DNA of 64,000 nt from a virus (IMGVR_UViG_3300030098_005649); one strand, 5' to 3'; shown: positions 1-64,000, counted from the stretch's first letter. Made by a program: numbers and translations. The notes: generated from the letters alone by a model not told the origin.

Positions 1-2
1 AT

Positions 3-263
3 GTTGTAGAGACAGACGAAATACAATTACGAAGAAGTTATCCAAGTGTCAAAGAATTTTTGATGACCGTATTACACGAAATACATCACGCACTAATGGC
101 ACAAAGACACGGAAAAAGAAAGTTTTTAAAAATGTACAACCAAGCTGGTACTATGGCAGCTTATAGAGGATTGAACCCACACGATGATAACAAGTGGGAA
201 GAGAAGGCTGAGTCATTTGCACGAAATGAGTTAAAGAAATATCAGTCTTTTCTAAAAAAGTAG
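3..263 (+). CDS. Zincin-like metallopeptidase domain protein, 5' partial
   Basis: Frame is open from the window edge (VVETDEIQLRRSYPSVKEFLMTVLHEIHHA); HExxH motif plus downstream NKWEEKAESFA with a likely third Glu ligand. Confidence 0.55.
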   Translation, partial: VVETDEIQLRRSYPSVKEFLMTVLHEIHHALMAQRHGKRKFLKMYNQAGTMAAYRGLNPHDDNKWEEKAESFARNELKKYQSFLKK

Positions 264-375
264 ACTACTTATATATATACAAATATTTGTTACTTTGAAA
301 GAAATGGTTATGTTCTGAACAATATAACTACGCTCTGATTGAAAATTGCCAATTAACTGTTTAAGCTTAATGCAT

Positions 376-410
376 TTAGCAACTTAGCAGTTTAGCACTT
401 AGCAACTTAA
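376..410. repeat. Four tandem TTAGCA iteron-like repeats flanked by palindromes
   Basis: TTAGCA at 376, 384, 392, 399 (spacing 8,8,7); perfect palindromes TTAAGCTTAA 361-370 and TTAAGATCTTAA 407-418. Confidence 0.8.
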
Positions 411-448
411 GATCTTAAATCAAAGTAACAAATCAATATCGAGGATAA

Positions 449-793
449 ATGAGTACACCAAGAAGTCGAAAATCTAAAGGACGAAGATTACAAAACAAAG
501 TAAGAGATACTCTGTATGAAAATTTCAAGAGTAGAGGTTTAGAACAAGATGACATCCGTTCTGCAATAATGGGTGAATCGGGTGAAGATATAAAATTATC
601 ACCTGCAGCTCGTAAAGAAATCCCTTATTCCTTTGAATGTAAAAATCAAGAATCTATAAATATATGGAAATCATTAGAACAGGCTAAAGAAAATTCTAAT
701 GGTTACACTCCTTGCTTGATATTTAAAAGAAATAGAAGTAAAATATACGCAGTTTTAGAATTAGAGGATTTTGTAAATCTTATAAAAAAATAA
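449..793 (+). CDS. PD-(D/E)xK nuclease, putative Holliday junction resolvase
   Basis: SKGRRLQN...GESGEDI...FECKNQE...LIFKRNRS pattern; GAGGA SD upstream; directly upstream of primase. Confidence 0.7.
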   Translation: MSTPRSRKSKGRRLQNKVRDTLYENFKSRGLEQDDIRSAIMGESGEDIKLSPAARKEIPYSFECKNQESINIWKSLEQAKENSNGYTPCLIFKRNRSKIYAVLELEDFVNLIKK

Positions 794-1720
794 ATGAATC
801 AGTTATTATTATCGTTCCTAAATAAAGTGATAGGTAATAATGGTAGACCACTAAAGAAACAAAATGAATATATGTTTTGGTCACCATTTGTATCACATCA
901 TAAACCTAAATTACAAATAAACATAGTTACTCAGAAGTGGCATTGTTGGGTTAGTAATGAGGGTGGTCGTAACTTTTATCAATTACTAAAAAAGTTAAAT
1001 TCATCAAGAGGTTATTATAAAGAGTTATCCGAAATACTCGATGATGATTTTTATACCTATTCAGACGAAAAACCACAAACCGAAGAAGTACTAACTTTAC
1101 CAAAAGAATATAAAACCATTTGGCCTAACTTTATTGATAACATTTTAGGTAATAAGATTTACCGATATCTACAAAGTAGGGGAGTTGAGGCTGAAGAAGT
1201 ACTGAGATATAGAATTGGATTTTGTCAAGGTGGATTGTATGATAATCGTATAATAATTCCAAGTTATGATTCAGATGGTAAACTAAATTATTTTGTAGGT
1301 AGAGACATTGATAATTCTAAACTAAAATATAAAAATCCACCTGTATCCAAAGATGTGATTGGATTTGAATTATTTATAAATTGGGATTTACCAATTGTAT
1401 TATGTGAGGGTGTATTTGATGCAATTGCAATCAAGAGGAATGCAATACCTTTATTTGGTAAAACTATACCAAGAAAATTACTAAAGAAAATAATAGAAAA
1501 TGGTGTTAGTAAAATAACAATAGTATTAGATAGTGATGCAACTATAGATTTGGTAAAACTAACACAGAAACTAAAATCCTATGGAGTGGAATGTAATATA
1601 GTACCATTGAAAAATGGTGACCCAAGTGAAATTGGTTTTGAAAAAATTACAAGGAAAATAATGAACTCATCTTCTCTAAAGTTTATAGATGAAGTAAAAT
1701 TCAAAATGGATTCAATATGA
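794..1720 (+). CDS. DNA primase (DnaG/T4 gp61-like)
   Basis: Toprim motifs LCEGVFDAIAI and VLDSDA; RIIIPSY...YFVGR catalytic core; N-terminal HHKPKL...WHCW Zn-ribbon-like region. Confidence 0.9.
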   Translation: MNQLLLSFLNKVIGNNGRPLKKQNEYMFWSPFVSHHKPKLQINIVTQKWHCWVSNEGGRNFYQLLKKLNSSRGYYKELSEILDDDFYTYSDEKPQTEEVLTLPKEYKTIWPNFIDNILGNKIYRYLQSRGVEAEEVLRYRIGFCQGGLYDNRIIIPSYDSDGKLNYFVGRDIDNSKLKYKNPPVSKDVIGFELFINWDLPIVLCEGVFDAIAIKRNAIPLFGKTIPRKLLKKIIENGVSKITIVLDSDATIDLVKLTQKLKSYGVECNIVPLKNGDPSEIGFEKITRKIMNSSSLKFIDEVKFKMDSI

Positions 1721-4700
1721 TAAATAAAAAAGTAAAAGTACCTTTTCGTAAACTAAAACATATACATCATATTTCAGATATACAAATTAGAAATCTGAAA
1801 AGACATAAAGAGTATAATGAAGTATTTGAAAGGACATATGAAGAAATAAGAAAAAATAAAGACAATTCAGTTGTTTATATTGGTGGTGATATAGCTCACT
1901 CAAAAACCGATATGAGTCCTGAGTTGATACAAATGTTATCGGACTTATTTGTAAATCTGGCAGACATATGTCCTACAATTTTGATTGCAGGTAATCACGA
2001 TTGTAATCTAAATAATCGTTCTCGATTGGATGTACTTTCCCCAATAGTAAATAATTTACAACATCCTAATTTACATTATTTCAAAAATACTGGTGTGTAT
2101 AAAGTTGCTGATGTATCTTTTGTGGTATGGGATTGTTGGGATGATGAAAAAGATTTTATACTTGCTAAAGATGTAGAGGGTGATACTAAAGTAGTACTAT
2201 TTCACGGAACTGTAGATAGTTCAAAAACCGATTTGGGTTATCACTTACCATCCGATGTGAAAATATCTAAATTCAAAGGATATGATTTAGGATTACTTGG
2301 TGATATACATAAACGACAATTTCTAAATCGAAAGAAAACAATTGGTTATTGTGGTTCATTGGTACAACAGAATCACGGAGAGGGATTGAGTCACGGATAT
2401 TTACTATGGGATGTACCAAAGAGAAAATCCAAATACATAGAAATACCAAATGACTATGGTTATTATACATTGGATATTGAGAATGGTAATGTTCCAAAGG
2501 TAGATGATATGCCAAAGAAAGCAAGATTGAGATTGAGAGTGTCTGATACCACTCCATCTGATTTGAAAAAGGCACTCACATACATACATTCCGAATATGG
2601 TGTACACGAAATCACGATAAACAAAGTTGGTGGTATAACTACTGAAAAGGTAAGAGGTCAAACTATCGAGGTTGGTGATATTGGTGATACTGATTATCAG
2701 TTCTCATTGATTTCAGAGTATCTTGAACAGAACTATGCTATGGACGAAGAAACCTTGTTGAGAGTAAAGAAGATAAATGAGGAAATAAACTCACAAATAC
2801 CAGAAGAACAATATCAAAGAAATGTAAATTATAAATTGAAGACATTTGAATTTGATAATATGTTTAGTTATGGAGAAGGTAACAAAGTTGATTTTACAAA
2901 ACTAAATGGTATTGTGGGATTGTTTGCAAGTAATGCAAGTGGTAAGTCTTCATTATTAGATGCTTTATCTTTCTGTTTATTTGATACATCATCAAAAGCA
3001 TTCAAAGCGGATTCGGTATTGAATACAAGAAAAGATACATTTCATTGTAAGGTAAATTTTGAGATTGATGGTCAAGATTATTTTATTGAGAGAACAGCTA
3101 AAACTGGATACAAAGGGCATGTCAAGGTAGATGTAAACTTTTGGACTATCGATGATTCAGATGAAATAGTTAGTTTGAATGGAGACCAAAGAAGAACAAC
3201 AAATGTAAATATTAGAAAAGTTATTGGTACATATGAAGACTTTGTATTGACTGCAATGTCATTACAAAATAACTTTACTGTTTTTATTGATAAGACTCAA
3301 AAAGAAAGAAAAGACTTATTGGCTCAATTTATGGGTATTAGTATTTTTGATAAATTGTATGTCAAGGCTTCTGAGGAATCTCAAGATGTAAGAGTATTGT
3401 TGAAAAACTTTAAACAGACAGATTATGAAATAGAACTAAATAGAATAAAAGACGATTATAAAATATTCAACAAAACTTTGAAAGAGTTAAAATCTGAAAG
3501 AGAAGAACTGAAAGTATCTAAAGATAAAATAGATACTAAGATAAAAACATTGATGAAAGATATACAGAAAGTAGATACTAATGCTGTGGATATAGATTCA
3601 TTGAAAGAAGAAAAACAGAAGTTGGTTGAGTATGTAGACACATCAATCGATACTGTTACTGAATTTCAAGGTTCATTATCATTACTTTCATCAACAGAAA
3701 AACAATTACAGACTCAAATTCTCATATATAATAAAGAGAAGACTAATGAGAATTATGCAAAACTAATAAAACTTGAAGAAGATAAGTCAGGTCTAAAAGT
3801 AGAGATTGATAAACTAAAAATTGAAGTTAGAAATAAACTTGATAAATTAGAAAAATTGGGTGACTTGGAATATGATTCCGAATGTTCTTATTGTATGAGT
3901 AATCCATTTACCTTAGATGCAATTGAAACAAAAGATAAACTACAATCAGACAGAGAAAGAGCTGGTGAATTGGTAAAGTCAATTGATAGTGTAGATGACC
4001 AACTTGTAAAGTCTTCTATTTTTAGAAATAAGAAAGACGAATTAGAATCTAAGATAATAGAACTTGAGGGTGTACGAAATGAAATTGAAAAATCAAGAAA
4101 CTCTTCCGAATTGTTAGAAGAAAGAATTGAGAATTCAAAGGAAAGAATTAGTTCTGTTGAATCAAAGATAAGTCAATACTATATACAAAAAGAAACAATA
4201 GAATCTAATAAAAAGATTGAAGACCAAGTAGACCAATATACTACTGAGTTGGATAATCAAGTATATCAACTTGATATGTTAGACCAAAAGATTACAGACT
4301 TGAGTGGACAAATACAAGTTCTAAAATCTCGTAAGAAAGAAATACTCAACAATATAAAGAAAGTAGAAGAACTTGAAGACAAGTATCAGGCATACGAATA
4401 CTATCTTGATTCTGTGAAAAGAGATGGTGTACCATATGAGTTGATTTCAAAATCACTACCAACTATCGAGGGTGCTGTAAATGAGATATTAGCACAGATA
4501 GTTGATTTCTCAATTATATTTGAGATGGATGGTAAGAATATAAATAACTATATCGTATATGATGATGATAGAGTATGGCCATTAGAGTTGTCGAGTGGTA
4601 TGGAAAAGTTTTTGAGTTCATTGTCAATGAGAGTTGGACTAATGAGTGTTTCTAATCTACCTATGTGTAACTTTTTGGCAATCGATGAGGGTTGGGGAAC

Positions 4701-4863
4701 TATGGATTCAGATAATCTAAACTCAGTTTATAATCTGTTTCAATATCTCAAAACTCAGTTTCAGTTTACTTTGATAGTATCCCACATAGATACGATGAGA
4801 GATGCAGTTGATACTTTATTGGAAATCAAAAAAGAAGAAGGATTTAGTTCCGTAAAAAATTAA
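1717..4863 (+). CDS. Fused Mre11/SbcD nuclease - Rad50/SbcC ATPase (T4 gp47-gp46-like)
   Basis: Phosphoesterase motifs HISDIQ, GGDIAH, GNHD, FHG, GDIH; Walker A NASGKSS; coiled coil with CSYC hook; signature LSSGME; Walker B LAIDEG. Confidence 0.92.
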   Translation: MINKKVKVPFRKLKHIHHISDIQIRNLKRHKEYNEVFERTYEEIRKNKDNSVVYIGGDIAHSKTDMSPELIQMLSDLFVNLADICPTILIAGNHDCNLNNRSRLDVLSPIVNNLQHPNLHYFKNTGVYKVADVSFVVWDCWDDEKDFILAKDVEGDTKVVLFHGTVDSSKTDLGYHLPSDVKISKFKGYDLGLLGDIHKRQFLNRKKTIGYCGSLVQQNHGEGLSHGYLLWDVPKRKSKYIEIPNDYGYYTLDIENGNVPKVDDMPKKARLRLRVSDTTPSDLKKALTYIHSEYGVHEITINKVGGITTEKVRGQTIEVGDIGDTDYQFSLISEYLEQNYAMDEETLLRVKKINEEINSQIPEEQYQRNVNYKLKTFEFDNMFSYGEGNKVDFTKLNGIVGLFASNASGKSSLLDALSFCLFDTSSKAFKADSVLNTRKDTFHCKVNFEIDGQDYFIERTAKTGYKGHVKVDVNFWTIDDSDEIVSLNGDQRRTTNVNIRKVIGTYEDFVLTAMSLQNNFTVFIDKTQKERKDLLAQFMGISIFDKLYVKASEESQDVRVLLKNFKQTDYEIELNRIKDDYKIFNKTLKELKSEREELKVSKDKIDTKIKTLMKDIQKVDTNAVDIDSLKEEKQKLVEYVDTSIDTVTEFQGSLSLLSSTEKQLQTQILIYNKEKTNENYAKLIKLEEDKSGLKVEIDKLKIEVRNKLDKLEKLGDLEYDSECSYCMSNPFTLDAIETKDKLQSDRERAGELVKSIDSVDDQLVKSSIFRNKKDELESKIIELEGVRNEIEKSRNSSELLEERIENSKERISSVESKISQYYIQKETIESNKKIEDQVDQYTTELDNQVYQLDMLDQKITDLSGQIQVLKSRKKEILNNIKKVEELEDKYQAYEYYLDSVKRDGVPYELISKSLPTIEGAVNEILAQIVDFSIIFEMDGKNINNYIVYDDDRVWPLELSSGMEKFLSSLSMRVGLMSVSNLPMCNFLAIDEGWGTMDSDNLNSVYNLFQYLKTQFQFTLIVSHIDTMRDAVDTLLEIKKEEGFSSVKN

Positions 4864-5055
4864 CTACAATCTTTGCGGATTTTTCCCAGAATCCGTTTGT
4901 GAAGTAAAAGTCTTCAATGTAACATCGTGCTGTTTCTTGTGTTCGTATAACAAACCAGTAATTACAGACGACATATTTGTATAATTGTCTTTTGACCAGT
5001 CTCTTAACCAAGAAACAAGGTCAGGAGGTAGTGTAAATGTATATCGGTATTTCAT
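4864..5055 (-). CDS. Ribbon-helix-helix (CopG/Arc-like) DNA-binding protein
   Basis: MKYRYTFTLPPDLVSWLRDWSKDNYTNMSSVITGLLYEH has the alternating beta strand plus two helices pattern; ATG at 5055 preferred over the TTG at 5085. Confidence 0.6.
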   Translation of the reverse strand: MKYRYTFTLPPDLVSWLRDWSKDNYTNMSSVITGLLYEHKKQHDVTLKTFTSQTDSGKNPQRL

Positions 5056-5122
5056 ATGTACTTTCTCTATATGTTGTTCATACAATAAGTATCCATAATT
5101 TAAGTTTTAGATATTTATCAAT

Positions 5123-8100
5123 ATGGGAATTTTACGAAAAACAGTCCGTACTCAAAATTATAATCAAGCAAATGTAGCATATCAAGACACCACATTGACT
5201 TCTGAAGTCTTCAATGTCGGTCAATTACCATCTACATTTCCAATAGGAAAGTCTGCATTTACTATTGCAGGTTCTACTTTACTTCGACCTAAAATAAAAT
5301 TACAAATAGAGTTGTTGGATGGAGATGGTAATGCAATTTATATCGAACCAGTAAAGGCTAATTATAATGAAAATTTTATTTATGTTAGTGTTGAGGTGTA
5401 TGATACGACAAAGAGTGGTGAGGGAACTATCACCATACTTGGTGAATTATCTGAGGCTGGATATACACAACTAACAGGACAATCATTACCAAGTGGATTT
5501 ATTGGTACTTATAATGTAAAGTGGGTACAACCAATCGTAATAGATGTAACTGAAAAAAATACTCAACCAATACGATTTTACAAACAACCAAAGATAGATA
5601 TATTTGAAGACCAAGGCTTTTATACCGAAACAAACGACCCAGCACCAGTAACTCAAAGTGTAAATGTAAAGTCAAATCCACCACAGCATGTGTTGAGTAA
5701 AATTTACACACCAACCGAAATAGAACTAATACGAAAGAACTCAAGAGTCTCTACATTGAGAGAGTTGATTGGTGGTGGTTCTTCACATATTCAACAAGTT
5801 TCTGATGAACCTCTTGTAAACTATCCAATAACAAGAGTTCAAGGTAATGCAGATTTTTCTTCAAGACATATAGGTCAAAATATTCAGATAGGATTATCGA
5901 CAAGTGATATAAAAGAAGACTTGGAATCTTATGAAGAATTAGAGACAAATTATACATCATCAATCGTAAGGGTTGATAATAAAGATACTGCATATCCATT
6001 ATTACCACCATTTGCAGTAGACACGAGAAATGGTAATCGTAGACCAGTTTCTATAAAATTTACAAAAATTGCAAGTGTAATATCACAAGATATAGGGACA
6101 CCAACTGCAGCTGGATATAATGTTGTTAGTTATGTTGATTTGAGATTGAATAGTATTAGAACATTTTCTGGTGAGGTAAATAGAGTAAAAGTTTATATGA
6201 GGTCTGCTGGGAGTACGGCAGACTTTGAACAAATTTATGATTCACCACTTGAATCTGGCGAGTTATTCAACGATGATACAATTGTTGGGGATGCTAAAAG
6301 ATTAGGTTGGTTTTATAGTAAGACTCATCTCAATAATAAATTTTCATTTCAAATAGGTTCAGAGGACGATCCTGAAGATATAAATCCTGGCTCTACAGAT
6401 CCTTATTTTCCTGTTACATCAAGTGTGTATTTGACAGATGCTGTAAACATATCAGGAAGTAATGCAGATACTTTCTCTAATCTAAAATTTCAAAATAGTA
6501 CATTGATGGATTTCAAAGGAGATACTGATTATGTAATATCTGCAAATGTATATGTAAAACAAGGTAAAAAAATAGGTGCACCAGCACATCTCGATGGAGA
6601 AAAAGGTTCTGTATTAGAATTTAGAATAAGTGGTTCTGCATTTCAAGTACAAAGTAATAATGTTTTGAAACATTATGGACAACGAGTTATGCAAATGTCA
6701 AGTGGTCTTGGACAATTTTTTACACCTAACTATCCTGAATCATTACCACCAGGAACTAATCAAGGATATGCATTTGGTGGACTTGGTAAAGTTACTGCAA
6801 CATTCAGACCTAACTCTGATGGTAATGGTAAACTATCAATACTATCAAGAATTGGAAGTCATCACATATCTGATGTGTCAATAAAACCACTAAGGTCTGA
6901 TGGGTTTAGTCCAAATTTTTATAGAACAAGAATACCAGTACCACACTTATTGACACGACCTGATAGTGTAACTTTTTTAGTTGAGTTTTATGATAAGAAT
7001 AATAATATTGCAGATGTAACTATTGTTAGTGAACCAAAAACATTTGAAGGACCTAATCTAACAATTGAGGGAACTGATAATGTATTGAGTGGTTCTATGT
7101 TTCTTGGAGATGCAAGTGGTTCGGGTATTGAACAATCTGGTACAAACTCAGGATTGATTCGTTCTATTGGATATCAAGGATTTGCAAGTGCATCAATGGG
7201 AAGTGGTTCAGGATTCTTATTATATTCTGGTTCTGTTTTACCTGAAAGTGGTGACAATTATGATGGTGTTGGATTAGAATTACACGATGGTGTTAGTGGT
7301 TCTATGAGATTTAGAACAGACTTGGGTGTATTTGAGGTAAACACACCAGCATTTTTCTTAGGTAGTAATTCACAATTTGTTAGTGGTTCAAATGGAAACA
7401 TAGAAATAAGTTCGAGTGACTTTCATTTGACTACGGATGGTGATGTCACTGCATCAAAATTTTTATTAGAAGGTGGTAGAATAACAGGTGATGTTACGAT
7501 TGAGGCAAGTCTTACTGCAAACTCAATTTCTACACCAACAGGTGCAGCAACACCAAGTGCATCTATATCTGCAGATGGACTTGCAAGTTTTGTATCTGCA
7601 TCAATCGGTGGATTTGATGTATCTGCACAAGGACTTACTGTACTTCCATCAGGACCATCACCTGGTGAATATGACCCTGCAATAGACCTCGATACGAGTA
7701 ACAGAAGAATTGCTATAAATCCAAGTAACTCTCAAGGTACATCTTACGGAGATACAGGAATACAATTAGAATTTAATAGTGGAAATCCAAGAGCATTTAT
7801 TGGAAAGAGTAATGCTGGATTTATGAAGTTTGATGATGGAATTCTTGAAATTAGTTCTTCAGCATTTATACTTGGTAAGGTAGGAGATGGTGGTCAGTTC
7901 ATAAGTGGTAGTAATGGTAATGTAGAAATAAGTTCAAGTAACTTTCATTTATCTGCAAGTGGTGATGTTGTGATGGCAGGAGAGATAACTGCACAAAGTG
8001 GTGAAATTGCTGGATATACTATAGGAACAGGAAAACTAACAGTTGGTGATAGTCCTGGTGTAAATATTAGTGGTAGTGGTGTTATAGTTGCTGGAGATAT

Positions 8101-10654
8101 TACAGATCCAGGTGGTCAAGCTGCAGCTTACTTTGGTGTTCTTAGAGAGAATGGTGGAACTTCAGGAGTTTCTGCATCACTTTTCGATGATGTTGGTGAA
8201 CCTGTACCTGGACTTGGTAATGGTACTTTTACAGGAGGTACACATTTAGGATTTCAAGTTGATGCTGGAAATTACTTCAAACTTGTAAATTCAGAACCAC
8301 AATTCAGAGTAGGTGATAGAGGACAAGAAAATTATATTGGTTATGATGGTGGTGAACAAGTACTAACCATAACCTCATCTGTAGCAGATATTAGATTCTC
8401 GGAAACATATGATGATTCACATTTTCGTATTAGTGGTTCTGATGTTAGATTATCAGCTCCAAGATTTTACTTGGGTGGTAATACACAATACATTAGTGGT
8501 AGTAATGGGTTCATAGAAGTAAGTTCAAGTAACATTCATATAGAACGAGATGGTAATTTGACGGTTAGACGAGTTACCGCAAATGACGGATTTATTGGTG
8601 GTAGTGGTGGATTTGGAATTAAAGATTCATTATTACACTCACCTGCTAGTGCAATAAATTCTCCAATTTCACAACCACCACCAAATCAATTGAATTTTGA
8701 AACAGGTGGAAACAAAACTGGTAGAAGATTTGCAATTTTGGCAGATTACACTGGTTCTTTTGGTTATTATATGATAGATGCTGGTATAGATGGAGACCAA
8801 ATTGCAGTAGCTATGATGTCGGCCTCTACTAAAACAACAGAAGATGATGATGGTGCTGTAACTGCACATAGTGAGTTGGGATTCTATGGACAAGGTAATG
8901 CAAAATCTATAGAGGGTAAGGAACAAAAAGTATATCGGAAGATGATAGTAAGTGCAATAACACCTGAAACCACACCTTCTTGTTTTCTAAAAAACACTAT
9001 GATTACTATGGCGGATGGTAGTGAGTTACCAATACAAGATATAGAAGTTGGAATGAGAGTATTGTCATATAATGAAGATTTAGATGATGTTGTTGCAAGT
9101 AAAGTAACGGAAGTATTTTATCATCCAGCCGAACACACCGATGAATATTTTATAATAAATGATAAAATTTTTGTCACGGGTAATCACGAGATTTATACAC
9201 CAAATGATAGATATAATATTATTACTGGTGATGTCTATAAAACTGATTGGAGTAAGTGGTTACGAGTAGATAGGATGCAAGTTGATGATGTATTGGTTGA
9301 TTCTGATTTGGTAGAACATAAAGTAGAATCTATAGAAAAAATTATACGAACACCAATAGAGACTTGGAACTTGGAAGTAGAGAATACCCATACATATTTT
9401 GCAGAAGGATATATTGTACACAATGGTGCACCAGCATCACCATCTGGTAAGAATGTTGCAAGTGGTGAGTTTTCAACCATACCTGTTAGAGATGAATACA
9501 ATATGCACACCTCAGGATCTGCAAATAACATTACTGGTGCAAGAGAAGGTGATGTGTTTGGTCACAAAAATGCAACTATGCAAATTAGAGATATAATGAG
9601 AGTGGTATCTCAAAGTGTTGTAAAGGCAGCTGCTCATACTCTGGTTAGTGACCATAGTGGTTCGATATTTGCAGTTGGTGATAGAAATATTACAAATCTT
9701 GGTGCAAAAAGAGAAGTTAGTAGGTCTTATGCGGCTGCATCTACACTAAAAGGATTTTTTGTACAAAAAACTGCATACTATGTAGAGAGAAAAACTTCTC
9801 CAAATATAGGAAATGCAACCTTTCCAGCTTTTTCTGCATTTATGGGTTCTTTTGGTAGTGGGGGTACATCATTTGGTATATTTATGGATGAACCAGAAGC
9901 GATTATTAGAACTACTTCAGACCATACATTTCGTCTTACTGGACTAACATCATTACAAATACCACGAAGTCTTGCTTCATTTAGTGATACTACCGACCAA
10001 GACTATCAAGAAAGATGGAGAGTTGGTGGACATTTAGCAAATGGTATGATGTATTATAGAGAGCATGACAATTCACTTCGTATTTATGAGGGTGGATGGT
10101 TAGGTGAGACTTTTACATTCACAGGTGCTCACCATTCATTACCCAACGATAATGATATAAATCATTATACTGCATCAATTGATAGAAAAGGTGATATAAC
10201 TGATAGTGATTATAGAGGAAAGATTGTGGTGGCATCTGATGGTTATATGTATAAAAACAACATAGAAAATAAAGATGCAATTATGATTAGTCAGGCGTGG
10301 ACAAAAGTAAATCTATCCACTACACATAAGGATAAAAAAGTATATGGTGTGATTTCAGATTATTCAGAAAGAGTGAGTGGAAGTGATATGTTGGTTGTCA
10401 ATTCTGTTGGTGAGGGTGGTATTTGGATATGTGATGCAAGTGGTAGTTTTGAAAATGGTGATTATATAACAACTTCAAAAATACCTGGATATGGATGTAA
10501 ACAAGATGATGATTTGTTACATAATTATACGGTTGCAAAAATAACAAACGATTGTAATTTTGAAAGTGGAAGTCAGTATATTACTGGTTCTGTAACACAC
10601 GATGGTGTTGAGTATAAAACTGCATTTATTGGTTGTACTTATCATTGTGGATAA
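5123..10654 (+). CDS. Large virion/tail-associated protein with internal Hint domain and C-terminal chaperone-like domain
   Basis: 1843 aa; repeated F(F/I/Y)LG...(F/Y)(I/V)SGSNG.IE(I/V)SSS.FH beta units; Hint domain; C-terminal FTGAH...VNSVGEGGIW...GDYITTS..PGYG...CTYHCG. Confidence 0.7.
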   Translation: MGILRKTVRTQNYNQANVAYQDTTLTSEVFNVGQLPSTFPIGKSAFTIAGSTLLRPKIKLQIELLDGDGNAIYIEPVKANYNENFIYVSVEVYDTTKSGEGTITILGELSEAGYTQLTGQSLPSGFIGTYNVKWVQPIVIDVTEKNTQPIRFYKQPKIDIFEDQGFYTETNDPAPVTQSVNVKSNPPQHVLSKIYTPTEIELIRKNSRVSTLRELIGGGSSHIQQVSDEPLVNYPITRVQGNADFSSRHIGQNIQIGLSTSDIKEDLESYEELETNYTSSIVRVDNKDTAYPLLPPFAVDTRNGNRRPVSIKFTKIASVISQDIGTPTAAGYNVVSYVDLRLNSIRTFSGEVNRVKVYMRSAGSTADFEQIYDSPLESGELFNDDTIVGDAKRLGWFYSKTHLNNKFSFQIGSEDDPEDINPGSTDPYFPVTSSVYLTDAVNISGSNADTFSNLKFQNSTLMDFKGDTDYVISANVYVKQGKKIGAPAHLDGEKGSVLEFRISGSAFQVQSNNVLKHYGQRVMQMSSGLGQFFTPNYPESLPPGTNQGYAFGGLGKVTATFRPNSDGNGKLSILSRIGSHHISDVSIKPLRSDGFSPNFYRTRIPVPHLLTRPDSVTFLVEFYDKNNNIADVTIVSEPKTFEGPNLTIEGTDNVLSGSMFLGDASGSGIEQSGTNSGLIRSIGYQGFASASMGSGSGFLLYSGSVLPESGDNYDGVGLELHDGVSGSMRFRTDLGVFEVNTPAFFLGSNSQFVSGSNGNIEISSSDFHLTTDGDVTASKFLLEGGRITGDVTIEASLTANSISTPTGAATPSASISADGLASFVSASIGGFDVSAQGLTVLPSGPSPGEYDPAIDLDTSNRRIAINPSNSQGTSYGDTGIQLEFNSGNPRAFIGKSNAGFMKFDDGILEISSSAFILGKVGDGGQFISGSNGNVEISSSNFHLSASGDVVMAGEITAQSGEIAGYTIGTGKLTVGDSPGVNISGSGVIVAGDITDPGGQAAAYFGVLRENGGTSGVSASLFDDVGEPVPGLGNGTFTGGTHLGFQVDAGNYFKLVNSEPQFRVGDRGQENYIGYDGGEQVLTITSSVADIRFSETYDDSHFRISGSDVRLSAPRFYLGGNTQYISGSNGFIEVSSSNIHIERDGNLTVRRVTANDGFIGGSGGFGIKDSLLHSPASAINSPISQPPPNQLNFETGGNKTGRRFAILADYTGSFGYYMIDAGIDGDQIAVAMMSASTKTTEDDDGAVTAHSELGFYGQGNAKSIEGKEQKVYRKMIVSAITPETTPSCFLKNTMITMADGSELPIQDIEVGMRVLSYNEDLDDVVASKVTEVFYHPAEHTDEYFIINDKIFVTGNHEIYTPNDRYNIITGDVYKTDWSKWLRVDRMQVDDVLVDSDLVEHKVESIEKIIRTPIETWNLEVENTHTYFAEGYIVHNGAPASPSGKNVASGEFSTIPVRDEYNMHTSGSANNITGAREGDVFGHKNATMQIRDIMRVVSQSVVKAAAHTLVSDHSGSIFAVGDRNITNLGAKREVSRSYAAASTLKGFFVQKTAYYVERKTSPNIGNATFPAFSAFMGSFGSGGTSFGIFMDEPEAIIRTTSDHTFRLTGLTSLQIPRSLASFSDTTDQDYQERWRVGGHLANGMMYYREHDNSLRIYEGGWLGETFTFTGAHHSLPNDNDINHYTASIDRKGDITDSDYRGKIVVASDGYMYKNNIENKDAIMISQAWTKVNLSTTHKDKKVYGVISDYSERVSGSDMLVVNSVGEGGIWICDASGSFENGDYITTSKIPGYGCKQDDDLLHNYTVAKITNDCNFESGSQYITGSVTHDGVEYKTAFIGCTYHCG
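8981..9424 (+). other. Hint (intein-like, BIL-type) domain, 148 aa, no homing endonuclease
   Basis: Starts CFLKNTMITMADG, block B FVTGNHEIY, ends TWNLEVENTHTYFAEGYIVHN; next residue is Gly. Confidence 0.92.
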
Positions 10655-10668
10655 CATAGGAGAAAATA

Positions 10669-11151
10669 ATGTTAGTAAATTTCGATGAAATAATTGAAGT
10701 CGTATTACATCACGAGGGTGGATATGTAAACGACCCAAAAGATCCAGGTGGAGAAACTAATTTTGGTATAGCCAAAAGAAGTCATCCTGATGTGGATATC
10801 AAGAACCTCACAAAAGATGGGGCAAAAGAAATCTACAAAGAACACTATTGGGATAAAAATAAGGTAGAATCTTTACCATTACAACTCAGACACATTTATT
10901 TTGATATGTGTGTGAATCAAGGTAAGGGTAGGGCTGTAAAAATATTACAAAGAGCAGCTAATGCAAAGGGTGCTGAATTGAAAGTAGATGGTGGGTTAGG
11001 ACCTAAAACAATTGGTGCAATATCTGATTCCAATGTAGAGTTAGATAGAGTTAGGGCATATAGAATCAAATACTATGCTGACTTGGTAACTCGTAGACCA
11101 GAATTGGAAAAATTTTATTTTGGTTGGTTCAAGCGAGGATTAGAAGTATAA
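10669..11151 (+). CDS. Glycoside hydrolase family 108 lysozyme (endolysin)
   Basis: HEGGYVNDPKDPGGETNFGI catalytic motif; FDMCVNQG; VDGGLGPKT peptidoglycan-binding motif; AGGAG SD. Confidence 0.92.
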   Translation: MLVNFDEIIEVVLHHEGGYVNDPKDPGGETNFGIAKRSHPDVDIKNLTKDGAKEIYKEHYWDKNKVESLPLQLRHIYFDMCVNQGKGRAVKILQRAANAKGAELKVDGGLGPKTIGAISDSNVELDRVRAYRIKYYADLVTRRPELEKFYFGWFKRGLEV

Positions 11152-11165
11152 AAAAATATTATACT

Positions 11166-11175
11166 GATATTTATA
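11166..11175 (+). promoter_or_regulatory. Candidate late promoter motif GATATTTATA
   Basis: Intergenic, 27 nt before ATG 11203; recurs upstream of many structural genes. Confidence 0.5.
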
Positions 11176-11202
11176 AATGTAACTCATTATAGGGAAAATT
11201 AT

Positions 11203-11529
11203 ATGTCTGCATACAAACAATTTTTTACAAAAGCATTGAAGAAATTTGGAATAAAATCTATCAATGATATAACACCTGCAAAGAAAAAAGAATTCTTCAA
11301 TTACATTGATAAAAATTGGAAGGGTAAGAATGAGAATATGTATGAAAATATGTATGACGATTCACAAAAACAATTGGCTATTTCACGAATAGGAATGTTT
11401 GAGGATAATATCAAAAAATCCATAAAAAGTATAGCCATAAGAGATAAGAAAAAGGCTACAGAAATAATGAGACTTTATAAAAAACATATTATAGAATTTA
11501 AACTTGGTGTCCAAAAGGTACTCAATTAA
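11203..11529 (+). CDS. Small Lys-rich head-region protein (two modules)
   Basis: YKQFFTKALKKFG...KKEFFNYIDKNW module followed by KNE/MYE junction; upstream ATATTTATA and AGGG. Confidence 0.6.
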   Translation: MSAYKQFFTKALKKFGIKSINDITPAKKKEFFNYIDKNWKGKNENMYENMYDDSQKQLAISRIGMFEDNIKKSIKSIAIRDKKKATEIMRLYKKHIIEFKLGVQKVLN

Positions 11530-11582
11530 TGAAGAAAGGATACCACACTTGACCATATAGTGGGGAAGAACATCCAGTTGGG

Positions 11583-13601
11583 ATGAAACACGAGGAGCAA
11601 CTTATGACAATGTTTGGAAAAAGAGTAGAAGAAGGTATAGACTTATTTTTAGAAAAGAATGTACCTACTAACCCAAGTAAGTGGGCCTACTATAAAGCAC
11701 AAGCAAAAAAGAAATTCGATGTCTATCCATCTGCATATGCCAATGGATGGGCTGCAAAACAATATAAGGCTGCTGGTGGTGGATGGAGAAAAGAGAAAAA
11801 GAAGAAGAGAGAAGTGGTTGAAGATGTTGGTATTTACAAAGAAGTAAAAATAGGTCGTTATGATATTGGTATGGGTTCAAAGGGTAATGGTATTACATTA
11901 TGGAATCGTAATGTAGAGAAGGCTGGTGATTATAAAAGTATTGCTCATATTGCACCTAATGGAAAAGTTACTAACTATGAAAAAAGACAACCTAAAGAAG
12001 TTACTGCTTTTATTATGAAAATTGCTCAAGGTATGAAAGATAAACCAGTTGGTGAAGTAAATGAGAAAAAGGGAGATTTTCTTGACTCATTATTTCCAAA
12101 GGCAAAAGTACAGAAAGCAATCAAGATAGCAAAAAAGATGAGTGGTAATATGACAGGTGCTGTAAAGGCTATTGAGAAGTTTTTTCCTGGTATGTCTAAA
12201 CATACCCAAGTTCAAGATGCTCTTCGTGCTGCAAACGAGGGACTTGGTGATATGATTGGTAAGAAAGTTTCTAAACATAAAGGTTCTCGAAATATTCTAT
12301 CTAAAGCCGATGGTATAAAAAAAGTCAAATCAATGCAAAAAACTGGTGGGGCAAAAATTTATAAAGTTGATAAGGTAAAAACTCGATTGGGTGGAGAACT
12401 TATCACTATGTATAATTTATATACTAAAAATACAAATCATTCTTCTATGTCAAATCCATATGGATTGGAAATGATGAGAAGTGGTAATAAGGCTGCATAT
12501 CTTGTACCAGTAAAAGAATCTATAAACGAAGAAAAATATGTTGTTTATACTGGTAGTGGAGTAAAGGGTAGAAAGATTGTAAAACACGGATTGTCTCATA
12601 TGGGTGCAAAAAGACTATATAATAAGTTAGTCAAGACAGATAATTATGATGAAGTTGGATTTGATGACCATAAGAGTTGGAATCAAAACAATATACGAAA
12701 GGTAGATGAGTTGGTAACACCAATGGCTGTAAGTAATCCAACTGCATATAATGCATTATTGAATAAACAGATTGCAAAAGATACAAAAGTAAAAACTGCT
12801 TTGAATAATAAAGACCATAAAATGCACGGTAAGGCAAAAAGTTTAGTTCAAAGATTCTTAGATAAATTCAAAAAGAAGAATGGTAAGAAAGACGATAAAC
12901 CAAAAAAGATGTCTAAAACAGACCAAGATTTTTATAAGAAAATGTACAATATCGGTGAGGGTTTTGGTGGAGAACTAAAAGGAAAAGATAAAGAAAAATT
13001 TGAAAAGTGGAGAAAAGAAAATGCCACTCAGTTAGGTATGGAACTTTTAGAATCCTCAGAAAAATTTGCAAAAATGGCAAAAAAAAGAGGATTTGTAAAA
13101 AGAGGACAAAGTGAAAAAGAAAGAGAAAAGGGTATTGTAGATTATCTAAAAAAACATGCTAATAAAGATATCAAAGGTGCTTATCCAGACCCTTATGTGA
13201 GAAGATTACAGATACCAGGTCACGGTCCCGCACAAGATTGGTGGATGGATACTTGGTCAGTAGTCAAAAAGGTATTGGGTGAATCAATATTAGTAACTGA
13301 AGGAGTACCTGAAACTATACATCAACAACTTGGTGGTAAAAGATTTAATATGATGACTGGTGTAAAACAATTAGTCAATATAAAAAATAAAGGTCTCGGT
13401 ATAAAAATCGGTGGTGGTGCAAAAAAGAAAATAAACTATGTCGAAATAATGTATGACCGAGGTAAAGATTTATACGATGTGACATTTCACAAAATATTCA
13501 AAGGTAATTTGAAAAAAGTATCTGGACCATTCAAAGGTTTGGATGTAGAACAAATGATAAGAGTCTTTGAAAAAGAAACTGGTTTTTACACCAAATTTTA
13601 G
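11583..13601 (+). CDS. Lys-rich multi-module protein (putative internal head polyprotein); true start uncertain (11529, 11583 or 11604)
   Basis: 672-aa ORF of short unrelated modules, e.g. PTNPSKWAYYKAQAKKKFDVYPSAYANGW...GGGW, MSGNMTGAVKAIEK, TIHQQLGGKRFNMMTG...FEKETGFYT. Confidence 0.65.
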   Translation: MKHEEQLMTMFGKRVEEGIDLFLEKNVPTNPSKWAYYKAQAKKKFDVYPSAYANGWAAKQYKAAGGGWRKEKKKKREVVEDVGIYKEVKIGRYDIGMGSKGNGITLWNRNVEKAGDYKSIAHIAPNGKVTNYEKRQPKEVTAFIMKIAQGMKDKPVGEVNEKKGDFLDSLFPKAKVQKAIKIAKKMSGNMTGAVKAIEKFFPGMSKHTQVQDALRAANEGLGDMIGKKVSKHKGSRNILSKADGIKKVKSMQKTGGAKIYKVDKVKTRLGGELITMYNLYTKNTNHSSMSNPYGLEMMRSGNKAAYLVPVKESINEEKYVVYTGSGVKGRKIVKHGLSHMGAKRLYNKLVKTDNYDEVGFDDHKSWNQNNIRKVDELVTPMAVSNPTAYNALLNKQIAKDTKVKTALNNKDHKMHGKAKSLVQRFLDKFKKKNGKKDDKPKKMSKTDQDFYKKMYNIGEGFGGELKGKDKEKFEKWRKENATQLGMELLESSEKFAKMAKKRGFVKRGQSEKEREKGIVDYLKKHANKDIKGAYPDPYVRRLQIPGHGPAQDWWMDTWSVVKKVLGESILVTEGVPETIHQQLGGKRFNMMTGVKQLVNIKNKGLGIKIGGGAKKKINYVEIMYDRGKDLYDVTFHKIFKGNLKKVSGPFKGLDVEQMIRVFEKETGFYTKF

Positions 13602-13611
13602 GAGAATAAAA

Positions 13612-13821
13612 ATGCAATTTTTTAGAGAAATGCTTTCAAGTGATGCAAAAATTTCAAGTAAGAGGTTTGTTGGTTTTATGGCTTTTGCTATGTTGATAGC
13701 AAGTTGGGGAGCTGATACCTTTTCTTCATTTGAAGTGAAGGATAAAATTTTAGAATGTTTTATGTACATATCAGTAGTTGGACTTGGAGTTACTGCAGCT
13801 GAAAAATTTGGGAAAAAATAA
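13612..13821 (+). CDS. Putative holin (two transmembrane segments)
   Basis: AGGAG SD at 13600; 69 aa with SSKRFVGFMAFAMLIASW and FMYISVVGLGVTAAEKFGKK hydrophobic helices and a basic C-terminus. Confidence 0.5.
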   Translation: MQFFREMLSSDAKISSKRFVGFMAFAMLIASWGADTFSSFEVKDKILECFMYISVVGLGVTAAEKFGKK

Positions 13822-14850
13822 ATGAAACTTCGTACTATAGCAATATCACTTATCAAGAATCTGAACAAAGAATTTAAAAAGTTCGATCCTGATAAAGTTG
13901 CAGACTTCAATAAGGTCGTAAAGTTTTTGGCAAAAAAGATGCCTACTTTGGCAAAAAGAGCACCAATTGCAATAGGACATATTGCAGAAGAGTATAGACT
14001 TTACAGAGCACAAAGACCATATCCATTTGTTGATGTTGATACCATAGAATCTGTTATGAAGAGATTGAAAAAATTAGGTATGGGTAAGATGAAAGAGATG
14101 TTGAATTATCCTAATTATCTAAAGAATGTAGGTAATGTACCTGGTATACAAAAAGATGGTGAACATCGATATTATAATCCTAAAACATCAAAGAAGAAGA
14201 AAAAGGTAAGTGAAAGAGTTTGGACTCCAGCACAAGAAAAAGCTGTAAATAAACTTGATATTGAATTCAATAAGTTGAGGAATAAAAAGGGAATAGAACC
14301 TTATTCCTATGAGGCATCACAATTATGGACAAGTGCTGGATTTAGAAAAAAGATGAGAAAGATATTTGGTAAGGACGAATCTATATCAGAATTGAAAGAC
14401 CACGAAGGTTCTATGGCAAAATCTCAACTTGAAAGAAGTATGAAGTATGCTAGAATGATTTATAAAATAATTGATAATGTTGGTAAGGGTGGAGAAGTAG
14501 GTTTTCCAGCGTGGGTTCAATCTAAATTGACTAAGGCTGAAGATTACCTACAGAGTGTTTATAATTACTTAGATGGTAAGGATGGGTTGGATGATAAGTT
14601 CCAAGAAAACTTGGGAGAGTCATTACCAAATAAAGTTAGTGATAAATTCAAAAAAATGAAACCAGCTCCATCGAGCGAAAAAAAAAGACTAAAACAATTC
14701 TATAAACATCACAAGTCACATTCGGGACCTCATATAACTGGACAAGGTGCAGAACCTGATACATATGATTGGGATGACCAAGATGGTAAAGAGGGTGGTG
14801 TTCAGAACAAAGAAAAAGACAAGAAAAAACGAGGCTATGAACCAGTATGA
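13822..14850 (+). CDS. Lys-rich multi-module protein
   Basis: 342 aa; modules separated by MKE, VSE, ISE, LGE; includes DHEGSMAKSQL...PAWVQSKLTKAEDYL module. Confidence 0.6.
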   Translation: MKLRTIAISLIKNLNKEFKKFDPDKVADFNKVVKFLAKKMPTLAKRAPIAIGHIAEEYRLYRAQRPYPFVDVDTIESVMKRLKKLGMGKMKEMLNYPNYLKNVGNVPGIQKDGEHRYYNPKTSKKKKKVSERVWTPAQEKAVNKLDIEFNKLRNKKGIEPYSYEASQLWTSAGFRKKMRKIFGKDESISELKDHEGSMAKSQLERSMKYARMIYKIIDNVGKGGEVGFPAWVQSKLTKAEDYLQSVYNYLDGKDGLDDKFQENLGESLPNKVSDKFKKMKPAPSSEKKRLKQFYKHHKSHSGPHITGQGAEPDTYDWDDQDGKEGGVQNKEKDKKKRGYEPV

Positions 14851-17800
14851 AATTAGGAGAATGGTTGGCCAATAATTTACTTCTCGGACAATCATCTGAG
14901 ATTACCGAGGATGTAAAGTTACCTATCAATGTTGGTGATACGGTAATGATGGGTCGTTTCAAGAATAAAAAAGTTATAGTAAAATCCATTGATTATAATG
15001 AAAAAGGAGACCTACTAATCAATGGGAGACCTGCATTAAAATTTAGAATGGTAAAATCCGTAAAGGAAAGTAAAGAACAAATTGGTAACATACTTAGACT
15101 TCTACAGATGTATGGACAATCTAAAAATGCAGCTTCAAAAATGATAAAGAAAAATTATAAAAAGGTTGCACAAAAGTTCAGAGGAGATTCAGATAGAGAT
15201 TTGGCAATGGCACTCATAGGATATGATGTTATAGGTGAATCATATTGTGGGGAATGTCTATGTGAAAAATGTTGGAAAGGATATAAAATACATCCTACTC
15301 GTAAGACAAAAATATTGTTTGGTAAGAGATATCCTAATTGTATAAAGAATGAGGCAGATAGAAAACCTCGTAAGAAAGGACAACATAGAAACTCACCAAA
15401 TCATTCAGATTTATATACAGACGAGAATCCAAAAGGTACAATACACGGATTGAAATTTGCAACCGTAAAGGACGCAGAAAAATCTGTAAATAAAATAAAG
15501 AGTAGTGGTAAATCTCACGCTCATAAAATACAAGCAGCAGTTGCTATGGAACAAAGAGCAAAAGAGATGGGAAAGAAAAGTGCTGCAGGAGTTTATAGAA
15601 AATACATCAATCAGATGAAAGAGAAGACCAAAAAGAAAAACGAAATTGGAATACCATCACCAAGTCGTAAGATGGTAAAGAAGATGAAAAAGAAAGGACA
15701 TACTTCTGTTCCATATGGTAGTGGTTACAAAAAAATGAATGAAAAAAAGCTTGACTTATATAGTGAAAATGATGTATATTTAGGTATGGAAAATGAGAAA
15801 AACGCCTTAAATGAAAATAAAATAAAAAAAGTAATTGGTGTGTATGGTGGTAGGTTTCAACCATTTGGCCCACATCATAAAAAAACATTTGAGTGGTTAC
15901 AATCAAAAACAGATGATGCATATATAACTACAAGTGATATAAAGAAACCACCAAGACATCCATTGAATTACAAAGAAAAAATTAGACATATGTCTAAAAT
16001 GGGAATATCACCCAATAAAGTCATAAAAGAAAAATCACCATTGGTTGCAAATAATCTTTTATCTAAATTTGACCCAAAAACAACTGCAGTAGTTTATATA
16101 TTTGGTGAAAAAGATGCAGGTAGATTAGCAGGTGGTCGAAAGAAAGATGGTTCATTAGGATATTTTCAGGATTATAAAAAACATAGAGGTAATCTAAAGG
16201 GATTTGAAGAACACGGATATTTCTTGACTGCACCACATATTAGTATGAAAATTGCTGGTATGGAAATATCAGGTACTACGATGAGAAAAGTATTGGGTTC
16301 TTCCAAGATAAAAGATTCGGATAGACCAAAAGTTTTCAAAAAATTATTTGGATACTATGATGAGGGTATTTATAAGATGCTAACTAACAAGTTCAAAGGA
16401 CTTGTAGACCATATAATACCAGATAAAAAAATAGAAGAATTTTTGATGAAAGAAGGTTCTGTAAGTGTTCCAAATTTATCAGACGAGGGACTATATGACT
16501 TTTTCAAATCATACGATGATTACGAAAGAGTTTCACCAAAACACGCCAATATATTGGCAGGATTTGAGGTAATTGGACATTTGATTGATAAAAAAGATGT
16601 TATGGAAAACGACTTTACATATGAATATGAAAGAACACCAACGGTAACATTCGGAAGAACTGTAAATCAAAATACTAAGAACTTTGCAAGTTCTGATAAT
16701 CCATTTCCAAAACACATTTCATATATGAAAGAATTAGCAAATACTATGGGAATGAAAATTCTAAAATTTATTGGAACTGAAAACAAAGGTGTTGGTGGTC
16801 AAAAAGTAGATGGTGTGATAGAATCTGAGATTGATTTTTATTTGGGTTTGGATGAACAACTTGATATTTATACTAAGGAGATAGTTGAAGTATTATCTAA
16901 CGAAGATTATAAAGGAAAAGAGTTATTACTTATGGGTGGTGCATACGGACATATGGCACATCCCTTTGACGATAAAAATTTGACATTTGGGGATATAAAA
17001 AATATTATTGATTTAGGGTTACAAGGTAAACTTGATGCTGAAGCTGGAGTACAAGAAAAATTAGATGGACAAAATCTAATGATAAGTTGGAAAGGTAAGA
17101 ATCTCGTAGTTGCTAGAAATAAAGGAGATATAAAACGAGGTGGTGCATCAGTTGGTTCTATAAAGGCAAAATTTAAAGGTAGAGGTAATATTGAAAAAGC
17201 TTTCTCATATGCACTTGATGACTTGAGTAAGTCCATCGGTAAATTAACTGATGCACAAAAGAAAAAGATATTTGATGATGGTAACAATTATATGAATTTA
17301 GAAGTTATGTATCCAGCATCAGCTAATGTGATAAATTATGACGCACCAATAATTGTCTTTCACGGAGCACTAAAGTACAGAGGTGGAGAGGCAATTGGTG
17401 AAGTACCAGGTAGTGGTAGAATATTGGCAGGAATGATAAAACAAATTGGTGCTAATATCGGTAAGAAGTTTAGTATTAGAGGGCCAAATGTATTGAAGAT
17501 GACTAAATCACAAGATTACTCAAAACAAAGAGCTTACTTTTTTGCTAAATTAGACAGATTGAGAAATCAATATAAACTATCTGATAGTGATAAATTGTCA
17601 GTTTATCATCAACACTATTGGTTAGAGTGGATACTCAATGGTGCAAACCAAACCGATTATCCAAATCCACCTGATAATGTTGTATATGCACTAATGAAGA
17701 GATGGGCATTTTTTGACAAGAGTTACACAGTACCGATGATAAAAAGAGACCTAAAAGAACATCCTAAATTTTTAGATTGGGTGTTGAGTACCGATAAACA

Positions 17801-18149
17801 AGACCACTCAAAAATGGTAAAGAAAAATATGAAACCATTTGAAACTTTATTGTTTGAAGTTGGTGCAGAAATACTAAAGAACTTGAGTGGATTCTTGGCA
17901 GTAAATCCAAAAGCTTCAGTACAGAATGTCAAGAAACAAGTTGAAAAGGCAATCAATGTAGTGAAAAAAGGTGGAGACCTAAAGAAATTAAATACACTAA
18001 AAGCACAAATGGAGAAACTAAATGCCATTGGTGGTTTGGGTGCAGTAGTTCCAACAGAGGGACTTGTTTTTAAATATAACGGAAATACATACAAACTAAC
18101 AGGTGCATTTGCCCCAATCAATCAGATTACGGGACTAATGTACTTTTAA
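14847..18149 (+). CDS. Multidomain protein: small basic modules + cytidylyltransferase-like nucleotidyltransferase + RNA-ligase-like domain
   Basis: VYGGRFQPFGPHH and ISGTTMR (HxGH/KMSKS-like Rossmann fold); C-terminal GGAYGHMAHPFD...EKLDG...EGLVFKY...YKLTG (ligase motifs I, IV, V). Confidence 0.7.
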   Translation: MKLGEWLANNLLLGQSSEITEDVKLPINVGDTVMMGRFKNKKVIVKSIDYNEKGDLLINGRPALKFRMVKSVKESKEQIGNILRLLQMYGQSKNAASKMIKKNYKKVAQKFRGDSDRDLAMALIGYDVIGESYCGECLCEKCWKGYKIHPTRKTKILFGKRYPNCIKNEADRKPRKKGQHRNSPNHSDLYTDENPKGTIHGLKFATVKDAEKSVNKIKSSGKSHAHKIQAAVAMEQRAKEMGKKSAAGVYRKYINQMKEKTKKKNEIGIPSPSRKMVKKMKKKGHTSVPYGSGYKKMNEKKLDLYSENDVYLGMENEKNALNENKIKKVIGVYGGRFQPFGPHHKKTFEWLQSKTDDAYITTSDIKKPPRHPLNYKEKIRHMSKMGISPNKVIKEKSPLVANNLLSKFDPKTTAVVYIFGEKDAGRLAGGRKKDGSLGYFQDYKKHRGNLKGFEEHGYFLTAPHISMKIAGMEISGTTMRKVLGSSKIKDSDRPKVFKKLFGYYDEGIYKMLTNKFKGLVDHIIPDKKIEEFLMKEGSVSVPNLSDEGLYDFFKSYDDYERVSPKHANILAGFEVIGHLIDKKDVMENDFTYEYERTPTVTFGRTVNQNTKNFASSDNPFPKHISYMKELANTMGMKILKFIGTENKGVGGQKVDGVIESEIDFYLGLDEQLDIYTKEIVEVLSNEDYKGKELLLMGGAYGHMAHPFDDKNLTFGDIKNIIDLGLQGKLDAEAGVQEKLDGQNLMISWKGKNLVVARNKGDIKRGGASVGSIKAKFKGRGNIEKAFSYALDDLSKSIGKLTDAQKKKIFDDGNNYMNLEVMYPASANVINYDAPIIVFHGALKYRGGEAIGEVPGSGRILAGMIKQIGANIGKKFSIRGPNVLKMTKSQDYSKQRAYFFAKLDRLRNQYKLSDSDKLSVYHQHYWLEWILNGANQTDYPNPPDNVVYALMKRWAFFDKSYTVPMIKRDLKEHPKFLDWVLSTDKQDHSKMVKKNMKPFETLLFEVGAEILKNLSGFLAVNPKASVQNVKKQVEKAINVVKKGGDLKKLNTLKAQMEKLNAIGGLGAVVPTEGLVFKYNGNTYKLTGAFAPINQITGLMYF

Positions 18150-18162
18150 TGAAGAGGTTATT

Positions 18163-18735
18163 ATGAGTAAAAATCCAATGATGGATGCTTCTCTCAAGGA
18201 GAGAGCCAAGCAAATGAAAGCTATGAAATCTATTCTTGCAGGAGAAGAGGTTGAAAAGACTATACAAGTTGGTTATGAGGGAAAGAAACAACCAAAAGGT
18301 GATATCGAAAGTCCACTAACAGACATAATGAAAGAGGTAAGAATGCCAATGTTTTGTCCTAAGTGTGATGTTGTGATGAAAAAAAGACTTGATAATAAAA
18401 TGTGGAGATTATATGGTCATTGTTTTGATTGTCAGATAGACTTTGAACACAAACTTCGTGTAGAAGGAAAATATGACGAATGGGAAAAAACAAAGGTACT
18501 TGAGAATAAAAAGGCATTTCTAAAAGACCAAATACAATCTGTAGAGGAGTGGATAACTCAATCTCCATTAAAATTTTTAAACCAAACTGCCGTAGATACT
18601 CGTGTTATTGATGAAGAAAAGTGGGAAGATAATATAGATAGACCAAAAGTAGGTGGTGAGGCAATAGAAGAGTTTCAAAAAGAGTTGGAAAAGATTGAAA
18701 AAGAACTCAAAGATATTTATAATCAAGGAGAATAA
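18163..18735 (+). CDS. Hypothetical protein with two CxxC motifs
   Basis: CPKC...HCFDC; GAGG SD. Confidence 0.6.
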   Translation: MSKNPMMDASLKERAKQMKAMKSILAGEEVEKTIQVGYEGKKQPKGDIESPLTDIMKEVRMPMFCPKCDVVMKKRLDNKMWRLYGHCFDCQIDFEHKLRVEGKYDEWEKTKVLENKKAFLKDQIQSVEEWITQSPLKFLNQTAVDTRVIDEEKWEDNIDRPKVGGEAIEEFQKELEKIEKELKDIYNQGE

Positions 18736-18736
18736 A

Positions 18737-19042
18737 ATGAAATTTTGGAAACTTATACTTGGATTTCTTGGTGTAGTTGGTGGACTATTTGCAGCTTCTC
18801 AGGCCAAAAGTAAAGAGGTAAAGAAACTGAAAAAAGTTATTGACCAAAATAAGAAAGAAGAGAAAAAAGTTGAAAAACAAATCAAAGAATTGGAGAAGGC
18901 TAAAACTGCATCCAAAAGAGAAATTGGTAATATAAAACGAAAACTTACTAATTCCAAGAAAAAAACTCAGAAACTACAAGAAATATATGATAATGATGAA
19001 GTGGAATCTGCGGAAGAATTTTTAAGGAAGTTTAGTAAATAA
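18737..19042 (+). CDS. N-terminally membrane-anchored coiled-coil protein (i-spanin-like)
   Basis: AGGAG SD at 18726; MKFWKLILGFLGVVGGLFAA TM segment, then Lys/Glu coiled coil. Confidence 0.45.
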   Translation: MKFWKLILGFLGVVGGLFAASQAKSKEVKKLKKVIDQNKKEEKKVEKQIKELEKAKTASKREIGNIKRKLTNSKKKTQKLQEIYDNDEVESAEEFLRKFSK

Positions 19043-19059
19043 ACTATATATTTATATTT

Positions 19060-19476
19060 ATGAAAAATTACTTTAGTATAAAAATAATCAAATACTTTCT
19101 AATATCTTTTTTTGTCCTAACAATTGTTGATGGTCAAGAAATAAAGAAAGATGGAAAGACACCAAAGACATTTACCTATGATGAAGCATTAGAAATGTTG
19201 AAAGCTCGTGATGCACAATGGGAATCTAAATTATCAAAAGCAGATTCATTGATAGAATCTCAAAAAGTTACCATTAGTGATTGTGAAACTTTGGTGGTAA
19301 AGTTAGAAGAACAAGCAAAATTAGATACATTAGTATTACTTGCTCAGAAAAAACAAATTGATTTATTGAAATCTCGTGATGAGGCAAATGAAAAATTGGT
19401 AAAATTAGTAGAACCAAAATGGTATGAAAATCAATACCTTTGGTTGGTTATAGGTTTTATATTCGGAAAGCTGTAA
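19060..19476 (+). CDS. Secreted coiled-coil protein with C-terminal TM helix (spanin-like)
   Basis: Signal-peptide-like N-terminus ending VDG-Q, coiled coil, C-terminal KWYENQYLWLVIGFIFGKL. Confidence 0.45.
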   Translation: MKNYFSIKIIKYFLISFFVLTIVDGQEIKKDGKTPKTFTYDEALEMLKARDAQWESKLSKADSLIESQKVTISDCETLVVKLEEQAKLDTLVLLAQKKQIDLLKSRDEANEKLVKLVEPKWYENQYLWLVIGFIFGKL

Positions 19477-21047
19477 TGAAACCCGAAAGACTAAAAAAAG
19501 TAATTCGGGAAGAATACCTAAAATCTGCAAAAAATCCTGTATACTTTTTAAAAAAATATTGTGTTATTCAACACCCATTGAGAGGTAAGATACCATTTCA
19601 TCTATATCCATTTCAAGAAAAATCAATTCAAGAGTTTGAACAAAATGATTATAATGTCGTTTTAAAAGCTCGTCAGTTGGGTATTTCAACTCTTGTTGCT
19701 GGATATTCATTATGGATGATGACATTTCATCAAGATAAAAATATATTGGTAATCGCTACTAAACAAGATACTGCAAAAAATCTTGTTACTAAAGTACGAG
19801 TGATGCATGCAAATCTACCATCTTGGTTGAAGAATATGTGTGTTGAGGATAATAAGTTATCATTACGATATAAAAATGGTTCACAAATAAAAGCAGTAGC
19901 AAGTAGTGGTGAGGCAGGTCGTTCAGAAGCTCTATCATTATTGATACTTGATGAGGCGGCATTCATAGATAAGATTGACACAATATGGGCTGCAGCACAA
20001 CAGACATTATCTACTGGTGGTCAATGTATTGCACTATCTACACCAAATGGTGTTGGAAATTGGTTTCATAGAACTTGGGCAGATGCAGAGGCTGGTACTA
20101 ATAAATTTAACTTTATCAAACTTCATTGGACTGTACATCCTGATAGAGATGAAAGTTGGAGAAGAGAACAAGATGGATTGTTAGGTCCTTCATTAGCTGC
20201 ACAAGAGTGTGATTGTGACTTTATTACTTCTGGTCAATCTGTGGTTGATGGTGTACTTTTAGAGGAATGTAGAAATACCACGGTTAGAGAACCTATGGAG
20301 AAAAGAGGAATTGATAGTAATATTTGGATATGGGAGCCTCCAAATTATACAAAAGACTATATAGTATGTGCTGATGTTAGTCGTGGTGATGGTCAAGACT
20401 ATAGTGCATTTCATATCATTGATGTGGAAAAGGTAGAACAAGTTGGTGAATATAAAGGAAAAGTGTCTCCCAAAGATTTTGGTAATATGTTGGTAAATAT
20501 ATCAACAGAGTACAACAATGCCTTACTAATTATTGAGAATGCATCAATTGGTTGGGCTGCAATACAACAATGTATAGACAGACAATACGATAATCTGTTT
20601 TATATGAGTAAAGATTTACAATATGTGGATACACTAAATACAATAAATAATAAAATAAATCGTTCAGAAAGACAAATGGTACCTGGTTTTTCTATGACTA
20701 TGAAGACAAGACCATTGGTAATTTCTAAATTAGAGGAATTTTTTAGAGAAAAGTCAGTAATTGTACATTCTAATCGATTAATTGATGAATTGTTTGTATT
20801 TATATATAATGGACAGAAAGCCGAAGCTATGGGTGGATATAATGATGATTTAGTAATGAGTTTGGCTATTGGACTTTGGGTTCGTGAAACTGCTCTTCGT
20901 CTAAGACAAGAGGGAATTGAATTGACAAAAAAATCACTTTCTTACTTTAGTTCTAATGAGGGAGTTTATTCTAACAATACAAATCAGAATGACTCTTGGA
21001 ATATGAATGTAGGAAAGGAAACAGAAAAATTAGATTGGCTACTTTGA
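19476..21047 (+). CDS. gp17: Terminase large subunit (T4 gp17-like)
   Basis: VLKARQLGIST Walker A region, LLILDEAAF Walker B, STPNG, ADVSRGDG.DYS and DDLVMSLA nuclease motifs; start overlaps previous stop (TAATG). Confidence 0.95.
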   Translation: MKPERLKKVIREEYLKSAKNPVYFLKKYCVIQHPLRGKIPFHLYPFQEKSIQEFEQNDYNVVLKARQLGISTLVAGYSLWMMTFHQDKNILVIATKQDTAKNLVTKVRVMHANLPSWLKNMCVEDNKLSLRYKNGSQIKAVASSGEAGRSEALSLLILDEAAFIDKIDTIWAAAQQTLSTGGQCIALSTPNGVGNWFHRTWADAEAGTNKFNFIKLHWTVHPDRDESWRREQDGLLGPSLAAQECDCDFITSGQSVVDGVLLEECRNTTVREPMEKRGIDSNIWIWEPPNYTKDYIVCADVSRGDGQDYSAFHIIDVEKVEQVGEYKGKVSPKDFGNMLVNISTEYNNALLIIENASIGWAAIQQCIDRQYDNLFYMSKDLQYVDTLNTINNKINRSERQMVPGFSMTMKTRPLVISKLEEFFREKSVIVHSNRLIDELFVFIYNGQKAEAMGGYNDDLVMSLAIGLWVRETALRLRQEGIELTKKSLSYFSSNEGVYSNNTNQNDSWNMNVGKETEKLDWLL

Positions 21048-21056
21048 GGTTAAATT

Positions 21057-22919
21057 ATGGCAGATAAAAATATATACACAAGACTAAGAAGACTTTTTTC
21101 TTCCAATGTTATCGTAAGAAATGTTGGTGGTAGAAAGTTAAAGGTTACTGATACATCAAGAATTCAGACTAATCCAAAAGCAAGTCTTGTTGATAGATAT
21201 ACAAAATTATACACATCATATGCTGGTACGAGTGGATATAATTATTCATTATATCAGAAGACTCAAAGACTTGGGTTGTTCAGAGATTATGAGGCTATGG
21301 ATGTAGACCCAATTATTGCTTCTGCACTTGACATATATGCAGATGAATCAACAATGAAATCAGAGTATGGTGATGTACTAAATATTACTTCTGATAATAA
21401 TGATTTGAAAGATATTTTACATAACCTATTTTATGACATACTGAATATAGAATTCAATTTATGGCCTTGGGTTCGTAATATGGTGAAGTATGGTGACTTC
21501 TTTTTGAAATTGGAAATCAATGAAAAGTATGGTATAACAAATGTTATCCCAATGTCTGCTTACGATATCACTCGTGTTGAGGGTGATGATCCAGAAAATC
21601 CTGAGTATGTAAAATTTATCTTGGAATCAACAGACCAACGACATCAAAACAATGCTGCAAAAGAAGAATTTGAAAATTATGAAGTAGCACATTTTAGAAT
21701 GTTATCAGATTCAAATTATCTACCATATGGAAAGTCTATGATTGAACAGGCAAGACAGATATGGAAACAAGTTACATTGATGGAAGATGCTATGTTGATA
21801 CATCGTATTATGAGAGCACCAGAAAAGAGAATATTCAAAATTGATATAGGAAATATTCCACCTGCAGAAGTTGATAACTATATGCAAAGAATCATCAACA
21901 AGATGAAAAAGGCACCTGTTATTGATGAGGCAACTGGTGAGTATAATCTAAAATATAATATGCAAAACCTAACAGAAGATTTTTATCTACCAGTTCGTGG
22001 TGGAGATAGTGGTACACAATTAGAAAATCTACCTGGTCTTGAATTCAATGCAATAGATGATATAGAATATTTGAAAAATAAACTATTAGCTGCATTGAGA
22101 GTACCAAAAGCATATCTTGGATATGAGGAAGAGGTTGGTAGTAAGGCAACATTAGCTGCCGAAGATGTTAGATTTGCTCGTACTATCGAGAGAATACAGA
22201 GAATTGTAGTTAGTGAATTGACTAAGATTGCAATTGTTCATTTATATGCACAAGGTTATCAAGATAAAGACCTTGTAAATTTTGAGTTGGGTCTAACTAA
22301 TCCATCTACAATATATGAACAAGAAAAACTTGAATTATGGAATACTAAATTAGGATTGGCAGAAACTGCAAAAAGAGATAATTTGGTATCTTCACTTTGG
22401 ATATATAAAAATGTTTTTGGATTTACAGATGCAGAAATATCTAAAATGAATGACGAGATGATATTTGATAAATTCAATGCCTTTAGACAATCTCAGATTG
22501 AAAATGAAGGTAATGACCCAGCAAAAAGTGGTCAATCACAAGGAACTCCCGCAGATTTAGCAATGGGAAGAACAGGTCGTGAGTTAGAATTTGATGCTCG
22601 TGATTTGGATAAAGATTTAAAACCAGAAGAAGTAGGTGGAAGACCTGAAGAGGGCCCTAAGTATGGTAAGGATGGAAGTGCTCGTGGTAGAGACCCACTT
22701 GGTAAAAGAGATTATGAAAAGAATTCTACTGGTAAGTATCAAAGAGGAAGAGATGGAGAGTTCAGAGGTGGTAGTCCACTAGCTCTTGCACACTTTGATG
22801 CAATGGAAAAGAATATGAAAAAGTACAAAGGAAAGTCAATATCAGTATTGAATGAGGAGTTGAACGACACTCAAACAGAGTATGATAAAGATATTGATGA
22901 AATGAAGATAGATAAGTAG
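21057..22919 (+). CDS. gp20: Portal protein (T4 gp20-like)
   Basis: YEAMD.DPIIASALDIYADE; LMEDAMLIHRIMRAPEKRIFKIDIGN; EDFYLPVRGG; KLLAALRVPK. Confidence 0.95.
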   Translation: MADKNIYTRLRRLFSSNVIVRNVGGRKLKVTDTSRIQTNPKASLVDRYTKLYTSYAGTSGYNYSLYQKTQRLGLFRDYEAMDVDPIIASALDIYADESTMKSEYGDVLNITSDNNDLKDILHNLFYDILNIEFNLWPWVRNMVKYGDFFLKLEINEKYGITNVIPMSAYDITRVEGDDPENPEYVKFILESTDQRHQNNAAKEEFENYEVAHFRMLSDSNYLPYGKSMIEQARQIWKQVTLMEDAMLIHRIMRAPEKRIFKIDIGNIPPAEVDNYMQRIINKMKKAPVIDEATGEYNLKYNMQNLTEDFYLPVRGGDSGTQLENLPGLEFNAIDDIEYLKNKLLAALRVPKAYLGYEEEVGSKATLAAEDVRFARTIERIQRIVVSELTKIAIVHLYAQGYQDKDLVNFELGLTNPSTIYEQEKLELWNTKLGLAETAKRDNLVSSLWIYKNVFGFTDAEISKMNDEMIFDKFNAFRQSQIENEGNDPAKSGQSQGTPADLAMGRTGRELEFDARDLDKDLKPEEVGGRPEEGPKYGKDGSARGRDPLGKRDYEKNSTGKYQRGRDGEFRGGSPLALAHFDAMEKNMKKYKGKSISVLNEELNDTQTEYDKDIDEMKIDK

Positions 22920-22991
22920 ATTATTTGTAGTTTTTTATACTTTCATATATTTATTATCAACCAAGAAGTTAGTGATTAGAACGAGGACAAA

Positions 22992-23864
22992 ATGTCAAAA
23001 ATAAAACATAATAAAATCAAAAATACAGGAATATTATTCGAGTTACTAACAAGACAAATTACTGCAGATATCCTTGAGGGTAAGGATGACAATAAGTCTG
23101 CATCTGTTTCTCTTGTTAAAGAATTTTTTTCCAAGAACACATCTATGGGGAAGGAATTAGACTTGATAAAATTACTTTCTGAAACAAAGTATAAGTCAGT
23201 TACTAAGGCAGAACAATTGATTGAATTGACATTGACTGCTCGTAAGAAAATTTCCAATTCAAAATTGAGAAATGAAAAGTATAATCTTATCAAAAAGATA
23301 AGAGAAAACTACAATCCTACAGATTTTTTCAAAACCACTATACCAAATTATAAACTATATGCTTCTATTTATAAATTATTTGAGACAAGAAGTGAGGATA
23401 GTGCTACTATAAATGATATCATTAGTTCAAAATCTGTAATAATAGAAAATATAACATCTAAAAAAGTCACTAAGAAATTTGAAAGTGAAAAACTCAAAGA
23501 ATTCAAAGAACAGAATGAGGATGTAAGACTACTAACCTATAAAGTATTAGTTGATAACTTCAATAAGAAATATAATGGTTTAGATGAAAGTCAAAGAAAA
23601 TTACTCAAAATGTACATCAACAATGTTGCAAATACAGGTACATTGAAAGAGTTCATATCCAAAGAAGTTGTCAGTATCAAAAAATATATAAAGGACAACA
23701 TATCTAAAGTAGACGACAAGATTGTAAAAATAAAACTCTCTGAGGCCTCCAAATTATTAGAAAAACTAAATAGTGGTGGTGTCGTAAAGGATAGTCAAGT
23801 TGTTTCTTTGATGAGATGGTATCAATTAGTCAAAGAGATAAAAGATGTCGTTTCCTCTAAGTAA
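22992..23864 (+). CDS. Conserved head-module hypothetical protein
   Basis: 290-aa ORF with GAGGA SD between portal and protease; helical composition. Confidence 0.65.
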   Translation: MSKIKHNKIKNTGILFELLTRQITADILEGKDDNKSASVSLVKEFFSKNTSMGKELDLIKLLSETKYKSVTKAEQLIELTLTARKKISNSKLRNEKYNLIKKIRENYNPTDFFKTTIPNYKLYASIYKLFETRSEDSATINDIISSKSVIIENITSKKVTKKFESEKLKEFKEQNEDVRLLTYKVLVDNFNKKYNGLDESQRKLLKMYINNVANTGTLKEFISKEVVSIKKYIKDNISKVDDKIVKIKLSEASKLLEKLNSGGVVKDSQVVSLMRWYQLVKEIKDVVSSK

Positions 23865-24282
23865 ATTAAAAGAAATAATAAGAGAACTTATAAGACAAGA
23901 GTTAGCCGAAGCATCTACTACTGGTGCTCTTGATGGTGGAGAAGGACCACCAAGAACTCCATACGCTTTTACTAAAAAGGGTGATGAGAAAAAGAAGAAA
24001 AAGAAAATGGTAAAAGTTTCTGGCGGTTATGAGTTAGCAGAAAATCGATATTATAAATATAAAAACGATCCTGATAGAACTCCTAAAGTAAAAATTGGAC
24101 AATCAGTAAAGGAGATAAGAGACGCCATAAAGGAACTCGATAGAGTTATTGCTATGAATGTTCGTTTGAAAAAAGAGATGAATGTTGATTCTCGACAATA
24201 TTGGAAACGAACACATAAACAATTACAAACTGTTTCTGAAAAACTTATCACAATGGCTCAAAAGCTTGGACAACTATACTGA
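23845..24282 (+). CDS. Head-module hypothetical protein
   Basis: Leader KLKEIIRELIRQELAE|ASTTG; second junction YELAE. Confidence 0.6.
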   Translation: MSFPLSKLKEIIRELIRQELAEASTTGALDGGEGPPRTPYAFTKKGDEKKKKKKMVKVSGGYELAENRYYKYKNDPDRTPKVKIGQSVKEIRDAIKELDRVIAMNVRLKKEMNVDSRQYWKRTHKQLQTVSEKLITMAQKLGQLY

Positions 24283-24288
24283 TGAACA

Positions 24289-24603
24289 ATGAGACTAAAA
24301 AGATTACTATTTCCCCATACTAACGAATTTCAAAATGTAAATATAATTTCTGATTATATGCAAAATGACTCTGCATTCTACAGAGCAAGACTATCCCCAT
24401 TTTATAAAACACATACGGTTATTTACAAAGAGGGAAAGTACAGACGAAATAGAGCTATAAAGAATATGGAAGGAATCGTTAAAGATGCATATAGAAAGTA
24501 TATGAGAAAATTTGATGACACATTTGTATTGATGCAAAATGAGGTAAAACAAATTGCCACTATATTTATAGATGAGTTAGAAAAAAACTTTTCAGAGGAA
24601 TAA
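24289..24603 (+). CDS. Hypothetical protein
   Basis: 104-aa ORF filling the gap before the protease. Confidence 0.5.
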   Translation: MRLKRLLFPHTNEFQNVNIISDYMQNDSAFYRARLSPFYKTHTVIYKEGKYRRNRAIKNMEGIVKDAYRKYMRKFDDTFVLMQNEVKQIATIFIDELEKNFSEE

Positions 24604-24607
24604 CGCT

Positions 24608-25222
24608 ATGAGTAAAAATTTATTATTAGAATACAGGCCATTTGAGGCCAAAACAATATCGGAGGGTGTTCACGACAATAAACCCTTTACCGTTACTGGT
24701 GTCTTACAAAGAGCAGACTCCAAAAACCAAAATGGTCGTGTCTATCCAAAAGACATATTGATGAGAGAGGCCAAAAAATATTCGGATACATTTATAAAAG
24801 AAAAAAGAGCGTTAGGTGAATTAGACCATCCCGATTCCTCTGTGGTTAATTTACAAAATGTTTCACATAATGTTACTGGTATGAAGTGGGACGGAGATGA
24901 TTTAGTTGGTACGGTAGAAGTTTTGACAACACCAAGTGGTAATATTCTAAAAGAGTTATTCAAGGCTGGTATCAAGTTGGGAATTAGTTCTCGTGGACTT
25001 GGTTCGGTAGAGACAATAAAATTTGAAGGTACTGAGGCAAATAAAGTTGGGGATGATTTTGAACTAATTGCGTTTGACTTTGTATCCAATCCATCTACTC
25101 AAGGTGCATTTTTACATCCTGTAAATGAGTCAATCGATAAGTCAAGAAGACAACTTGGTGAGTCTTGTGATAAATGGTGTAAAGTAGAGTATACATTGAG
25201 AGACATTATCGGAGGAAAATAA
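24608..25222 (+). CDS. gp21: Prohead maturation protease (T4 gp21-like)
   Basis: NQNGRVYP, GELDHP (His), GISSRGLGS (Ser), DFVSNPST motifs. Confidence 0.95.
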   Translation: MSKNLLLEYRPFEAKTISEGVHDNKPFTVTGVLQRADSKNQNGRVYPKDILMREAKKYSDTFIKEKRALGELDHPDSSVVNLQNVSHNVTGMKWDGDDLVGTVEVLTTPSGNILKELFKAGIKLGISSRGLGSVETIKFEGTEANKVGDDFELIAFDFVSNPSTQGAFLHPVNESIDKSRRQLGESCDKWCKVEYTLRDIIGGK

Positions 25223-26790
25223 TGGCTAATTTTGAGGTAGATATATACAAAGATATTAGTACAAGAGGAAGAAGACCATTCCCTATTCCTATGAATGGAA
25301 CTAAACTAAAAGTTGTAATACCTAAAATAACAAAATATGTCTCAAAGAAAAACAGAGTTGGTGGAGATATAGGGTATGTAGAAGTATACTTGAATCTTGG
25401 TAGAGGTGATTCTCAGTTTCTTGGAAGTATGCAAAAGAAGAAAAAATGGAAATGGGAACCTGGTGATGCTCTAAAAAAGAATAAAGATAATTTAGCAAAT
25501 AGAGTAGAAGAACACTACGAACCTATCAAAGAATCTAAAGAAAAAATAAAAGAAAATTTACAATCGTTTTACCGATATATGCAAGACTTTTATGGTCAAA
25601 AAGGTATATATCCTGATAAAAGGGGAAGACCTCTCAAAGTAAATGATATAAATGTTGCACTATCGGTATATCTTAAAAAGTATTCCGCTGACACCTTTAC
25701 TGGTGATAGTTTAGATAGAGAAAGAGTTCGTGATATTCTAATCAAGATGAAAAAAATTGACCCTCAATATAAAAAGAATGAGGGAGTCAGATTATCAATG
25801 AAAGAACATTTACTTACCGAAAGAGATTTCTTGGTATATGATGTACAACCAAAAAGAGTTGAGGCATTTCTAAAGAAATATAAAAAAGTTGAACCATCTA
25901 TGAAACCATATTTGAAAGGTAACTTGATGAAGGCTTATGTCAAGTGGTTAGATTGGAAAGGTAAGAATGAAGATAAACTTGGTGGTAGACCAGAAAAGGT
26001 AGATTCAGATACCTTTGGTTCAAAAACATTTTATAAATTTGATGGATTACCAGGTTGGGCAAATGTATTTCAGTATTTGTATAAGAAAAAAAATGAAATA
26101 ATTGAAAACAGAATTGATGGAGTTGAGGTAAAGGATGAACACATAAAAGGATTCATTGATAAGGCACTAAAACTTTCAGGAATCAAAGTTGTAAAATATC
26201 AACCTATGAAGAAATCATTTATCCAAAGTCAGATTTGGGGTGGATTCTATACTGTAAAATCTGCTAACGGAACTGATGTATTACCATTTTATGTAAATTC
26301 TAAAGGTATGATTGACTTGGGTGTGTCTTCAGACCAATTCATAGTAGGAAAGTATGGTGCAATTCTAAAGGTAATAAAGAATCTAAAAAGTTTCAAGAAA
26401 ACAGATTTAGACCAAAAATATTACGAAGAATCTTTTGGTAGAGGACCCGCTCCAACTCCAAAGGGATATGATGCGGCTATGAAGAAAATGTTGAAGTATA
26501 TGCAAAAGAAAGCCGAAGACTACTATAAAAGAGAATTACCTAAATTATATGATATGGGTGCATGGGAATATCCAGATTTATTGAGACCTGGTATAAAATT
26601 TGATAAGATTGTAAATGTCAGAAACAAAAGAGCTGGTGCAGTTTCATTTTTTGTAGATAGAGCAACAGGTGATATTTACAAACCTGCAAGTTTTAGAGCA
26701 CCCGCTAAAGGTGTAAGAGGAAACATATTCAAATCAGACACTTGGAAGAAGTATGATGTCCACGGTGGTTGGTTGTATAGATATAGGTAA
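25222..26790 (+). CDS. Lys-rich multi-module protein
   Basis: 522 aa; modules such as YMQDFYGQKGIYP...GDSLDRERVRDIL and FVDRATGDIYKPASFRAPAKGVRGNI separated by IKE, KNE, LTE, IIE, YEE. Confidence 0.6.
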   Translation: MANFEVDIYKDISTRGRRPFPIPMNGTKLKVVIPKITKYVSKKNRVGGDIGYVEVYLNLGRGDSQFLGSMQKKKKWKWEPGDALKKNKDNLANRVEEHYEPIKESKEKIKENLQSFYRYMQDFYGQKGIYPDKRGRPLKVNDINVALSVYLKKYSADTFTGDSLDRERVRDILIKMKKIDPQYKKNEGVRLSMKEHLLTERDFLVYDVQPKRVEAFLKKYKKVEPSMKPYLKGNLMKAYVKWLDWKGKNEDKLGGRPEKVDSDTFGSKTFYKFDGLPGWANVFQYLYKKKNEIIENRIDGVEVKDEHIKGFIDKALKLSGIKVVKYQPMKKSFIQSQIWGGFYTVKSANGTDVLPFYVNSKGMIDLGVSSDQFIVGKYGAILKVIKNLKSFKKTDLDQKYYEESFGRGPAPTPKGYDAAMKKMLKYMQKKAEDYYKRELPKLYDMGAWEYPDLLRPGIKFDKIVNVRNKRAGAVSFFVDRATGDIYKPASFRAPAKGVRGNIFKSDTWKKYDVHGGWLYRYR

Positions 26791-26794
26791 GATT

Positions 26795-27091
26795 ATGATA
26801 AAACTAAAAAAATTATTAACAGAAAGTGAATACCTAAAAAGAGAGTTTGGTGAATCATTACCTACATTGGATAGTGTTATGAAATTACACCAAGAGGCAT
26901 CCGAAAGTGGAGTTGATTTGGCCAAAAGAGTTTTGAAGAATCAAACGATGGAAAAGGGTATGGATATGCAAACTGCAAATCTAATCGTAACGATAGATAA
27001 GGCATACGATAAAAATCCAAGACTACAAAAGATGTTTCGGTCAATGCCACCAAAGAAAATGATAAGGATTGCTCAACAATTTCGTAAGTAA
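26795..27091 (+). CDS. Small protein with MIKLKKLLTE leader
   Basis: ATG at 26795, 4 nt after previous stop; leader shared with neighbours. Confidence 0.6.
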   Translation: MIKLKKLLTESEYLKREFGESLPTLDSVMKLHQEASESGVDLAKRVLKNQTMEKGMDMQTANLIVTIDKAYDKNPRLQKMFRSMPPKKMIRIAQQFRK

Positions 27092-27095
27092 TAAT

Positions 27096-27608
27096 ATGAT
27101 AAAACTAAAAACATTATTATCTGAAGGCCCAATACCATATCAGAATTATGCAACAGATTCTAAAGATGGTGCGTCAAAGGGTGCAATAAAAGATTTTGAA
27201 AAAGTATTCAAGAAAGTATCTTTAGAACAAGGTAGACACCCAAAAAATTCTTGGTGGGCAGGTGGTCAAGGTCAAGGTATAAAGGCAGGAACTTCAAGAA
27301 TAGATAAAAAAGAATCGAGATATCAAGTATCTGAACCTGCAGGATTTGATAAACCAATAAAATTTGAAAAAATTAAGACTATAGAATCTTCCATACAAGT
27401 AGGAAGTGATGTAGTACCAGGTAATGAAGAATATGCATTATATACACTTAAAGACTTTTTGAAAGATGTAAAAAAGATGGGTGGATATAAATTGAAAAAG
27501 ACTTCTGTAAGAACTCATTTTACACTACACAAGGGTGGTAATACATATGCATTATATTTTACACCATCAATGGCTGGAACATATGTAAGTTTGAAATCGA
27601 GGTTATAA
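27096..27608 (+). CDS. Protein with MIKLKTLLSE leader
   Basis: ATG at 27096; first 30 nt nearly identical to those of the 26795 gene. Confidence 0.6.
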   Translation: MIKLKTLLSEGPIPYQNYATDSKDGASKGAIKDFEKVFKKVSLEQGRHPKNSWWAGGQGQGIKAGTSRIDKKESRYQVSEPAGFDKPIKFEKIKTIESSIQVGSDVVPGNEEYALYTLKDFLKDVKKMGGYKLKKTSVRTHFTLHKGGNTYALYFTPSMAGTYVSLKSRL

Positions 27609-28498
27609 TGAGTAAGCAATATTTAGATGCTGAATTTGTTGGTGATGTAGATTTTAGACCTGTTAGAAAAGCTTGGGTGTACAAAAAAGATAAACCTAAA
27701 AATGATTATTTTGGGGTTGTTATAGCAAAAAGTAAAGCAAGATATGAAATAGAGTTGGGTAGACATAGTAGTGATGATAAGGCAAAAAAGTATTTCTTAT
27801 CATATTTGAAAAGAAAATTTACACCAATGGAATCAATATCAAAAGAAGATTTGAGAGTATTATTAGAAGAATATGGAATTGATGGATTAGCAAAACTTAT
27901 AAATGAGTACTCAGGAACACTAACAGGATATGGATTGAACACAGGTGATGCTTGGCCTGATGGTATTTTTACAAAGTATGGTGAGGAAAGAATTGTAGGA
28001 CCTGGTGGGATGCCACGAGGTATGGTTCAAGTAGATGTACCAAAGGCTGATGTGGTCTATGGTGGAGATGGTGGAAGAAAGACCATAACACAATCTAAAA
28101 TGAATCCTGAGAATAAAAAGAAAATGGTAGTGATAGACCCACACGAGTTGAGGGATGATACACCACCATTGTCACCTAAACAAAGAATTTATGGAAGAAG
28201 AGCTTTTGGTAAGAATCCAGAGTACACTATTCCTTTAGAAACACACGATATGGTACACACTGCAGATGTTTTGAAAAAACCAACCACACCACCTGAGGGA
28301 AGTGTGAGTGGTGGAATACCTGCAACACCCGAACCAGGATCGAAAAAAGCTGGTAGTTCAAGTGGATATAGACAATTTCAAAAGGGTGGAAAGAGTGTGA
28401 TGCACGATGTAGATAAATTGTATGTACATAAGAAACTAAAAGAATCTACTTACAAAAATGTGATGTCACAATTACTTGGTAAAAAAACTAAAAAGTAG
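27608..28498 (+). CDS. Hypothetical multi-module protein
   Basis: 296-aa ORF coupled by TAATG; junctions LLEE, LINE, LKE. Confidence 0.55.
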   Translation: MSKQYLDAEFVGDVDFRPVRKAWVYKKDKPKNDYFGVVIAKSKARYEIELGRHSSDDKAKKYFLSYLKRKFTPMESISKEDLRVLLEEYGIDGLAKLINEYSGTLTGYGLNTGDAWPDGIFTKYGEERIVGPGGMPRGMVQVDVPKADVVYGGDGGRKTITQSKMNPENKKKMVVIDPHELRDDTPPLSPKQRIYGRRAFGKNPEYTIPLETHDMVHTADVLKKPTTPPEGSVSGGIPATPEPGSKKAGSSSGYRQFQKGGKSVMHDVDKLYVHKKLKESTYKNVMSQLLGKKTKK

Positions 28499-28515
28499 AT
28501 ATTTATACTTATATA
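28498..28515 (+). promoter_or_regulatory. Candidate late promoter GATATTTATACTTATATA (tandem motif)
   Basis: Intergenic, before SD and ATG 28529. Confidence 0.5.
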
Positions 28516-28528
28516 ACGGAGAACAACA

Positions 28529-29059
28529 ATGCCTAAATTAAAAGACTTATTAGAAGAACACTTTATCGCTGGTGGGATAGTATCAACACCTGCACTTGGA
28601 GTTGGACAAACTTTCAAGACAAATATGAAAGATAAACCCATCGTTGAGGTTGAAGACGAAGAAAAAGAAGAACCTATCGATGAAAAGAAATTTATGGAAT
28701 CCGTAAATAATTTCAATAATATCGGTGAAGAACTTTATAGAAAGACATCCTTGAAAGAACTTGCATCCCATTTAGGCTGGGTTTGTGAAACTGCTTCAAG
28801 ACATGCAGTAAATGAGTTAGATGGATGGTTTGATAAAGTAACCGTTTCTCGTAATATGAAAGAATTGAAAAAACTTGGTGGTAACTTTGGAAAGATTGCT
28901 ACTGAGGCACAAGACCTACAAGAAAGAATGGCTGTTTTGTATGAAGATATGGGACACATTTTAGGTCGTTATTATACAATTGGTGAGGACACAAATTCAA
29001 AAGTAAAAGAACAGAAAGTAAAGTTCTCAAAATTGATTACACAGAAAAATAATAAGTAG
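28529..29059 (+). CDS. Head-module protein with MPKLKDLLEE leader
   Basis: GGAG SD; acidic linker VEVEDEEKEE then helical domain. Confidence 0.6.
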   Translation: MPKLKDLLEEHFIAGGIVSTPALGVGQTFKTNMKDKPIVEVEDEEKEEPIDEKKFMESVNNFNNIGEELYRKTSLKELASHLGWVCETASRHAVNELDGWFDKVTVSRNMKELKKLGGNFGKIATEAQDLQERMAVLYEDMGHILGRYYTIGEDTNSKVKEQKVKFSKLITQKNNK

Positions 29060-29067
29060 AGGTATAA

Positions 29068-29268
29068 ATGGCAACAAATGTCTCTGTAGTTGTAAAAAAC
29101 AACAGTGTTGAAAAGGCTCTCAGTATTTTCAAAAGAAAAGTAAAAGAGAGTAAGGTGTTAGTAGAGTATAAAGAACGACAATTTTATACTAAAAAATCTG
29201 AAGTAAAGAGAAGAAAGAATATAAAGGCTAAATTACGATTTAAAAAAATATTAGCCGAAATGGACTAA
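29068..29268 (+). CDS. rpsU: Ribosomal protein bS21
   Basis: VVVKNNSVEKALSIFKRKVKESKVLVEYKERQFYTKKSEVKRR matches the S21 pattern; GAGG SD. Confidence 0.85.
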   Translation: MATNVSVVVKNNSVEKALSIFKRKVKESKVLVEYKERQFYTKKSEVKRRKNIKAKLRFKKILAEMD

Positions 29269-29283
29269 TTTTCTAAATTCTAT

Positions 29284-29292
29284 ATATTTATA
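29284..29292 (+). promoter_or_regulatory. Candidate late promoter ATATTTATA for scaffold-MCP operon
   Basis: Intergenic, 100 nt before ATG 29393. Confidence 0.5.
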
Positions 29293-29392
29293 TAAAAATA
29301 AATACACTATTTTTTCTTTATAGTGTACCTGAAATAATAATTCTATTATTGTTCCCCTAATAACAATACTAAAATCCAATCTGGAGATTAAA

Positions 29393-30502
29393 ATGGATGA
29401 CCTTTTAAAAGAGGCCATTGCAGATGCTAAAGTAGTCAGAGATACAGCTGTTGAAAACGCTCGTCTTGCACTCGCTGAAGCTTTTACACCTAAAATCCAA
29501 TCGATGTTAACACAGAAGATTCGTCAGGAAGTCGAAGATGAAAATCAAGAAGATGAAATGAAAGATGAAGCTATGGATGACGAAGTTGAAGATGAAGGTG
29601 AAGAGAAGAAAGAGGGATACGGAGATGAGGGTGAGCACGAAGACGAAGGCGAAGAGATGAAAGAAGTCGAAGATGAAGTCCACGATGAAGTTGAAGATGA
29701 AGTCCACGATGAAGTTGAGGATGAAGTCCACGATGAAGTTGAGGATGAAGTCCACGATGAAGTCGAAGACGAAGGTGAACACGATGATGAAGATGACGAC
29801 CTTGACCTTGAATCTATCTTGAGAGAGTTAGAAAAAGAAGTTGAGGACGAAGACGATGAAGTCGAAGAAGTCTCACACGCTGATGAAGATGAAGAACTTG
29901 AAGAAGAACTTAAGTCTTCTGAAGTCGGAGCTGCTGATAATAAACTTGACAAAGATGCTGAATCTTCTTCTGATATCGGTAAAGCTGATAAAGCTAAACA
30001 TACCGAAGGTGTAGAAGACGAAGGTGAGCACGAGGATGAAGATATGGAAGAAGATATCGACCTTGAAGAAATCTTGAAAGCTTTATCTGAAGTCGAAGAC
30101 GAAGATGAAGAAGTCGAAGAGAATGTCGAGGAAATCACTCAGTTGAAATCTGAACTCGAAGAGTATCGCAATGCCGTCAAATATATGCGAGGCAAACTTA
30201 ATGAAGTTAACTTGCTAAACGCGAAACTTTTATTCACTAACAAATTATTCCGTGCATTCGGATTATCTGAAGGTGACAAGTATCGTGTCGTAGAGACTTT
30301 TGACAGAGCAAAGAATTTGAGAGAAGTGAAACTTGTTTACGCTACTCTTGCTGAATCCTTTGGTCAAAAGCCTAAAATTCAAGAATCCAAAGGCAAATCT
30401 TCTAAACCTGTTGCTTCAACCCAACCTAAGAATGAATCGAAAGTGATTTCTGAAGGTAATGATTTGAAGAATAGGTTTAAGAAATTAGCTAACATAATAT
30501 AA
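29393..30502 (+). CDS. Prohead core/scaffolding protein (T4 gp22-like)
   Basis: Extremely acidic; MDDLLKEAIADAK N-terminus; C-terminal LNEVNLLNAKLLFTNKLF coiled coil; immediately upstream of MCP. Confidence 0.85.
   Translation: MDDLLKEAIADAKVVRDTAVENARLALAEAFTPKIQSMLTQKIRQEVEDENQEDEMKDEAMDDEVEDEGEEKKEGYGDEGEHEDEGEEMKEVEDEVHDEVEDEVHDEVEDEVHDEVEDEVHDEVEDEGEHDDEDDDLDLESILRELEKEVEDEDDEVEEVSHADEDEELEEELKSSEVGAADNKLDKDAESSSDIGKADKAKHTEGVEDEGEHEDEDMEEDIDLEEILKALSEVEDEDEEVEENVEEITQLKSELEEYRNAVKYMRGKLNEVNLLNAKLLFTNKLFRAFGLSEGDKYRVVETFDRAKNLREVKLVYATLAESFGQKPKIQESKGKSSKPVASTQPKNESKVISEGNDLKNRFKKLANII
29663..29758 (+). repeat. Four 24-nt tandem repeats encoding EVEDEVHD
   Basis: gaagt(c/t)ga(a/g)gatgaagtccacgat x4. 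Confidence 0.9.
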
Positions 30503-30513
30503 GGGAGACTATA

Positions 30514-32151
30514 ATGTCTAATTTTGATTCAATTAAAGGTATAATGGATGGGTATAACCCACACCGTGCCTTAATGGAACAGACCCGTAAGTTAGTCAAG
30601 AAGTGGGAGCCAACTGGTTTATTGGAAGGTATTACCGAAGAGAACAAGACACACGGAATGGCTGTTCTTTTGGAAAACCAAGCTCGTCAATTAATTGATG
30701 AGTCTTCCAAAACTGGTACTCAATCTAATTCTGAAGAATGGGCAGGTGTTGCTTTACCATTAGTTCGTAGAATTTTTGGTGAATTAGCTGCACAAGACTT
30801 TGTTAGTGTTCAACCTATGAACCTACCAAGTGGTCTTATCTTCTATCTTGACTTCAAGTATGGTAGTGCACAACCTGGTTTCACTCAAAACTCTGATGTG
30901 TTTGGTAACACTTCAGGTTCTGGTGATGCAACAGGTGGTCTTTATGGTGCTGGTAAATTCGGATATTCTATAAACGAAGCCGAATCAGGTAACCATGCTA
31001 TCGCTGCTCTTACTGGATCTGCAACTCTTGCAATGATTGATTTTGATAACACTGTTTCAGAATCTATTGCTAACTTAAAGTACTATCTACTACCTATTTC
31101 TGGTTCTTCCAATGGTGACATTGGTGGCATTCGTGCTTGGGAACCTGTTGGTAACGATAGTGCACTAACAACTTGGTATCCTGCATTTACCAAACCAGCT
31201 AACTCTTCTAATGAAGTTGTTGCTGCTGATGCTGCTACTCACATTCGTTTTGTCGTTGATGAGAATGCGAAGAATGATACAGCAAAATTCAAGTATCATA
31301 AACAACCTACCGATATCACTCGTGGTGACTTTGAAGCTTCACCAACTCCTGGTAACGATGGTGGTTTCTCTGGTGAAGGTGATGTTGGAATACCAGAAAT
31401 CGATATTTCTCTAAGAAGTATTCCGATTGTTGCGAAAACTCGTAAGTTGAAAGCTGTCTGGACTCCAGAACTTGCTCAAGACCTAAATGCTTATCATAGT
31501 GTTGATGCAGAAGCTGAATTGACTTCACTTCTATCCGAGTACATTTCAATGGAAATCGATTTAGAAATCCTTGACTTGTTATTGGTAAATGCTAACGCTA
31601 AGACAGAATACTGGTCAGCAAAAATTGCTAATGAGTATAATTCTGGTACTGGTGCTTTCGCTGAGACTGCAACAAACCAGTCTGCTTACACTAAAGGAAC
31701 TTGGTTCCAGACTCTTGGAAACAAGTTACAATCTGTTTCAAATGCAATTCATCAGAAGACCCTCAGAGGTGGTGCTAACTTTATCGTAGTTTCTCCTGAA
31801 ACTGCTACCATCATTGAGTCTATTCCTGGATTTGCAGCTGATTCCGATGGTGCTGCAACTAACAATCAATACGCGATGGGCGTACAAAAAGTAGGGGCTC
31901 TAAATAACAGATATACTGTTTACAAGAACCCTTATATGATCGAAAACCAGATTCTATGTGGATTTAGAGGTTCTAACTTCCTCGAATCAGGTGCCGTGTA
32001 TGCTCCGTATGTACCATTGATTATGACACCTCTCGTATACGACCCAACCAACTTTACTCCGCGTAAAGGTGTGATGACTCGTTATGCGAAGAAAGTCGTA
32101 AGACCTGAGTTCTACGGAAAAGTCATCGTTGCTGATGTTGATTTGGTGTAA
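30514..32151 (+). CDS. gp23: Major capsid protein (T4 gp23-like)
   Basis: KWEPTGLLEG, LPLVRR, VSVQPMNLPSGLIFYLDF, AKTRKLKAVWTPELAQDL.AYH..DAEAEL, YAPYVPL, PRKGVMTRYA. Confidence 0.97.
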   Translation: MSNFDSIKGIMDGYNPHRALMEQTRKLVKKWEPTGLLEGITEENKTHGMAVLLENQARQLIDESSKTGTQSNSEEWAGVALPLVRRIFGELAAQDFVSVQPMNLPSGLIFYLDFKYGSAQPGFTQNSDVFGNTSGSGDATGGLYGAGKFGYSINEAESGNHAIAALTGSATLAMIDFDNTVSESIANLKYYLLPISGSSNGDIGGIRAWEPVGNDSALTTWYPAFTKPANSSNEVVAADAATHIRFVVDENAKNDTAKFKYHKQPTDITRGDFEASPTPGNDGGFSGEGDVGIPEIDISLRSIPIVAKTRKLKAVWTPELAQDLNAYHSVDAEAELTSLLSEYISMEIDLEILDLLLVNANAKTEYWSAKIANEYNSGTGAFAETATNQSAYTKGTWFQTLGNKLQSVSNAIHQKTLRGGANFIVVSPETATIIESIPGFAADSDGAATNNQYAMGVQKVGALNNRYTVYKNPYMIENQILCGFRGSNFLESGAVYAPYVPLIMTPLVYDPTNFTPRKGVMTRYAKKVVRPEFYGKVIVADVDLV

Positions 32152-32201
32152 ACCAAATAGGTTAGTGTAAGGCTGGTTTTAGACTTATATTGACCAAACT
32201 T

Positions 32202-32234
32202 AAAAGAGGGGAGTAAAAACTCCCCTCTTTTTTT
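32202..32234 (+). terminator. Rho-independent terminator after the MCP
   Basis: AAAAGAGGGGAGT-AAAA-ACTCCCCTCTTTT plus T run. Confidence 0.92.
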
Positions 32235-32241
32235 GCCTGTT

Positions 32242-32254
32242 ATATTTATTACTG
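32242..32254 (+). promoter_or_regulatory. Candidate late promoter ATATTTATTACTG
   Basis: Directly after MCP terminator; identical 13-mer at 55689. Confidence 0.55.
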
Positions 32255-32287
32255 TAATATTACATACATTCTAATTAGGAGAAATAA

Positions 32288-33445
32288 ATGCCACAAGCAT
32301 CAATATGGGATGGTAGTTCTACCTTTACAACAGGTTCTACACCATTTGGATTCTATGATACAGATTCAGATTTCCAAACTGAGGCTGATAACTTTGCGAA
32401 GTGGTGTGCAAAAAGATTAGGTTATCCAATTATGGATGTGGAATTGAACTCAGGTTCATTCTACGCAATACTTGAAGAATCTATAACTGAATATTCTGCA
32501 CAAGTAAATCAGTACAATATAAAAGACAATCTACTTTCTTTACAAGGACAATCTACAGGTTCTAATTTGACACATAGAAATGTCACCCAAACATTTGGTA
32601 GAACCATACAGATATCAGAACAATATGGTACAGAAGCTTTAGTGGGTGGTACTACTGATTTGAAACACGGTTCAATACAAATAAACTCAGGTTCACAAGA
32701 GTATGATTTGAATACATTGTGGGCTGATGTATCTGAAAGTGGAGAGGCAATTGAAGTTAGACGAGTATTTCACGAAGCCGCACCATCTATTCAAAGATAC
32801 TTTGACCCATATGCAGGAACTGGTCAAGGTACTATAAATATGTTGGATGGATTTGGATTTGGAAATTATTCACCTGCAGTAACTTTTCTTATGATGCCAA
32901 TATATGCAGATTTGTTGAGAGTTCAAGCAATTGAATTCAATGATATGATTAGAAAATCTGCTTATTCATTTGAATTGGTAAATAATAAACTTAAAATCTT
33001 TCCAAACCCAACAGGAGATGACACAATACATTTTCAATATATGGTAAAGAGTGAAAAGGACTCATCATTGAAAGCTCCACACGGTGGTTCTACACTTGGT
33101 GTGGTTAGTGATGTTTCCAATGCACCATATGAGAATATGGTTTATACACAGATAAACGATGTTGGTAAACAATGGATTCGTAAGTATGGATTAGCTTTAG
33201 CAAAAGAATTATTGGGTATGATTCGTAGTAAATATTCATCAGTTCCTATACCAAATGCCGAAGTAAATCTTGATGGTGAGACATTGAGGAGTGAGGCAAA
33301 TGCTGAAAAGGAACAATTGATAACCCAACTTCGTGAATACTTAGACCAATCATCTCGTAGGTCATTGATGGAAGCCGAAAGAGATGAGAGTGAATATCTA
33401 CAAGATAAGTTAGGTAGAATACCAATAAACATATATGTAGGATAA
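32288..33445 (+). CDS. Neck protein (T4 gp13-like)
   Basis: WCAKRLGYPIMDVEL and WIRKYGLALAKELLGMIRSKY..VPIP...LDG motifs; follows MCP. Confidence 0.75.
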   Translation: MPQASIWDGSSTFTTGSTPFGFYDTDSDFQTEADNFAKWCAKRLGYPIMDVELNSGSFYAILEESITEYSAQVNQYNIKDNLLSLQGQSTGSNLTHRNVTQTFGRTIQISEQYGTEALVGGTTDLKHGSIQINSGSQEYDLNTLWADVSESGEAIEVRRVFHEAAPSIQRYFDPYAGTGQGTINMLDGFGFGNYSPAVTFLMMPIYADLLRVQAIEFNDMIRKSAYSFELVNNKLKIFPNPTGDDTIHFQYMVKSEKDSSLKAPHGGSTLGVVSDVSNAPYENMVYTQINDVGKQWIRKYGLALAKELLGMIRSKYSSVPIPNAEVNLDGETLRSEANAEKEQLITQLREYLDQSSRRSLMEAERDESEYLQDKLGRIPINIYVG

Positions 33446-33449
33446 TCTG

Positions 33450-33938
33450 ATGGCTAGTCGGTTTTTATCTTCAAGAGACATAGAACAATTTACTCGTTTC
33501 AACAGAGAATTAGTTGGTGATTTAAAACGAGATAAAGATGGTATAATAAATCAACTTGTAAAGATATTTCAAATATCTGCATCTGATACTAAAACAAACT
33601 TATATGGTGAGGCAGTAGGTGGAGTAAAAACATTTTCACCTGGTGTTGAGTTACCTTGTACTATACAGGCAGATGATTTCGATTTCAATACGGATGAGTT
33701 TGGTCCTGATTTACGACAAACTGTGGTGTATAGTTTTATGAGAGATACTTTGATAGAGGCTGATTTCAGACCAGAAATTGGTGATATTATTGATTGGAAT
33801 CACGCTCATTGGGAAATAAATTCAATAAATGAAAATCAATTGATTGGTGGAAAATATGATGAGAACTTTTCAGTAGTATGTAATACTCATCTAATTAGAA
33901 AAAGTGCACTAAATATTGAGAGGATTAGAAGTATATAA
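33450..33938 (+). CDS. Head completion/neck protein (T4 gp14-like)
   Basis: NLYGEA...FRPEIGDIIDWN...WEINSINEN; synteny. Confidence 0.65.
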   Translation: MASRFLSSRDIEQFTRFNRELVGDLKRDKDGIINQLVKIFQISASDTKTNLYGEAVGGVKTFSPGVELPCTIQADDFDFNTDEFGPDLRQTVVYSFMRDTLIEADFRPEIGDIIDWNHAHWEINSINENQLIGGKYDENFSVVCNTHLIRKSALNIERIRSI

Positions 33939-35323
33939 TGGCAAGTAAATCTAAACCAGTTCCAAGAACTCAAAGAAACATCCAACGAGATGTACCGAGT
34001 AATAGGGGATATGAGTTACGAAGAGATAATGATACTGTAAAAAATGTACAAGTATCTCTTATTGACCACGATTCCGCCATTATGTTTTACTTCAATGAGG
34101 TGATAAAACCAACTGTGGTTGAGGGAGATGAACAGATAAAAGTTCCTGTATTGTATTCTAATCCTGAGAGATGGAAGTCAATAAATAAAGATGGATATAT
34201 ACGAGATTCAAAAAGAAGTATTATAACTCCATTGGTTGTATTTCGTAGAACGAGTATACAAAAAGATGATACTATTGCTGTAGATAAATTCGACCCAACC
34301 AAACCAAAATTATTTTATACATTTGAACAAAAGTATTCTCAAAAAAATAGATATGATAGATTTTCACAACAAATAGGATTATTACAACAAAAAGAATATT
34401 ATAATGTTGCAGTACCAGATTATATGACTATGAATTATGAGGCAATAATTTGGACTTCTTATGTTGCTCAAATGAATCAGTTGGTAGAGAAGATAAATTT
34501 TTCTGATGGTGCATATTGGGGAGAACCAAACAAATTCAAGTTCAAAGTAAATATAGATAGTTTTGAAGATAGTACAGAATTTGGAGATAATGAAAGAATT
34601 ATAAAAACTACATTCAATTTTAGTTTTAGAGGATATCTAATACCTGAGAGTTTCAATGAATTTATGAATACTCAAAAGTATTTTACACCAAGTAGAATCG
34701 ACATAGAAGATAACACAGGATTACAATTTACACCTAATTTTGGTATAGGTGGAAATAAATTAGAAGTCTTACATACACAGGCAAAAGGAAGTGGTATACC
34801 AAATCAACTTGGTGGTGCAACAGATTTTATGAGAGGTGCTACAAGAAGTGGTGGTGGTGAGGCACAAGACATACAATTTACAAATACATTTGGTGGTGAA
34901 ACTTTATATACTATGAGAAATGGTGGAGAACCAACGAGTTCTGCAGATACTACGGCAGTATTACAATTTGGATTCGCTGAATCTAATTATGAATTGAAGA
35001 GTTTTGTGATATCAGGAAGTTCAAGTTCATCCTTATATAATATTCCAGACCAATCACAACAGACTGCTTCAGTATATTCATTGACATCATCAATCGATAC
35101 TGGATTTCAGTTACGAAATGGTAGTTTGAATATATCTATAAATGGAGTTGATTTGAGTTCTGAACAAAATCAATTACAATCTGGTTCTGTTGATTTCTTT
35201 ATAAGTTCATCACAACAAGAATTTTTAGTTCGTAAACCAACAGTAGAAGACCCATTTCACGGACATAATATAGACCAAACAGAATTTCTAACCATTAGAT
35301 TTCAACAAGAAAAGGTATTCTAA
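33938..35323 (+). CDS. Tail terminator/sheath stabiliser (T4 gp15-like) with C-terminal extension
   Basis: KVPVLYSNPERW, VPDYMTMNYEAIIWTSY..QMNQLVE, KTTFNFSFRGYLIP; synteny. Confidence 0.7.
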   Translation: MASKSKPVPRTQRNIQRDVPSNRGYELRRDNDTVKNVQVSLIDHDSAIMFYFNEVIKPTVVEGDEQIKVPVLYSNPERWKSINKDGYIRDSKRSIITPLVVFRRTSIQKDDTIAVDKFDPTKPKLFYTFEQKYSQKNRYDRFSQQIGLLQQKEYYNVAVPDYMTMNYEAIIWTSYVAQMNQLVEKINFSDGAYWGEPNKFKFKVNIDSFEDSTEFGDNERIIKTTFNFSFRGYLIPESFNEFMNTQKYFTPSRIDIEDNTGLQFTPNFGIGGNKLEVLHTQAKGSGIPNQLGGATDFMRGATRSGGGEAQDIQFTNTFGGETLYTMRNGGEPTSSADTTAVLQFGFAESNYELKSFVISGSSSSSLYNIPDQSQQTASVYSLTSSIDTGFQLRNGSLNISINGVDLSSEQNQLQSGSVDFFISSSQQEFLVRKPTVEDPFHGHNIDQTEFLTIRFQQEKVF

Positions 35324-35868
35324 TGGCACAAAATTATTTGAAAGGTGTAAAACACGAATTTATAAAACCAGTATCCGAATCTAAATTTAGTGGTGATGTA
35401 TTGGTATTTAGAGATTCTGATAAGAATCCAATAGAATACTCAATGAATATGAGGTCAGGAGGGCCAAAGACAAGAACAGATGTTGTAAATTTTGAAGGTG
35501 GTGATAATAATTTTACAAGAAGAGTTCAAAGATTTAAGTATCAGGATATTTATTTTCAGAATAGTGACTTCTATGATTTTGAACCAGATTTGACCGAAGG
35601 TTATGAATTAAAACCAGGCACAGTAAGATTGAAAATAAATGGAGTACAACAAAGAACAAATCATCTTGACCCACGAAAAAGTGAAGGTGTAGATTTTTCT
35701 TTAGATGCAACCTTATCAAAGATAAGATTGTATAAACCAAGACCAGGTGACCCATATACAGATGGTTCTGGTGCTACAAGATATTATAATTTTTATGGAT
35801 ATGAGATTAGATCTGGTAGTTATTTTTCAGATGAAATAGAAGTCAAATATTCACAGGAGAGTATGTAA
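35323..35868 (+). CDS. Hypothetical virion protein
   Basis: 181 aa; GTVRLKINGVQQ beta motif. Confidence 0.55.
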   Translation: MAQNYLKGVKHEFIKPVSESKFSGDVLVFRDSDKNPIEYSMNMRSGGPKTRTDVVNFEGGDNNFTRRVQRFKYQDIYFQNSDFYDFEPDLTEGYELKPGTVRLKINGVQQRTNHLDPRKSEGVDFSLDATLSKIRLYKPRPGDPYTDGSGATRYYNFYGYEIRSGSYFSDEIEVKYSQESM

Positions 35869-36845
35869 TGGCATTAATAGATTTAACAACACAGGCTTTA
35901 CCACCACAAGTACCATCTAAGGTATTGACCACTACTGCAGTAACAGAATCTGCTACAGGAACTTTTAGAATAAAGTGGGATGATATTTCAATTGACTTAT
36001 TATCAACTGGTTCTTTTGATTTGGGTATTGGTAATCATTTGATAGCAACTGCAATATTTGCTACTGGTTCTAATGGTCAAGAAGAAGCTATAAGAATTTT
36101 ACCATCCAATGGTCCTGATGGGCCTTTTTCTACTGGTTCTGTAATTGTACAAGGTGATTTGATTGTAAGAGGAAATACTACACAACAGAATGTAGAGTCT
36201 ATGGTTGTAAAAGACCCAATATTAGATTTGAATTATTCTGGTTCAGCGGAACAAGGATTGACCGATAGTGACTATGGTGGTTTGAGAATTGCTAGGTCAG
36301 GTAGTAATCCAGCAAAAATTGTATTTGAAGAAGCATCTGATAGGTGGAGAGTTGATGTTGGACTAAATGCATATAGTACTTTGGTTAGTGTAGATTCAAC
36401 TGATACATTGACAAATAAAACTATAACAGGATTAGCAAGTTCTACCTTGGCAACATCTGCTTCATTGACACTCGATGGTGGATTTATAAGAGGTGGTAGA
36501 TATGCACAACACGATAATGAATACACCACTAAAGCTTATGTAGATGCTGCACTTGGTTCAGGTGAATTTGGTGTATACTTTAGAAAGAATTTTGTTAAAA
36601 AGGCTGGTACTATTAATGCAACAACTGCAAGTTTTACTGCAGTAACCGCATCTGCACCAGGTTCATTGACGGCTACAAATGAACAAGACTTTTCATTCTT
36701 TATCAATGGTGCCTATATGGAACACGATGCATTAACAATACAACAAGATGGGGGACAATTTCTACTAAAAGTTGATTCTGATGAGATAGGATATACTTTA
36801 GAAAGTGACGATGAAATAATTGCACACGGAAAATTTAACTCATAA
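35868..36845 (+). CDS. Virion structural/fibre-associated protein
   Basis: VQGDLIVRGNTT...VKDPILDLN...GGLRIARS beta-rich fibre-like segment; FINGAY domain. Confidence 0.6.
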   Translation: MALIDLTTQALPPQVPSKVLTTTAVTESATGTFRIKWDDISIDLLSTGSFDLGIGNHLIATAIFATGSNGQEEAIRILPSNGPDGPFSTGSVIVQGDLIVRGNTTQQNVESMVVKDPILDLNYSGSAEQGLTDSDYGGLRIARSGSNPAKIVFEEASDRWRVDVGLNAYSTLVSVDSTDTLTNKTITGLASSTLATSASLTLDGGFIRGGRYAQHDNEYTTKAYVDAALGSGEFGVYFRKNFVKKAGTINATTASFTAVTASAPGSLTATNEQDFSFFINGAYMEHDALTIQQDGGQFLLKVDSDEIGYTLESDDEIIAHGKFNS

Positions 36846-36868
36846 TTTTATTAGAATTTGAAAAACAA

Positions 36869-36877
36869 ATATTTATA
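36869..36877 (+). promoter_or_regulatory. Candidate late promoter ATATTTATA for fibre genes
   Basis: Intergenic, before ATG 36919. Confidence 0.45.
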
Positions 36878-36918
36878 GATGATAAGCTTATACATCTAAA
36901 ATAACGGAATTACCATAT

Positions 36919-39900
36919 ATGGCAAAACTTGATAGTAAACAACTATTACCACTACTTACAGGATCATTCGAGTTATCAGGAAGTCTACAATTATCTTCCG
37001 ATAGTTCTATTACAGGTTCTATCTCTGGTTCATTCAAAGGTGAGGGAGATAACCTAACATTTGGCCCTGCTAAACAACCTTTTTCAGACATATCTGAATC
37101 TCTTGGTGATAGACTTGATACCATAGAAGGTGATAGTCCACAACAATTAGGTGAAAATAATTCACCAACATTTGCAGGCCTGAGTATAACCAATGGTCTA
37201 ACTGTTGGTGGTGACATAACTGCAGAATCCTTTATAGTTAGTTCCTCCGTAACCCATATGACACAATCATTCTCAAGTGGTTCTACTGTTTTTGGGGATA
37301 CTTTAGACGATACTCACGAATTTACAGGTTCATTAATATTCACTGGTTCTATGGTAATACCAGTTGTAGATACATTTCCTACAAGTTCTGCAGACAAACC
37401 GTTCAAATCAGGTTCTATATTTTATTTTGATGAGGGAACTGGAGGAACTCCATCAAGACCATCTAAACAAGTATATGTTTATAGTGGTGCATCATCAGAT
37501 GGTTTCAATGCAATATCCACAAGTGGTACAAGTGGTACGAGTGGAACTGCAGGTACATCAGGTACAAGTGGGTCAAGTGGTACGAGTGGTTCAAGTGGAA
37601 CAAGTGGTACAAACGGAACAAGTGGTTCTTCGGGCTCAAGTGGTACGAGTGGAACATCTGGTACAAGTGGTTCAAGTGGAACATCTGGCTCAAGTGGAAC
37701 ATCTGGCTCAAGTGGTTCAAGTGGAACAAGTGGGGATAGTGGTTCTTCGGGTACAAGTGGAACATCTGGCTCAAGTGGTACGAGTGGAACATCTGGCTCA
37801 AGTGGTAGTAGTGGTACGAGTGGTAGTAGTGGGACTTCGGGTACAAGTGGTTCAAGTGGTTCAAGTGGTACAAGTGGAATAGATGGCTCAAGTGGAACAA
37901 GTGGAACAAGTGGAAGTTCAGGTACGAGTGGTACGAGTGGAACAAGTGGTTCTTCAGGTTCAAGTGGAACAAGTGGTACAAGCGGAAGTTCTGGCTCAAG
38001 TGGAACAAGTGGAATAGATGGTTCGAGTGGTACAAGTGGTTCTTCAGGCACAAGTGGAACATCTGGCACAAGTGGTTCATCAGGCTCAAGTGGTACAAGT
38101 GGAAGTTCAGGTTCAAGTGGTACAAGTGGAAGTTCAGGTTCAAGTGGTACAAGTGGAACATCTGGCTCAAGTGGAACAAGTGGTGTAGACGGAACAAGTG
38201 GAACATCTGGCACAAGTGGTTCAAGTGGTTCAAGTGGAACGGCTGGTTCAAGTGGAAGTAGTGGAACAAGTGGTTCTTCAGGCTCAAGTGGTACGAGTGG
38301 GTCAAGTGGTTCATCTGGCACAAGTGGTATAGATGGTTCGAGTGGAACATCAGGTTCATCTGGCACAAGTGGAACATCTGGCTCAAGTGGAACAAGTGGT
38401 TCGAGCGGGACAAGTGGAACTTCTGGTTCTTCAGGTTCAAGTGGAACAAGCGGTTCGAGTGGAAGTAGTGGAACAAGTGGTTCAAGTGGTACAAGTGGAA
38501 TAGATGGTTCGAGTGGTACAAGTGGAACAAGTGGAAGTTCAGGTTCGAGTGGAACAAGTGGTTCATCAGGTTCTTCGGGTACAAGTGGAACAAGTGGAAC
38601 GAGTGGTTCATCAGGTACAAGTGGAACAAGTGGTTCGTCAGGCACAAGTGGGGAAGATGGTTCAAGTGGAACGAGTGGTTCTTCTGGTACTTCAGGTACA
38701 AATGGAACAAGTGGAACAAGTGGTTCGAGTGGGTCATCTGGCACAAGTGGTTCAAGTGGGTCAAGTGGTACAAGTGGAACATCTGGCACAAGTGGTTCGA
38801 GTGGTTCTTCAGGTACAAGTGGAATAGATGGGGGTGATGGTTCAAGTGGAACAAGTGGTTCAAGTGGTTCAAGTGGAACGGCTGGTTCAAGTGGAAGTAG
38901 TGGAACAAGTGGAAGTTCTGGCTCAAGTGGGACAAGTGGTACATCAGGAACAAGTGGTACAAGTGGAACATCTGGCACAAGTGGTTCGAGTGGTTCAAGT
39001 GGTACAAGTGGGTCAAGTGGAACAAGTGGTTCAAGTGGAACAAGTGGTTCTGATGGAAATTTCGGTGGTGCAGCATTTGAGTTTGATTTCAATACTGCTA
39101 CATCAGATTCAGATCCTGGTGCAGGAAAATTAGCACTAAACAATGCAACTCAAAATAATGCAACAGAAATGTACATTGATGATACTGATGTCAATGGTAC
39201 AGATATACAAACTTATTTACGAACTATAGATGATTCGACCTCTACGATAAAGGGGCATGTTAGAATAACAAATAAAACAGATAGTTCACAATTTATTTTA
39301 TTTACAATATCAGCATCTTCTGAAGAAACAGGTTACCATAAAGTTACTATAAGTGCTGTAGATTCATCAGCTGCAGCTCCATTTAGTAATACAGAAGATG
39401 TTATTGCGACATTCGCAAGAACTGGTGATAAAGGTGATAGTGGGTCAAGTGGTACGAGTGGTACTTCTGGAACAAGTGGTAGTAGTGGTTCAAGTGGAAC
39501 AAGTGGTTCAAGTGGAAGTAGTGGAACAAGTGGTGTAATTCAACTAGCTAGTGAGGGTGAGAATAGAATTATAACATCCGATGGTGATGGAACTGGAACT
39601 GCAGAAGCTAACCTTACTTTTGATGGGGCAAATTTACGACTAACTGGTTCATTGTTTATAACAGGTTCAAGTATGGGTGTAGATACTCACGGTTCTGTAA
39701 GTGGTTCTGCACAATCAACTGGTTCGTTTGGTAAAATAGAATTATATAATGATATACATTTGAATGTTGGAGAATTTGCTGTAAGTGGTTCATCAACCTC
39801 AACTGGTTCGTTTGGTAGAATACAGGCTTCAAATATTGCTGGTAATAGTGATATAAATATTTTAGATGATGTAAATTTCAATAATGTAACCCTAACAAAT

Positions 39901-42900
39901 TTAGATGCCGATAGTGGTAATATTGGTGGGTGGACAATCAATTCCGATAAACTTGCAAAAACAGGTCAATTTGAATTATCACCTGATGCTACATATGTGG
40001 TAAGTTCAAGTAACTTCAAAGTAGATGCAGAGGGTAATGTTACTGCATCAAGTATATTACTAACAGATGATATTACCGCAACACTTGGTTTCTTTGAAGA
40101 TAAATTATTAGTTGGTGGTACTATTGAAGAACCAAGTGTTTATGTAAGTTCAAGTGGTGAAATATCCGCATCTCATTTCAGAATTGATACAGAAGGAGCA
40201 GTAACTGCATCTCGTATCTTGATTGCACAAGATGTCAAGGCAGATTCAGTACACGCAAACTTTGGTTTCTTTGAAGATAGAATGTTAGTCGGTGGAAGTG
40301 TTGATGCTCCAAATGTTTATATAAGTTCAAGTGGTGAGATTTCAGCTTCATTCTTCAGAGTAGACCAATTTGGTGCGGTAACTGCATCTCGAATGTTGAT
40401 TGGTAATGATGTACAAGCGGACTCGGTACACGCAAATCTTGGTTTCTTTGGAGATAGATTATTAGTTGGTGGAACTGAGGCCGAACCAAATGTTTATATT
40501 TCATCAAGTGGTGAGATTTCAGCTTCTTTCTTCAGAGTAGACCAACACGGAGCAGTAACTGCATCTCGAATGTTGATTGGTAATGATGTACAGGCTGATT
40601 CAGTTCACGCAACACTTGGTTTCTTTGGAGACAGATTATTAGTTGGTGGTACAGAAGCAGAACCTAATGTGTATGTTAGTTCAAGTGGAGAAATATCTGC
40701 ATCATTCTTTAGGGTAGACCAACACGGAGCAGTAACTGCATCAAGGATGTTGATTGGTAATGATGTTCAGGCAGATTCTGTACACGCTACACTTGGTTTC
40801 TTTGGGGATAAATTATTAGTAGGAGGCACTGAAGCAGAACCTAATGTTTATATAAGTTCAAGTGGTGAAATATCCGCATCATTCTTTAGAGTAGACCAGC
40901 ACGGAGCAGTAACTGCCTCAAGAATGTTGATAGGTTCTGATGTACAGGCAGATTCGGTTCACGCAAACTTTGGATTTTTTGGAGATACACTAAAAGTAGG
41001 TGGTACAGAAGCAATACCTAATTTTATAATATCATCAAGTGGATTTGTATCTGCATCTAATTTCCAAGTATCACCTGCAGGAGAGATGACTGCATCAGCT
41101 GGTGATATTGCTGGTTGGAAAATAGAAGATGGTTCTATAAGTAAAGGAACTGTAGCATTAAATTCATCATTACCTGGTTTAGAAATAGACAATGAATTTG
41201 GAGATACAGTTGTAAAAGTTGCATCTGCATCTTTGAGTAATGAGGCAGCTGGTACGGATTTATTTATAAATGGTGGAATAGAAATAATTGACACAGGTGC
41301 AAATTCAAATGCTGGAACACCACCATTTGGTGGACAGAACATTGGAACTATATCTGCACCGAATAGTCTTGTTTCTTGGTCTATTGAACTTGGTGCAAGA
41401 GTTAGTTCTTCGATAACAAGAAGAAATCAATATGGTAGTGTTGGTCAAAGTGCAAACGAAGGTAATAATACACTTGATATTTTTGTACCAAGTGGTTCTT
41501 ATGTATTGGGTGAGACTCATAACTACATAATATCTTCAAGTATTACTGGTTCATTCTCAGAAGGTAAAACAATTTATACTTCATTCAACACAAGAATGAG
41601 TCATAGTTTACAAGGTGCTGGGACAAACAGAACTGTACCAGACCAATTTGTTTCATTGTGGTATGAATCAGCATCAGCTTATTATATGTTCGGCCCATCT
41701 GGTAGTGTGGATGGAAGTAGTCCTGTAGGAAAGAGTTTCTTACCTGGTAAGAATTTCTCACAGATAAATCTAAATGCTGAACTACCAAAAGACACTACAA
41801 ATATTTTAGTAAAAGTTAGTGGTTCGTTGAACCCAACTTCGGATTTAGGAAATGATGGAACACCATACACAGAACTTCAGTTTGATTCATTCGTACTAAA
41901 ACAAGTCGAGGCAAAAATTGAATTGATGCCTGATGGGTTATTGATATTTGCATCACCAAGTAGTTTCATAAAACTAACTCGTGATGGTTTAGAAATAAAT
42001 GGTGCATCAATAACTGCTGAATCATTGACTGCAAATACTGTTACTGCAACTGGTGGTTTGGTTTCAGATGGTGCTACATCAACTGCATCAGATCCTGATG
42101 CTGGAACAAGTGGAACAAGTGGAACATCTGGTTCAAGTGGTACGAGTGGAACAAGTGGTACGAGTGGAACATCTGGTTCAAGTGGTTCAAGTGGAACAAG
42201 TGGAAGTTCAGGTTCAAGTGGAACATCTGGTTCAAGTGGAACATCTGGAACAAGTGGAAGTAGTGGTTCTTCAGGTACAAGTGGTTCAAGTGGAAGTAGT
42301 GGAACAAGTGGAACAAGTGGAACATCTGGTTCAAGTGGTACATCAGGTTCAAGTGGTACGAGTGGAAGTAGTGGTTCGAGTGGAACAAGTGGAACATCTG
42401 GTACAAGTGGTTCAAGTGGAACATCTGGAACAAGTGGAACAAGTGGTTCTTCAGGTTCAAGTGGAACAAGTGGTTCAAGTGGTTCATCAGGTACGAGTGG
42501 AACAAGTGGAACATCTGGAACATCTGGTACAAGCGGAAGTAGTGGAACAAGTGGAGATAGTGGTTCTTCGGGTACAAGTGGTTCAAGTGGAACAAGTGGT
42601 TCAAGCGGGTCAAGTGGAACAAGTGGTAGTAGTGGTTCAAGTGGAGTAAGTGGTTCGAGTGGAACAAGTGGGACATCAGGTACAAGTGGAACATCTGGCT
42701 CAAGTGGTTCAAGTGGAACATCTGGTTCCTCTGGCTCAAGTGGAACAAGTGGTTCGAGTGGAACAAGTGGGTCATCAGGTACAAGTGGTACTAGCGGTTC
42801 AAGTGGTTCAAGTGGAGTCTCTGGCTCAAGTGGAACAAGTGGGTCAAGTGGAACATCTGGCTCAAGCGGTTCAAGTGGAACAAGTGGTTCGAGTGGAACA

Positions 42901-43668
42901 TCTGGTACAAGTGGTACGAGTGGTACGAGTGGAACAAGTGGTAGTAGTGGTTCAAGCGGAGTAAGTGGTTCTTCAGGTACGAGTGGTACAAGTGGAACAT
43001 CTGGCACAAGTGGTTCAAGTGGTTCGAGTGGAACATCTGGTACAAGTGGAACAAGTGGGTCAAGTGGAACATCTGGTTCAAGTGGGTCAAGTGGAACAAG
43101 TGGTGTAATATCAATTGCATCAGATGGTGAGAATAGAGTATTGACATCGGATGGAGATGGTACTGCAACTGCAGAAGCTTCATTGACATTTGATGGTAGT
43201 ATTTTAGACTTGAATGGTGTGTTTATACCAAGAACTGATGATTCTTCTATGACACTTGGTACGGCTGAAAAGAGATGGGGTGATGTATTTGCTACACAAA
43301 CTACTACTGGTGGTATTTTTGAAACTAACTTACGAACAGAAGGAATTGGTAAATTACCAACAGGAACTATATTGGTATGGGATGGTAAAAAATTAATTCC
43401 TTGTGAAAAGAATTTTGATACTCTTGTAATGGGAGTTAGTAAACAAGGTAAAGATGAACCAATTATACTTGGTGCTGAACCTATATTGGTTACTGGAAAA
43501 GTAAATGTTGGTGATTGGATTGTCACATCAGATGTAATTGGGCATGGTAAATCTGTAGAAAATCAATATTTATCTAATGTACAGATGTTTGGTTCTGTAA
43601 TCGCTCAATCACTTGAGAGTGGTGAGGGTGAAAGTTTTTCAATACTAGCAATGATTAGGAAAGTGTAG
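36919..43668 (+). CDS. Giant tail fibre-like protein 1 (Gly-Thr/Ser-Ser repeats, 59-aa repeats, C-terminal chaperone-like domain)
   Basis: 2249 aa; Gly at every third residue over long tracts; location in tail module. Confidence 0.75.
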   Translation: MAKLDSKQLLPLLTGSFELSGSLQLSSDSSITGSISGSFKGEGDNLTFGPAKQPFSDISESLGDRLDTIEGDSPQQLGENNSPTFAGLSITNGLTVGGDITAESFIVSSSVTHMTQSFSSGSTVFGDTLDDTHEFTGSLIFTGSMVIPVVDTFPTSSADKPFKSGSIFYFDEGTGGTPSRPSKQVYVYSGASSDGFNAISTSGTSGTSGTAGTSGTSGSSGTSGSSGTSGTNGTSGSSGSSGTSGTSGTSGSSGTSGSSGTSGSSGSSGTSGDSGSSGTSGTSGSSGTSGTSGSSGSSGTSGSSGTSGTSGSSGSSGTSGIDGSSGTSGTSGSSGTSGTSGTSGSSGSSGTSGTSGSSGSSGTSGIDGSSGTSGSSGTSGTSGTSGSSGSSGTSGSSGSSGTSGSSGSSGTSGTSGSSGTSGVDGTSGTSGTSGSSGSSGTAGSSGSSGTSGSSGSSGTSGSSGSSGTSGIDGSSGTSGSSGTSGTSGSSGTSGSSGTSGTSGSSGSSGTSGSSGSSGTSGSSGTSGIDGSSGTSGTSGSSGSSGTSGSSGSSGTSGTSGTSGSSGTSGTSGSSGTSGEDGSSGTSGSSGTSGTNGTSGTSGSSGSSGTSGSSGSSGTSGTSGTSGSSGSSGTSGIDGGDGSSGTSGSSGSSGTAGSSGSSGTSGSSGSSGTSGTSGTSGTSGTSGTSGSSGSSGTSGSSGTSGSSGTSGSDGNFGGAAFEFDFNTATSDSDPGAGKLALNNATQNNATEMYIDDTDVNGTDIQTYLRTIDDSTSTIKGHVRITNKTDSSQFILFTISASSEETGYHKVTISAVDSSAAAPFSNTEDVIATFARTGDKGDSGSSGTSGTSGTSGSSGSSGTSGSSGSSGTSGVIQLASEGENRIITSDGDGTGTAEANLTFDGANLRLTGSLFITGSSMGVDTHGSVSGSAQSTGSFGKIELYNDIHLNVGEFAVSGSSTSTGSFGRIQASNIAGNSDINILDDVNFNNVTLTNLDADSGNIGGWTINSDKLAKTGQFELSPDATYVVSSSNFKVDAEGNVTASSILLTDDITATLGFFEDKLLVGGTIEEPSVYVSSSGEISASHFRIDTEGAVTASRILIAQDVKADSVHANFGFFEDRMLVGGSVDAPNVYISSSGEISASFFRVDQFGAVTASRMLIGNDVQADSVHANLGFFGDRLLVGGTEAEPNVYISSSGEISASFFRVDQHGAVTASRMLIGNDVQADSVHATLGFFGDRLLVGGTEAEPNVYVSSSGEISASFFRVDQHGAVTASRMLIGNDVQADSVHATLGFFGDKLLVGGTEAEPNVYISSSGEISASFFRVDQHGAVTASRMLIGSDVQADSVHANFGFFGDTLKVGGTEAIPNFIISSSGFVSASNFQVSPAGEMTASAGDIAGWKIEDGSISKGTVALNSSLPGLEIDNEFGDTVVKVASASLSNEAAGTDLFINGGIEIIDTGANSNAGTPPFGGQNIGTISAPNSLVSWSIELGARVSSSITRRNQYGSVGQSANEGNNTLDIFVPSGSYVLGETHNYIISSSITGSFSEGKTIYTSFNTRMSHSLQGAGTNRTVPDQFVSLWYESASAYYMFGPSGSVDGSSPVGKSFLPGKNFSQINLNAELPKDTTNILVKVSGSLNPTSDLGNDGTPYTELQFDSFVLKQVEAKIELMPDGLLIFASPSSFIKLTRDGLEINGASITAESLTANTVTATGGLVSDGATSTASDPDAGTSGTSGTSGSSGTSGTSGTSGTSGSSGSSGTSGSSGSSGTSGSSGTSGTSGSSGSSGTSGSSGSSGTSGTSGTSGSSGTSGSSGTSGSSGSSGTSGTSGTSGSSGTSGTSGTSGSSGSSGTSGSSGSSGTSGTSGTSGTSGTSGSSGTSGDSGSSGTSGSSGTSGSSGSSGTSGSSGSSGVSGSSGTSGTSGTSGTSGSSGSSGTSGSSGSSGTSGSSGTSGSSGTSGTSGSSGSSGVSGSSGTSGSSGTSGSSGSSGTSGSSGTSGTSGTSGTSGTSGSSGSSGVSGSSGTSGTSGTSGTSGSSGSSGTSGTSGTSGSSGTSGSSGSSGTSGVISIASDGENRVLTSDGDGTATAEASLTFDGSILDLNGVFIPRTDDSSMTLGTAEKRWGDVFATQTTTGGIFETNLRTEGIGKLPTGTILVWDGKKLIPCEKNFDTLVMGVSKQGKDEPIILGAEPILVTGKVNVGDWIVTSDVIGHGKSVENQYLSNVQMFGSVIAQSLESGEGESFSILAMIRKV
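37522..39048 (+). repeat. (GTS/GSS)n 9-nt-period repeat, fibre 1 tract A
   Basis: ggaacaagt/ggttcaagt/ggtacgagt units. Confidence 0.95.
40087..41100 (+). repeat. About six 177-nt (59-aa) tandem repeats
   Basis: GFF codons at 40087, 40264, 40441, 40618, 40795, 40972; unit [57 protein letters not shown](T/N)L. Confidence 0.95.
42103..43104 (+). repeat. (GTS/GSS)n repeat, fibre 1 tract B
   Basis: Same 9-nt unit. Confidence 0.95.
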
Positions 43669-46600
43669 ATGGGTAAAATTCATATAGAAGATGGGATTAT
43701 ATCATCATCAGCGGCTATTGTAGTCCAAGTAGAGGGACAAAATGTAGCGACATTCAACAAAGATGGAGACTATCTAAATTTACTTGGTAGTTTACGAGTA
43801 AGTGGGGATGTTATTGCTGAAAATCAAATTGTATCCTCATCTACATCATATTTTACACAGAGTTTTTCAGAGGGTTCAAATATATTTGGAGATACTCTAA
43901 CTGATACTCATAGATTTTCAGGTTCATTGGATGTAACTGGTAGTTTTGTTATACCGATTGTTGCAAATGCAACAACCATTACACCAAAACCTGGTCAAAT
44001 AGCTTTTAGTACACACGACAATAATATATACAGAGGAACACCCACAGGATTTGAGGTTGCTGCAGGTTCAAGTGGAACAAGTGGAACAAGTGGAACGAGT
44101 GGAACTTCTGGTTCTTCAGGCACAAGTGGTTCATCAGGAACAAGTGGTACAAACGGAACAAGTGGTTCTTCAGGTTCAAGTGGAACAAGTGGTAGTAGTG
44201 GTTCAAGTGGAGTAAGTGGTTCTTCAGGTACGAGTGGAACAAGTGGTTCAAGTGGGTCAAGTGGAACAAGTGGAGATAGTGGTTCTTCAGGCACAAGTGG
44301 AAGTTCTGGTACAAGTGGAACATCTGGTTCAAGTGGAACAAGTGGAACATCGGGTTCGAGTGGTTCAAGTGGTACAAGTGGTTCGAGTGGGTCAAGTGGA
44401 ACAAGTGGAGATAGCGGTTCAAGTGGTACGAGTGGTTCTTCTGGTACTTCGGGTACTTCAGGTACAAACGGAACAAGTGGTACAAGTGGAACATCGGGTT
44501 CAAGTGGTTCTTCAGGTACATCTGGCTCAAGTGGTTCAAGTGGTACAAGCGGAGATAGTGGGTCAAGTGGTACGAGTGGAACTTCTGGTTCTTCAGGCAC
44601 AAGTGGTACATCTGGAACAAGTGGTACGAGTGGTTCAAGTGGTAGTAGTGGAACGAGTGGTTCATCAGGTTCTTCGGGTACTGCAGGTACATCTGGTACA
44701 AGTGGTACAAGTGGTTCGAGTGGAACAAGTGGAGTAAGTGGAAGTTCAGGTACAAGTGGTTCAAGTGGCTCAAGTGGAACATCTGGCTCAAGTGGAACAT
44801 CAGGTTCAAGTGGTACTAGCGGAACAAGTGGAACAAGTGGTTCGAGTGGGTCAAGTGGAGTAAGTGGAAGTAGTGGAACATCTGGCTCAAGTGGAACAAG
44901 TGGTACGAGTGGAACGAGTGGTACAAGTGGTTCAAGTGGCTCATCAGGTACGAGTGGAACATCTGGCTCAAGTGGTTCGAGTGGAACAAGTGGAGATAGT
45001 GGTTCTTCAGGCACAAGTGGAAGTTCAGGCACAAGTGGTACTAGCGGTTCAAGTGGTACGAGTGGTAGTAGTGGAACAAGTGGTGCTGATGGTAATTTTG
45101 GTGGAGCAGCTTTCTTCTATACTTTCGAGACAAATACCAATAATGCAAATCCAGGTTCTGGTGATATAAGATTAGACAATGCTACACAGAATGCGGCTAC
45201 AGGTATTTATATTTGTGATACTGATGAGGATGGTAATGACATACAAGCTTTTATGCGTACCATTGATGACTCAACAAGTACGATAAAAGGGCATGTAAAA
45301 ATTTCAAACAAACAAGATAGTTCTCAATTCTTATTATTTACTATCTCAAGTTTATCAGAACTTAGTGGTTATTTTGATATAACTGTAAGTCCTATAGATT
45401 CTTCAGCAGCCGCTCCATTTAGTGCTGGTGAGGAAATCATAATTACATTTGCAAGAACTGGTGATAAAGGTGATAGTGGTTCTTCAGGTACAAGTGGTAC
45501 GAATGGAACAAGTGGAACATCTGGCACAAGTGGTACGAGTGGTAGTAGTGGAACAAGTGGTAGTAGTGGTTCTTCAGGTACATCTGGCTCAAGTGGTACA
45601 AGTGGTACGAGTGGAACATCTGGTACAAGTGGTTCGAGTGGAAGTTCAGGTACGAGTGGTTCAAGTGGAACATCAGGTACAAGTGGAACAAGTGGTACGA
45701 GTGGAACAAGTGGTTCTTCAGGTACTTCTGGTTCAAGTGGGTCAAGTGGAACAAGTGGTTCTTCTGGTTCAAGTGGGACAAGTGGTACATCTGGCTCAAG
45801 TGGTACGAGTGGTACGAGTGGTTCAAGTGGAACAAGTGGTACATCTGGCTCAAGTGGGTCAAGTGGAACAAGTGGAACATCTGGCTCAAGTGGTACAAGT
45901 GGAGTAAGTGGGTCAAGTGGAACATCTGGCTCAAGTGGAACGAGTGGGACAAGTGGAACATCTGGTTCAAGCGGAAGTAGTGGAACAAGTGGACAAACAG
46001 GACCTCAAGGACCTCCAGGTAATAATGGTTCGAGTGGAACATCTGGCTCAAGTGGAACAAGTGGAACAAGTGGTTCATCAGGCTCAAGTGGAACAAGTGG
46101 AACGAGTGGGACAAGTGGAACATCAGGCTCAAGTGGTACAAGTGGAGTAAGTGGTTCAAGTGGGACAAGTGGTTCATCAGGTACGAGTGGTTCAAGTGGA
46201 AGTAGTGGCACAAGTGGAACAAGTGGTACAAGTGGTTCTTCAGGCACGAGTGGTTCAAGTGGTACGAGTGGAGTAAGTGGAAGTTCAGGTACAAGTGGTT
46301 CGAGTGGAACAAGTGGAGTAAGTGGAAGTTCAGGTACAAGTGGAACATCTGGTTCAAGTGGTACGAGTGGGTCAAGTGGAACAAGTGGAGTAAGTGGTTC
46401 AAGTGGAACATCTGGTACAAGTGGAAGTAGTGGTACAAGTGGTACGAGTGGTTCAAGTGGTACAAGTGGTTCAAGTGGTAACTTTGGTGGTGCTTCTTTT
46501 CAATATACTTTCTCTACCACAACAACAAATAGTGATCCAGGTAATGGTACTTTACGATTAGATAATGGTACACAAAGTTCTGCAACAGGAATTTACATTG

Positions 46601-49600
46601 ATGATAATGATGCAAATAGTCTTGATATACAGGCATTCTTGAGAACAATTGATGATTCCACAAGTACAATAAAAGGGCATGTAAAGATTTCAAAAAGGTT
46701 TGATTCTTCAAAATTTTTATTATTCACAATAAGTTCATTATCAGAAAATAGTGGTTACTTTGATATTACCGTATCGAACATAGGTTCATCTGCTGCAAAT
46801 CCATTTAGTAATTCAAATTCTGTGGTTGTCACATTCGCAAGAACTGGTGATATTGGTGCACAAGGCCCAAGTGGTTCAAGTGGTACAAGTGGGTCAAGTG
46901 GTACGAGTGGAGTAAGTGGTAGTAGTGGTACAAGTGGAGTAAGTGGTAGTAGTGGTACAAGTGGAGTAAGTGGTTCGAGTGGAACAAGTGGAATCTCAGT
47001 ACAAGGACCTCCAGGTGCAAATGGCTCAAGTGGAACAAGTGGTTCAAGTGGGTCATCTGGCTCAAGTGGAACAAGCGGAGTAAGTGGTTCGAGTGGAACA
47101 AGTGGTAATAGTGGTTCAAGTGGAACAAGTGGTTCGAGTGGAACAAGTGGTAATAGCGGTTCATCTGGTACGAGTGGTAATAGTGGTTCAAGTGGAACAA
47201 GTGGTTCAAGTGGTACGAGTGGTAATAGTGGTTCATCTGGTACGAGTGGTAATAGTGGTTCAAGTGGAACAAGTGGTTCGAGTGGAACAAGTGGAGTTAT
47301 TAATATATCAAACTCAGGAAATAACAGAGTATTAACTGATATAAATGGTTCTTCTGCTAACGCTGAGTCTAACTTCACATTCGATGGTAGTACTGTAGCA
47401 GTTACAGGTGACTTGACTGTTAGTGGACAGATTGGTGGAAACTTTACTCCAGCAGAAACTGGTGAGGGATTGATTATATCTTCAAGTAATTTCAAAGTAT
47501 CTGCAACTGGTACTGTTACTGCATCAAATATGGACTTGAGTGGTGGATTGACTGCAGATGGTGTTAGTGCAAACTTTGGATTTTTCAACGACCAATTATC
47601 AGTTGGTGGTACAAGTGATAGACCTAATTTATATATAAGTTCGAGTGGTGAGATAAGTACTTCTTTCTTTAGAGTATCTCCTGCTGGTGATGTAACCGCC
47701 TCAAATATTTTATTGACTGCAGGAGTTGATGCAGAAACAGTTACGGCTAATATGGGATTCTTTGGAGAATCATTAGAGGTTGGTGGATATAAAAATAATC
47801 CACGAATAAAGATTGGTAAGATTGGTTCAGCTGGTACTACTGGTTCGTGGGGTATAGTTGGGTATGATGCATCATTACAAGATGGTGGAACAGAAGTTTT
47901 CAAAATAGGTGAAGATGGAAATACAATTTCTGGTTGGCAAATAAAGGAAGATAGATTACATAGATTCACCAGTACTCTAGCTGGTCAATCAGTAGATTAT
48001 TATGATGGTGTTTCAAGTGCCTTAAAAACTATATCAAGGATGAAATTGGATGCTGGTTATCAAGATAAGAGTGGAATACTAATTTCAGATGTTGATGCAG
48101 TTGGAACTGCAGTATCAGTTGCGGCTATATCGATGTCTACCTTTGCCGATCCTGGTGTATTGACAAATGCAGAAATGAATATGGTTAGTATGCCAGATGG
48201 TAAGTTAGACCCAACATCAATAGCTTTTAGAAAGATGTCAGCTCTATCTAATACACCTGGTAAAGGAATGCCAGCAACCGACACATTCTTTTTGAATGGT
48301 GCAAATAATGGTAATAAATTTTTAGCTGGAAGTAACTATCGACTACGAGATACGATGAGACTTGTATCACAATCAATCACACAGGCCGAAATAAATACTG
48401 TGATTGATGATGCATCTGGTTCAATGTTCTCAATAGGTACTGGTTCATTTTCATCATTGGGTGGATTCAAAAGAGTATCACAATCTTATGCTGCAGGGTC
48501 ACCCACAAGAGGAGCTATGTGGCATCTAATACCAAATGATGGAACAGCAAATAGACCTGGTGCTATGAGATTTTTTATGGGTACAAGTTTAGGTTCGTCT
48601 TTCATATCAATGGAAGAACCTAATAGTATAGTCAGGTCAGTACTCGACTCTAACTTTCATATTATGGGTCTGAATACCTTACAATTACCACAATTCGCAC
48701 CAAAAGGGCCACAGGTAAGAAGTGGTGTGATATGGTTTGATGCATCAAATAATTCTTTAAAAGTATACGAGGGTACAACTGGTACTTTTCACGAATTCAC
48801 AACAGGTGGTGGACCACCAGGACCACAAGGACCTGGAGGACCTCCTGGACCACAAGGACCTCCTGGGCCTCAAGGGCCTGCAGGACCAACAGGACCTTCT
48901 GGACCAGACGGAGCAGATGGGCCTGCAGGACCTCAAGGGCCAGCGGGGCCAGCTGGTTCAATCTCAGTTAGTGGTGATGCAGACACGAGATTAATAACAA
49001 TGGATGGAGATGGTACGGCAACTGCACACTCAACTCTAACCTATGATGATTCAACAGAAATATTCAAATTCAACTCCATCAATCAAATAACTGCAAGTTT
49101 TGATGGTACAGGAAATCCTCACGGAATGATGATGACCACTACAAGTGGTGCTGGTGGAGGACCATATCTAACTCTACAGAGTGGTGGTGGTATTCCTAAA
49201 CTTCTACTAAAGGCTGATACTGATAGTAAGTATGCAATGATTGGGTTCTATGATTTAGATGATAGAGATACCGAACAGGCAACTCTCCAATTGGAAAGAA
49301 ATTCAAATAGATATACTGGAGCCACACAAAATGACTTTGTTATCAATACTGCAGCAAATAATAATTTATTATTTGCATATGATAGTGCTGTAGAGGCTGG
49401 ATTTTCAAAAGGTAAATTTGCAGCATTTCAATTATATCCTACATTTCATAATTACAATTATGGATATACTGCAGGTACAAAAGTTTTTGTACCTTGGAAT
49501 AGTTTGAGTGAAATAACTTCGATTAGTTATTATCACAAACAGGCACCAGGAGTTGCAGGACAATTACATAAGGCAGTGATAAGGTCAGAATCTTCACCAG

Positions 49601-49839
49601 GTAATACTGTGGTTGGATATCACGAGGCAGGTGATAATTTTGCAAATCCAAGTACAACTGCAACAGAAAGTGAAACTATACTTGGTATGACCGCTAATAA
49701 TAATGGGTTTGCAACATTTTCAACAACATCTACATTCACAAATACTGATACTATTGCTGTTAGTATAGACCCAACAAGTGACCAAAACGACACGATAGTA
49801 ACATTGTGGTGGTATTTAGATGCATATAGTTTACAATAA
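43669..49839 (+). CDS. Giant tail fibre-like protein 2 (Gly-X-Y repeats)
   Basis: 2056 aa; three GTS tracts, two spacer domains, short GPP/GPQ collagen; AGGA SD inside upstream gene. Confidence 0.75.
44065..47295 (+). repeat. Three (GTS/GSS)n tracts of fibre 2 (44065-45084, 45478-46479, 46864-47295) separated by spacer domains
   Basis: 9-nt-period repeats with occasional GPQGPP. Confidence 0.93.
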
Positions 49840-49869
49840 AATGATATTTATTAGAAATTGGAAACATAA

Positions 49870-52644
49870 ATGGCAATAACAAGAAAAGCACGAAAACGGA
49901 TATTCAAATTAGCAGAAACTTCTGATCAAAAAACGAAGATATCTTCTGCGAGAAGTCGAGGTGATGTAGCTTCCGATAAAGGTGTAACTTATGACCAAAC
50001 AGATTTGGCCTTTTATGTTACCGAAAGTGTACATAATGCTGCATCCGAATCTGTTGCAAAAGGTCGTTGGTTGGAAGATGATGGTTTTTCAGATTTCGTA
50101 GGTCCTATAGCATTTCTGATTGATGAGATGCAACAAGATTTAGATGCAATAGACACATATGTACAAGGTACAAATTTTTCAAGTGGTACGAGTGGAACAA
50201 GTGGAACATCTGGTACGAGTGGTACGAGTGGAACATCTGGTTCAAGCGGAACAAGTGGAAGTAGTGGAACAAGTGGAACGAGTGGTTCGAGTGGCACAAG
50301 TGGTACAAGTGGACAAGATGGTAGAGGTGGAAATGCTGGTTCAAGTGGTACAAGTGGAAGTAGTGGAACAAGTGGAACGAGTGGTTCGAGTGGTACAAGT
50401 GGTAATAGCGGTTCAAGTGGTACGAGTGGAGTAAGTGGGTCAAGTGGTACAAGTGGTACAAGTGGAAGTAGTGGTACAAGTGGTACAAGTGGAACATCTG
50501 GTACAAGTGGACAAGATGGTAACTTTGGTGGAGCAACATTTAGATATAGATTTAGTACTTCTACAACTACAAGTGATCCTGGTTCTGGTATAATAAGACT
50601 AAATAATTCTACACAAAGTTCTGCAACTCGTATGATTATCGATGATGCGGATAGTAATTCAGAAGACATACAAACATATCTAAGAACAATAGATGACTCT
50701 ACATCAACCATAAAAGGACATTTTAGAATTTCAAATCTTACAGATTCATCACAATTTATTTTGATGACAATTACTCGTATTTCCGAAGAGAGTGGTTACT
50801 TTACAGTTGATGGTGGAGTAGTTGCTAATTCTGATAGTTCACCATTTAGTAATGGTGAGTTTGTTATAGTTACATTCGCAAGAACTGGTGATAAAGGTGA
50901 TAGTGGTTCGAGTGGAACAAGTGGAACTTCAGGCACAAGTGGAACATCTGGCTCAAGTGGAACAAGTGGGGTAAGTGGAAGTTCAGGCACAAGTGGAACA
51001 TCTGGCTCAAGTGGAACAAGTGGTTCGAGTGGTACGAGTGGAGTAAGTGGAAGTAGTGGTACGAGTGGTAGAGATGGTGGTACAGGACCACCAGGACCAC
51101 AAGGCCCTCAAGGACTTCAAGGTGACCAAGGACCTCAAGGTGCTGCTGGTGTTAATGGTTCGAGTGGAACAAGTGGAACTTCAGGTACAAGTGGTACAAG
51201 TGGTTCAAGTGGAAGTAGTGGAACAAGTGGAAGAACTGGACCTCAAGGTGATAGAGGAGCTACAGGACTTCAAGGTCCACAAGGTGGAACAGGTGCACAA
51301 GGCCCAAGTGGTTCAAGTGGAACAAGTGGAACATCTGGTACAAGTGGTACGAGTGGTTCAAGTGGAACAAGTGGCACAAGTGGTTCAAGTGGTTCTTCAG
51401 GAACAAGTGGTGTTGATGGTAGACAAGGTGATAGAGGAGCTACAGGTCCTCAAGGCCCTCAAGGTGCACAAGGTGGACAAGGCCCAAGTGGTTCAAGTGG
51501 TACAAGTGGTACGAGTGGGACTTCGGGTACAAGTGGTACGAGTGGTTCAAGTGGTTCAAGTGGTACAAGTGGAAGAACAGGACCACAAGGCCCACAAGGT
51601 GATAGAGGAGTTACAGGACTTCAAGGTGGAACAGGTGCACAAGGCCCAAGTGGTTCAAGTGGTACGAGTGGAACAAGTGGGACAAGTGGAAGTAGTGGAA
51701 CAAGTGGAGTTTCGGTACAAGGTCCTCCAGGCCCACAAGGCCCACAAGGTGGTAGAGGAGCTGATGGTTCAAGTGGAACAAGTGGAAGAAGTATTACAGG
51801 ACCTCAAGGAGCTCAAGGACCTCAAGGTGCACAAGGTGATGTAGGCCCACAAGGACCTCCAGGTGCAAATGGAAGTAGTGGAACGAGTGGAAGTAGTGGT
51901 ACAAGTGGTACAAGTGGTGCTGATGGTAGACACGGTTCTGATGGTAGAGATGGTAATAGTGGTTCAAGTGGTACGAGTGGAGTCTCGGTACAAGGCCCTC
52001 CAGGACCTCCAGGTGCAAGTGGTTCGAGTGGAACAAGTGGAGTTTCCGTACAAGGCCCTCCAGGCCCTCAAGGACCTCCAGGACCACAAGGTGCAAGTGG
52101 AAGTAGTGGAACAAGTGGAGTTTCGGTACAAGGCCCTCCAGGTGGAACAGGCCCACAAGGACCTGCAGGACCTCCAGGCCCACAAGGACCAACTGGTGCA
52201 AGTGGTTCGAGTGGTACGAGTGGAGTCTCAGTACAAGGCCCTCCAGGCCCTCAAGGACCTCCAGGACCTACTGGTGGAAGTGGTTCGAGTGGAACGAGTG
52301 GAAGAAGTATTACAGGACCTCCAGGACCTCCAGGACCTCAAGGTGGACAAGGTGCAACTGGTGCAAGTGGTTCGAGTGGAACAAGTGGAGTCTCAGTACA
52401 AGGGCCTCCAGGACCTCCAGGACCTGCAGGACCTCAAGGTGGACAAGGTGCACAAGGGGGAACAGGACCAACAGGACCTTCTGGACCAGACGGACCAGAC
52501 GGGCCTCCAGGACCACCAGGACCTCCAGGACCTCAAGGCCCAGCTGGTAGTGGTAGTTTGAGTACAAGTCAAAGATTTTTACAAGATAGTAGGACAACAA
52601 AAACTATGACAATATCTAATGGTATTATAACGAGAATTGCATAA
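49870..52644 (+). CDS. Collagen-like fibre protein 3
   Basis: 924 aa; GTS tracts grading into canonical GPQ/GPP collagen; one spacer domain. Confidence 0.75.
50182..52554 (+). repeat. Gly-X-Y tracts of fibre 3 (50182-50511, 50905-52554)
   Basis: Mixed GTS/GSS and GPP/GPQ triplets in a continuous Gly register. Confidence 0.93.
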
Positions 52645-52702
52645 AAAATACTATTTACAGAAGTTTTAAAACTATTTATATAAGATAATTTAGGAGTTAT
52701 AA

Positions 52703-52999
52703 ATGAGTGATATAAAATTCACGGAAGAAGAAGTAAGTAAACTAAATCAATTAAAAACAGACTATGTAGAGTGTACAAATAGACTTGGTGAGATTGAAGT
52801 TCAGAAATTACTGAACTCTCAACGACAAGCTGCACTTAGTCAAGCTCATTCTGATATGATAAAGAAGTTTGAAGAAACTCAAAAAGAAGAAGTAGAATTG
52901 ACTAATAAGATAACCGAGAAATATGGACCAGGTACATTAGACCCAAACACAGGTGTTTTTACACCGAGTGAAAGTGATACTCAAGGAGAGAGTAAATAA
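52703..52999 (+). CDS. Small coiled-coil protein (possible fibre chaperone)
   Basis: AGGAG SD; helical with C-terminal KYGPGTLDPNTGVFTP. Confidence 0.55.
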   Translation: MSDIKFTEEEVSKLNQLKTDYVECTNRLGEIEVQKLLNSQRQAALSQAHSDMIKKFEETQKEEVELTNKITEKYGPGTLDPNTGVFTPSESDTQGESK

Positions 53000-53088
53000 A
53001 TTTCGTACAGAAAGTGATTTTGGGAATTTTATTTGATATTTACTTATATAAAAATTTAACAACAACTATAACCAATTGGGAGAATTAA

Positions 53089-55569
53089 ATGGCTGAACGA
53101 ATAGTAAGTCCAGGCGTTTTTACTCGTGAAACCGACATATCATTCCTACCGCAAGGTATTGCGGAAATAGGAGCTGCTATTATCGGGCCAACAGTAAAAG
53201 GGCCGGCATTTGTTCCAACCCTTATTCGTAACTTCTCTGAGTTTGAAGAGATGTTTGGATCCACGGATAAGAGGTTTTATACTCCATATGCTGTAAGAGA
53301 ATATCTACGAAGTGCAGGTACTGTAACCGTAGTTAGAGTTTTACACATAGGTGGGTATGAAGTTGATTACATCAATCTTGAATATAAGAATGATGGTGAT
53401 TCCAACTTCCAATCCTCGTTCAATGGTAAAGTTGCTGCAACCTTAGCACCATCTGCTAAATCTAACTCAGGTATTTCCGACATAGGATTTACAGGAGTTG
53501 GTTTGAGTAGTGCAGCTTCAGCTTCGTCTGAATTTGTATTGACAGTATCTGGTTCTAATGTCGCTGCTGAAACTTATACTTTGTCATTCGACACATCAAG
53601 TGCAAATTACATTGAAAATGTTATCTCAAGAGACCCTTTGAATCAAGATTCATCGGTTTACTTGTTAGCAAGTTTCAAAAATTCGCATGTCGTACATAAG
53701 GATCAACTGGCTGCACAAACTGAAAGTGCATTACCAAGTCTTTCCTCATCATATATTGTAACTGGAAGTGGTACATTAGATTTCAAATCTGGTACACAAT
53801 CTTATGATACTTATGGAAGTGCAAATACTTGGACTGGAAACTCTTCTTATTCAAATGCAAGAACACCTTATATTTTATCACAAAGAATAGGTGGAACTGC
53901 TAAGAATCTATTTAGGGTTTACACAAGAAATCACGGTGCTGAAATGAATCAACAATTTAGAATTGAAATTAGTCAGGTAAAAGCTGCTGGTTCAATTCTT
54001 GGTTCTGATTATGGTTCTTTCGCATTACAAGTGAAGAAATATAATCCAGACCAATTTGACGATAATGTTACACTTGAGGAGTTTGATAACCTAAACTTTG
54101 ACCCAACATCACCACAATATTTCGCAAGAGTTATTGGTGACAGATATGTTGAGATTGATGCAAATGGTAAACTTACCTATTATGGTGACTATCCAAATAA
54201 ATCAAAGTATATCAGAGTTGGTGACTACACAGACCAAGGAAGTAACGGAAGTGCATTGAATTCATTAGCAAAATCTGTAGTACCTATGGGTTTTGGAAAA
54301 GTATTCAATCCTGTTCCTGGTACAACAAATGTACCGAGTGCTTCTTTTGTGACTACTCAGGTAAACTCAGTAACAGGTCAGTATCAGGCTGCAAAAGCTT
54401 ATGGATTTGACTTCTCTAACTTTGATAGTAGAGAGTATCTAAATCCGATTCCAAAAGATGCTGGTAATGGTAACAATGTTACTTTCTCATTGGAAGACCA
54501 ATTAGGAAGTGCAGAAGCAGCTGCAGCACTTGATGGAACATCATCTGATGCAACTGAAAATATTACTTTGACTGCTTCACATATCAGACAAAGAAAATTC
54601 CAAGTACCATTTCAGTTTGGATTCGATGGTAACAATCCTGCATTAGTACCTTATGTTGGTGCTGAAATCACTTCTGCAAATAGTTCTGGATTTGATTTAT
54701 CAAGTTCTACTGCAAGTGGTTCAGTTGCTTATAAGAGGGCACTAAATGCAATAAGTAATGCTGATGAGTTTGATATCAATATGTTGGTAACACCTGGTGT
54801 GATTTCAAGATTACACTCTAATGTAACTAATCATGCTATCACTAAAGTGGAAGAAAGAGCAGATACATTTTATGTAATGGATTCAGCAGCTTGGGGTGAT
54901 ACAATCAGTACAGTAACTGGTGAGGTAGAAAAATTCGACACTAATTATGCGGCAACTTATTATCCGTGGGTAAAGATTGTAGACTTAAATACAAATCTAC
55001 CTACTTGGGTTCCGCCTTCAGTAGTATTACCTGGTGTAATATCTTTTACTGATAAAGTGGCACACGAATGGTTTGCACCTGCTGGTTTGAATCGTGGTGG
55101 TTTGACTTCTGTAACAGAAGCTAAAACACGATTGACTCACGAAGAAAGAGATGACTTATACGAAGGTAGAGTCAATCCAATCGCAACATTTCCTGGTCAA
55201 GGTGTTTGTGTTTGGGGTCAAAAGACCTTACAAGCAAAACCATCTGCATTGGATAGGGTAAATGTAAGAAGATTGTTGATTAGACTTAAGAAGTTTATCT
55301 CAAGTTCTTCAAGGTTCTTGGTATTTGAACAGAACACAATCTCTACAAGAAATCGTTTCTTGAACATTGTGAATCCGTTCTTAGAATCAGTACAGGCTAA
55401 TAGTGGTCTGTCAGCGTTCAGAGTTGTAATGGACGATTCAAACAACACACCTGATGTCGTAGACAGAAATAGGTTAGTTGGTCAAATCTTCATTCAACCA
55501 ACAAGAACTGCAGAGTTCATTGTACTTGACTTTATCGTACAACCAACTGGAGCTTCTTTTCCAGAGTAA
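53089..55569 (+). CDS. gp18: Contractile tail sheath protein (T4 gp18-like)
   Basis: SPGVFTRETD N-terminus; YYPWV...VPPS; WFAPAGLNRG; RDDLYEGRVNPI; WGQKTLQ..SALDRVNVRRLL; IQPTRTAEFI. Confidence 0.96.
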   Translation: MAERIVSPGVFTRETDISFLPQGIAEIGAAIIGPTVKGPAFVPTLIRNFSEFEEMFGSTDKRFYTPYAVREYLRSAGTVTVVRVLHIGGYEVDYINLEYKNDGDSNFQSSFNGKVAATLAPSAKSNSGISDIGFTGVGLSSAASASSEFVLTVSGSNVAAETYTLSFDTSSANYIENVISRDPLNQDSSVYLLASFKNSHVVHKDQLAAQTESALPSLSSSYIVTGSGTLDFKSGTQSYDTYGSANTWTGNSSYSNARTPYILSQRIGGTAKNLFRVYTRNHGAEMNQQFRIEISQVKAAGSILGSDYGSFALQVKKYNPDQFDDNVTLEEFDNLNFDPTSPQYFARVIGDRYVEIDANGKLTYYGDYPNKSKYIRVGDYTDQGSNGSALNSLAKSVVPMGFGKVFNPVPGTTNVPSASFVTTQVNSVTGQYQAAKAYGFDFSNFDSREYLNPIPKDAGNGNNVTFSLEDQLGSAEAAAALDGTSSDATENITLTASHIRQRKFQVPFQFGFDGNNPALVPYVGAEITSANSSGFDLSSSTASGSVAYKRALNAISNADEFDINMLVTPGVISRLHSNVTNHAITKVEERADTFYVMDSAAWGDTISTVTGEVEKFDTNYAATYYPWVKIVDLNTNLPTWVPPSVVLPGVISFTDKVAHEWFAPAGLNRGGLTSVTEAKTRLTHEERDDLYEGRVNPIATFPGQGVCVWGQKTLQAKPSALDRVNVRRLLIRLKKFISSSSRFLVFEQNTISTRNRFLNIVNPFLESVQANSGLSAFRVVMDDSNNTPDVVDRNRLVGQIFIQPTRTAEFIVLDFIVQPTGASFPE

Positions 55570-55586
55570 TTAGTCAATTACATTTC

Positions 55587-55615
55587 AAAAAGCCCCACTA
55601 CTCGTGGGGTTTTTT
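55587..55615 (+). terminator. Rho-independent terminator after sheath gene
   Basis: AAAAAGCCCCAC-TACTC-GTGGGGTTTTTT. Confidence 0.9.
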
Positions 55616-55687
55616 GTTTAAGAATAAAACTATGAAAAAACTATGAAAAATGATACCAAAACAAATCAGACGATTTTTTAGAATACT

Positions 55688-55701
55688 GATATTTATTACT
55701 G
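55688..55701 (+). promoter_or_regulatory. Candidate late promoter GATATTTATTACTG
   Basis: After the sheath terminator, before tube gene; ATACTGATATTTAT also shared with 11161. Confidence 0.55.
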
Positions 55702-55732
55702 AAATAAGAAATTTTTTAATTGGAGAAATCAA

Positions 55733-56224
55733 ATGCCAGATTTATTAGATCCTTCTGAAATAATGTTCACACCGTTTGAACCGAAGACTAAAAACCGATA
55801 TGTAATGTACATTGAAGGAATTCCGTCTTACCTTATCAAAGCGGCAAATAGACCATCTATTCAGTTTGATACAATAGAATTAGATCACATAAATGTGAAA
55901 AGATATGTCAAGGGTAAAGGTGCTTGGCAAACTATAGACATAACACTTTACGACCCAGTTGTTCCATCGGCTGCACAGGCAGTAATGGAATGGGTTAGAT
56001 TATCACACGAGTCTGTTACGGGTCGTGATGGATATTCAGACTTTTACAAAAAAGATGTAACATTCAATCTACTCGGACCTGTTGGTGATGTTGTAGAAGA
56101 ATGGACATTGAAAGGGGCATACATACAGAATGCAGCTTTCAATGATTTGGATTGGGGTAATGGAACTGATCCAGTAGACATAACACTAACATTACAATAC
56201 GATTACGCAATATTACAATTCTAA
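55733..56224 (+). CDS. gp19: Tail tube protein (gp19-like)
   Basis: FEPKTKNRY, WQTIDITLYDP, YKKDVTFNLLGPVGDVVEEWTLKGAY; follows sheath. Confidence 0.9.
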   Translation: MPDLLDPSEIMFTPFEPKTKNRYVMYIEGIPSYLIKAANRPSIQFDTIELDHINVKRYVKGKGAWQTIDITLYDPVVPSAAQAVMEWVRLSHESVTGRDGYSDFYKKDVTFNLLGPVGDVVEEWTLKGAYIQNAAFNDLDWGNGTDPVDITLTLQYDYAILQF

Positions 56225-56308
56225 CAATACTTTTATATCTGGCATTTTTTCCAAAAGTATAGTTATATAAATGGTTTTAGTATAGTATAATAACATAGGA
56301 GTATAGCA

Positions 56309-57079
56309 ATGGCTGACTTTCAGTTTCCAACTGAAGTGGTAGATTTGCCGTCACAAGGTAAACTCTATCCAAAAGAATCACCATTAGCAAAAGGTACTAT
56401 TGAAATAAGATATCCTACCGCAAAAGACGAGGATATTCTAACATCAGTAAATCTTGTAAGAAAGGGTCAAGTTATTGACAAATTCATACAGAATCTTATT
56501 GTTGATAAGAAAATAAAATATAGTGAACTTTTGATTGGTGATAAAAACGCAATTATGATAGCTGCAAGAATACTTGCATATGGTAAGAAATATGAAGTTG
56601 AGTTTGAACATCCGACTAATGGTCAGAAAGTATCAGACACAATTGATTTGACTTCATTCAAAGATAAAATCATAGATGAAAGTTTATTACCAAAAAGTGG
56701 GGTTGATATACCATTTAAGCTACCTAATTCAAAAATAGATGTTACTTTCAAGTTACTTACTGCATTGGATGAAGATGAAGTAACAAGAGAACTTGAGGGT
56801 TTGAAAAAAATATCAAAAGTAGATGGAGTCGATAGGGGAGTAACTACTCGTCTAAAGAGACTCATTACATCTGTAAATGGAGATTCCGAAAAGGCAACTA
56901 TCACGGAGTTTGTCGATAATTATCTTCTTTCAAGGGATGCCGTAGCATTGCGTGAACATGCGAGAATGGTAACACCTGATATAGACTTAAGTTGGGACTA
57001 TATGGATGAAGACGGAGTAAATCACACCTTACAACTACCCATCACCACCAAGTTTTTTTGGCCCGAGTCCGCAATATAA
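56309..57079 (+). CDS. Baseplate hub assembly/tail assembly chaperone (gp26-like)
   Basis: LPSQGKLYP...IRYPTAKDEDILTS...LLIGDKNAIMIAARILAYG; ends KFFWP. Confidence 0.7.
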   Translation: MADFQFPTEVVDLPSQGKLYPKESPLAKGTIEIRYPTAKDEDILTSVNLVRKGQVIDKFIQNLIVDKKIKYSELLIGDKNAIMIAARILAYGKKYEVEFEHPTNGQKVSDTIDLTSFKDKIIDESLLPKSGVDIPFKLPNSKIDVTFKLLTALDEDEVTRELEGLKKISKVDGVDRGVTTRLKRLITSVNGDSEKATITEFVDNYLLSRDAVALREHARMVTPDIDLSWDYMDEDGVNHTLQLPITTKFFWPESAI

Positions 57080-57284
57080 GGCGGACTTGCATTCTGAGAT
57101 ATGGTATCTCCTCTACCTCGGACAGGGCCAATTTACATTTGACCAAGTGTATACCTTGCCCATCTATCTTCGTAGGTTTTACATAAAGAAATACGAAGAA
57201 CAAAACCAAAAAGAAAAAGAATATATGGACAAACAAACCAAAAAAACTCAAGGTATTTCTAAGCCTGGAATAACGAGAAAATAG
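57054..57284 (+). CDS. Probable frameshifted C-terminal extension of the chaperone (G/GT-like)
   Basis: +1 frame is open from 57021, reading FFGPSPQYKADLHSEIWYLLYLGQGQFTFDQVYTLPIYLRRFY; no ATG or SD. Confidence 0.55.
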   Translation, partial: FFGPSPQYKADLHSEIWYLLYLGQGQFTFDQVYTLPIYLRRFYIKKYEEQNQKEKEYMDKQTKKTQGISKPGITRK

Positions 57285-57292
57285 TATTTCAC

Positions 57293-57302
57293 GATATTTA
57301 TA
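57293..57302 (+). promoter_or_regulatory. Candidate late promoter GATATTTATA
   Basis: Intergenic, before SD 57311. Confidence 0.45.
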
Positions 57303-57320
57303 ACTATATTGGAGAATCTT

Positions 57321-57560
57321 ATGAAAACTCGTGGAAAACTAACAGAAGGTATTCTTGACGGAATATTAAAATTGATATTGAAAGGTCGTTCTAACGCTCT
57401 AAATAAGGCATTTAATAATGACCCTACAATACAGAAAGCCACGAAAGAAACAGAAGAGGCTCTCGATACTTGGGAGCAAACCTTAGTGAAATTAGCAAAA
57501 CAAGGTAGTCCAAGTGCAAAGAAAGCTTTATCCGATTTGAGAAAATATCGTAATCTATAA
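57321..57560 (+). CDS. Hypothetical protein
   Basis: GGAG SD at 57311; ATG 57321; leader ends KLTE|G. Confidence 0.55.
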   Translation: MKTRGKLTEGILDGILKLILKGRSNALNKAFNNDPTIQKATKETEEALDTWEQTLVKLAKQGSPSAKKALSDLRKYRNL

Positions 57561-57612
57561 TAAGTTCTTCAGAAATCATAGTATTTCAAAATTCAACTAA
57601 AAGAAAAAAAAT

Positions 57613-59925
57613 ATGGCAACTAATCAAGAAGTTAGGAATCAGAACGAATTAACCAAAGGTGCAAAATTATATAAAGACGCCGTTGTCGGTTCTGTAAAAG
57701 CCTTTAAGGAAATGGGTCAAGACACCAAGAAAATGTTGTCTACTTTTGACTCCATTACTGATTCAATTTCTGAAATTGCAACAAGTTTTGATGATATTGG
57801 TGATTCTACATTTTTGATAATGGACAACACCAAGACTCTTCAAAAACAAATTGCAAAAGTAGCAAAAACAAATAAAGACCAAGCAACAGTACTAAATTCA
57901 CATTTGAAGGCGTATCAAGGTGCATTGTCTACTGCAAAAAAACTTGATGCACAAGCAAAATTATTACTTGGTCCGTTGGAGAGTGCAAAGAATTTTGTTG
58001 ATGGAATGTTTGGACAAACCCTATCTGATGCATTGGGATTGGGAAAAATATTTGATGACCTAAATGATACAATTAAAGATGCATTTCTAAATTTAGATTA
58101 TGTAGATAATTTACGAAAAGGAATTACTGATACTATTAATGGTGCTACTGCAGCTTTTCAAGAGTTGGGTGGTGTAAAAATGGATGGTATGGAAGAAGCA
58201 GCTGAGGCTGCAGAAGAAGTTTCAAAGAGTACTATGACGAGTTATGATGCTATAGGTAATGGAAATCGTGTAGCAAACGAACAGGCAAGAAAGCTCGCAG
58301 AAGGTGCAGATGGTGCAGGAGATATAGCTGATGCAGCAGCAGCAGGTAAATTACAAATGTTGGCTTTAGGTGCAGCTGCACTTGCAACTGTTGCATATTT
58401 TGCATCAATCGTAAAGGGTGCAATAGAGTTGAGAAAAGAGTTAGGTGTTTCTGTAATTGAGGCATCAAAACTAACCAAACAATCACAAATCTTATCATTT
58501 CAATTCGCACTATTGGGTGTTAGTGGAGATGAGATAAAAAGTGCACAAATTGCAATACGAGAAGAGTTGGGTGGAACTGTAGATGGTTCAAGGCAGTTTT
58601 TATCTAATCTTATCAATACATCTGCACAAATCGGAATGAGTGCTAGTGACTTGATTGTGATGAGAGAAAATATGAGAGCAATTGGTGGATTTTCACAAGA
58701 CCAAGCAGATGCATTGATTATGTCTACTCGTGAATTAGCAACTCAAAAGAATGTAATACCAAGTAAGGTATTTGCAGATGTCACGGAAGATGCAGAGTTT
58801 TTTGCAAACTATGCTAAAGATGGTGGAAAGAATTTATTAGATGCTGCGGTTGCAGCAAGACAACTTGGAAGTAACTTAGCAATAACTGCTAAAGTTGCAG
58901 ATTCACTTTTAGACTTTGAAAGTTCTGTGAATGCAGAAATGGAGGCAAGTGTTTTACTCGGAAGAGATTTGAATTTAGATATGGCAAGAAGAGCAGTTCT
59001 TAATAGTGATATGCTAACCGTACAAAAAGAAGTATTGAGAGTTGTGGGTAGTATGGCAGAGTTCGATAGACTCAATGTTATTGAAAAGCAAAAGCTCGCA
59101 GCTGCAGTTGGATTATCCACAAGTGAATTATTGACTCAAGTAAAGGCTGCAGAAAGAAAGAAAATTTTAGATGACGATAGTCTAACTACTCAACAAAAAT
59201 TGGAAAGTGGTTTAGTAGGTATATCTGATTTAATAGGAAAAGGTATAAATCAATTTATGGCCACATTTGGAGATTCGTTAGCTGGTATTGGTACTACTCT
59301 TATTAGTGTTATTATGCCTGCATTAGGTACAATATTTACAGTTATTGGTGCGATATTAATTCCTGTTGCTGGTATTGCAGAAGCTTTCAATATGGTGAAT
59401 GATTATCTTGGTGGTGCTTTAGGCTCAATTGTAGGTATAGGAGCTGCAATGTACGGATTAGTGACAGTATATAAAACCTTGAAAGGTATTGCTGCAGTAA
59501 CAGCTGTTTTTGATATTTTTAGAAATGCATTTACAAAAGGTGGTCATCCAGTTTTAGCTCTTAGTCTAGCAACTGCCTCTATTATTGGTATGATGAGTAT
59601 GGCAAAAAAAGTAATGAATGTTGGTGATATGCAGATGAGTGGTGGTGGTGCCACAATAATGACTTCAGGTACAAGTGGTGGTATTTTTAATACTCGAGCT
59701 GACGATGAAGTCAATGTAGGTCCAAAAGGATTTATGGCACAGGCAGTTACAAATGGAATGTTACAAGTTGCAAGTATGCAACAACAAGGAAGTAGTGAGG
59801 TTGCTCAAGCATTCAATAGATTTGAGAGTGGACAGAAACAAAGACACTTAGAGGCACAAACTTCTCGTGGTGTATTGACAGACCAAACAAAACGAAACAG
59901 ACCAGGTGAGGTGGTAATAACATAA
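57613..59925 (+). CDS. Tape measure protein
   Basis: 770 aa, Ala/Leu-rich helical, DFESSVNAEMEASVLLGRDLNL..AR motif, hydrophobic C-terminal segments; follows tube and chaperone. Confidence 0.8.
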   Translation: MATNQEVRNQNELTKGAKLYKDAVVGSVKAFKEMGQDTKKMLSTFDSITDSISEIATSFDDIGDSTFLIMDNTKTLQKQIAKVAKTNKDQATVLNSHLKAYQGALSTAKKLDAQAKLLLGPLESAKNFVDGMFGQTLSDALGLGKIFDDLNDTIKDAFLNLDYVDNLRKGITDTINGATAAFQELGGVKMDGMEEAAEAAEEVSKSTMTSYDAIGNGNRVANEQARKLAEGADGAGDIADAAAAGKLQMLALGAAALATVAYFASIVKGAIELRKELGVSVIEASKLTKQSQILSFQFALLGVSGDEIKSAQIAIREELGGTVDGSRQFLSNLINTSAQIGMSASDLIVMRENMRAIGGFSQDQADALIMSTRELATQKNVIPSKVFADVTEDAEFFANYAKDGGKNLLDAAVAARQLGSNLAITAKVADSLLDFESSVNAEMEASVLLGRDLNLDMARRAVLNSDMLTVQKEVLRVVGSMAEFDRLNVIEKQKLAAAVGLSTSELLTQVKAAERKKILDDDSLTTQQKLESGLVGISDLIGKGINQFMATFGDSLAGIGTTLISVIMPALGTIFTVIGAILIPVAGIAEAFNMVNDYLGGALGSIVGIGAAMYGLVTVYKTLKGIAAVTAVFDIFRNAFTKGGHPVLALSLATASIIGMMSMAKKVMNVGDMQMSGGGATIMTSGTSGGIFNTRADDEVNVGPKGFMAQAVTNGMLQVASMQQQGSSEVAQAFNRFESGQKQRHLEAQTSRGVLTDQTKRNRPGEVVIT

Positions 59926-62900
59926 TGGCACTCAAGGACTTAAAATCAGATTTAGGAAGAATATCCACGGTAGATTTTATATCAAATACCGTAAATGATG
60001 GTTTTATCAAGAATGATAATTCACGAGACACGAGTCGTTTCAAAGGTGTTGCTGGTCAATCCTATGGATATCCAAACTATAGTGGATTGGGATTGGGACT
60101 AATTAGTTCAGTAGACTTTTTTCCAAATGTAGATGCAAATGGATTTAGTCAAAGATTTGTAGATAGAGATGCCAGTAAATTTCAAGGTATCAAAATAAAA
60201 GGAGAGGACTATACATATTCATATCCAAATAATTATGGTATGAATTTGGGATATACAGACGAGGTAACTACAGTAGATTTCTTATCGGGTCGTAGTGGAG
60301 AGTGGGGTTCAAACACATTACCAAACGGATTTACAAAAACTTTCAATAGTAAGTATAGTTCACAATTAGTAAATGATGGTAATACTTTTCCATATAATGT
60401 AATCTCACCTAAATCGTGGGATATAGATGAAACCACAAACTCATCTGCATTTACTTTCAAGACTCGTTCACAATTACAAGATAGTGGATTACTATATATT
60501 CCAGATTCAACTGGTGGGCCCTTACCCACTAATACAAATCCATATTTAGATATTTTGGGAGACTTACAATTTAGTAATTGGAAATCACAACATAATAAAC
60601 TTGGATATGGAAAAGATTTACCAAATGGGGAGTTTTCAGGTTTACCATTTATTGTTAGAAATATAGGTCAGAGGTGGGATGGTAATAGTTATCCAACCAT
60701 AGGATTTTCTGGAGATTTCTTCAGAGGTGGAGTGATGACACGAATTGGTAGACAAGATTCTGATTTTGTTAGATTGAGTGCGGTAACACAAAGGAGTAAT
60801 TTTATAGGTAATAATTCTATATTACAATCTCTAAATTTACGACAAGAAACTCGTGTTATGGCATTACCAAAAATTTTATTGTCCGCAACAACAGATGCGG
60901 CATACACTCGACACACCGATGTTAGTAAAGGTGTAGACTTTTTTAAGAAAGCTTTAGATGCATTTAGTGCTGCAGGTGGTGGAACTTCAGAACTACCAAC
61001 AACTGGTGCAGAGGCTAGTCTATTCAATCAAAATGTTAGTGACCTTGAAATTGCAAGAAATACACAAGTCACGAGTCATGCACAATCTGCACTAAATAAT
61101 AATAGACTACAACAGGCACAAAACAGAACTAAATTTGGTTCTTCTATGTCTTCATTTTTTGATAATACAAAAACTACTACTAATAGAACATTACCACCTT
61201 TATTCACACCATCAAGAGCAAGTATCAATGATTTCTTAATTAGTAACGATAATGACCCTAATCTACCAGAGTTTGCTAGATTGGGTGATGGTATAGGTGC
61301 ATTACCTAATCTTGGTCCTTCAAGAGTTATAGGACCAGGTGCTATGACAGATGGTGTGGGGTTGAATGTTATCTCCAATACACAACAAGAAGCTAATTTA
61401 AAATTTGGTCAAGTAAATACTGATAATTTTGGTGCAAGTTTGGCACCATATAGTGCACAAAATGGAGTTCTTGATTGGGGACTAAGTACGAGACATCAAT
61501 TCTCACCAGGTACTCCAAGTCGTATACTTCAAGGTCCTGATGGGGCATATGAAAATAATATTCCAGTTTCATATTTGGCAAAACATACTCACGAAGAGAA
61601 TTTTGCACTTGGTGTTTATACCACAGGAACAGATGATTATTTGAGTAATTGGATGGATAATCAAATGGCAAGTGTAGATGGATTGAATACTAAAAAAGAT
61701 AGACCACCAAATCCAAACGATAGATTGAGTAAGGCATTTTATTCTTTCTTTCACGGAGACCCAACAGAATTCTTGGCAGACAAGTATTATGGGACAAGTG
61801 CAATACAAACTTATAATATAGGTGGACAACGAATTCCAATATATAGTTTAGACCAACCAGAAAATGGTGCACCTACTTCTTTTCTTGGTAAACTTTCAAG
61901 TGGATTCAAGTCAATGGTGAATAGTATAATGAGTGCAACAATTGCTACACGATTTGAAAACACACGAAATGCTGGTACACTAATGAAATCCAATGTGTTG
62001 GGTCGTATGGAAAATTTATATTTTGGTAGTGGGAAGGCCTTTGAATTGGCTGATAATGACTTTTCAACAGTAGATGAGGCAAGAGCTTTTCAAACAAATG
62101 ATTTGATATTTGGTGGACAAAATGGTTCGTTTAGTAACTTTAGTATGTTTGTAAACGATGAGGGTAGAGTTGAAAACAAATATGGTACAGATACATTAGA
62201 CTCGGCTGTAGGACATTTTAGAAAGTATGCACCATATGCACAAAATGCTTCATCAATAGGTCCTACATCAGATTTACAAATGACTGCTGGTTGGGAGATG
62301 GAATCAACTATTGATGCAAGTTCTCTATCAAATGCTGAAAAAGATAAATACTTTGAAATGAATGGTGAAGAGATTGATTTATGGTCAGACTTTGGTATAC
62401 GATATAAACAATCTAAATTGGCAATACCAACAGATAGAGTAAAAACACTAAAAGGAAAATTAGATACTAAGGAGTTGGTCGAGAAACCAAACTCACCATT
62501 TTATCCAAAGGTTACAAATGCTGCTAAGAGTCAAGATTTTAGGGTAAGACCTCGTACTGAAACCTCAGATAAAGAACTTCCAGATGGAATTAAACCTCGT
62601 TCTTATGCAACATTACATTATGGTATGTTGGGTAGTCGTTATGATTCAGATTTTGAAGATAAGAGTTTTTCATATGAAAAAACAAAGATGAGTCCATCAG
62701 AACAGCTAGAGAATCCAGAGGTTATTACTAATCTCGTTGATGACACAACACCAGAAAAAGAAAATAAATTTTTCAATGAAGAACTTCGTAAGAGAACTGA
62801 TGGTCAAAATAAAGTAAAACTGATAGGTAATCAAGGTAGAACTGATTACAAAGCAGTACATAATGATGAACTTGGAAAGATATTTGTTGATCCATTTAGT

Positions 62901-63728
62901 GGTAATATAGTCAAAAATAATCCATATGTAGACCAAGTAAATGCCTCACCATATGGTGGTAAGTTTGGTGACTATACCATTTATGATAATAATGATGATT
63001 TTATACCTTTCAAAATTAGAGATGAGGTAAAAGGTAAGTGGTTGATATTTAGAGCAATATTGAGTGGGATAACTGATAATACCACACCTGAGTTTCAATC
63101 AGAACAATACATTGGTAGACCAGATAAAGTGCATGTTTATACAGGTGTACAAAGACAAATAGATTTTACATTTTTGATTTACCCAAAAACAAAACAAGAA
63201 TTACCAATATTGTGGGAAAAGATAAATTACTTGGTTGGACTTGGATATCCACATTATAATAATAATGATAATAGAATGATTGCACCATTTGTTAGTTTGA
63301 CAATTGGTGATATGTATGATAAGACACCAGGATATTTTTCTGGTATAAATGTAACTGTGGATGATGGTTCTACTTGGGAATTAGATGATGGATTGAGAGT
63401 TCCAAAGTATATATCTGTTGGTTGTAACTTTACACATATTGGTAGATATAAATTGAGAGCAGATGGTAAACATTTTGATTTACCACACATTCAAGGTATG
63501 AGACCTGGTAAGGATAATTTATATCCTGATAGAGGTGGTCAGTTTGAAAGTTTATTTGGAGAAATGGGTGGTAGTAAACAAGGTGAACCTTTACAGGCTA
63601 GTGAGGTTTCACAACAATCAAATGCACCTAATCTAGCAAACTTTTGGAACAATGACCCTAACAGACCAAAAAGATTTTATAATAATGATGGTAAATTAGT
63701 TCAAGTTGGTGATACCAAATTAATATAG
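59925..63728 (+). CDS. Large baseplate/tail-tube-initiator-related protein
   Basis: C-terminal FRAILSGITD...YIGRPDKVHVYTG..RQIDFTF...WEKINYL...APFVSLTIGDMY..TPG tube-fold-like domain; position after TMP. Confidence 0.6.
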   Translation: MALKDLKSDLGRISTVDFISNTVNDGFIKNDNSRDTSRFKGVAGQSYGYPNYSGLGLGLISSVDFFPNVDANGFSQRFVDRDASKFQGIKIKGEDYTYSYPNNYGMNLGYTDEVTTVDFLSGRSGEWGSNTLPNGFTKTFNSKYSSQLVNDGNTFPYNVISPKSWDIDETTNSSAFTFKTRSQLQDSGLLYIPDSTGGPLPTNTNPYLDILGDLQFSNWKSQHNKLGYGKDLPNGEFSGLPFIVRNIGQRWDGNSYPTIGFSGDFFRGGVMTRIGRQDSDFVRLSAVTQRSNFIGNNSILQSLNLRQETRVMALPKILLSATTDAAYTRHTDVSKGVDFFKKALDAFSAAGGGTSELPTTGAEASLFNQNVSDLEIARNTQVTSHAQSALNNNRLQQAQNRTKFGSSMSSFFDNTKTTTNRTLPPLFTPSRASINDFLISNDNDPNLPEFARLGDGIGALPNLGPSRVIGPGAMTDGVGLNVISNTQQEANLKFGQVNTDNFGASLAPYSAQNGVLDWGLSTRHQFSPGTPSRILQGPDGAYENNIPVSYLAKHTHEENFALGVYTTGTDDYLSNWMDNQMASVDGLNTKKDRPPNPNDRLSKAFYSFFHGDPTEFLADKYYGTSAIQTYNIGGQRIPIYSLDQPENGAPTSFLGKLSSGFKSMVNSIMSATIATRFENTRNAGTLMKSNVLGRMENLYFGSGKAFELADNDFSTVDEARAFQTNDLIFGGQNGSFSNFSMFVNDEGRVENKYGTDTLDSAVGHFRKYAPYAQNASSIGPTSDLQMTAGWEMESTIDASSLSNAEKDKYFEMNGEEIDLWSDFGIRYKQSKLAIPTDRVKTLKGKLDTKELVEKPNSPFYPKVTNAAKSQDFRVRPRTETSDKELPDGIKPRSYATLHYGMLGSRYDSDFEDKSFSYEKTKMSPSEQLENPEVITNLVDDTTPEKENKFFNEELRKRTDGQNKVKLIGNQGRTDYKAVHNDELGKIFVDPFSGNIVKNNPYVDQVNASPYGGKFGDYTIYDNNDDFIPFKIRDEVKGKWLIFRAILSGITDNTTPEFQSEQYIGRPDKVHVYTGVQRQIDFTFLIYPKTKQELPILWEKINYLVGLGYPHYNNNDNRMIAPFVSLTIGDMYDKTPGYFSGINVTVDDGSTWELDDGLRVPKYISVGCNFTHIGRYKLRADGKHFDLPHIQGMRPGKDNLYPDRGGQFESLFGEMGGSKQGEPLQASEVSQQSNAPNLANFWNNDPNRPKRFYNNDGKLVQVGDTKLI

Positions 63729-63735
63729 GTAAGTA

Positions 63736-64000
63736 ATGAGATATAGTAAAACAAGAAAGAGAAGAGCAAAAGGTACAGGACAACTGGTTCAAAAACCCAC
63801 TTTCTATCCATTGATAGAACCGAGAGATGATGATGTCATTTATCGTCCAAAGTATGGAGAGAGGTTGGATAAACTTGCTGCAGAATATTATGGTAATCCA
63901 AGTTATTGGTGGATTATATATCAGGCAAATAAAGACTTAATATTCAAAGGAGAGAGAATACTACAACCATATAGTTTTGAAACAAACCCTAATTTTTCAC
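63736..64000 (+). CDS. LysM/tail-X-like baseplate protein, 3' partial
   Basis: GERLDKLAAEYYGNPSYWWIIYQAN. Confidence 0.75.
   Translation, partial: MRYSKTRKRRAKGTGQLVQKPTFYPLIEPRDDDVIYRPKYGERLDKLAAEYYGNPSYWWIIYQANKDLIFKGERILQPYSFETNPNFS

Follow-up and report, generated by a model that had tools for sequence, protein, structure and literature searches.

Might a phage load its prohead with polyproteins that the prohead protease cuts into many separate proteins? The question is raised by six plus-strand ORFs, P0001 to P0006 (table 1), in the window analysed here, a stretch of 64,000 nucleotides; the ocean phage that it comes from is large and T4-like. As an earlier note on this DNA had described, their products are composite and very basic (13.2–20.4% Lys and net charges of +13 to +66; the structural genes have at most 8% Lys), and the genes are interleaved with those for terminase, portal and a gp21-like protease. 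From sequence comparisons we consider it moderately probable that the six are capsid-cargo polyproteins, packaged in the prohead and cut by the S77 protease.

Table 1. Features of the window, numbered from its first nucleotide (↓ marks a putative cut after Glu)
Feature	Position	Strand	Remarks
Candidate late-promoter motif, ATATTTAT-type	11168..11175	+	35 nt 5' of first polyprotein gene
P0001, 108-aa basic two-module protein	11203..11529	+	joint KNE44↓N at 11332-11334; 20% Lys
P0002, 672 aa, ~9 modules	11583..13601	+	joints FLE24, VVE80, VNE161, ANE219, INE316/E317, VDE376, IGE459, SSE493, VTE573
P0003, 342 aa, ~4-5 modules	13822..14850	+	joints MKE92, VSE131, ISE190, FQE262/LGE266
P0004, whole ORF	14847..18149	+	
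P0004, N-terminal part: IPI-like 21-aa leader to ITE21↓, then small modules	14847..15815	+	joints VKE74, KNE169, KNE266, MNE299, LNE323
P0004 aa 324-680, cytidylyltransferase-like nucleotidyltransferase module	15816..16886	+	PF01467 E 0.005, below Pfam cutoff
P0004 aa 693-1100, RNA-ligase-like domain	16923..18146	+	KxDG motif, EKLDGQN
TerL and T4-type portal	19440..22919	+	TerL at 19440, portal at 21057
Two basic ORFs, 290 and 145 aa, between portal and protease	22992..24282	+	position of T4 gp67/gp68
gp21-like prohead serine protease (S77)	24608..25222	+	PF03420 4.5e-28; phrog_207 1.1e-52
P0005, 522 aa	25222..26790	+	joints IKE111, KNE187, LTE200, KNE292/IIE295, GVE302, YEE402/403; C-terminal DUF7717
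98-aa ORF, CTS-like leader MIKLKKLLTE↓S	26795..27091	+	start revised from 26753
170-aa ORF, CTS-like leader MIKLKTLLSE↓G	27096..27608	+	start revised from 27069
P0006: N-terminal module, internal leader-like LINE100↓Y (27905-27907), conserved core 94-279, variable tail	27608..28498	+	
176-aa ORF, leader MPKLKDLLEE↓H	28529..29059	+	hydrophobic-x-E sites in 2.4x excess
Very acidic scaffold-like protein	29393..30502	+	23% Glu, 13% Asp, net -87
gp23-type major capsid protein (MCP)	30514..32151	+	PF07068 1.2e-76

Comparison with relatives supports the view that these ORFs are strings of shufflable cassettes. Pieces of P0002 match 3012 representative protein clusters (956 at E≤1e-10), whose proteins are 62–946 aa long and carry the matched piece at any position, and in related contigs pieces of the six ORFs are found standalone, re-ordered or transferred between ORFs, as had been predicted. 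Single P0002 modules are matched by clusters over residues 8–72, 86–163, 157–225, 232–318, 310–376, 372–460/520, 476–574 and 577–671, with HSP ends exactly at E161 (7), E316 (4) and E493 (6); PHROG matches cover 38–76 (phrog_27331) and 577–672 (phrog_9437). The closely related L004 carries an insert precisely at P0002 INE↓EKY, a 58-aa module whose own end is LVE↓, and L006 has P0002 modules in a different order together with one P0005 module (304–400) within a P0002-like protein. Immediately past KNE44 of P0001, L004 and L005 carry an insertion of about 62 aa, and P0001 module 4–45 is located within a 346-aa CTS-headed protein of L006. P0003 module 184–262 is a standalone 93-aa ORF in L006 with RLNE↓ in front, and modules 86–156, 125–190 and 261–342 are present in proteins of 144–1701 aa. 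P0004 modules 17–70 and 168–299 occur in many combinations across more than 600 IMG/VR stretches; HSP ends are exact at E266 (6) and E299 (8), and 45 HSP starts lie near E169. The majority of 91 P0005 homologues span only 15–58% of the query, with HSP starts grouped at 106–109, and at its strongest joint, KNE187↓G, all 18 HSP ends coincide exactly with the Glu.

The description of these ORFs as chains of short, mutually unrelated modules needs two qualifications. P0006 is a two-module protein and no long chain; its core is elsewhere a standalone 200–226-aa protein with a leader ending in LIKE↓, IINE↓ or MLKLKDLIKE↓. Secondly, not every module is tiny or unrelated to the others, since residues 324–1100 of P0004 are nucleotidyltransferase-like and RNA-ligase-like domains. 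The nucleotidyltransferase module has a PF01467 match of 1.4e-10 in the relative L032, and its Mel-JY01 homologue is annotated as cytidylyltransferase-like. For residues 693–1100 a PDB sequence search gave no match, and the top 20 Foldseek PDB matches of the AF2 model (pLDDT 76) are nearly all RNA ligases, though weak (E 0.014–0.6, TM ~0.2); EKLDGQN is invariant in 17 homologues, and in relatives the domain begins directly after ...LIIE↓. The relatives' strings also encode a kinase (AAA_33) and a CCA-adding enzyme with an HD domain. P0005 has a PF24835 match (1.8e-12).

What lies at the joints was examined with 14 module cores, each in at least three contexts. Of the 190 distinct contexts upstream of a core, 143 have Glu at one fixed offset, compared with a mean of 28 and a maximum of 37 in 2000 simulations; it is missing from about 25%. 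P3 is I, L, V, M or F in 76% of joints (background 25%), Asn occupies P2 in 32% (5%) and A, G or S occupies P1' in 53% (20%), while about 20% have Lys at P3 (e.g. KKKNE↓), outside the T4 L/I rule. The hydrophobic P3 differs from that of phiKZ and SPN3US cleavage sites, which is a small residue (S/A/G-x-E for phiKZ). In an unsupervised breakpoint scan Glu lies exactly at the break in 17% versus 5.4% (p 5e-4) and within -1 to +3 in 31 of 63 versus 24% (p 2e-5); such junction p-values are optimistic, because the core anchors were picked after the junctions had been seen and the contexts share ancestry. About 15 of the 18 Glu joints listed in the earlier note coincide with homology boundaries; LCE↓KCW falls within a Cys-rich module, support for MKE↓GSV and IGE↓GFG is weak, and KNE187↓G of P0005 was absent from the list. 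At the level of sequence, the gp21-type joints proposed there are recovered, and the motif is supported as a match to the rule of T4 gp21, which cleaves after L/I-x-E (PMC9026906). Silent positions in the junction codons are variable (GAA 101 and GAG 48, AAT 34 and AAC 18, near background usage), and the constraint therefore acts on the protein.

The enrichment of x-x-E is confined to the junctions. Over the six whole ORFs [ILVFM]-x-E occurs at 0.87–1.7 times the compositional expectation, the 1.7-fold value coming only from the 108-aa P0001 (3 sites versus 1.7 expected), and because the earlier note had named a background frequency as evidence against its own proposal, this result formally counts against it. 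It also suits a reading in which the ORFs encode ordinary multidomain proteins that stay uncleaved, in the cytoplasm or the virion, and work like beads on a string; their Glu joints would be fossil leaders of fused CTS genes or favoured linker residues. Most of the six lack an N-terminal CTS and some joints have Lys at P3. Packaging without processing is described for N4 virion RNAP and for several polyvalent proteins (PMC5512222). We nevertheless judge this rather unlikely: Glu, a hydrophobic P3 and a small P1' stay fixed before the same module despite many unrelated neighbours, and inserted modules carry their own terminal ...LVE↓. Fixed joint residues together with free silent sites thus indicate continuing selection on P3 and P1, the residues of gp21-type processing.

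In T4 a capsid targeting sequence (CTS) makes up residues 1–10 of IPIII, of which 4 and 7 target the protein and 8 and 10 are required for processing (PMC9026906); IPII and IPIII begin MKTYQEFIAE↓A, and IPI begins MKTFKEF...ITE↓A. The N-termini of P0001, P0002, P0003, P0005 and P0006 do not match a CTS of about 10 residues, in which positions 4 and 7 are hydrophobic, 8 is I or L and 10 is Glu. P0004 alone among the six has a leader-like N-terminus, degenerate and IPI-like, which is similar to the MNKLTKWLVE that heads relatives of 1286–1324 aa. Three further CTS-like leaders lie in the window between protease and scaffold (at 26795, 27096 and 28529); in MIKLKKLLTE, as in MKTYQEFIAE, positions 4, 7 and 8 are hydrophobic and position 10 is Glu. 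In related loci such leaders (MIKLKxLLxE, MKNFKEFITE, MKTFKEFISE etc.) stand on 57 distinct ORFs, among them polyproteins of 779–1324 aa and standalone P0002 and P0004 modules.

The system resembles that of T4 IPI, IPII, IPIII and Alt, from which gp21 removes the CTS, in its small basic cargo, in the 10-residue leader (here on the three neighbouring ORFs, and in relatives), in the cut motif L/I-x-E and in a repertoire that is hypervariable; both also encode an acidic scaffold and a protease of the gp21 family. They differ in that the T4 genes are single modules with one cut, whereas here up to about 9 modules per ORF have the cut motif at each joint, enzymes are included, most strings in the window are without an N-terminal leader, and the genes lie inside the packaging/head cluster. 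The inner-body and ejection proteins of phiKZ, 201phi2-1 and SPN3US are also numerous, head-internal and cut by gp21-like proteases at a three-residue motif ending in Glu, with several cuts in each long propeptide and with P4 and P1' preferences (PMC10052503). Processing there strips one mature protein of its N-terminal propeptide; here it would free many independent modules. Polyvalent proteins, with 2–15 unrelated domains, a late or virion context and predicted processing and co-delivery with DNA (Iyer et al. 2017, PMC5512222), are a third parallel, and these ORFs too encode many unrelated domains per polypeptide amid virion genes. Polyvalent proteins use embedded peptidases (zincin-like MPTase) and a typical set of domains that includes MuF, ART and ParB-like ones (PMC5512222), whereas the six ORFs and seven relatives' polyproteins gave no Pfam, PHROG or NCBIfam match to an embedded peptidase (MPTase/zincin) or to signature domains such as MuF, ART and DdrB-ParB; the predicted agent of processing here is the prohead protease, acting in trans on short linear motifs.

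The neighbouring genes are those of a T4-type head. The P0005 start codon overlaps the protease stop, the MCP propeptide has candidate sites LLE↓N and IDE↓S, and the 290- and 145-aa basic ORFs, whose [ILVFM]-x-E densities are 2.1 and 2.5 times expectation, are probably prohead-core proteins. The acidic scaffold-like protein is syntenic with a 366-aa acidic protein that precedes the MCP in Mel-JY01 and may be an electrostatic partner of the basic polyproteins. The ATATTTAT(A/T) motif found before P0001 recurs upstream of structural genes at 19060, 22992, 28529, 32288, 36919, 49870 and 55733 (TATAAATA/TATTTATA occurs 21 times versus 6.8 expected), and it may act as a promoter.

With extremely basic proteins adjoining so acidic a scaffold, the pieces could be cleaved and yet serve as scaffold or core filler or as DNA counter-ions for assembly or condensation, or be expelled like T4 gp22 fragments, with no injected effectors among them; T4 core proteins are cut to many fragments, most of which exit the head (PMC9026906), and an effector fold could be recognised in none of the modules. 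Such a role makes little sense for strings that carry enzymes, nucleotidyltransferase-like and RNA-ligase-like here and a kinase and CCA-adding enzyme with HD in relatives, and modules so diverse and so quickly reshuffled are reminiscent of the arms race at the T4 IP locus, so we think it improbable. That the joint acts mainly at the level of DNA, as a signal for recombination between modules from which the amino-acid motif merely follows, would account for swaps exactly at the joints, but it is very improbable given 149 distinct junction DNA contexts, GAA/GAG, AAT/AAC and several I/V/L codons near background ratios, and P3 and P2 residues that vary too.

The cargo reading gains a virion connection from T4-GC119, an uncharacterised cyanomyovirus ORF between g16 and g17, upstream of TerL, whose members include S-SM2 SSM2_109, S-BM3 SBM3_00185 and S-CREM2 gp137 (DUF6321); we found no description of it as a polyprotein in the literature. 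By sequence it belongs to the module pool of P0002 and P0004: the modules that it shares with them include the PRKKGQ module (~75% identity) and the SAYANGW module (~70%), its identity to the N-terminal part of P0004 is 75%, and it has the same string architecture, place upstream of TerL and joints such as KKMNE↓A, although its module sets and orders are different and its DUF6321 and DUF192 were not seen in the window. Mass spectrometry of purified S-CREM2 virions detected gp136, gp137 and gp154 (PMC10665884 Table 3), gp137 by only 4 peptides and 4% coverage (PMC10665884). Contaminants are possible in virion preparations. The leaders of gp136 and the cytidylyltransferase gp154 are MQTFSMFFSE↓D and MKNFSSFLTE↓A. 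The link from the window to the S-CREM2 virion would take two steps: P0002 and P0004 share modules with the T4-GC119 proteins of S-SM2 and S-BM3, and gp137 shares different modules with that of S-SM2.

From modularity, shuffling, protein-constrained joints, leaders, gene context and the presence of family members in the virions of one cultured cyanophage, we infer packaging and cleavage in the phage studied here, ejection, and the roles of the modules. The polyproteins would probably be expressed late, alongside the head genes, and probably gain access to the prohead core, in one way by a T4-type capsid-targeting leader (P0004, the three leader-bearing neighbours and many relatives' polyproteins) and in a second, possible way by charge attraction to the scaffold. 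The S77 protease would then cut behind the Glu of x-x-E joints whose P3 is I, L, V, M or F and sometimes K, releasing about 25–30 small basic proteins and the nucleotidyltransferase-like and RNA-ligase-like enzymes, which would remain with the DNA and enter the host together with it. Because each module has its own cut site, modules could be inserted, deleted or transferred in frame without functional loss, which would explain the extensive shuffling.

A wider proposal, possible but somewhat doubtful, is that in the marine T4-like pool the prohead-protease site is a universal in-frame connector, and that the modules form a reshuffled first-strike counter-defence library delivered at injection. 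If so, a short hydrophobic-x-Glu tail would be all that a cargo module must retain in order to join any polyprotein, travel with it into the head and be set free inside. From a few genes, among them T4-GC119 as a core gene of cyanophages, the host would then receive at injection dozens of small basic proteins in rapidly changing combinations, along with a set of enzymes resembling an RNA-repair kit (kinase, CCA-adding enzyme, nucleotidyltransferase and ligase).

The six Lys-rich ORFs considered here (P0001 to P0006, starting at 11203, 11583, 13822, 14847, 25222 and 27608, respectively) contain 13–20% Lys, with net charges of +13 to +66. They lie in part of a large T4-like phage in which every gene is on the + strand and GC content is 30–36% in this part. 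Its nearest named relative, Microcystis phage Mel-JY01 (locus L001), is syntenic with the window.

Genes of the head region (10.6 to 32.2 kb), and supported joints of the six ORFs (VNE161 denotes the Glu, at residue 161, that ends a module)
Feature	Position or joints	Strand	Match or property
Endolysin	10669	+	
Four Lys-rich ORFs	11203, 11583, 13822, 14847	+	
Three small ORFs	between 14847 ORF and TerL	+	
TerL	19440	+	
Portal, T4-type	21057	+	
Two basic ORFs	22992, 23845	+	
Prohead protease, S77	24608	+	PF03420, 4.5e-28
Second run of basic ORFs	25222, 26753, 27069, 27608, 28529	+	
Ribosomal protein S21 gene	29068-29268	+	TIGR00030, 1.7e-13
Very acidic scaffold-like protein	29393-30502	+	23% Glu, net -87
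Capsid protein, gp23-type	30514	+	
P0001 joint	KNE44		
P0002 joints	FLE24, VVE80, VNE161, ANE219, INE316/317, VDE376, IGE459, SSE493, VTE573		
P0003 joints	MKE92, VSE131, ISE190, FQE262/LGE266		
P0004 joints	ITE21, VKE74, KNE169, KNE266, MNE299, LNE323, GKE692		
P0005 joints	IKE111, KNE187, LTE200, KNE292/IIE295, GVE302, YEE402/403		
P0006 joint	INE100		

The motif ATATTTAT(A/T) is found on the + strand near 11168, 19049, 22940s, 28500, 32250s, 36870, 49850s and 55700s, 10–50 nt upstream of the first polyprotein gene and many structural genes, and TATAAATA and its complement occur 21 times against 6.8 expected; judged from sequence and placement, ATATTTAT(A/T) may be a late promoter in this family of phages. 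Metatranscriptome runs share just 3–10% of sampled words with the window. P0002 and P0003 are separated by 220 nt, and in this gap there is a frame of 84 codons with a TTG start (13567-13821, + strand), which stops one base ahead of the P0003 start codon. The S21 gene is within the head module, between an ORF bearing a T4-type capsid targeting sequence (CTS, an N-terminal leader) and the scaffold, and occupies the same slot in Mel-JY01 (L001:22183-22410); the window S21 protein has no CTS-like leader. Asp and Glu make up 36% of the scaffold-like protein, which includes a tandem VEDEVHDE repeat. Three giant ORFs of 2249, 2056 and 924 aa with about 1–2% Lys occupy 36919-52644, a stretch of 39–46% GC (about 32% in the head region) where many long antisense ORFs overlap them; it looks like a compositional island, and these are probably fibre or surface proteins.

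The composite nature of the flagged ORFs is clear, despite the background density of x-x-E. Single stretches of P0002 and P0005 match PHROG families of 50–127 residues, and cyanophage and pelagiphage genomes carry single modules at 60–76% identity (tblastn). An exhaustive HMMER search with P0002 matched 3012 representative clusters, each through a single stretch or a few of them (8-72, 86-163, 157-225, 232-318, 310-376, 372-520, 476-574 or 577-671) lying at any position in proteins of 62–946 aa. Most of the 91 homologues of P0005 cover 15–58%, and P0004 N-terminal modules occur in >600 IMG/VR stretches, in ORFs of 51–1701 aa. P0006 has a simpler make-up: a conserved core (94-279), which elsewhere is a standalone protein of about 200–226 aa, is fused in the window after an additional N-terminal module. 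IMG/VR relatives of 86–99% identity keep the gene order and differ by whole modules. One (L004) has a 58-residue insertion precisely between ...ESVNE and EKYVV, the insert terminating in ...SLVE; a P0001 relative has about 62 residues inserted following KNE44; and a 686-aa protein (L006) has P0002 modules reordered, plus one P0005 module. Where flanks are at least 75% identical, insertions or replacements start after ...KKKNE, ...KKVNE, ...KLITE, ...KLLIE, ...GLSE and ...HKTE. A recoding artefact, in which a sense codon acts as stop and separate genes appear fused, was rejected, since contigs independent of one another contain the same fused ORFs and the joints have no following Met or start.

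The earlier note had listed 18 x-x-E sites as putative polyprotein cut sites. Its simple x-x-E criterion fails, as [ILVFM]-x-E occurs at 0.87–1.37 times compositional expectation in five of the six ORFs and at 1.7 times in the 108-aa ORF at 11203 (3 sites observed, 1.7 expected). About 15 of the listed sites nonetheless coincide with supported joints, while LCE↓KCW (arrow, putative cut point) falls within a module rich in Cys, and support for MKE↓GSV is weak. The same motif is enriched 1.8–2.5-fold in the ORFs at 22992, 23845 and 28529, the protease and the capsid protein; the 2.1–2.5-fold hydrophobic-x-Glu excess over composition in the three basic ORFs (22992-24282, 28529-29059) is as expected for chopped-up prohead-core proteins like T4 gp22, gp67 and gp68. 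With N-terminal cores conserved in each of 17 module families serving as anchors (14 families with at least three contexts), 143 of the 190 distinct 14-mers upstream had Glu at one fixed offset ahead of the core, against a null of 28 (best of nine offsets chosen; maximum 37 in 2000 simulations). I/L/V/M/F fill P3 in 76%, against a background of 25%, with Lys there in 20%; Asn takes P2 in 32% (background 5%), and Ala/Gly/Ser take P1' in 53% (background 20%). Homology breakpoints scanned without supervision give a noisier yet concordant picture, with Glu as the last shared residue in 17% versus 5.4% (p 5e-4) and within -1 to +3 in 31 of 63 versus 24% (p 2e-5). The junction p-values are optimistic because contexts share ancestry and anchors were picked after the joints were seen. 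Raw BLAST HSP ends and 3-mer enrichment are too noisy to give more than weak support, since linkers rich in Lys drift and redundancy among homologues confounds the counts.

The T4 prohead protease gp21 cleaves after L/I-x-E, and the CTS is residues 1–10 of IPIII, of which 4 and 7 target and 8 and 10 are required for processing (PMC9026906). As read from the T4 genome, IPII and IPIII start MKTYQEFIAE↓A and IPI starts MKTFKEF...ITE↓A. In T4, changing CTS residue 10 from Glu to Asp blocks the cut. Leaders of the same pattern (for example MIKLKDLLNE and MKTFKEFISE) head 57 distinct ORFs in related loci, where MKNFKEFITE heads the first P0002 module in standalone form, MIKLINLLNE↓APRKPRKKGQ starts a 779-aa polyprotein, and MNKLTKWLVE↓SILTE↓APRVPRKKGQ starts polyproteins of 1286–1293 aa. 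Three window ORFs between protease and scaffold have them too: MIKLKKLLTE (26795), MIKLKTLLSE (27096) and MPKLKDLLEE (28529); the longest-ORF starts at 26753 (to 27091) and 27069 (to 27608) are probably wrong, and the revised ones give proteins of 98 and 170 aa. Among the six flagged ORFs a CTS-like N-terminus is absent from all except P0004, whose start MKLGEWLANN...SSEITE↓D is similar to the MNKLTKWLVE family and to the IPI leader of 19 residues. In Mel-JY01 a 388-aa ORF between S21 and scaffold (L001:22429-23595) has the CTS-like start MYEYVEYILE↓K. The R / S-T-T / E-x-E spacing of its C-terminal half is by eye reminiscent of Alt-type ADP-ribosyltransferases, a likeness unconfirmed by Pfam (zero matches).

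Cyanophage matches of P0002 and P0004 modules fall in gene T4-GC119, between g16 and g17, whose members include S-SM2 SSM2_109 (708 aa) and S-BM3 SBM3_00185 (337 aa). T4-GC119 is a string too, with joints such as KKMNE↓AKDHE, and the adjoining SSM2_108 begins MKTLKQFLKE. The two ORFs between TerS and TerL of phage S-CREM2 are gp136, which is basic and starts MQTFSMFFSE↓D, and gp137, which contains DUF6321 (3.5e-10) and has two modules in common with SSM2_109 (E 3e-11, 8e-11). Both were found in the proteome of CsCl-purified S-CREM2 virions (8 and 4 peptides, respectively), as was the cytidylyltransferase gp154 (PMC10665884 Table 3), which starts MKNFSSFLTE↓A. Thus, in one marine T4-like phage in culture, leader-bearing proteins and one T4-GC119-family member are associated with virions. 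The window connects to gp137 in two steps, by sequence similarity through T4-GC119 of S-SM2.

We think it reasonably probable that the flagged polyproteins would be made late and enter the prohead core, and that the S77 protease would cut them, yielding small basic proteins along with enzymes, all of which would travel alongside the DNA. That they are instead uncleaved multidomain proteins whose joints are fossils seems unlikely, if worth keeping in mind; the internal joints retain exactly P3 and P1, the positions tied by T4 genetics to processing.

Most modules are of unassigned function (DUF5872-like and DUF7717 here; DUF3008, DUF6321 and DUF192 in relatives), and the six ORFs had zero NCBIfam matches. 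The most widespread module, P0004 168-268 (the PRKKGQ module), is a predicted three-helix bundle after a disordered, invariant basic segment, and a fold search against AFDB clusters found uncharacterised viral proteins only. Residues 324-680 of P0004 are nucleotidyltransferase-like (PF01467, weak here, 1.4e-10 in one relative); in 693-1100 a KxDG motif is invariant, and the best PDB matches of the model are RNA ligases, weakly, with zero matches for the enzyme part in a PDB sequence search. P0004-like strings of relatives, among them giants at L019:601-3024, L020:6813-11915 and L032:3142-7548, further contain an AAA_33/zeta-toxin-like P-loop kinase and, with an HD domain, a CCA-adding enzyme (PF01743, 1.3e-30); together with the ligase-like domain these resemble an RNA-repair kit. 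An RNA-repair flavour is plausible because nucleotidyltransferase-like, RNA-ligase-like, kinase and CCA-adding domains are predicted in the strings, the last two in those of relatives. A reading in which the strings are cleaved, the products being filler or counter-ion proteins and not effectors, we regard as improbable. That the joint is a DNA-level recombination site is very improbable: over 149 distinct junction DNA contexts, codons vary near background usage (GAA/GAG 101/48, AAT/AAC 34/18) and P3 is encoded by several codons, so the constraint is on protein, and a fixed DNA linker serving as recombination signal was sought and not found.

Three described systems come closest. One is the CTS system of T4 IP/Alt; another is the 'polyvalent proteins' of Iyer et al., which depend on embedded peptidases (PMC5512222) that are absent from the window strings. 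The third comprises inner-body proteins processed in phiKZ and SPN3US (PMC10052503), which shed N-terminal propeptides and are not split into many modules. Full-text searches of a limited literature collection returned no description, for marine T4-like phages, of either CTS leaders or polyproteins with protease joints. Polyproteins are not known as a way to encode virion cargo in tailed phages.

If the strings are cut in the head, one explanation would cover a large and abundant class of 'hypothetical' marine phage proteins; the clusters matched by P0002 alone number in the thousands, and the class takes in a core cyanophage gene. Many orphan modules, like the DUF5872, DUF6321, DUF3008 and DUF7717 families, would then be injected proteins, and junction motif plus leader would form a sequence rule by which the head cargo of phages could be predicted from their genomes. 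Cultured cyanophages and Mel-JY01 allow a direct test of the idea, which, if true, would provide natural design rules for packing several proteins into T4-type capsids.
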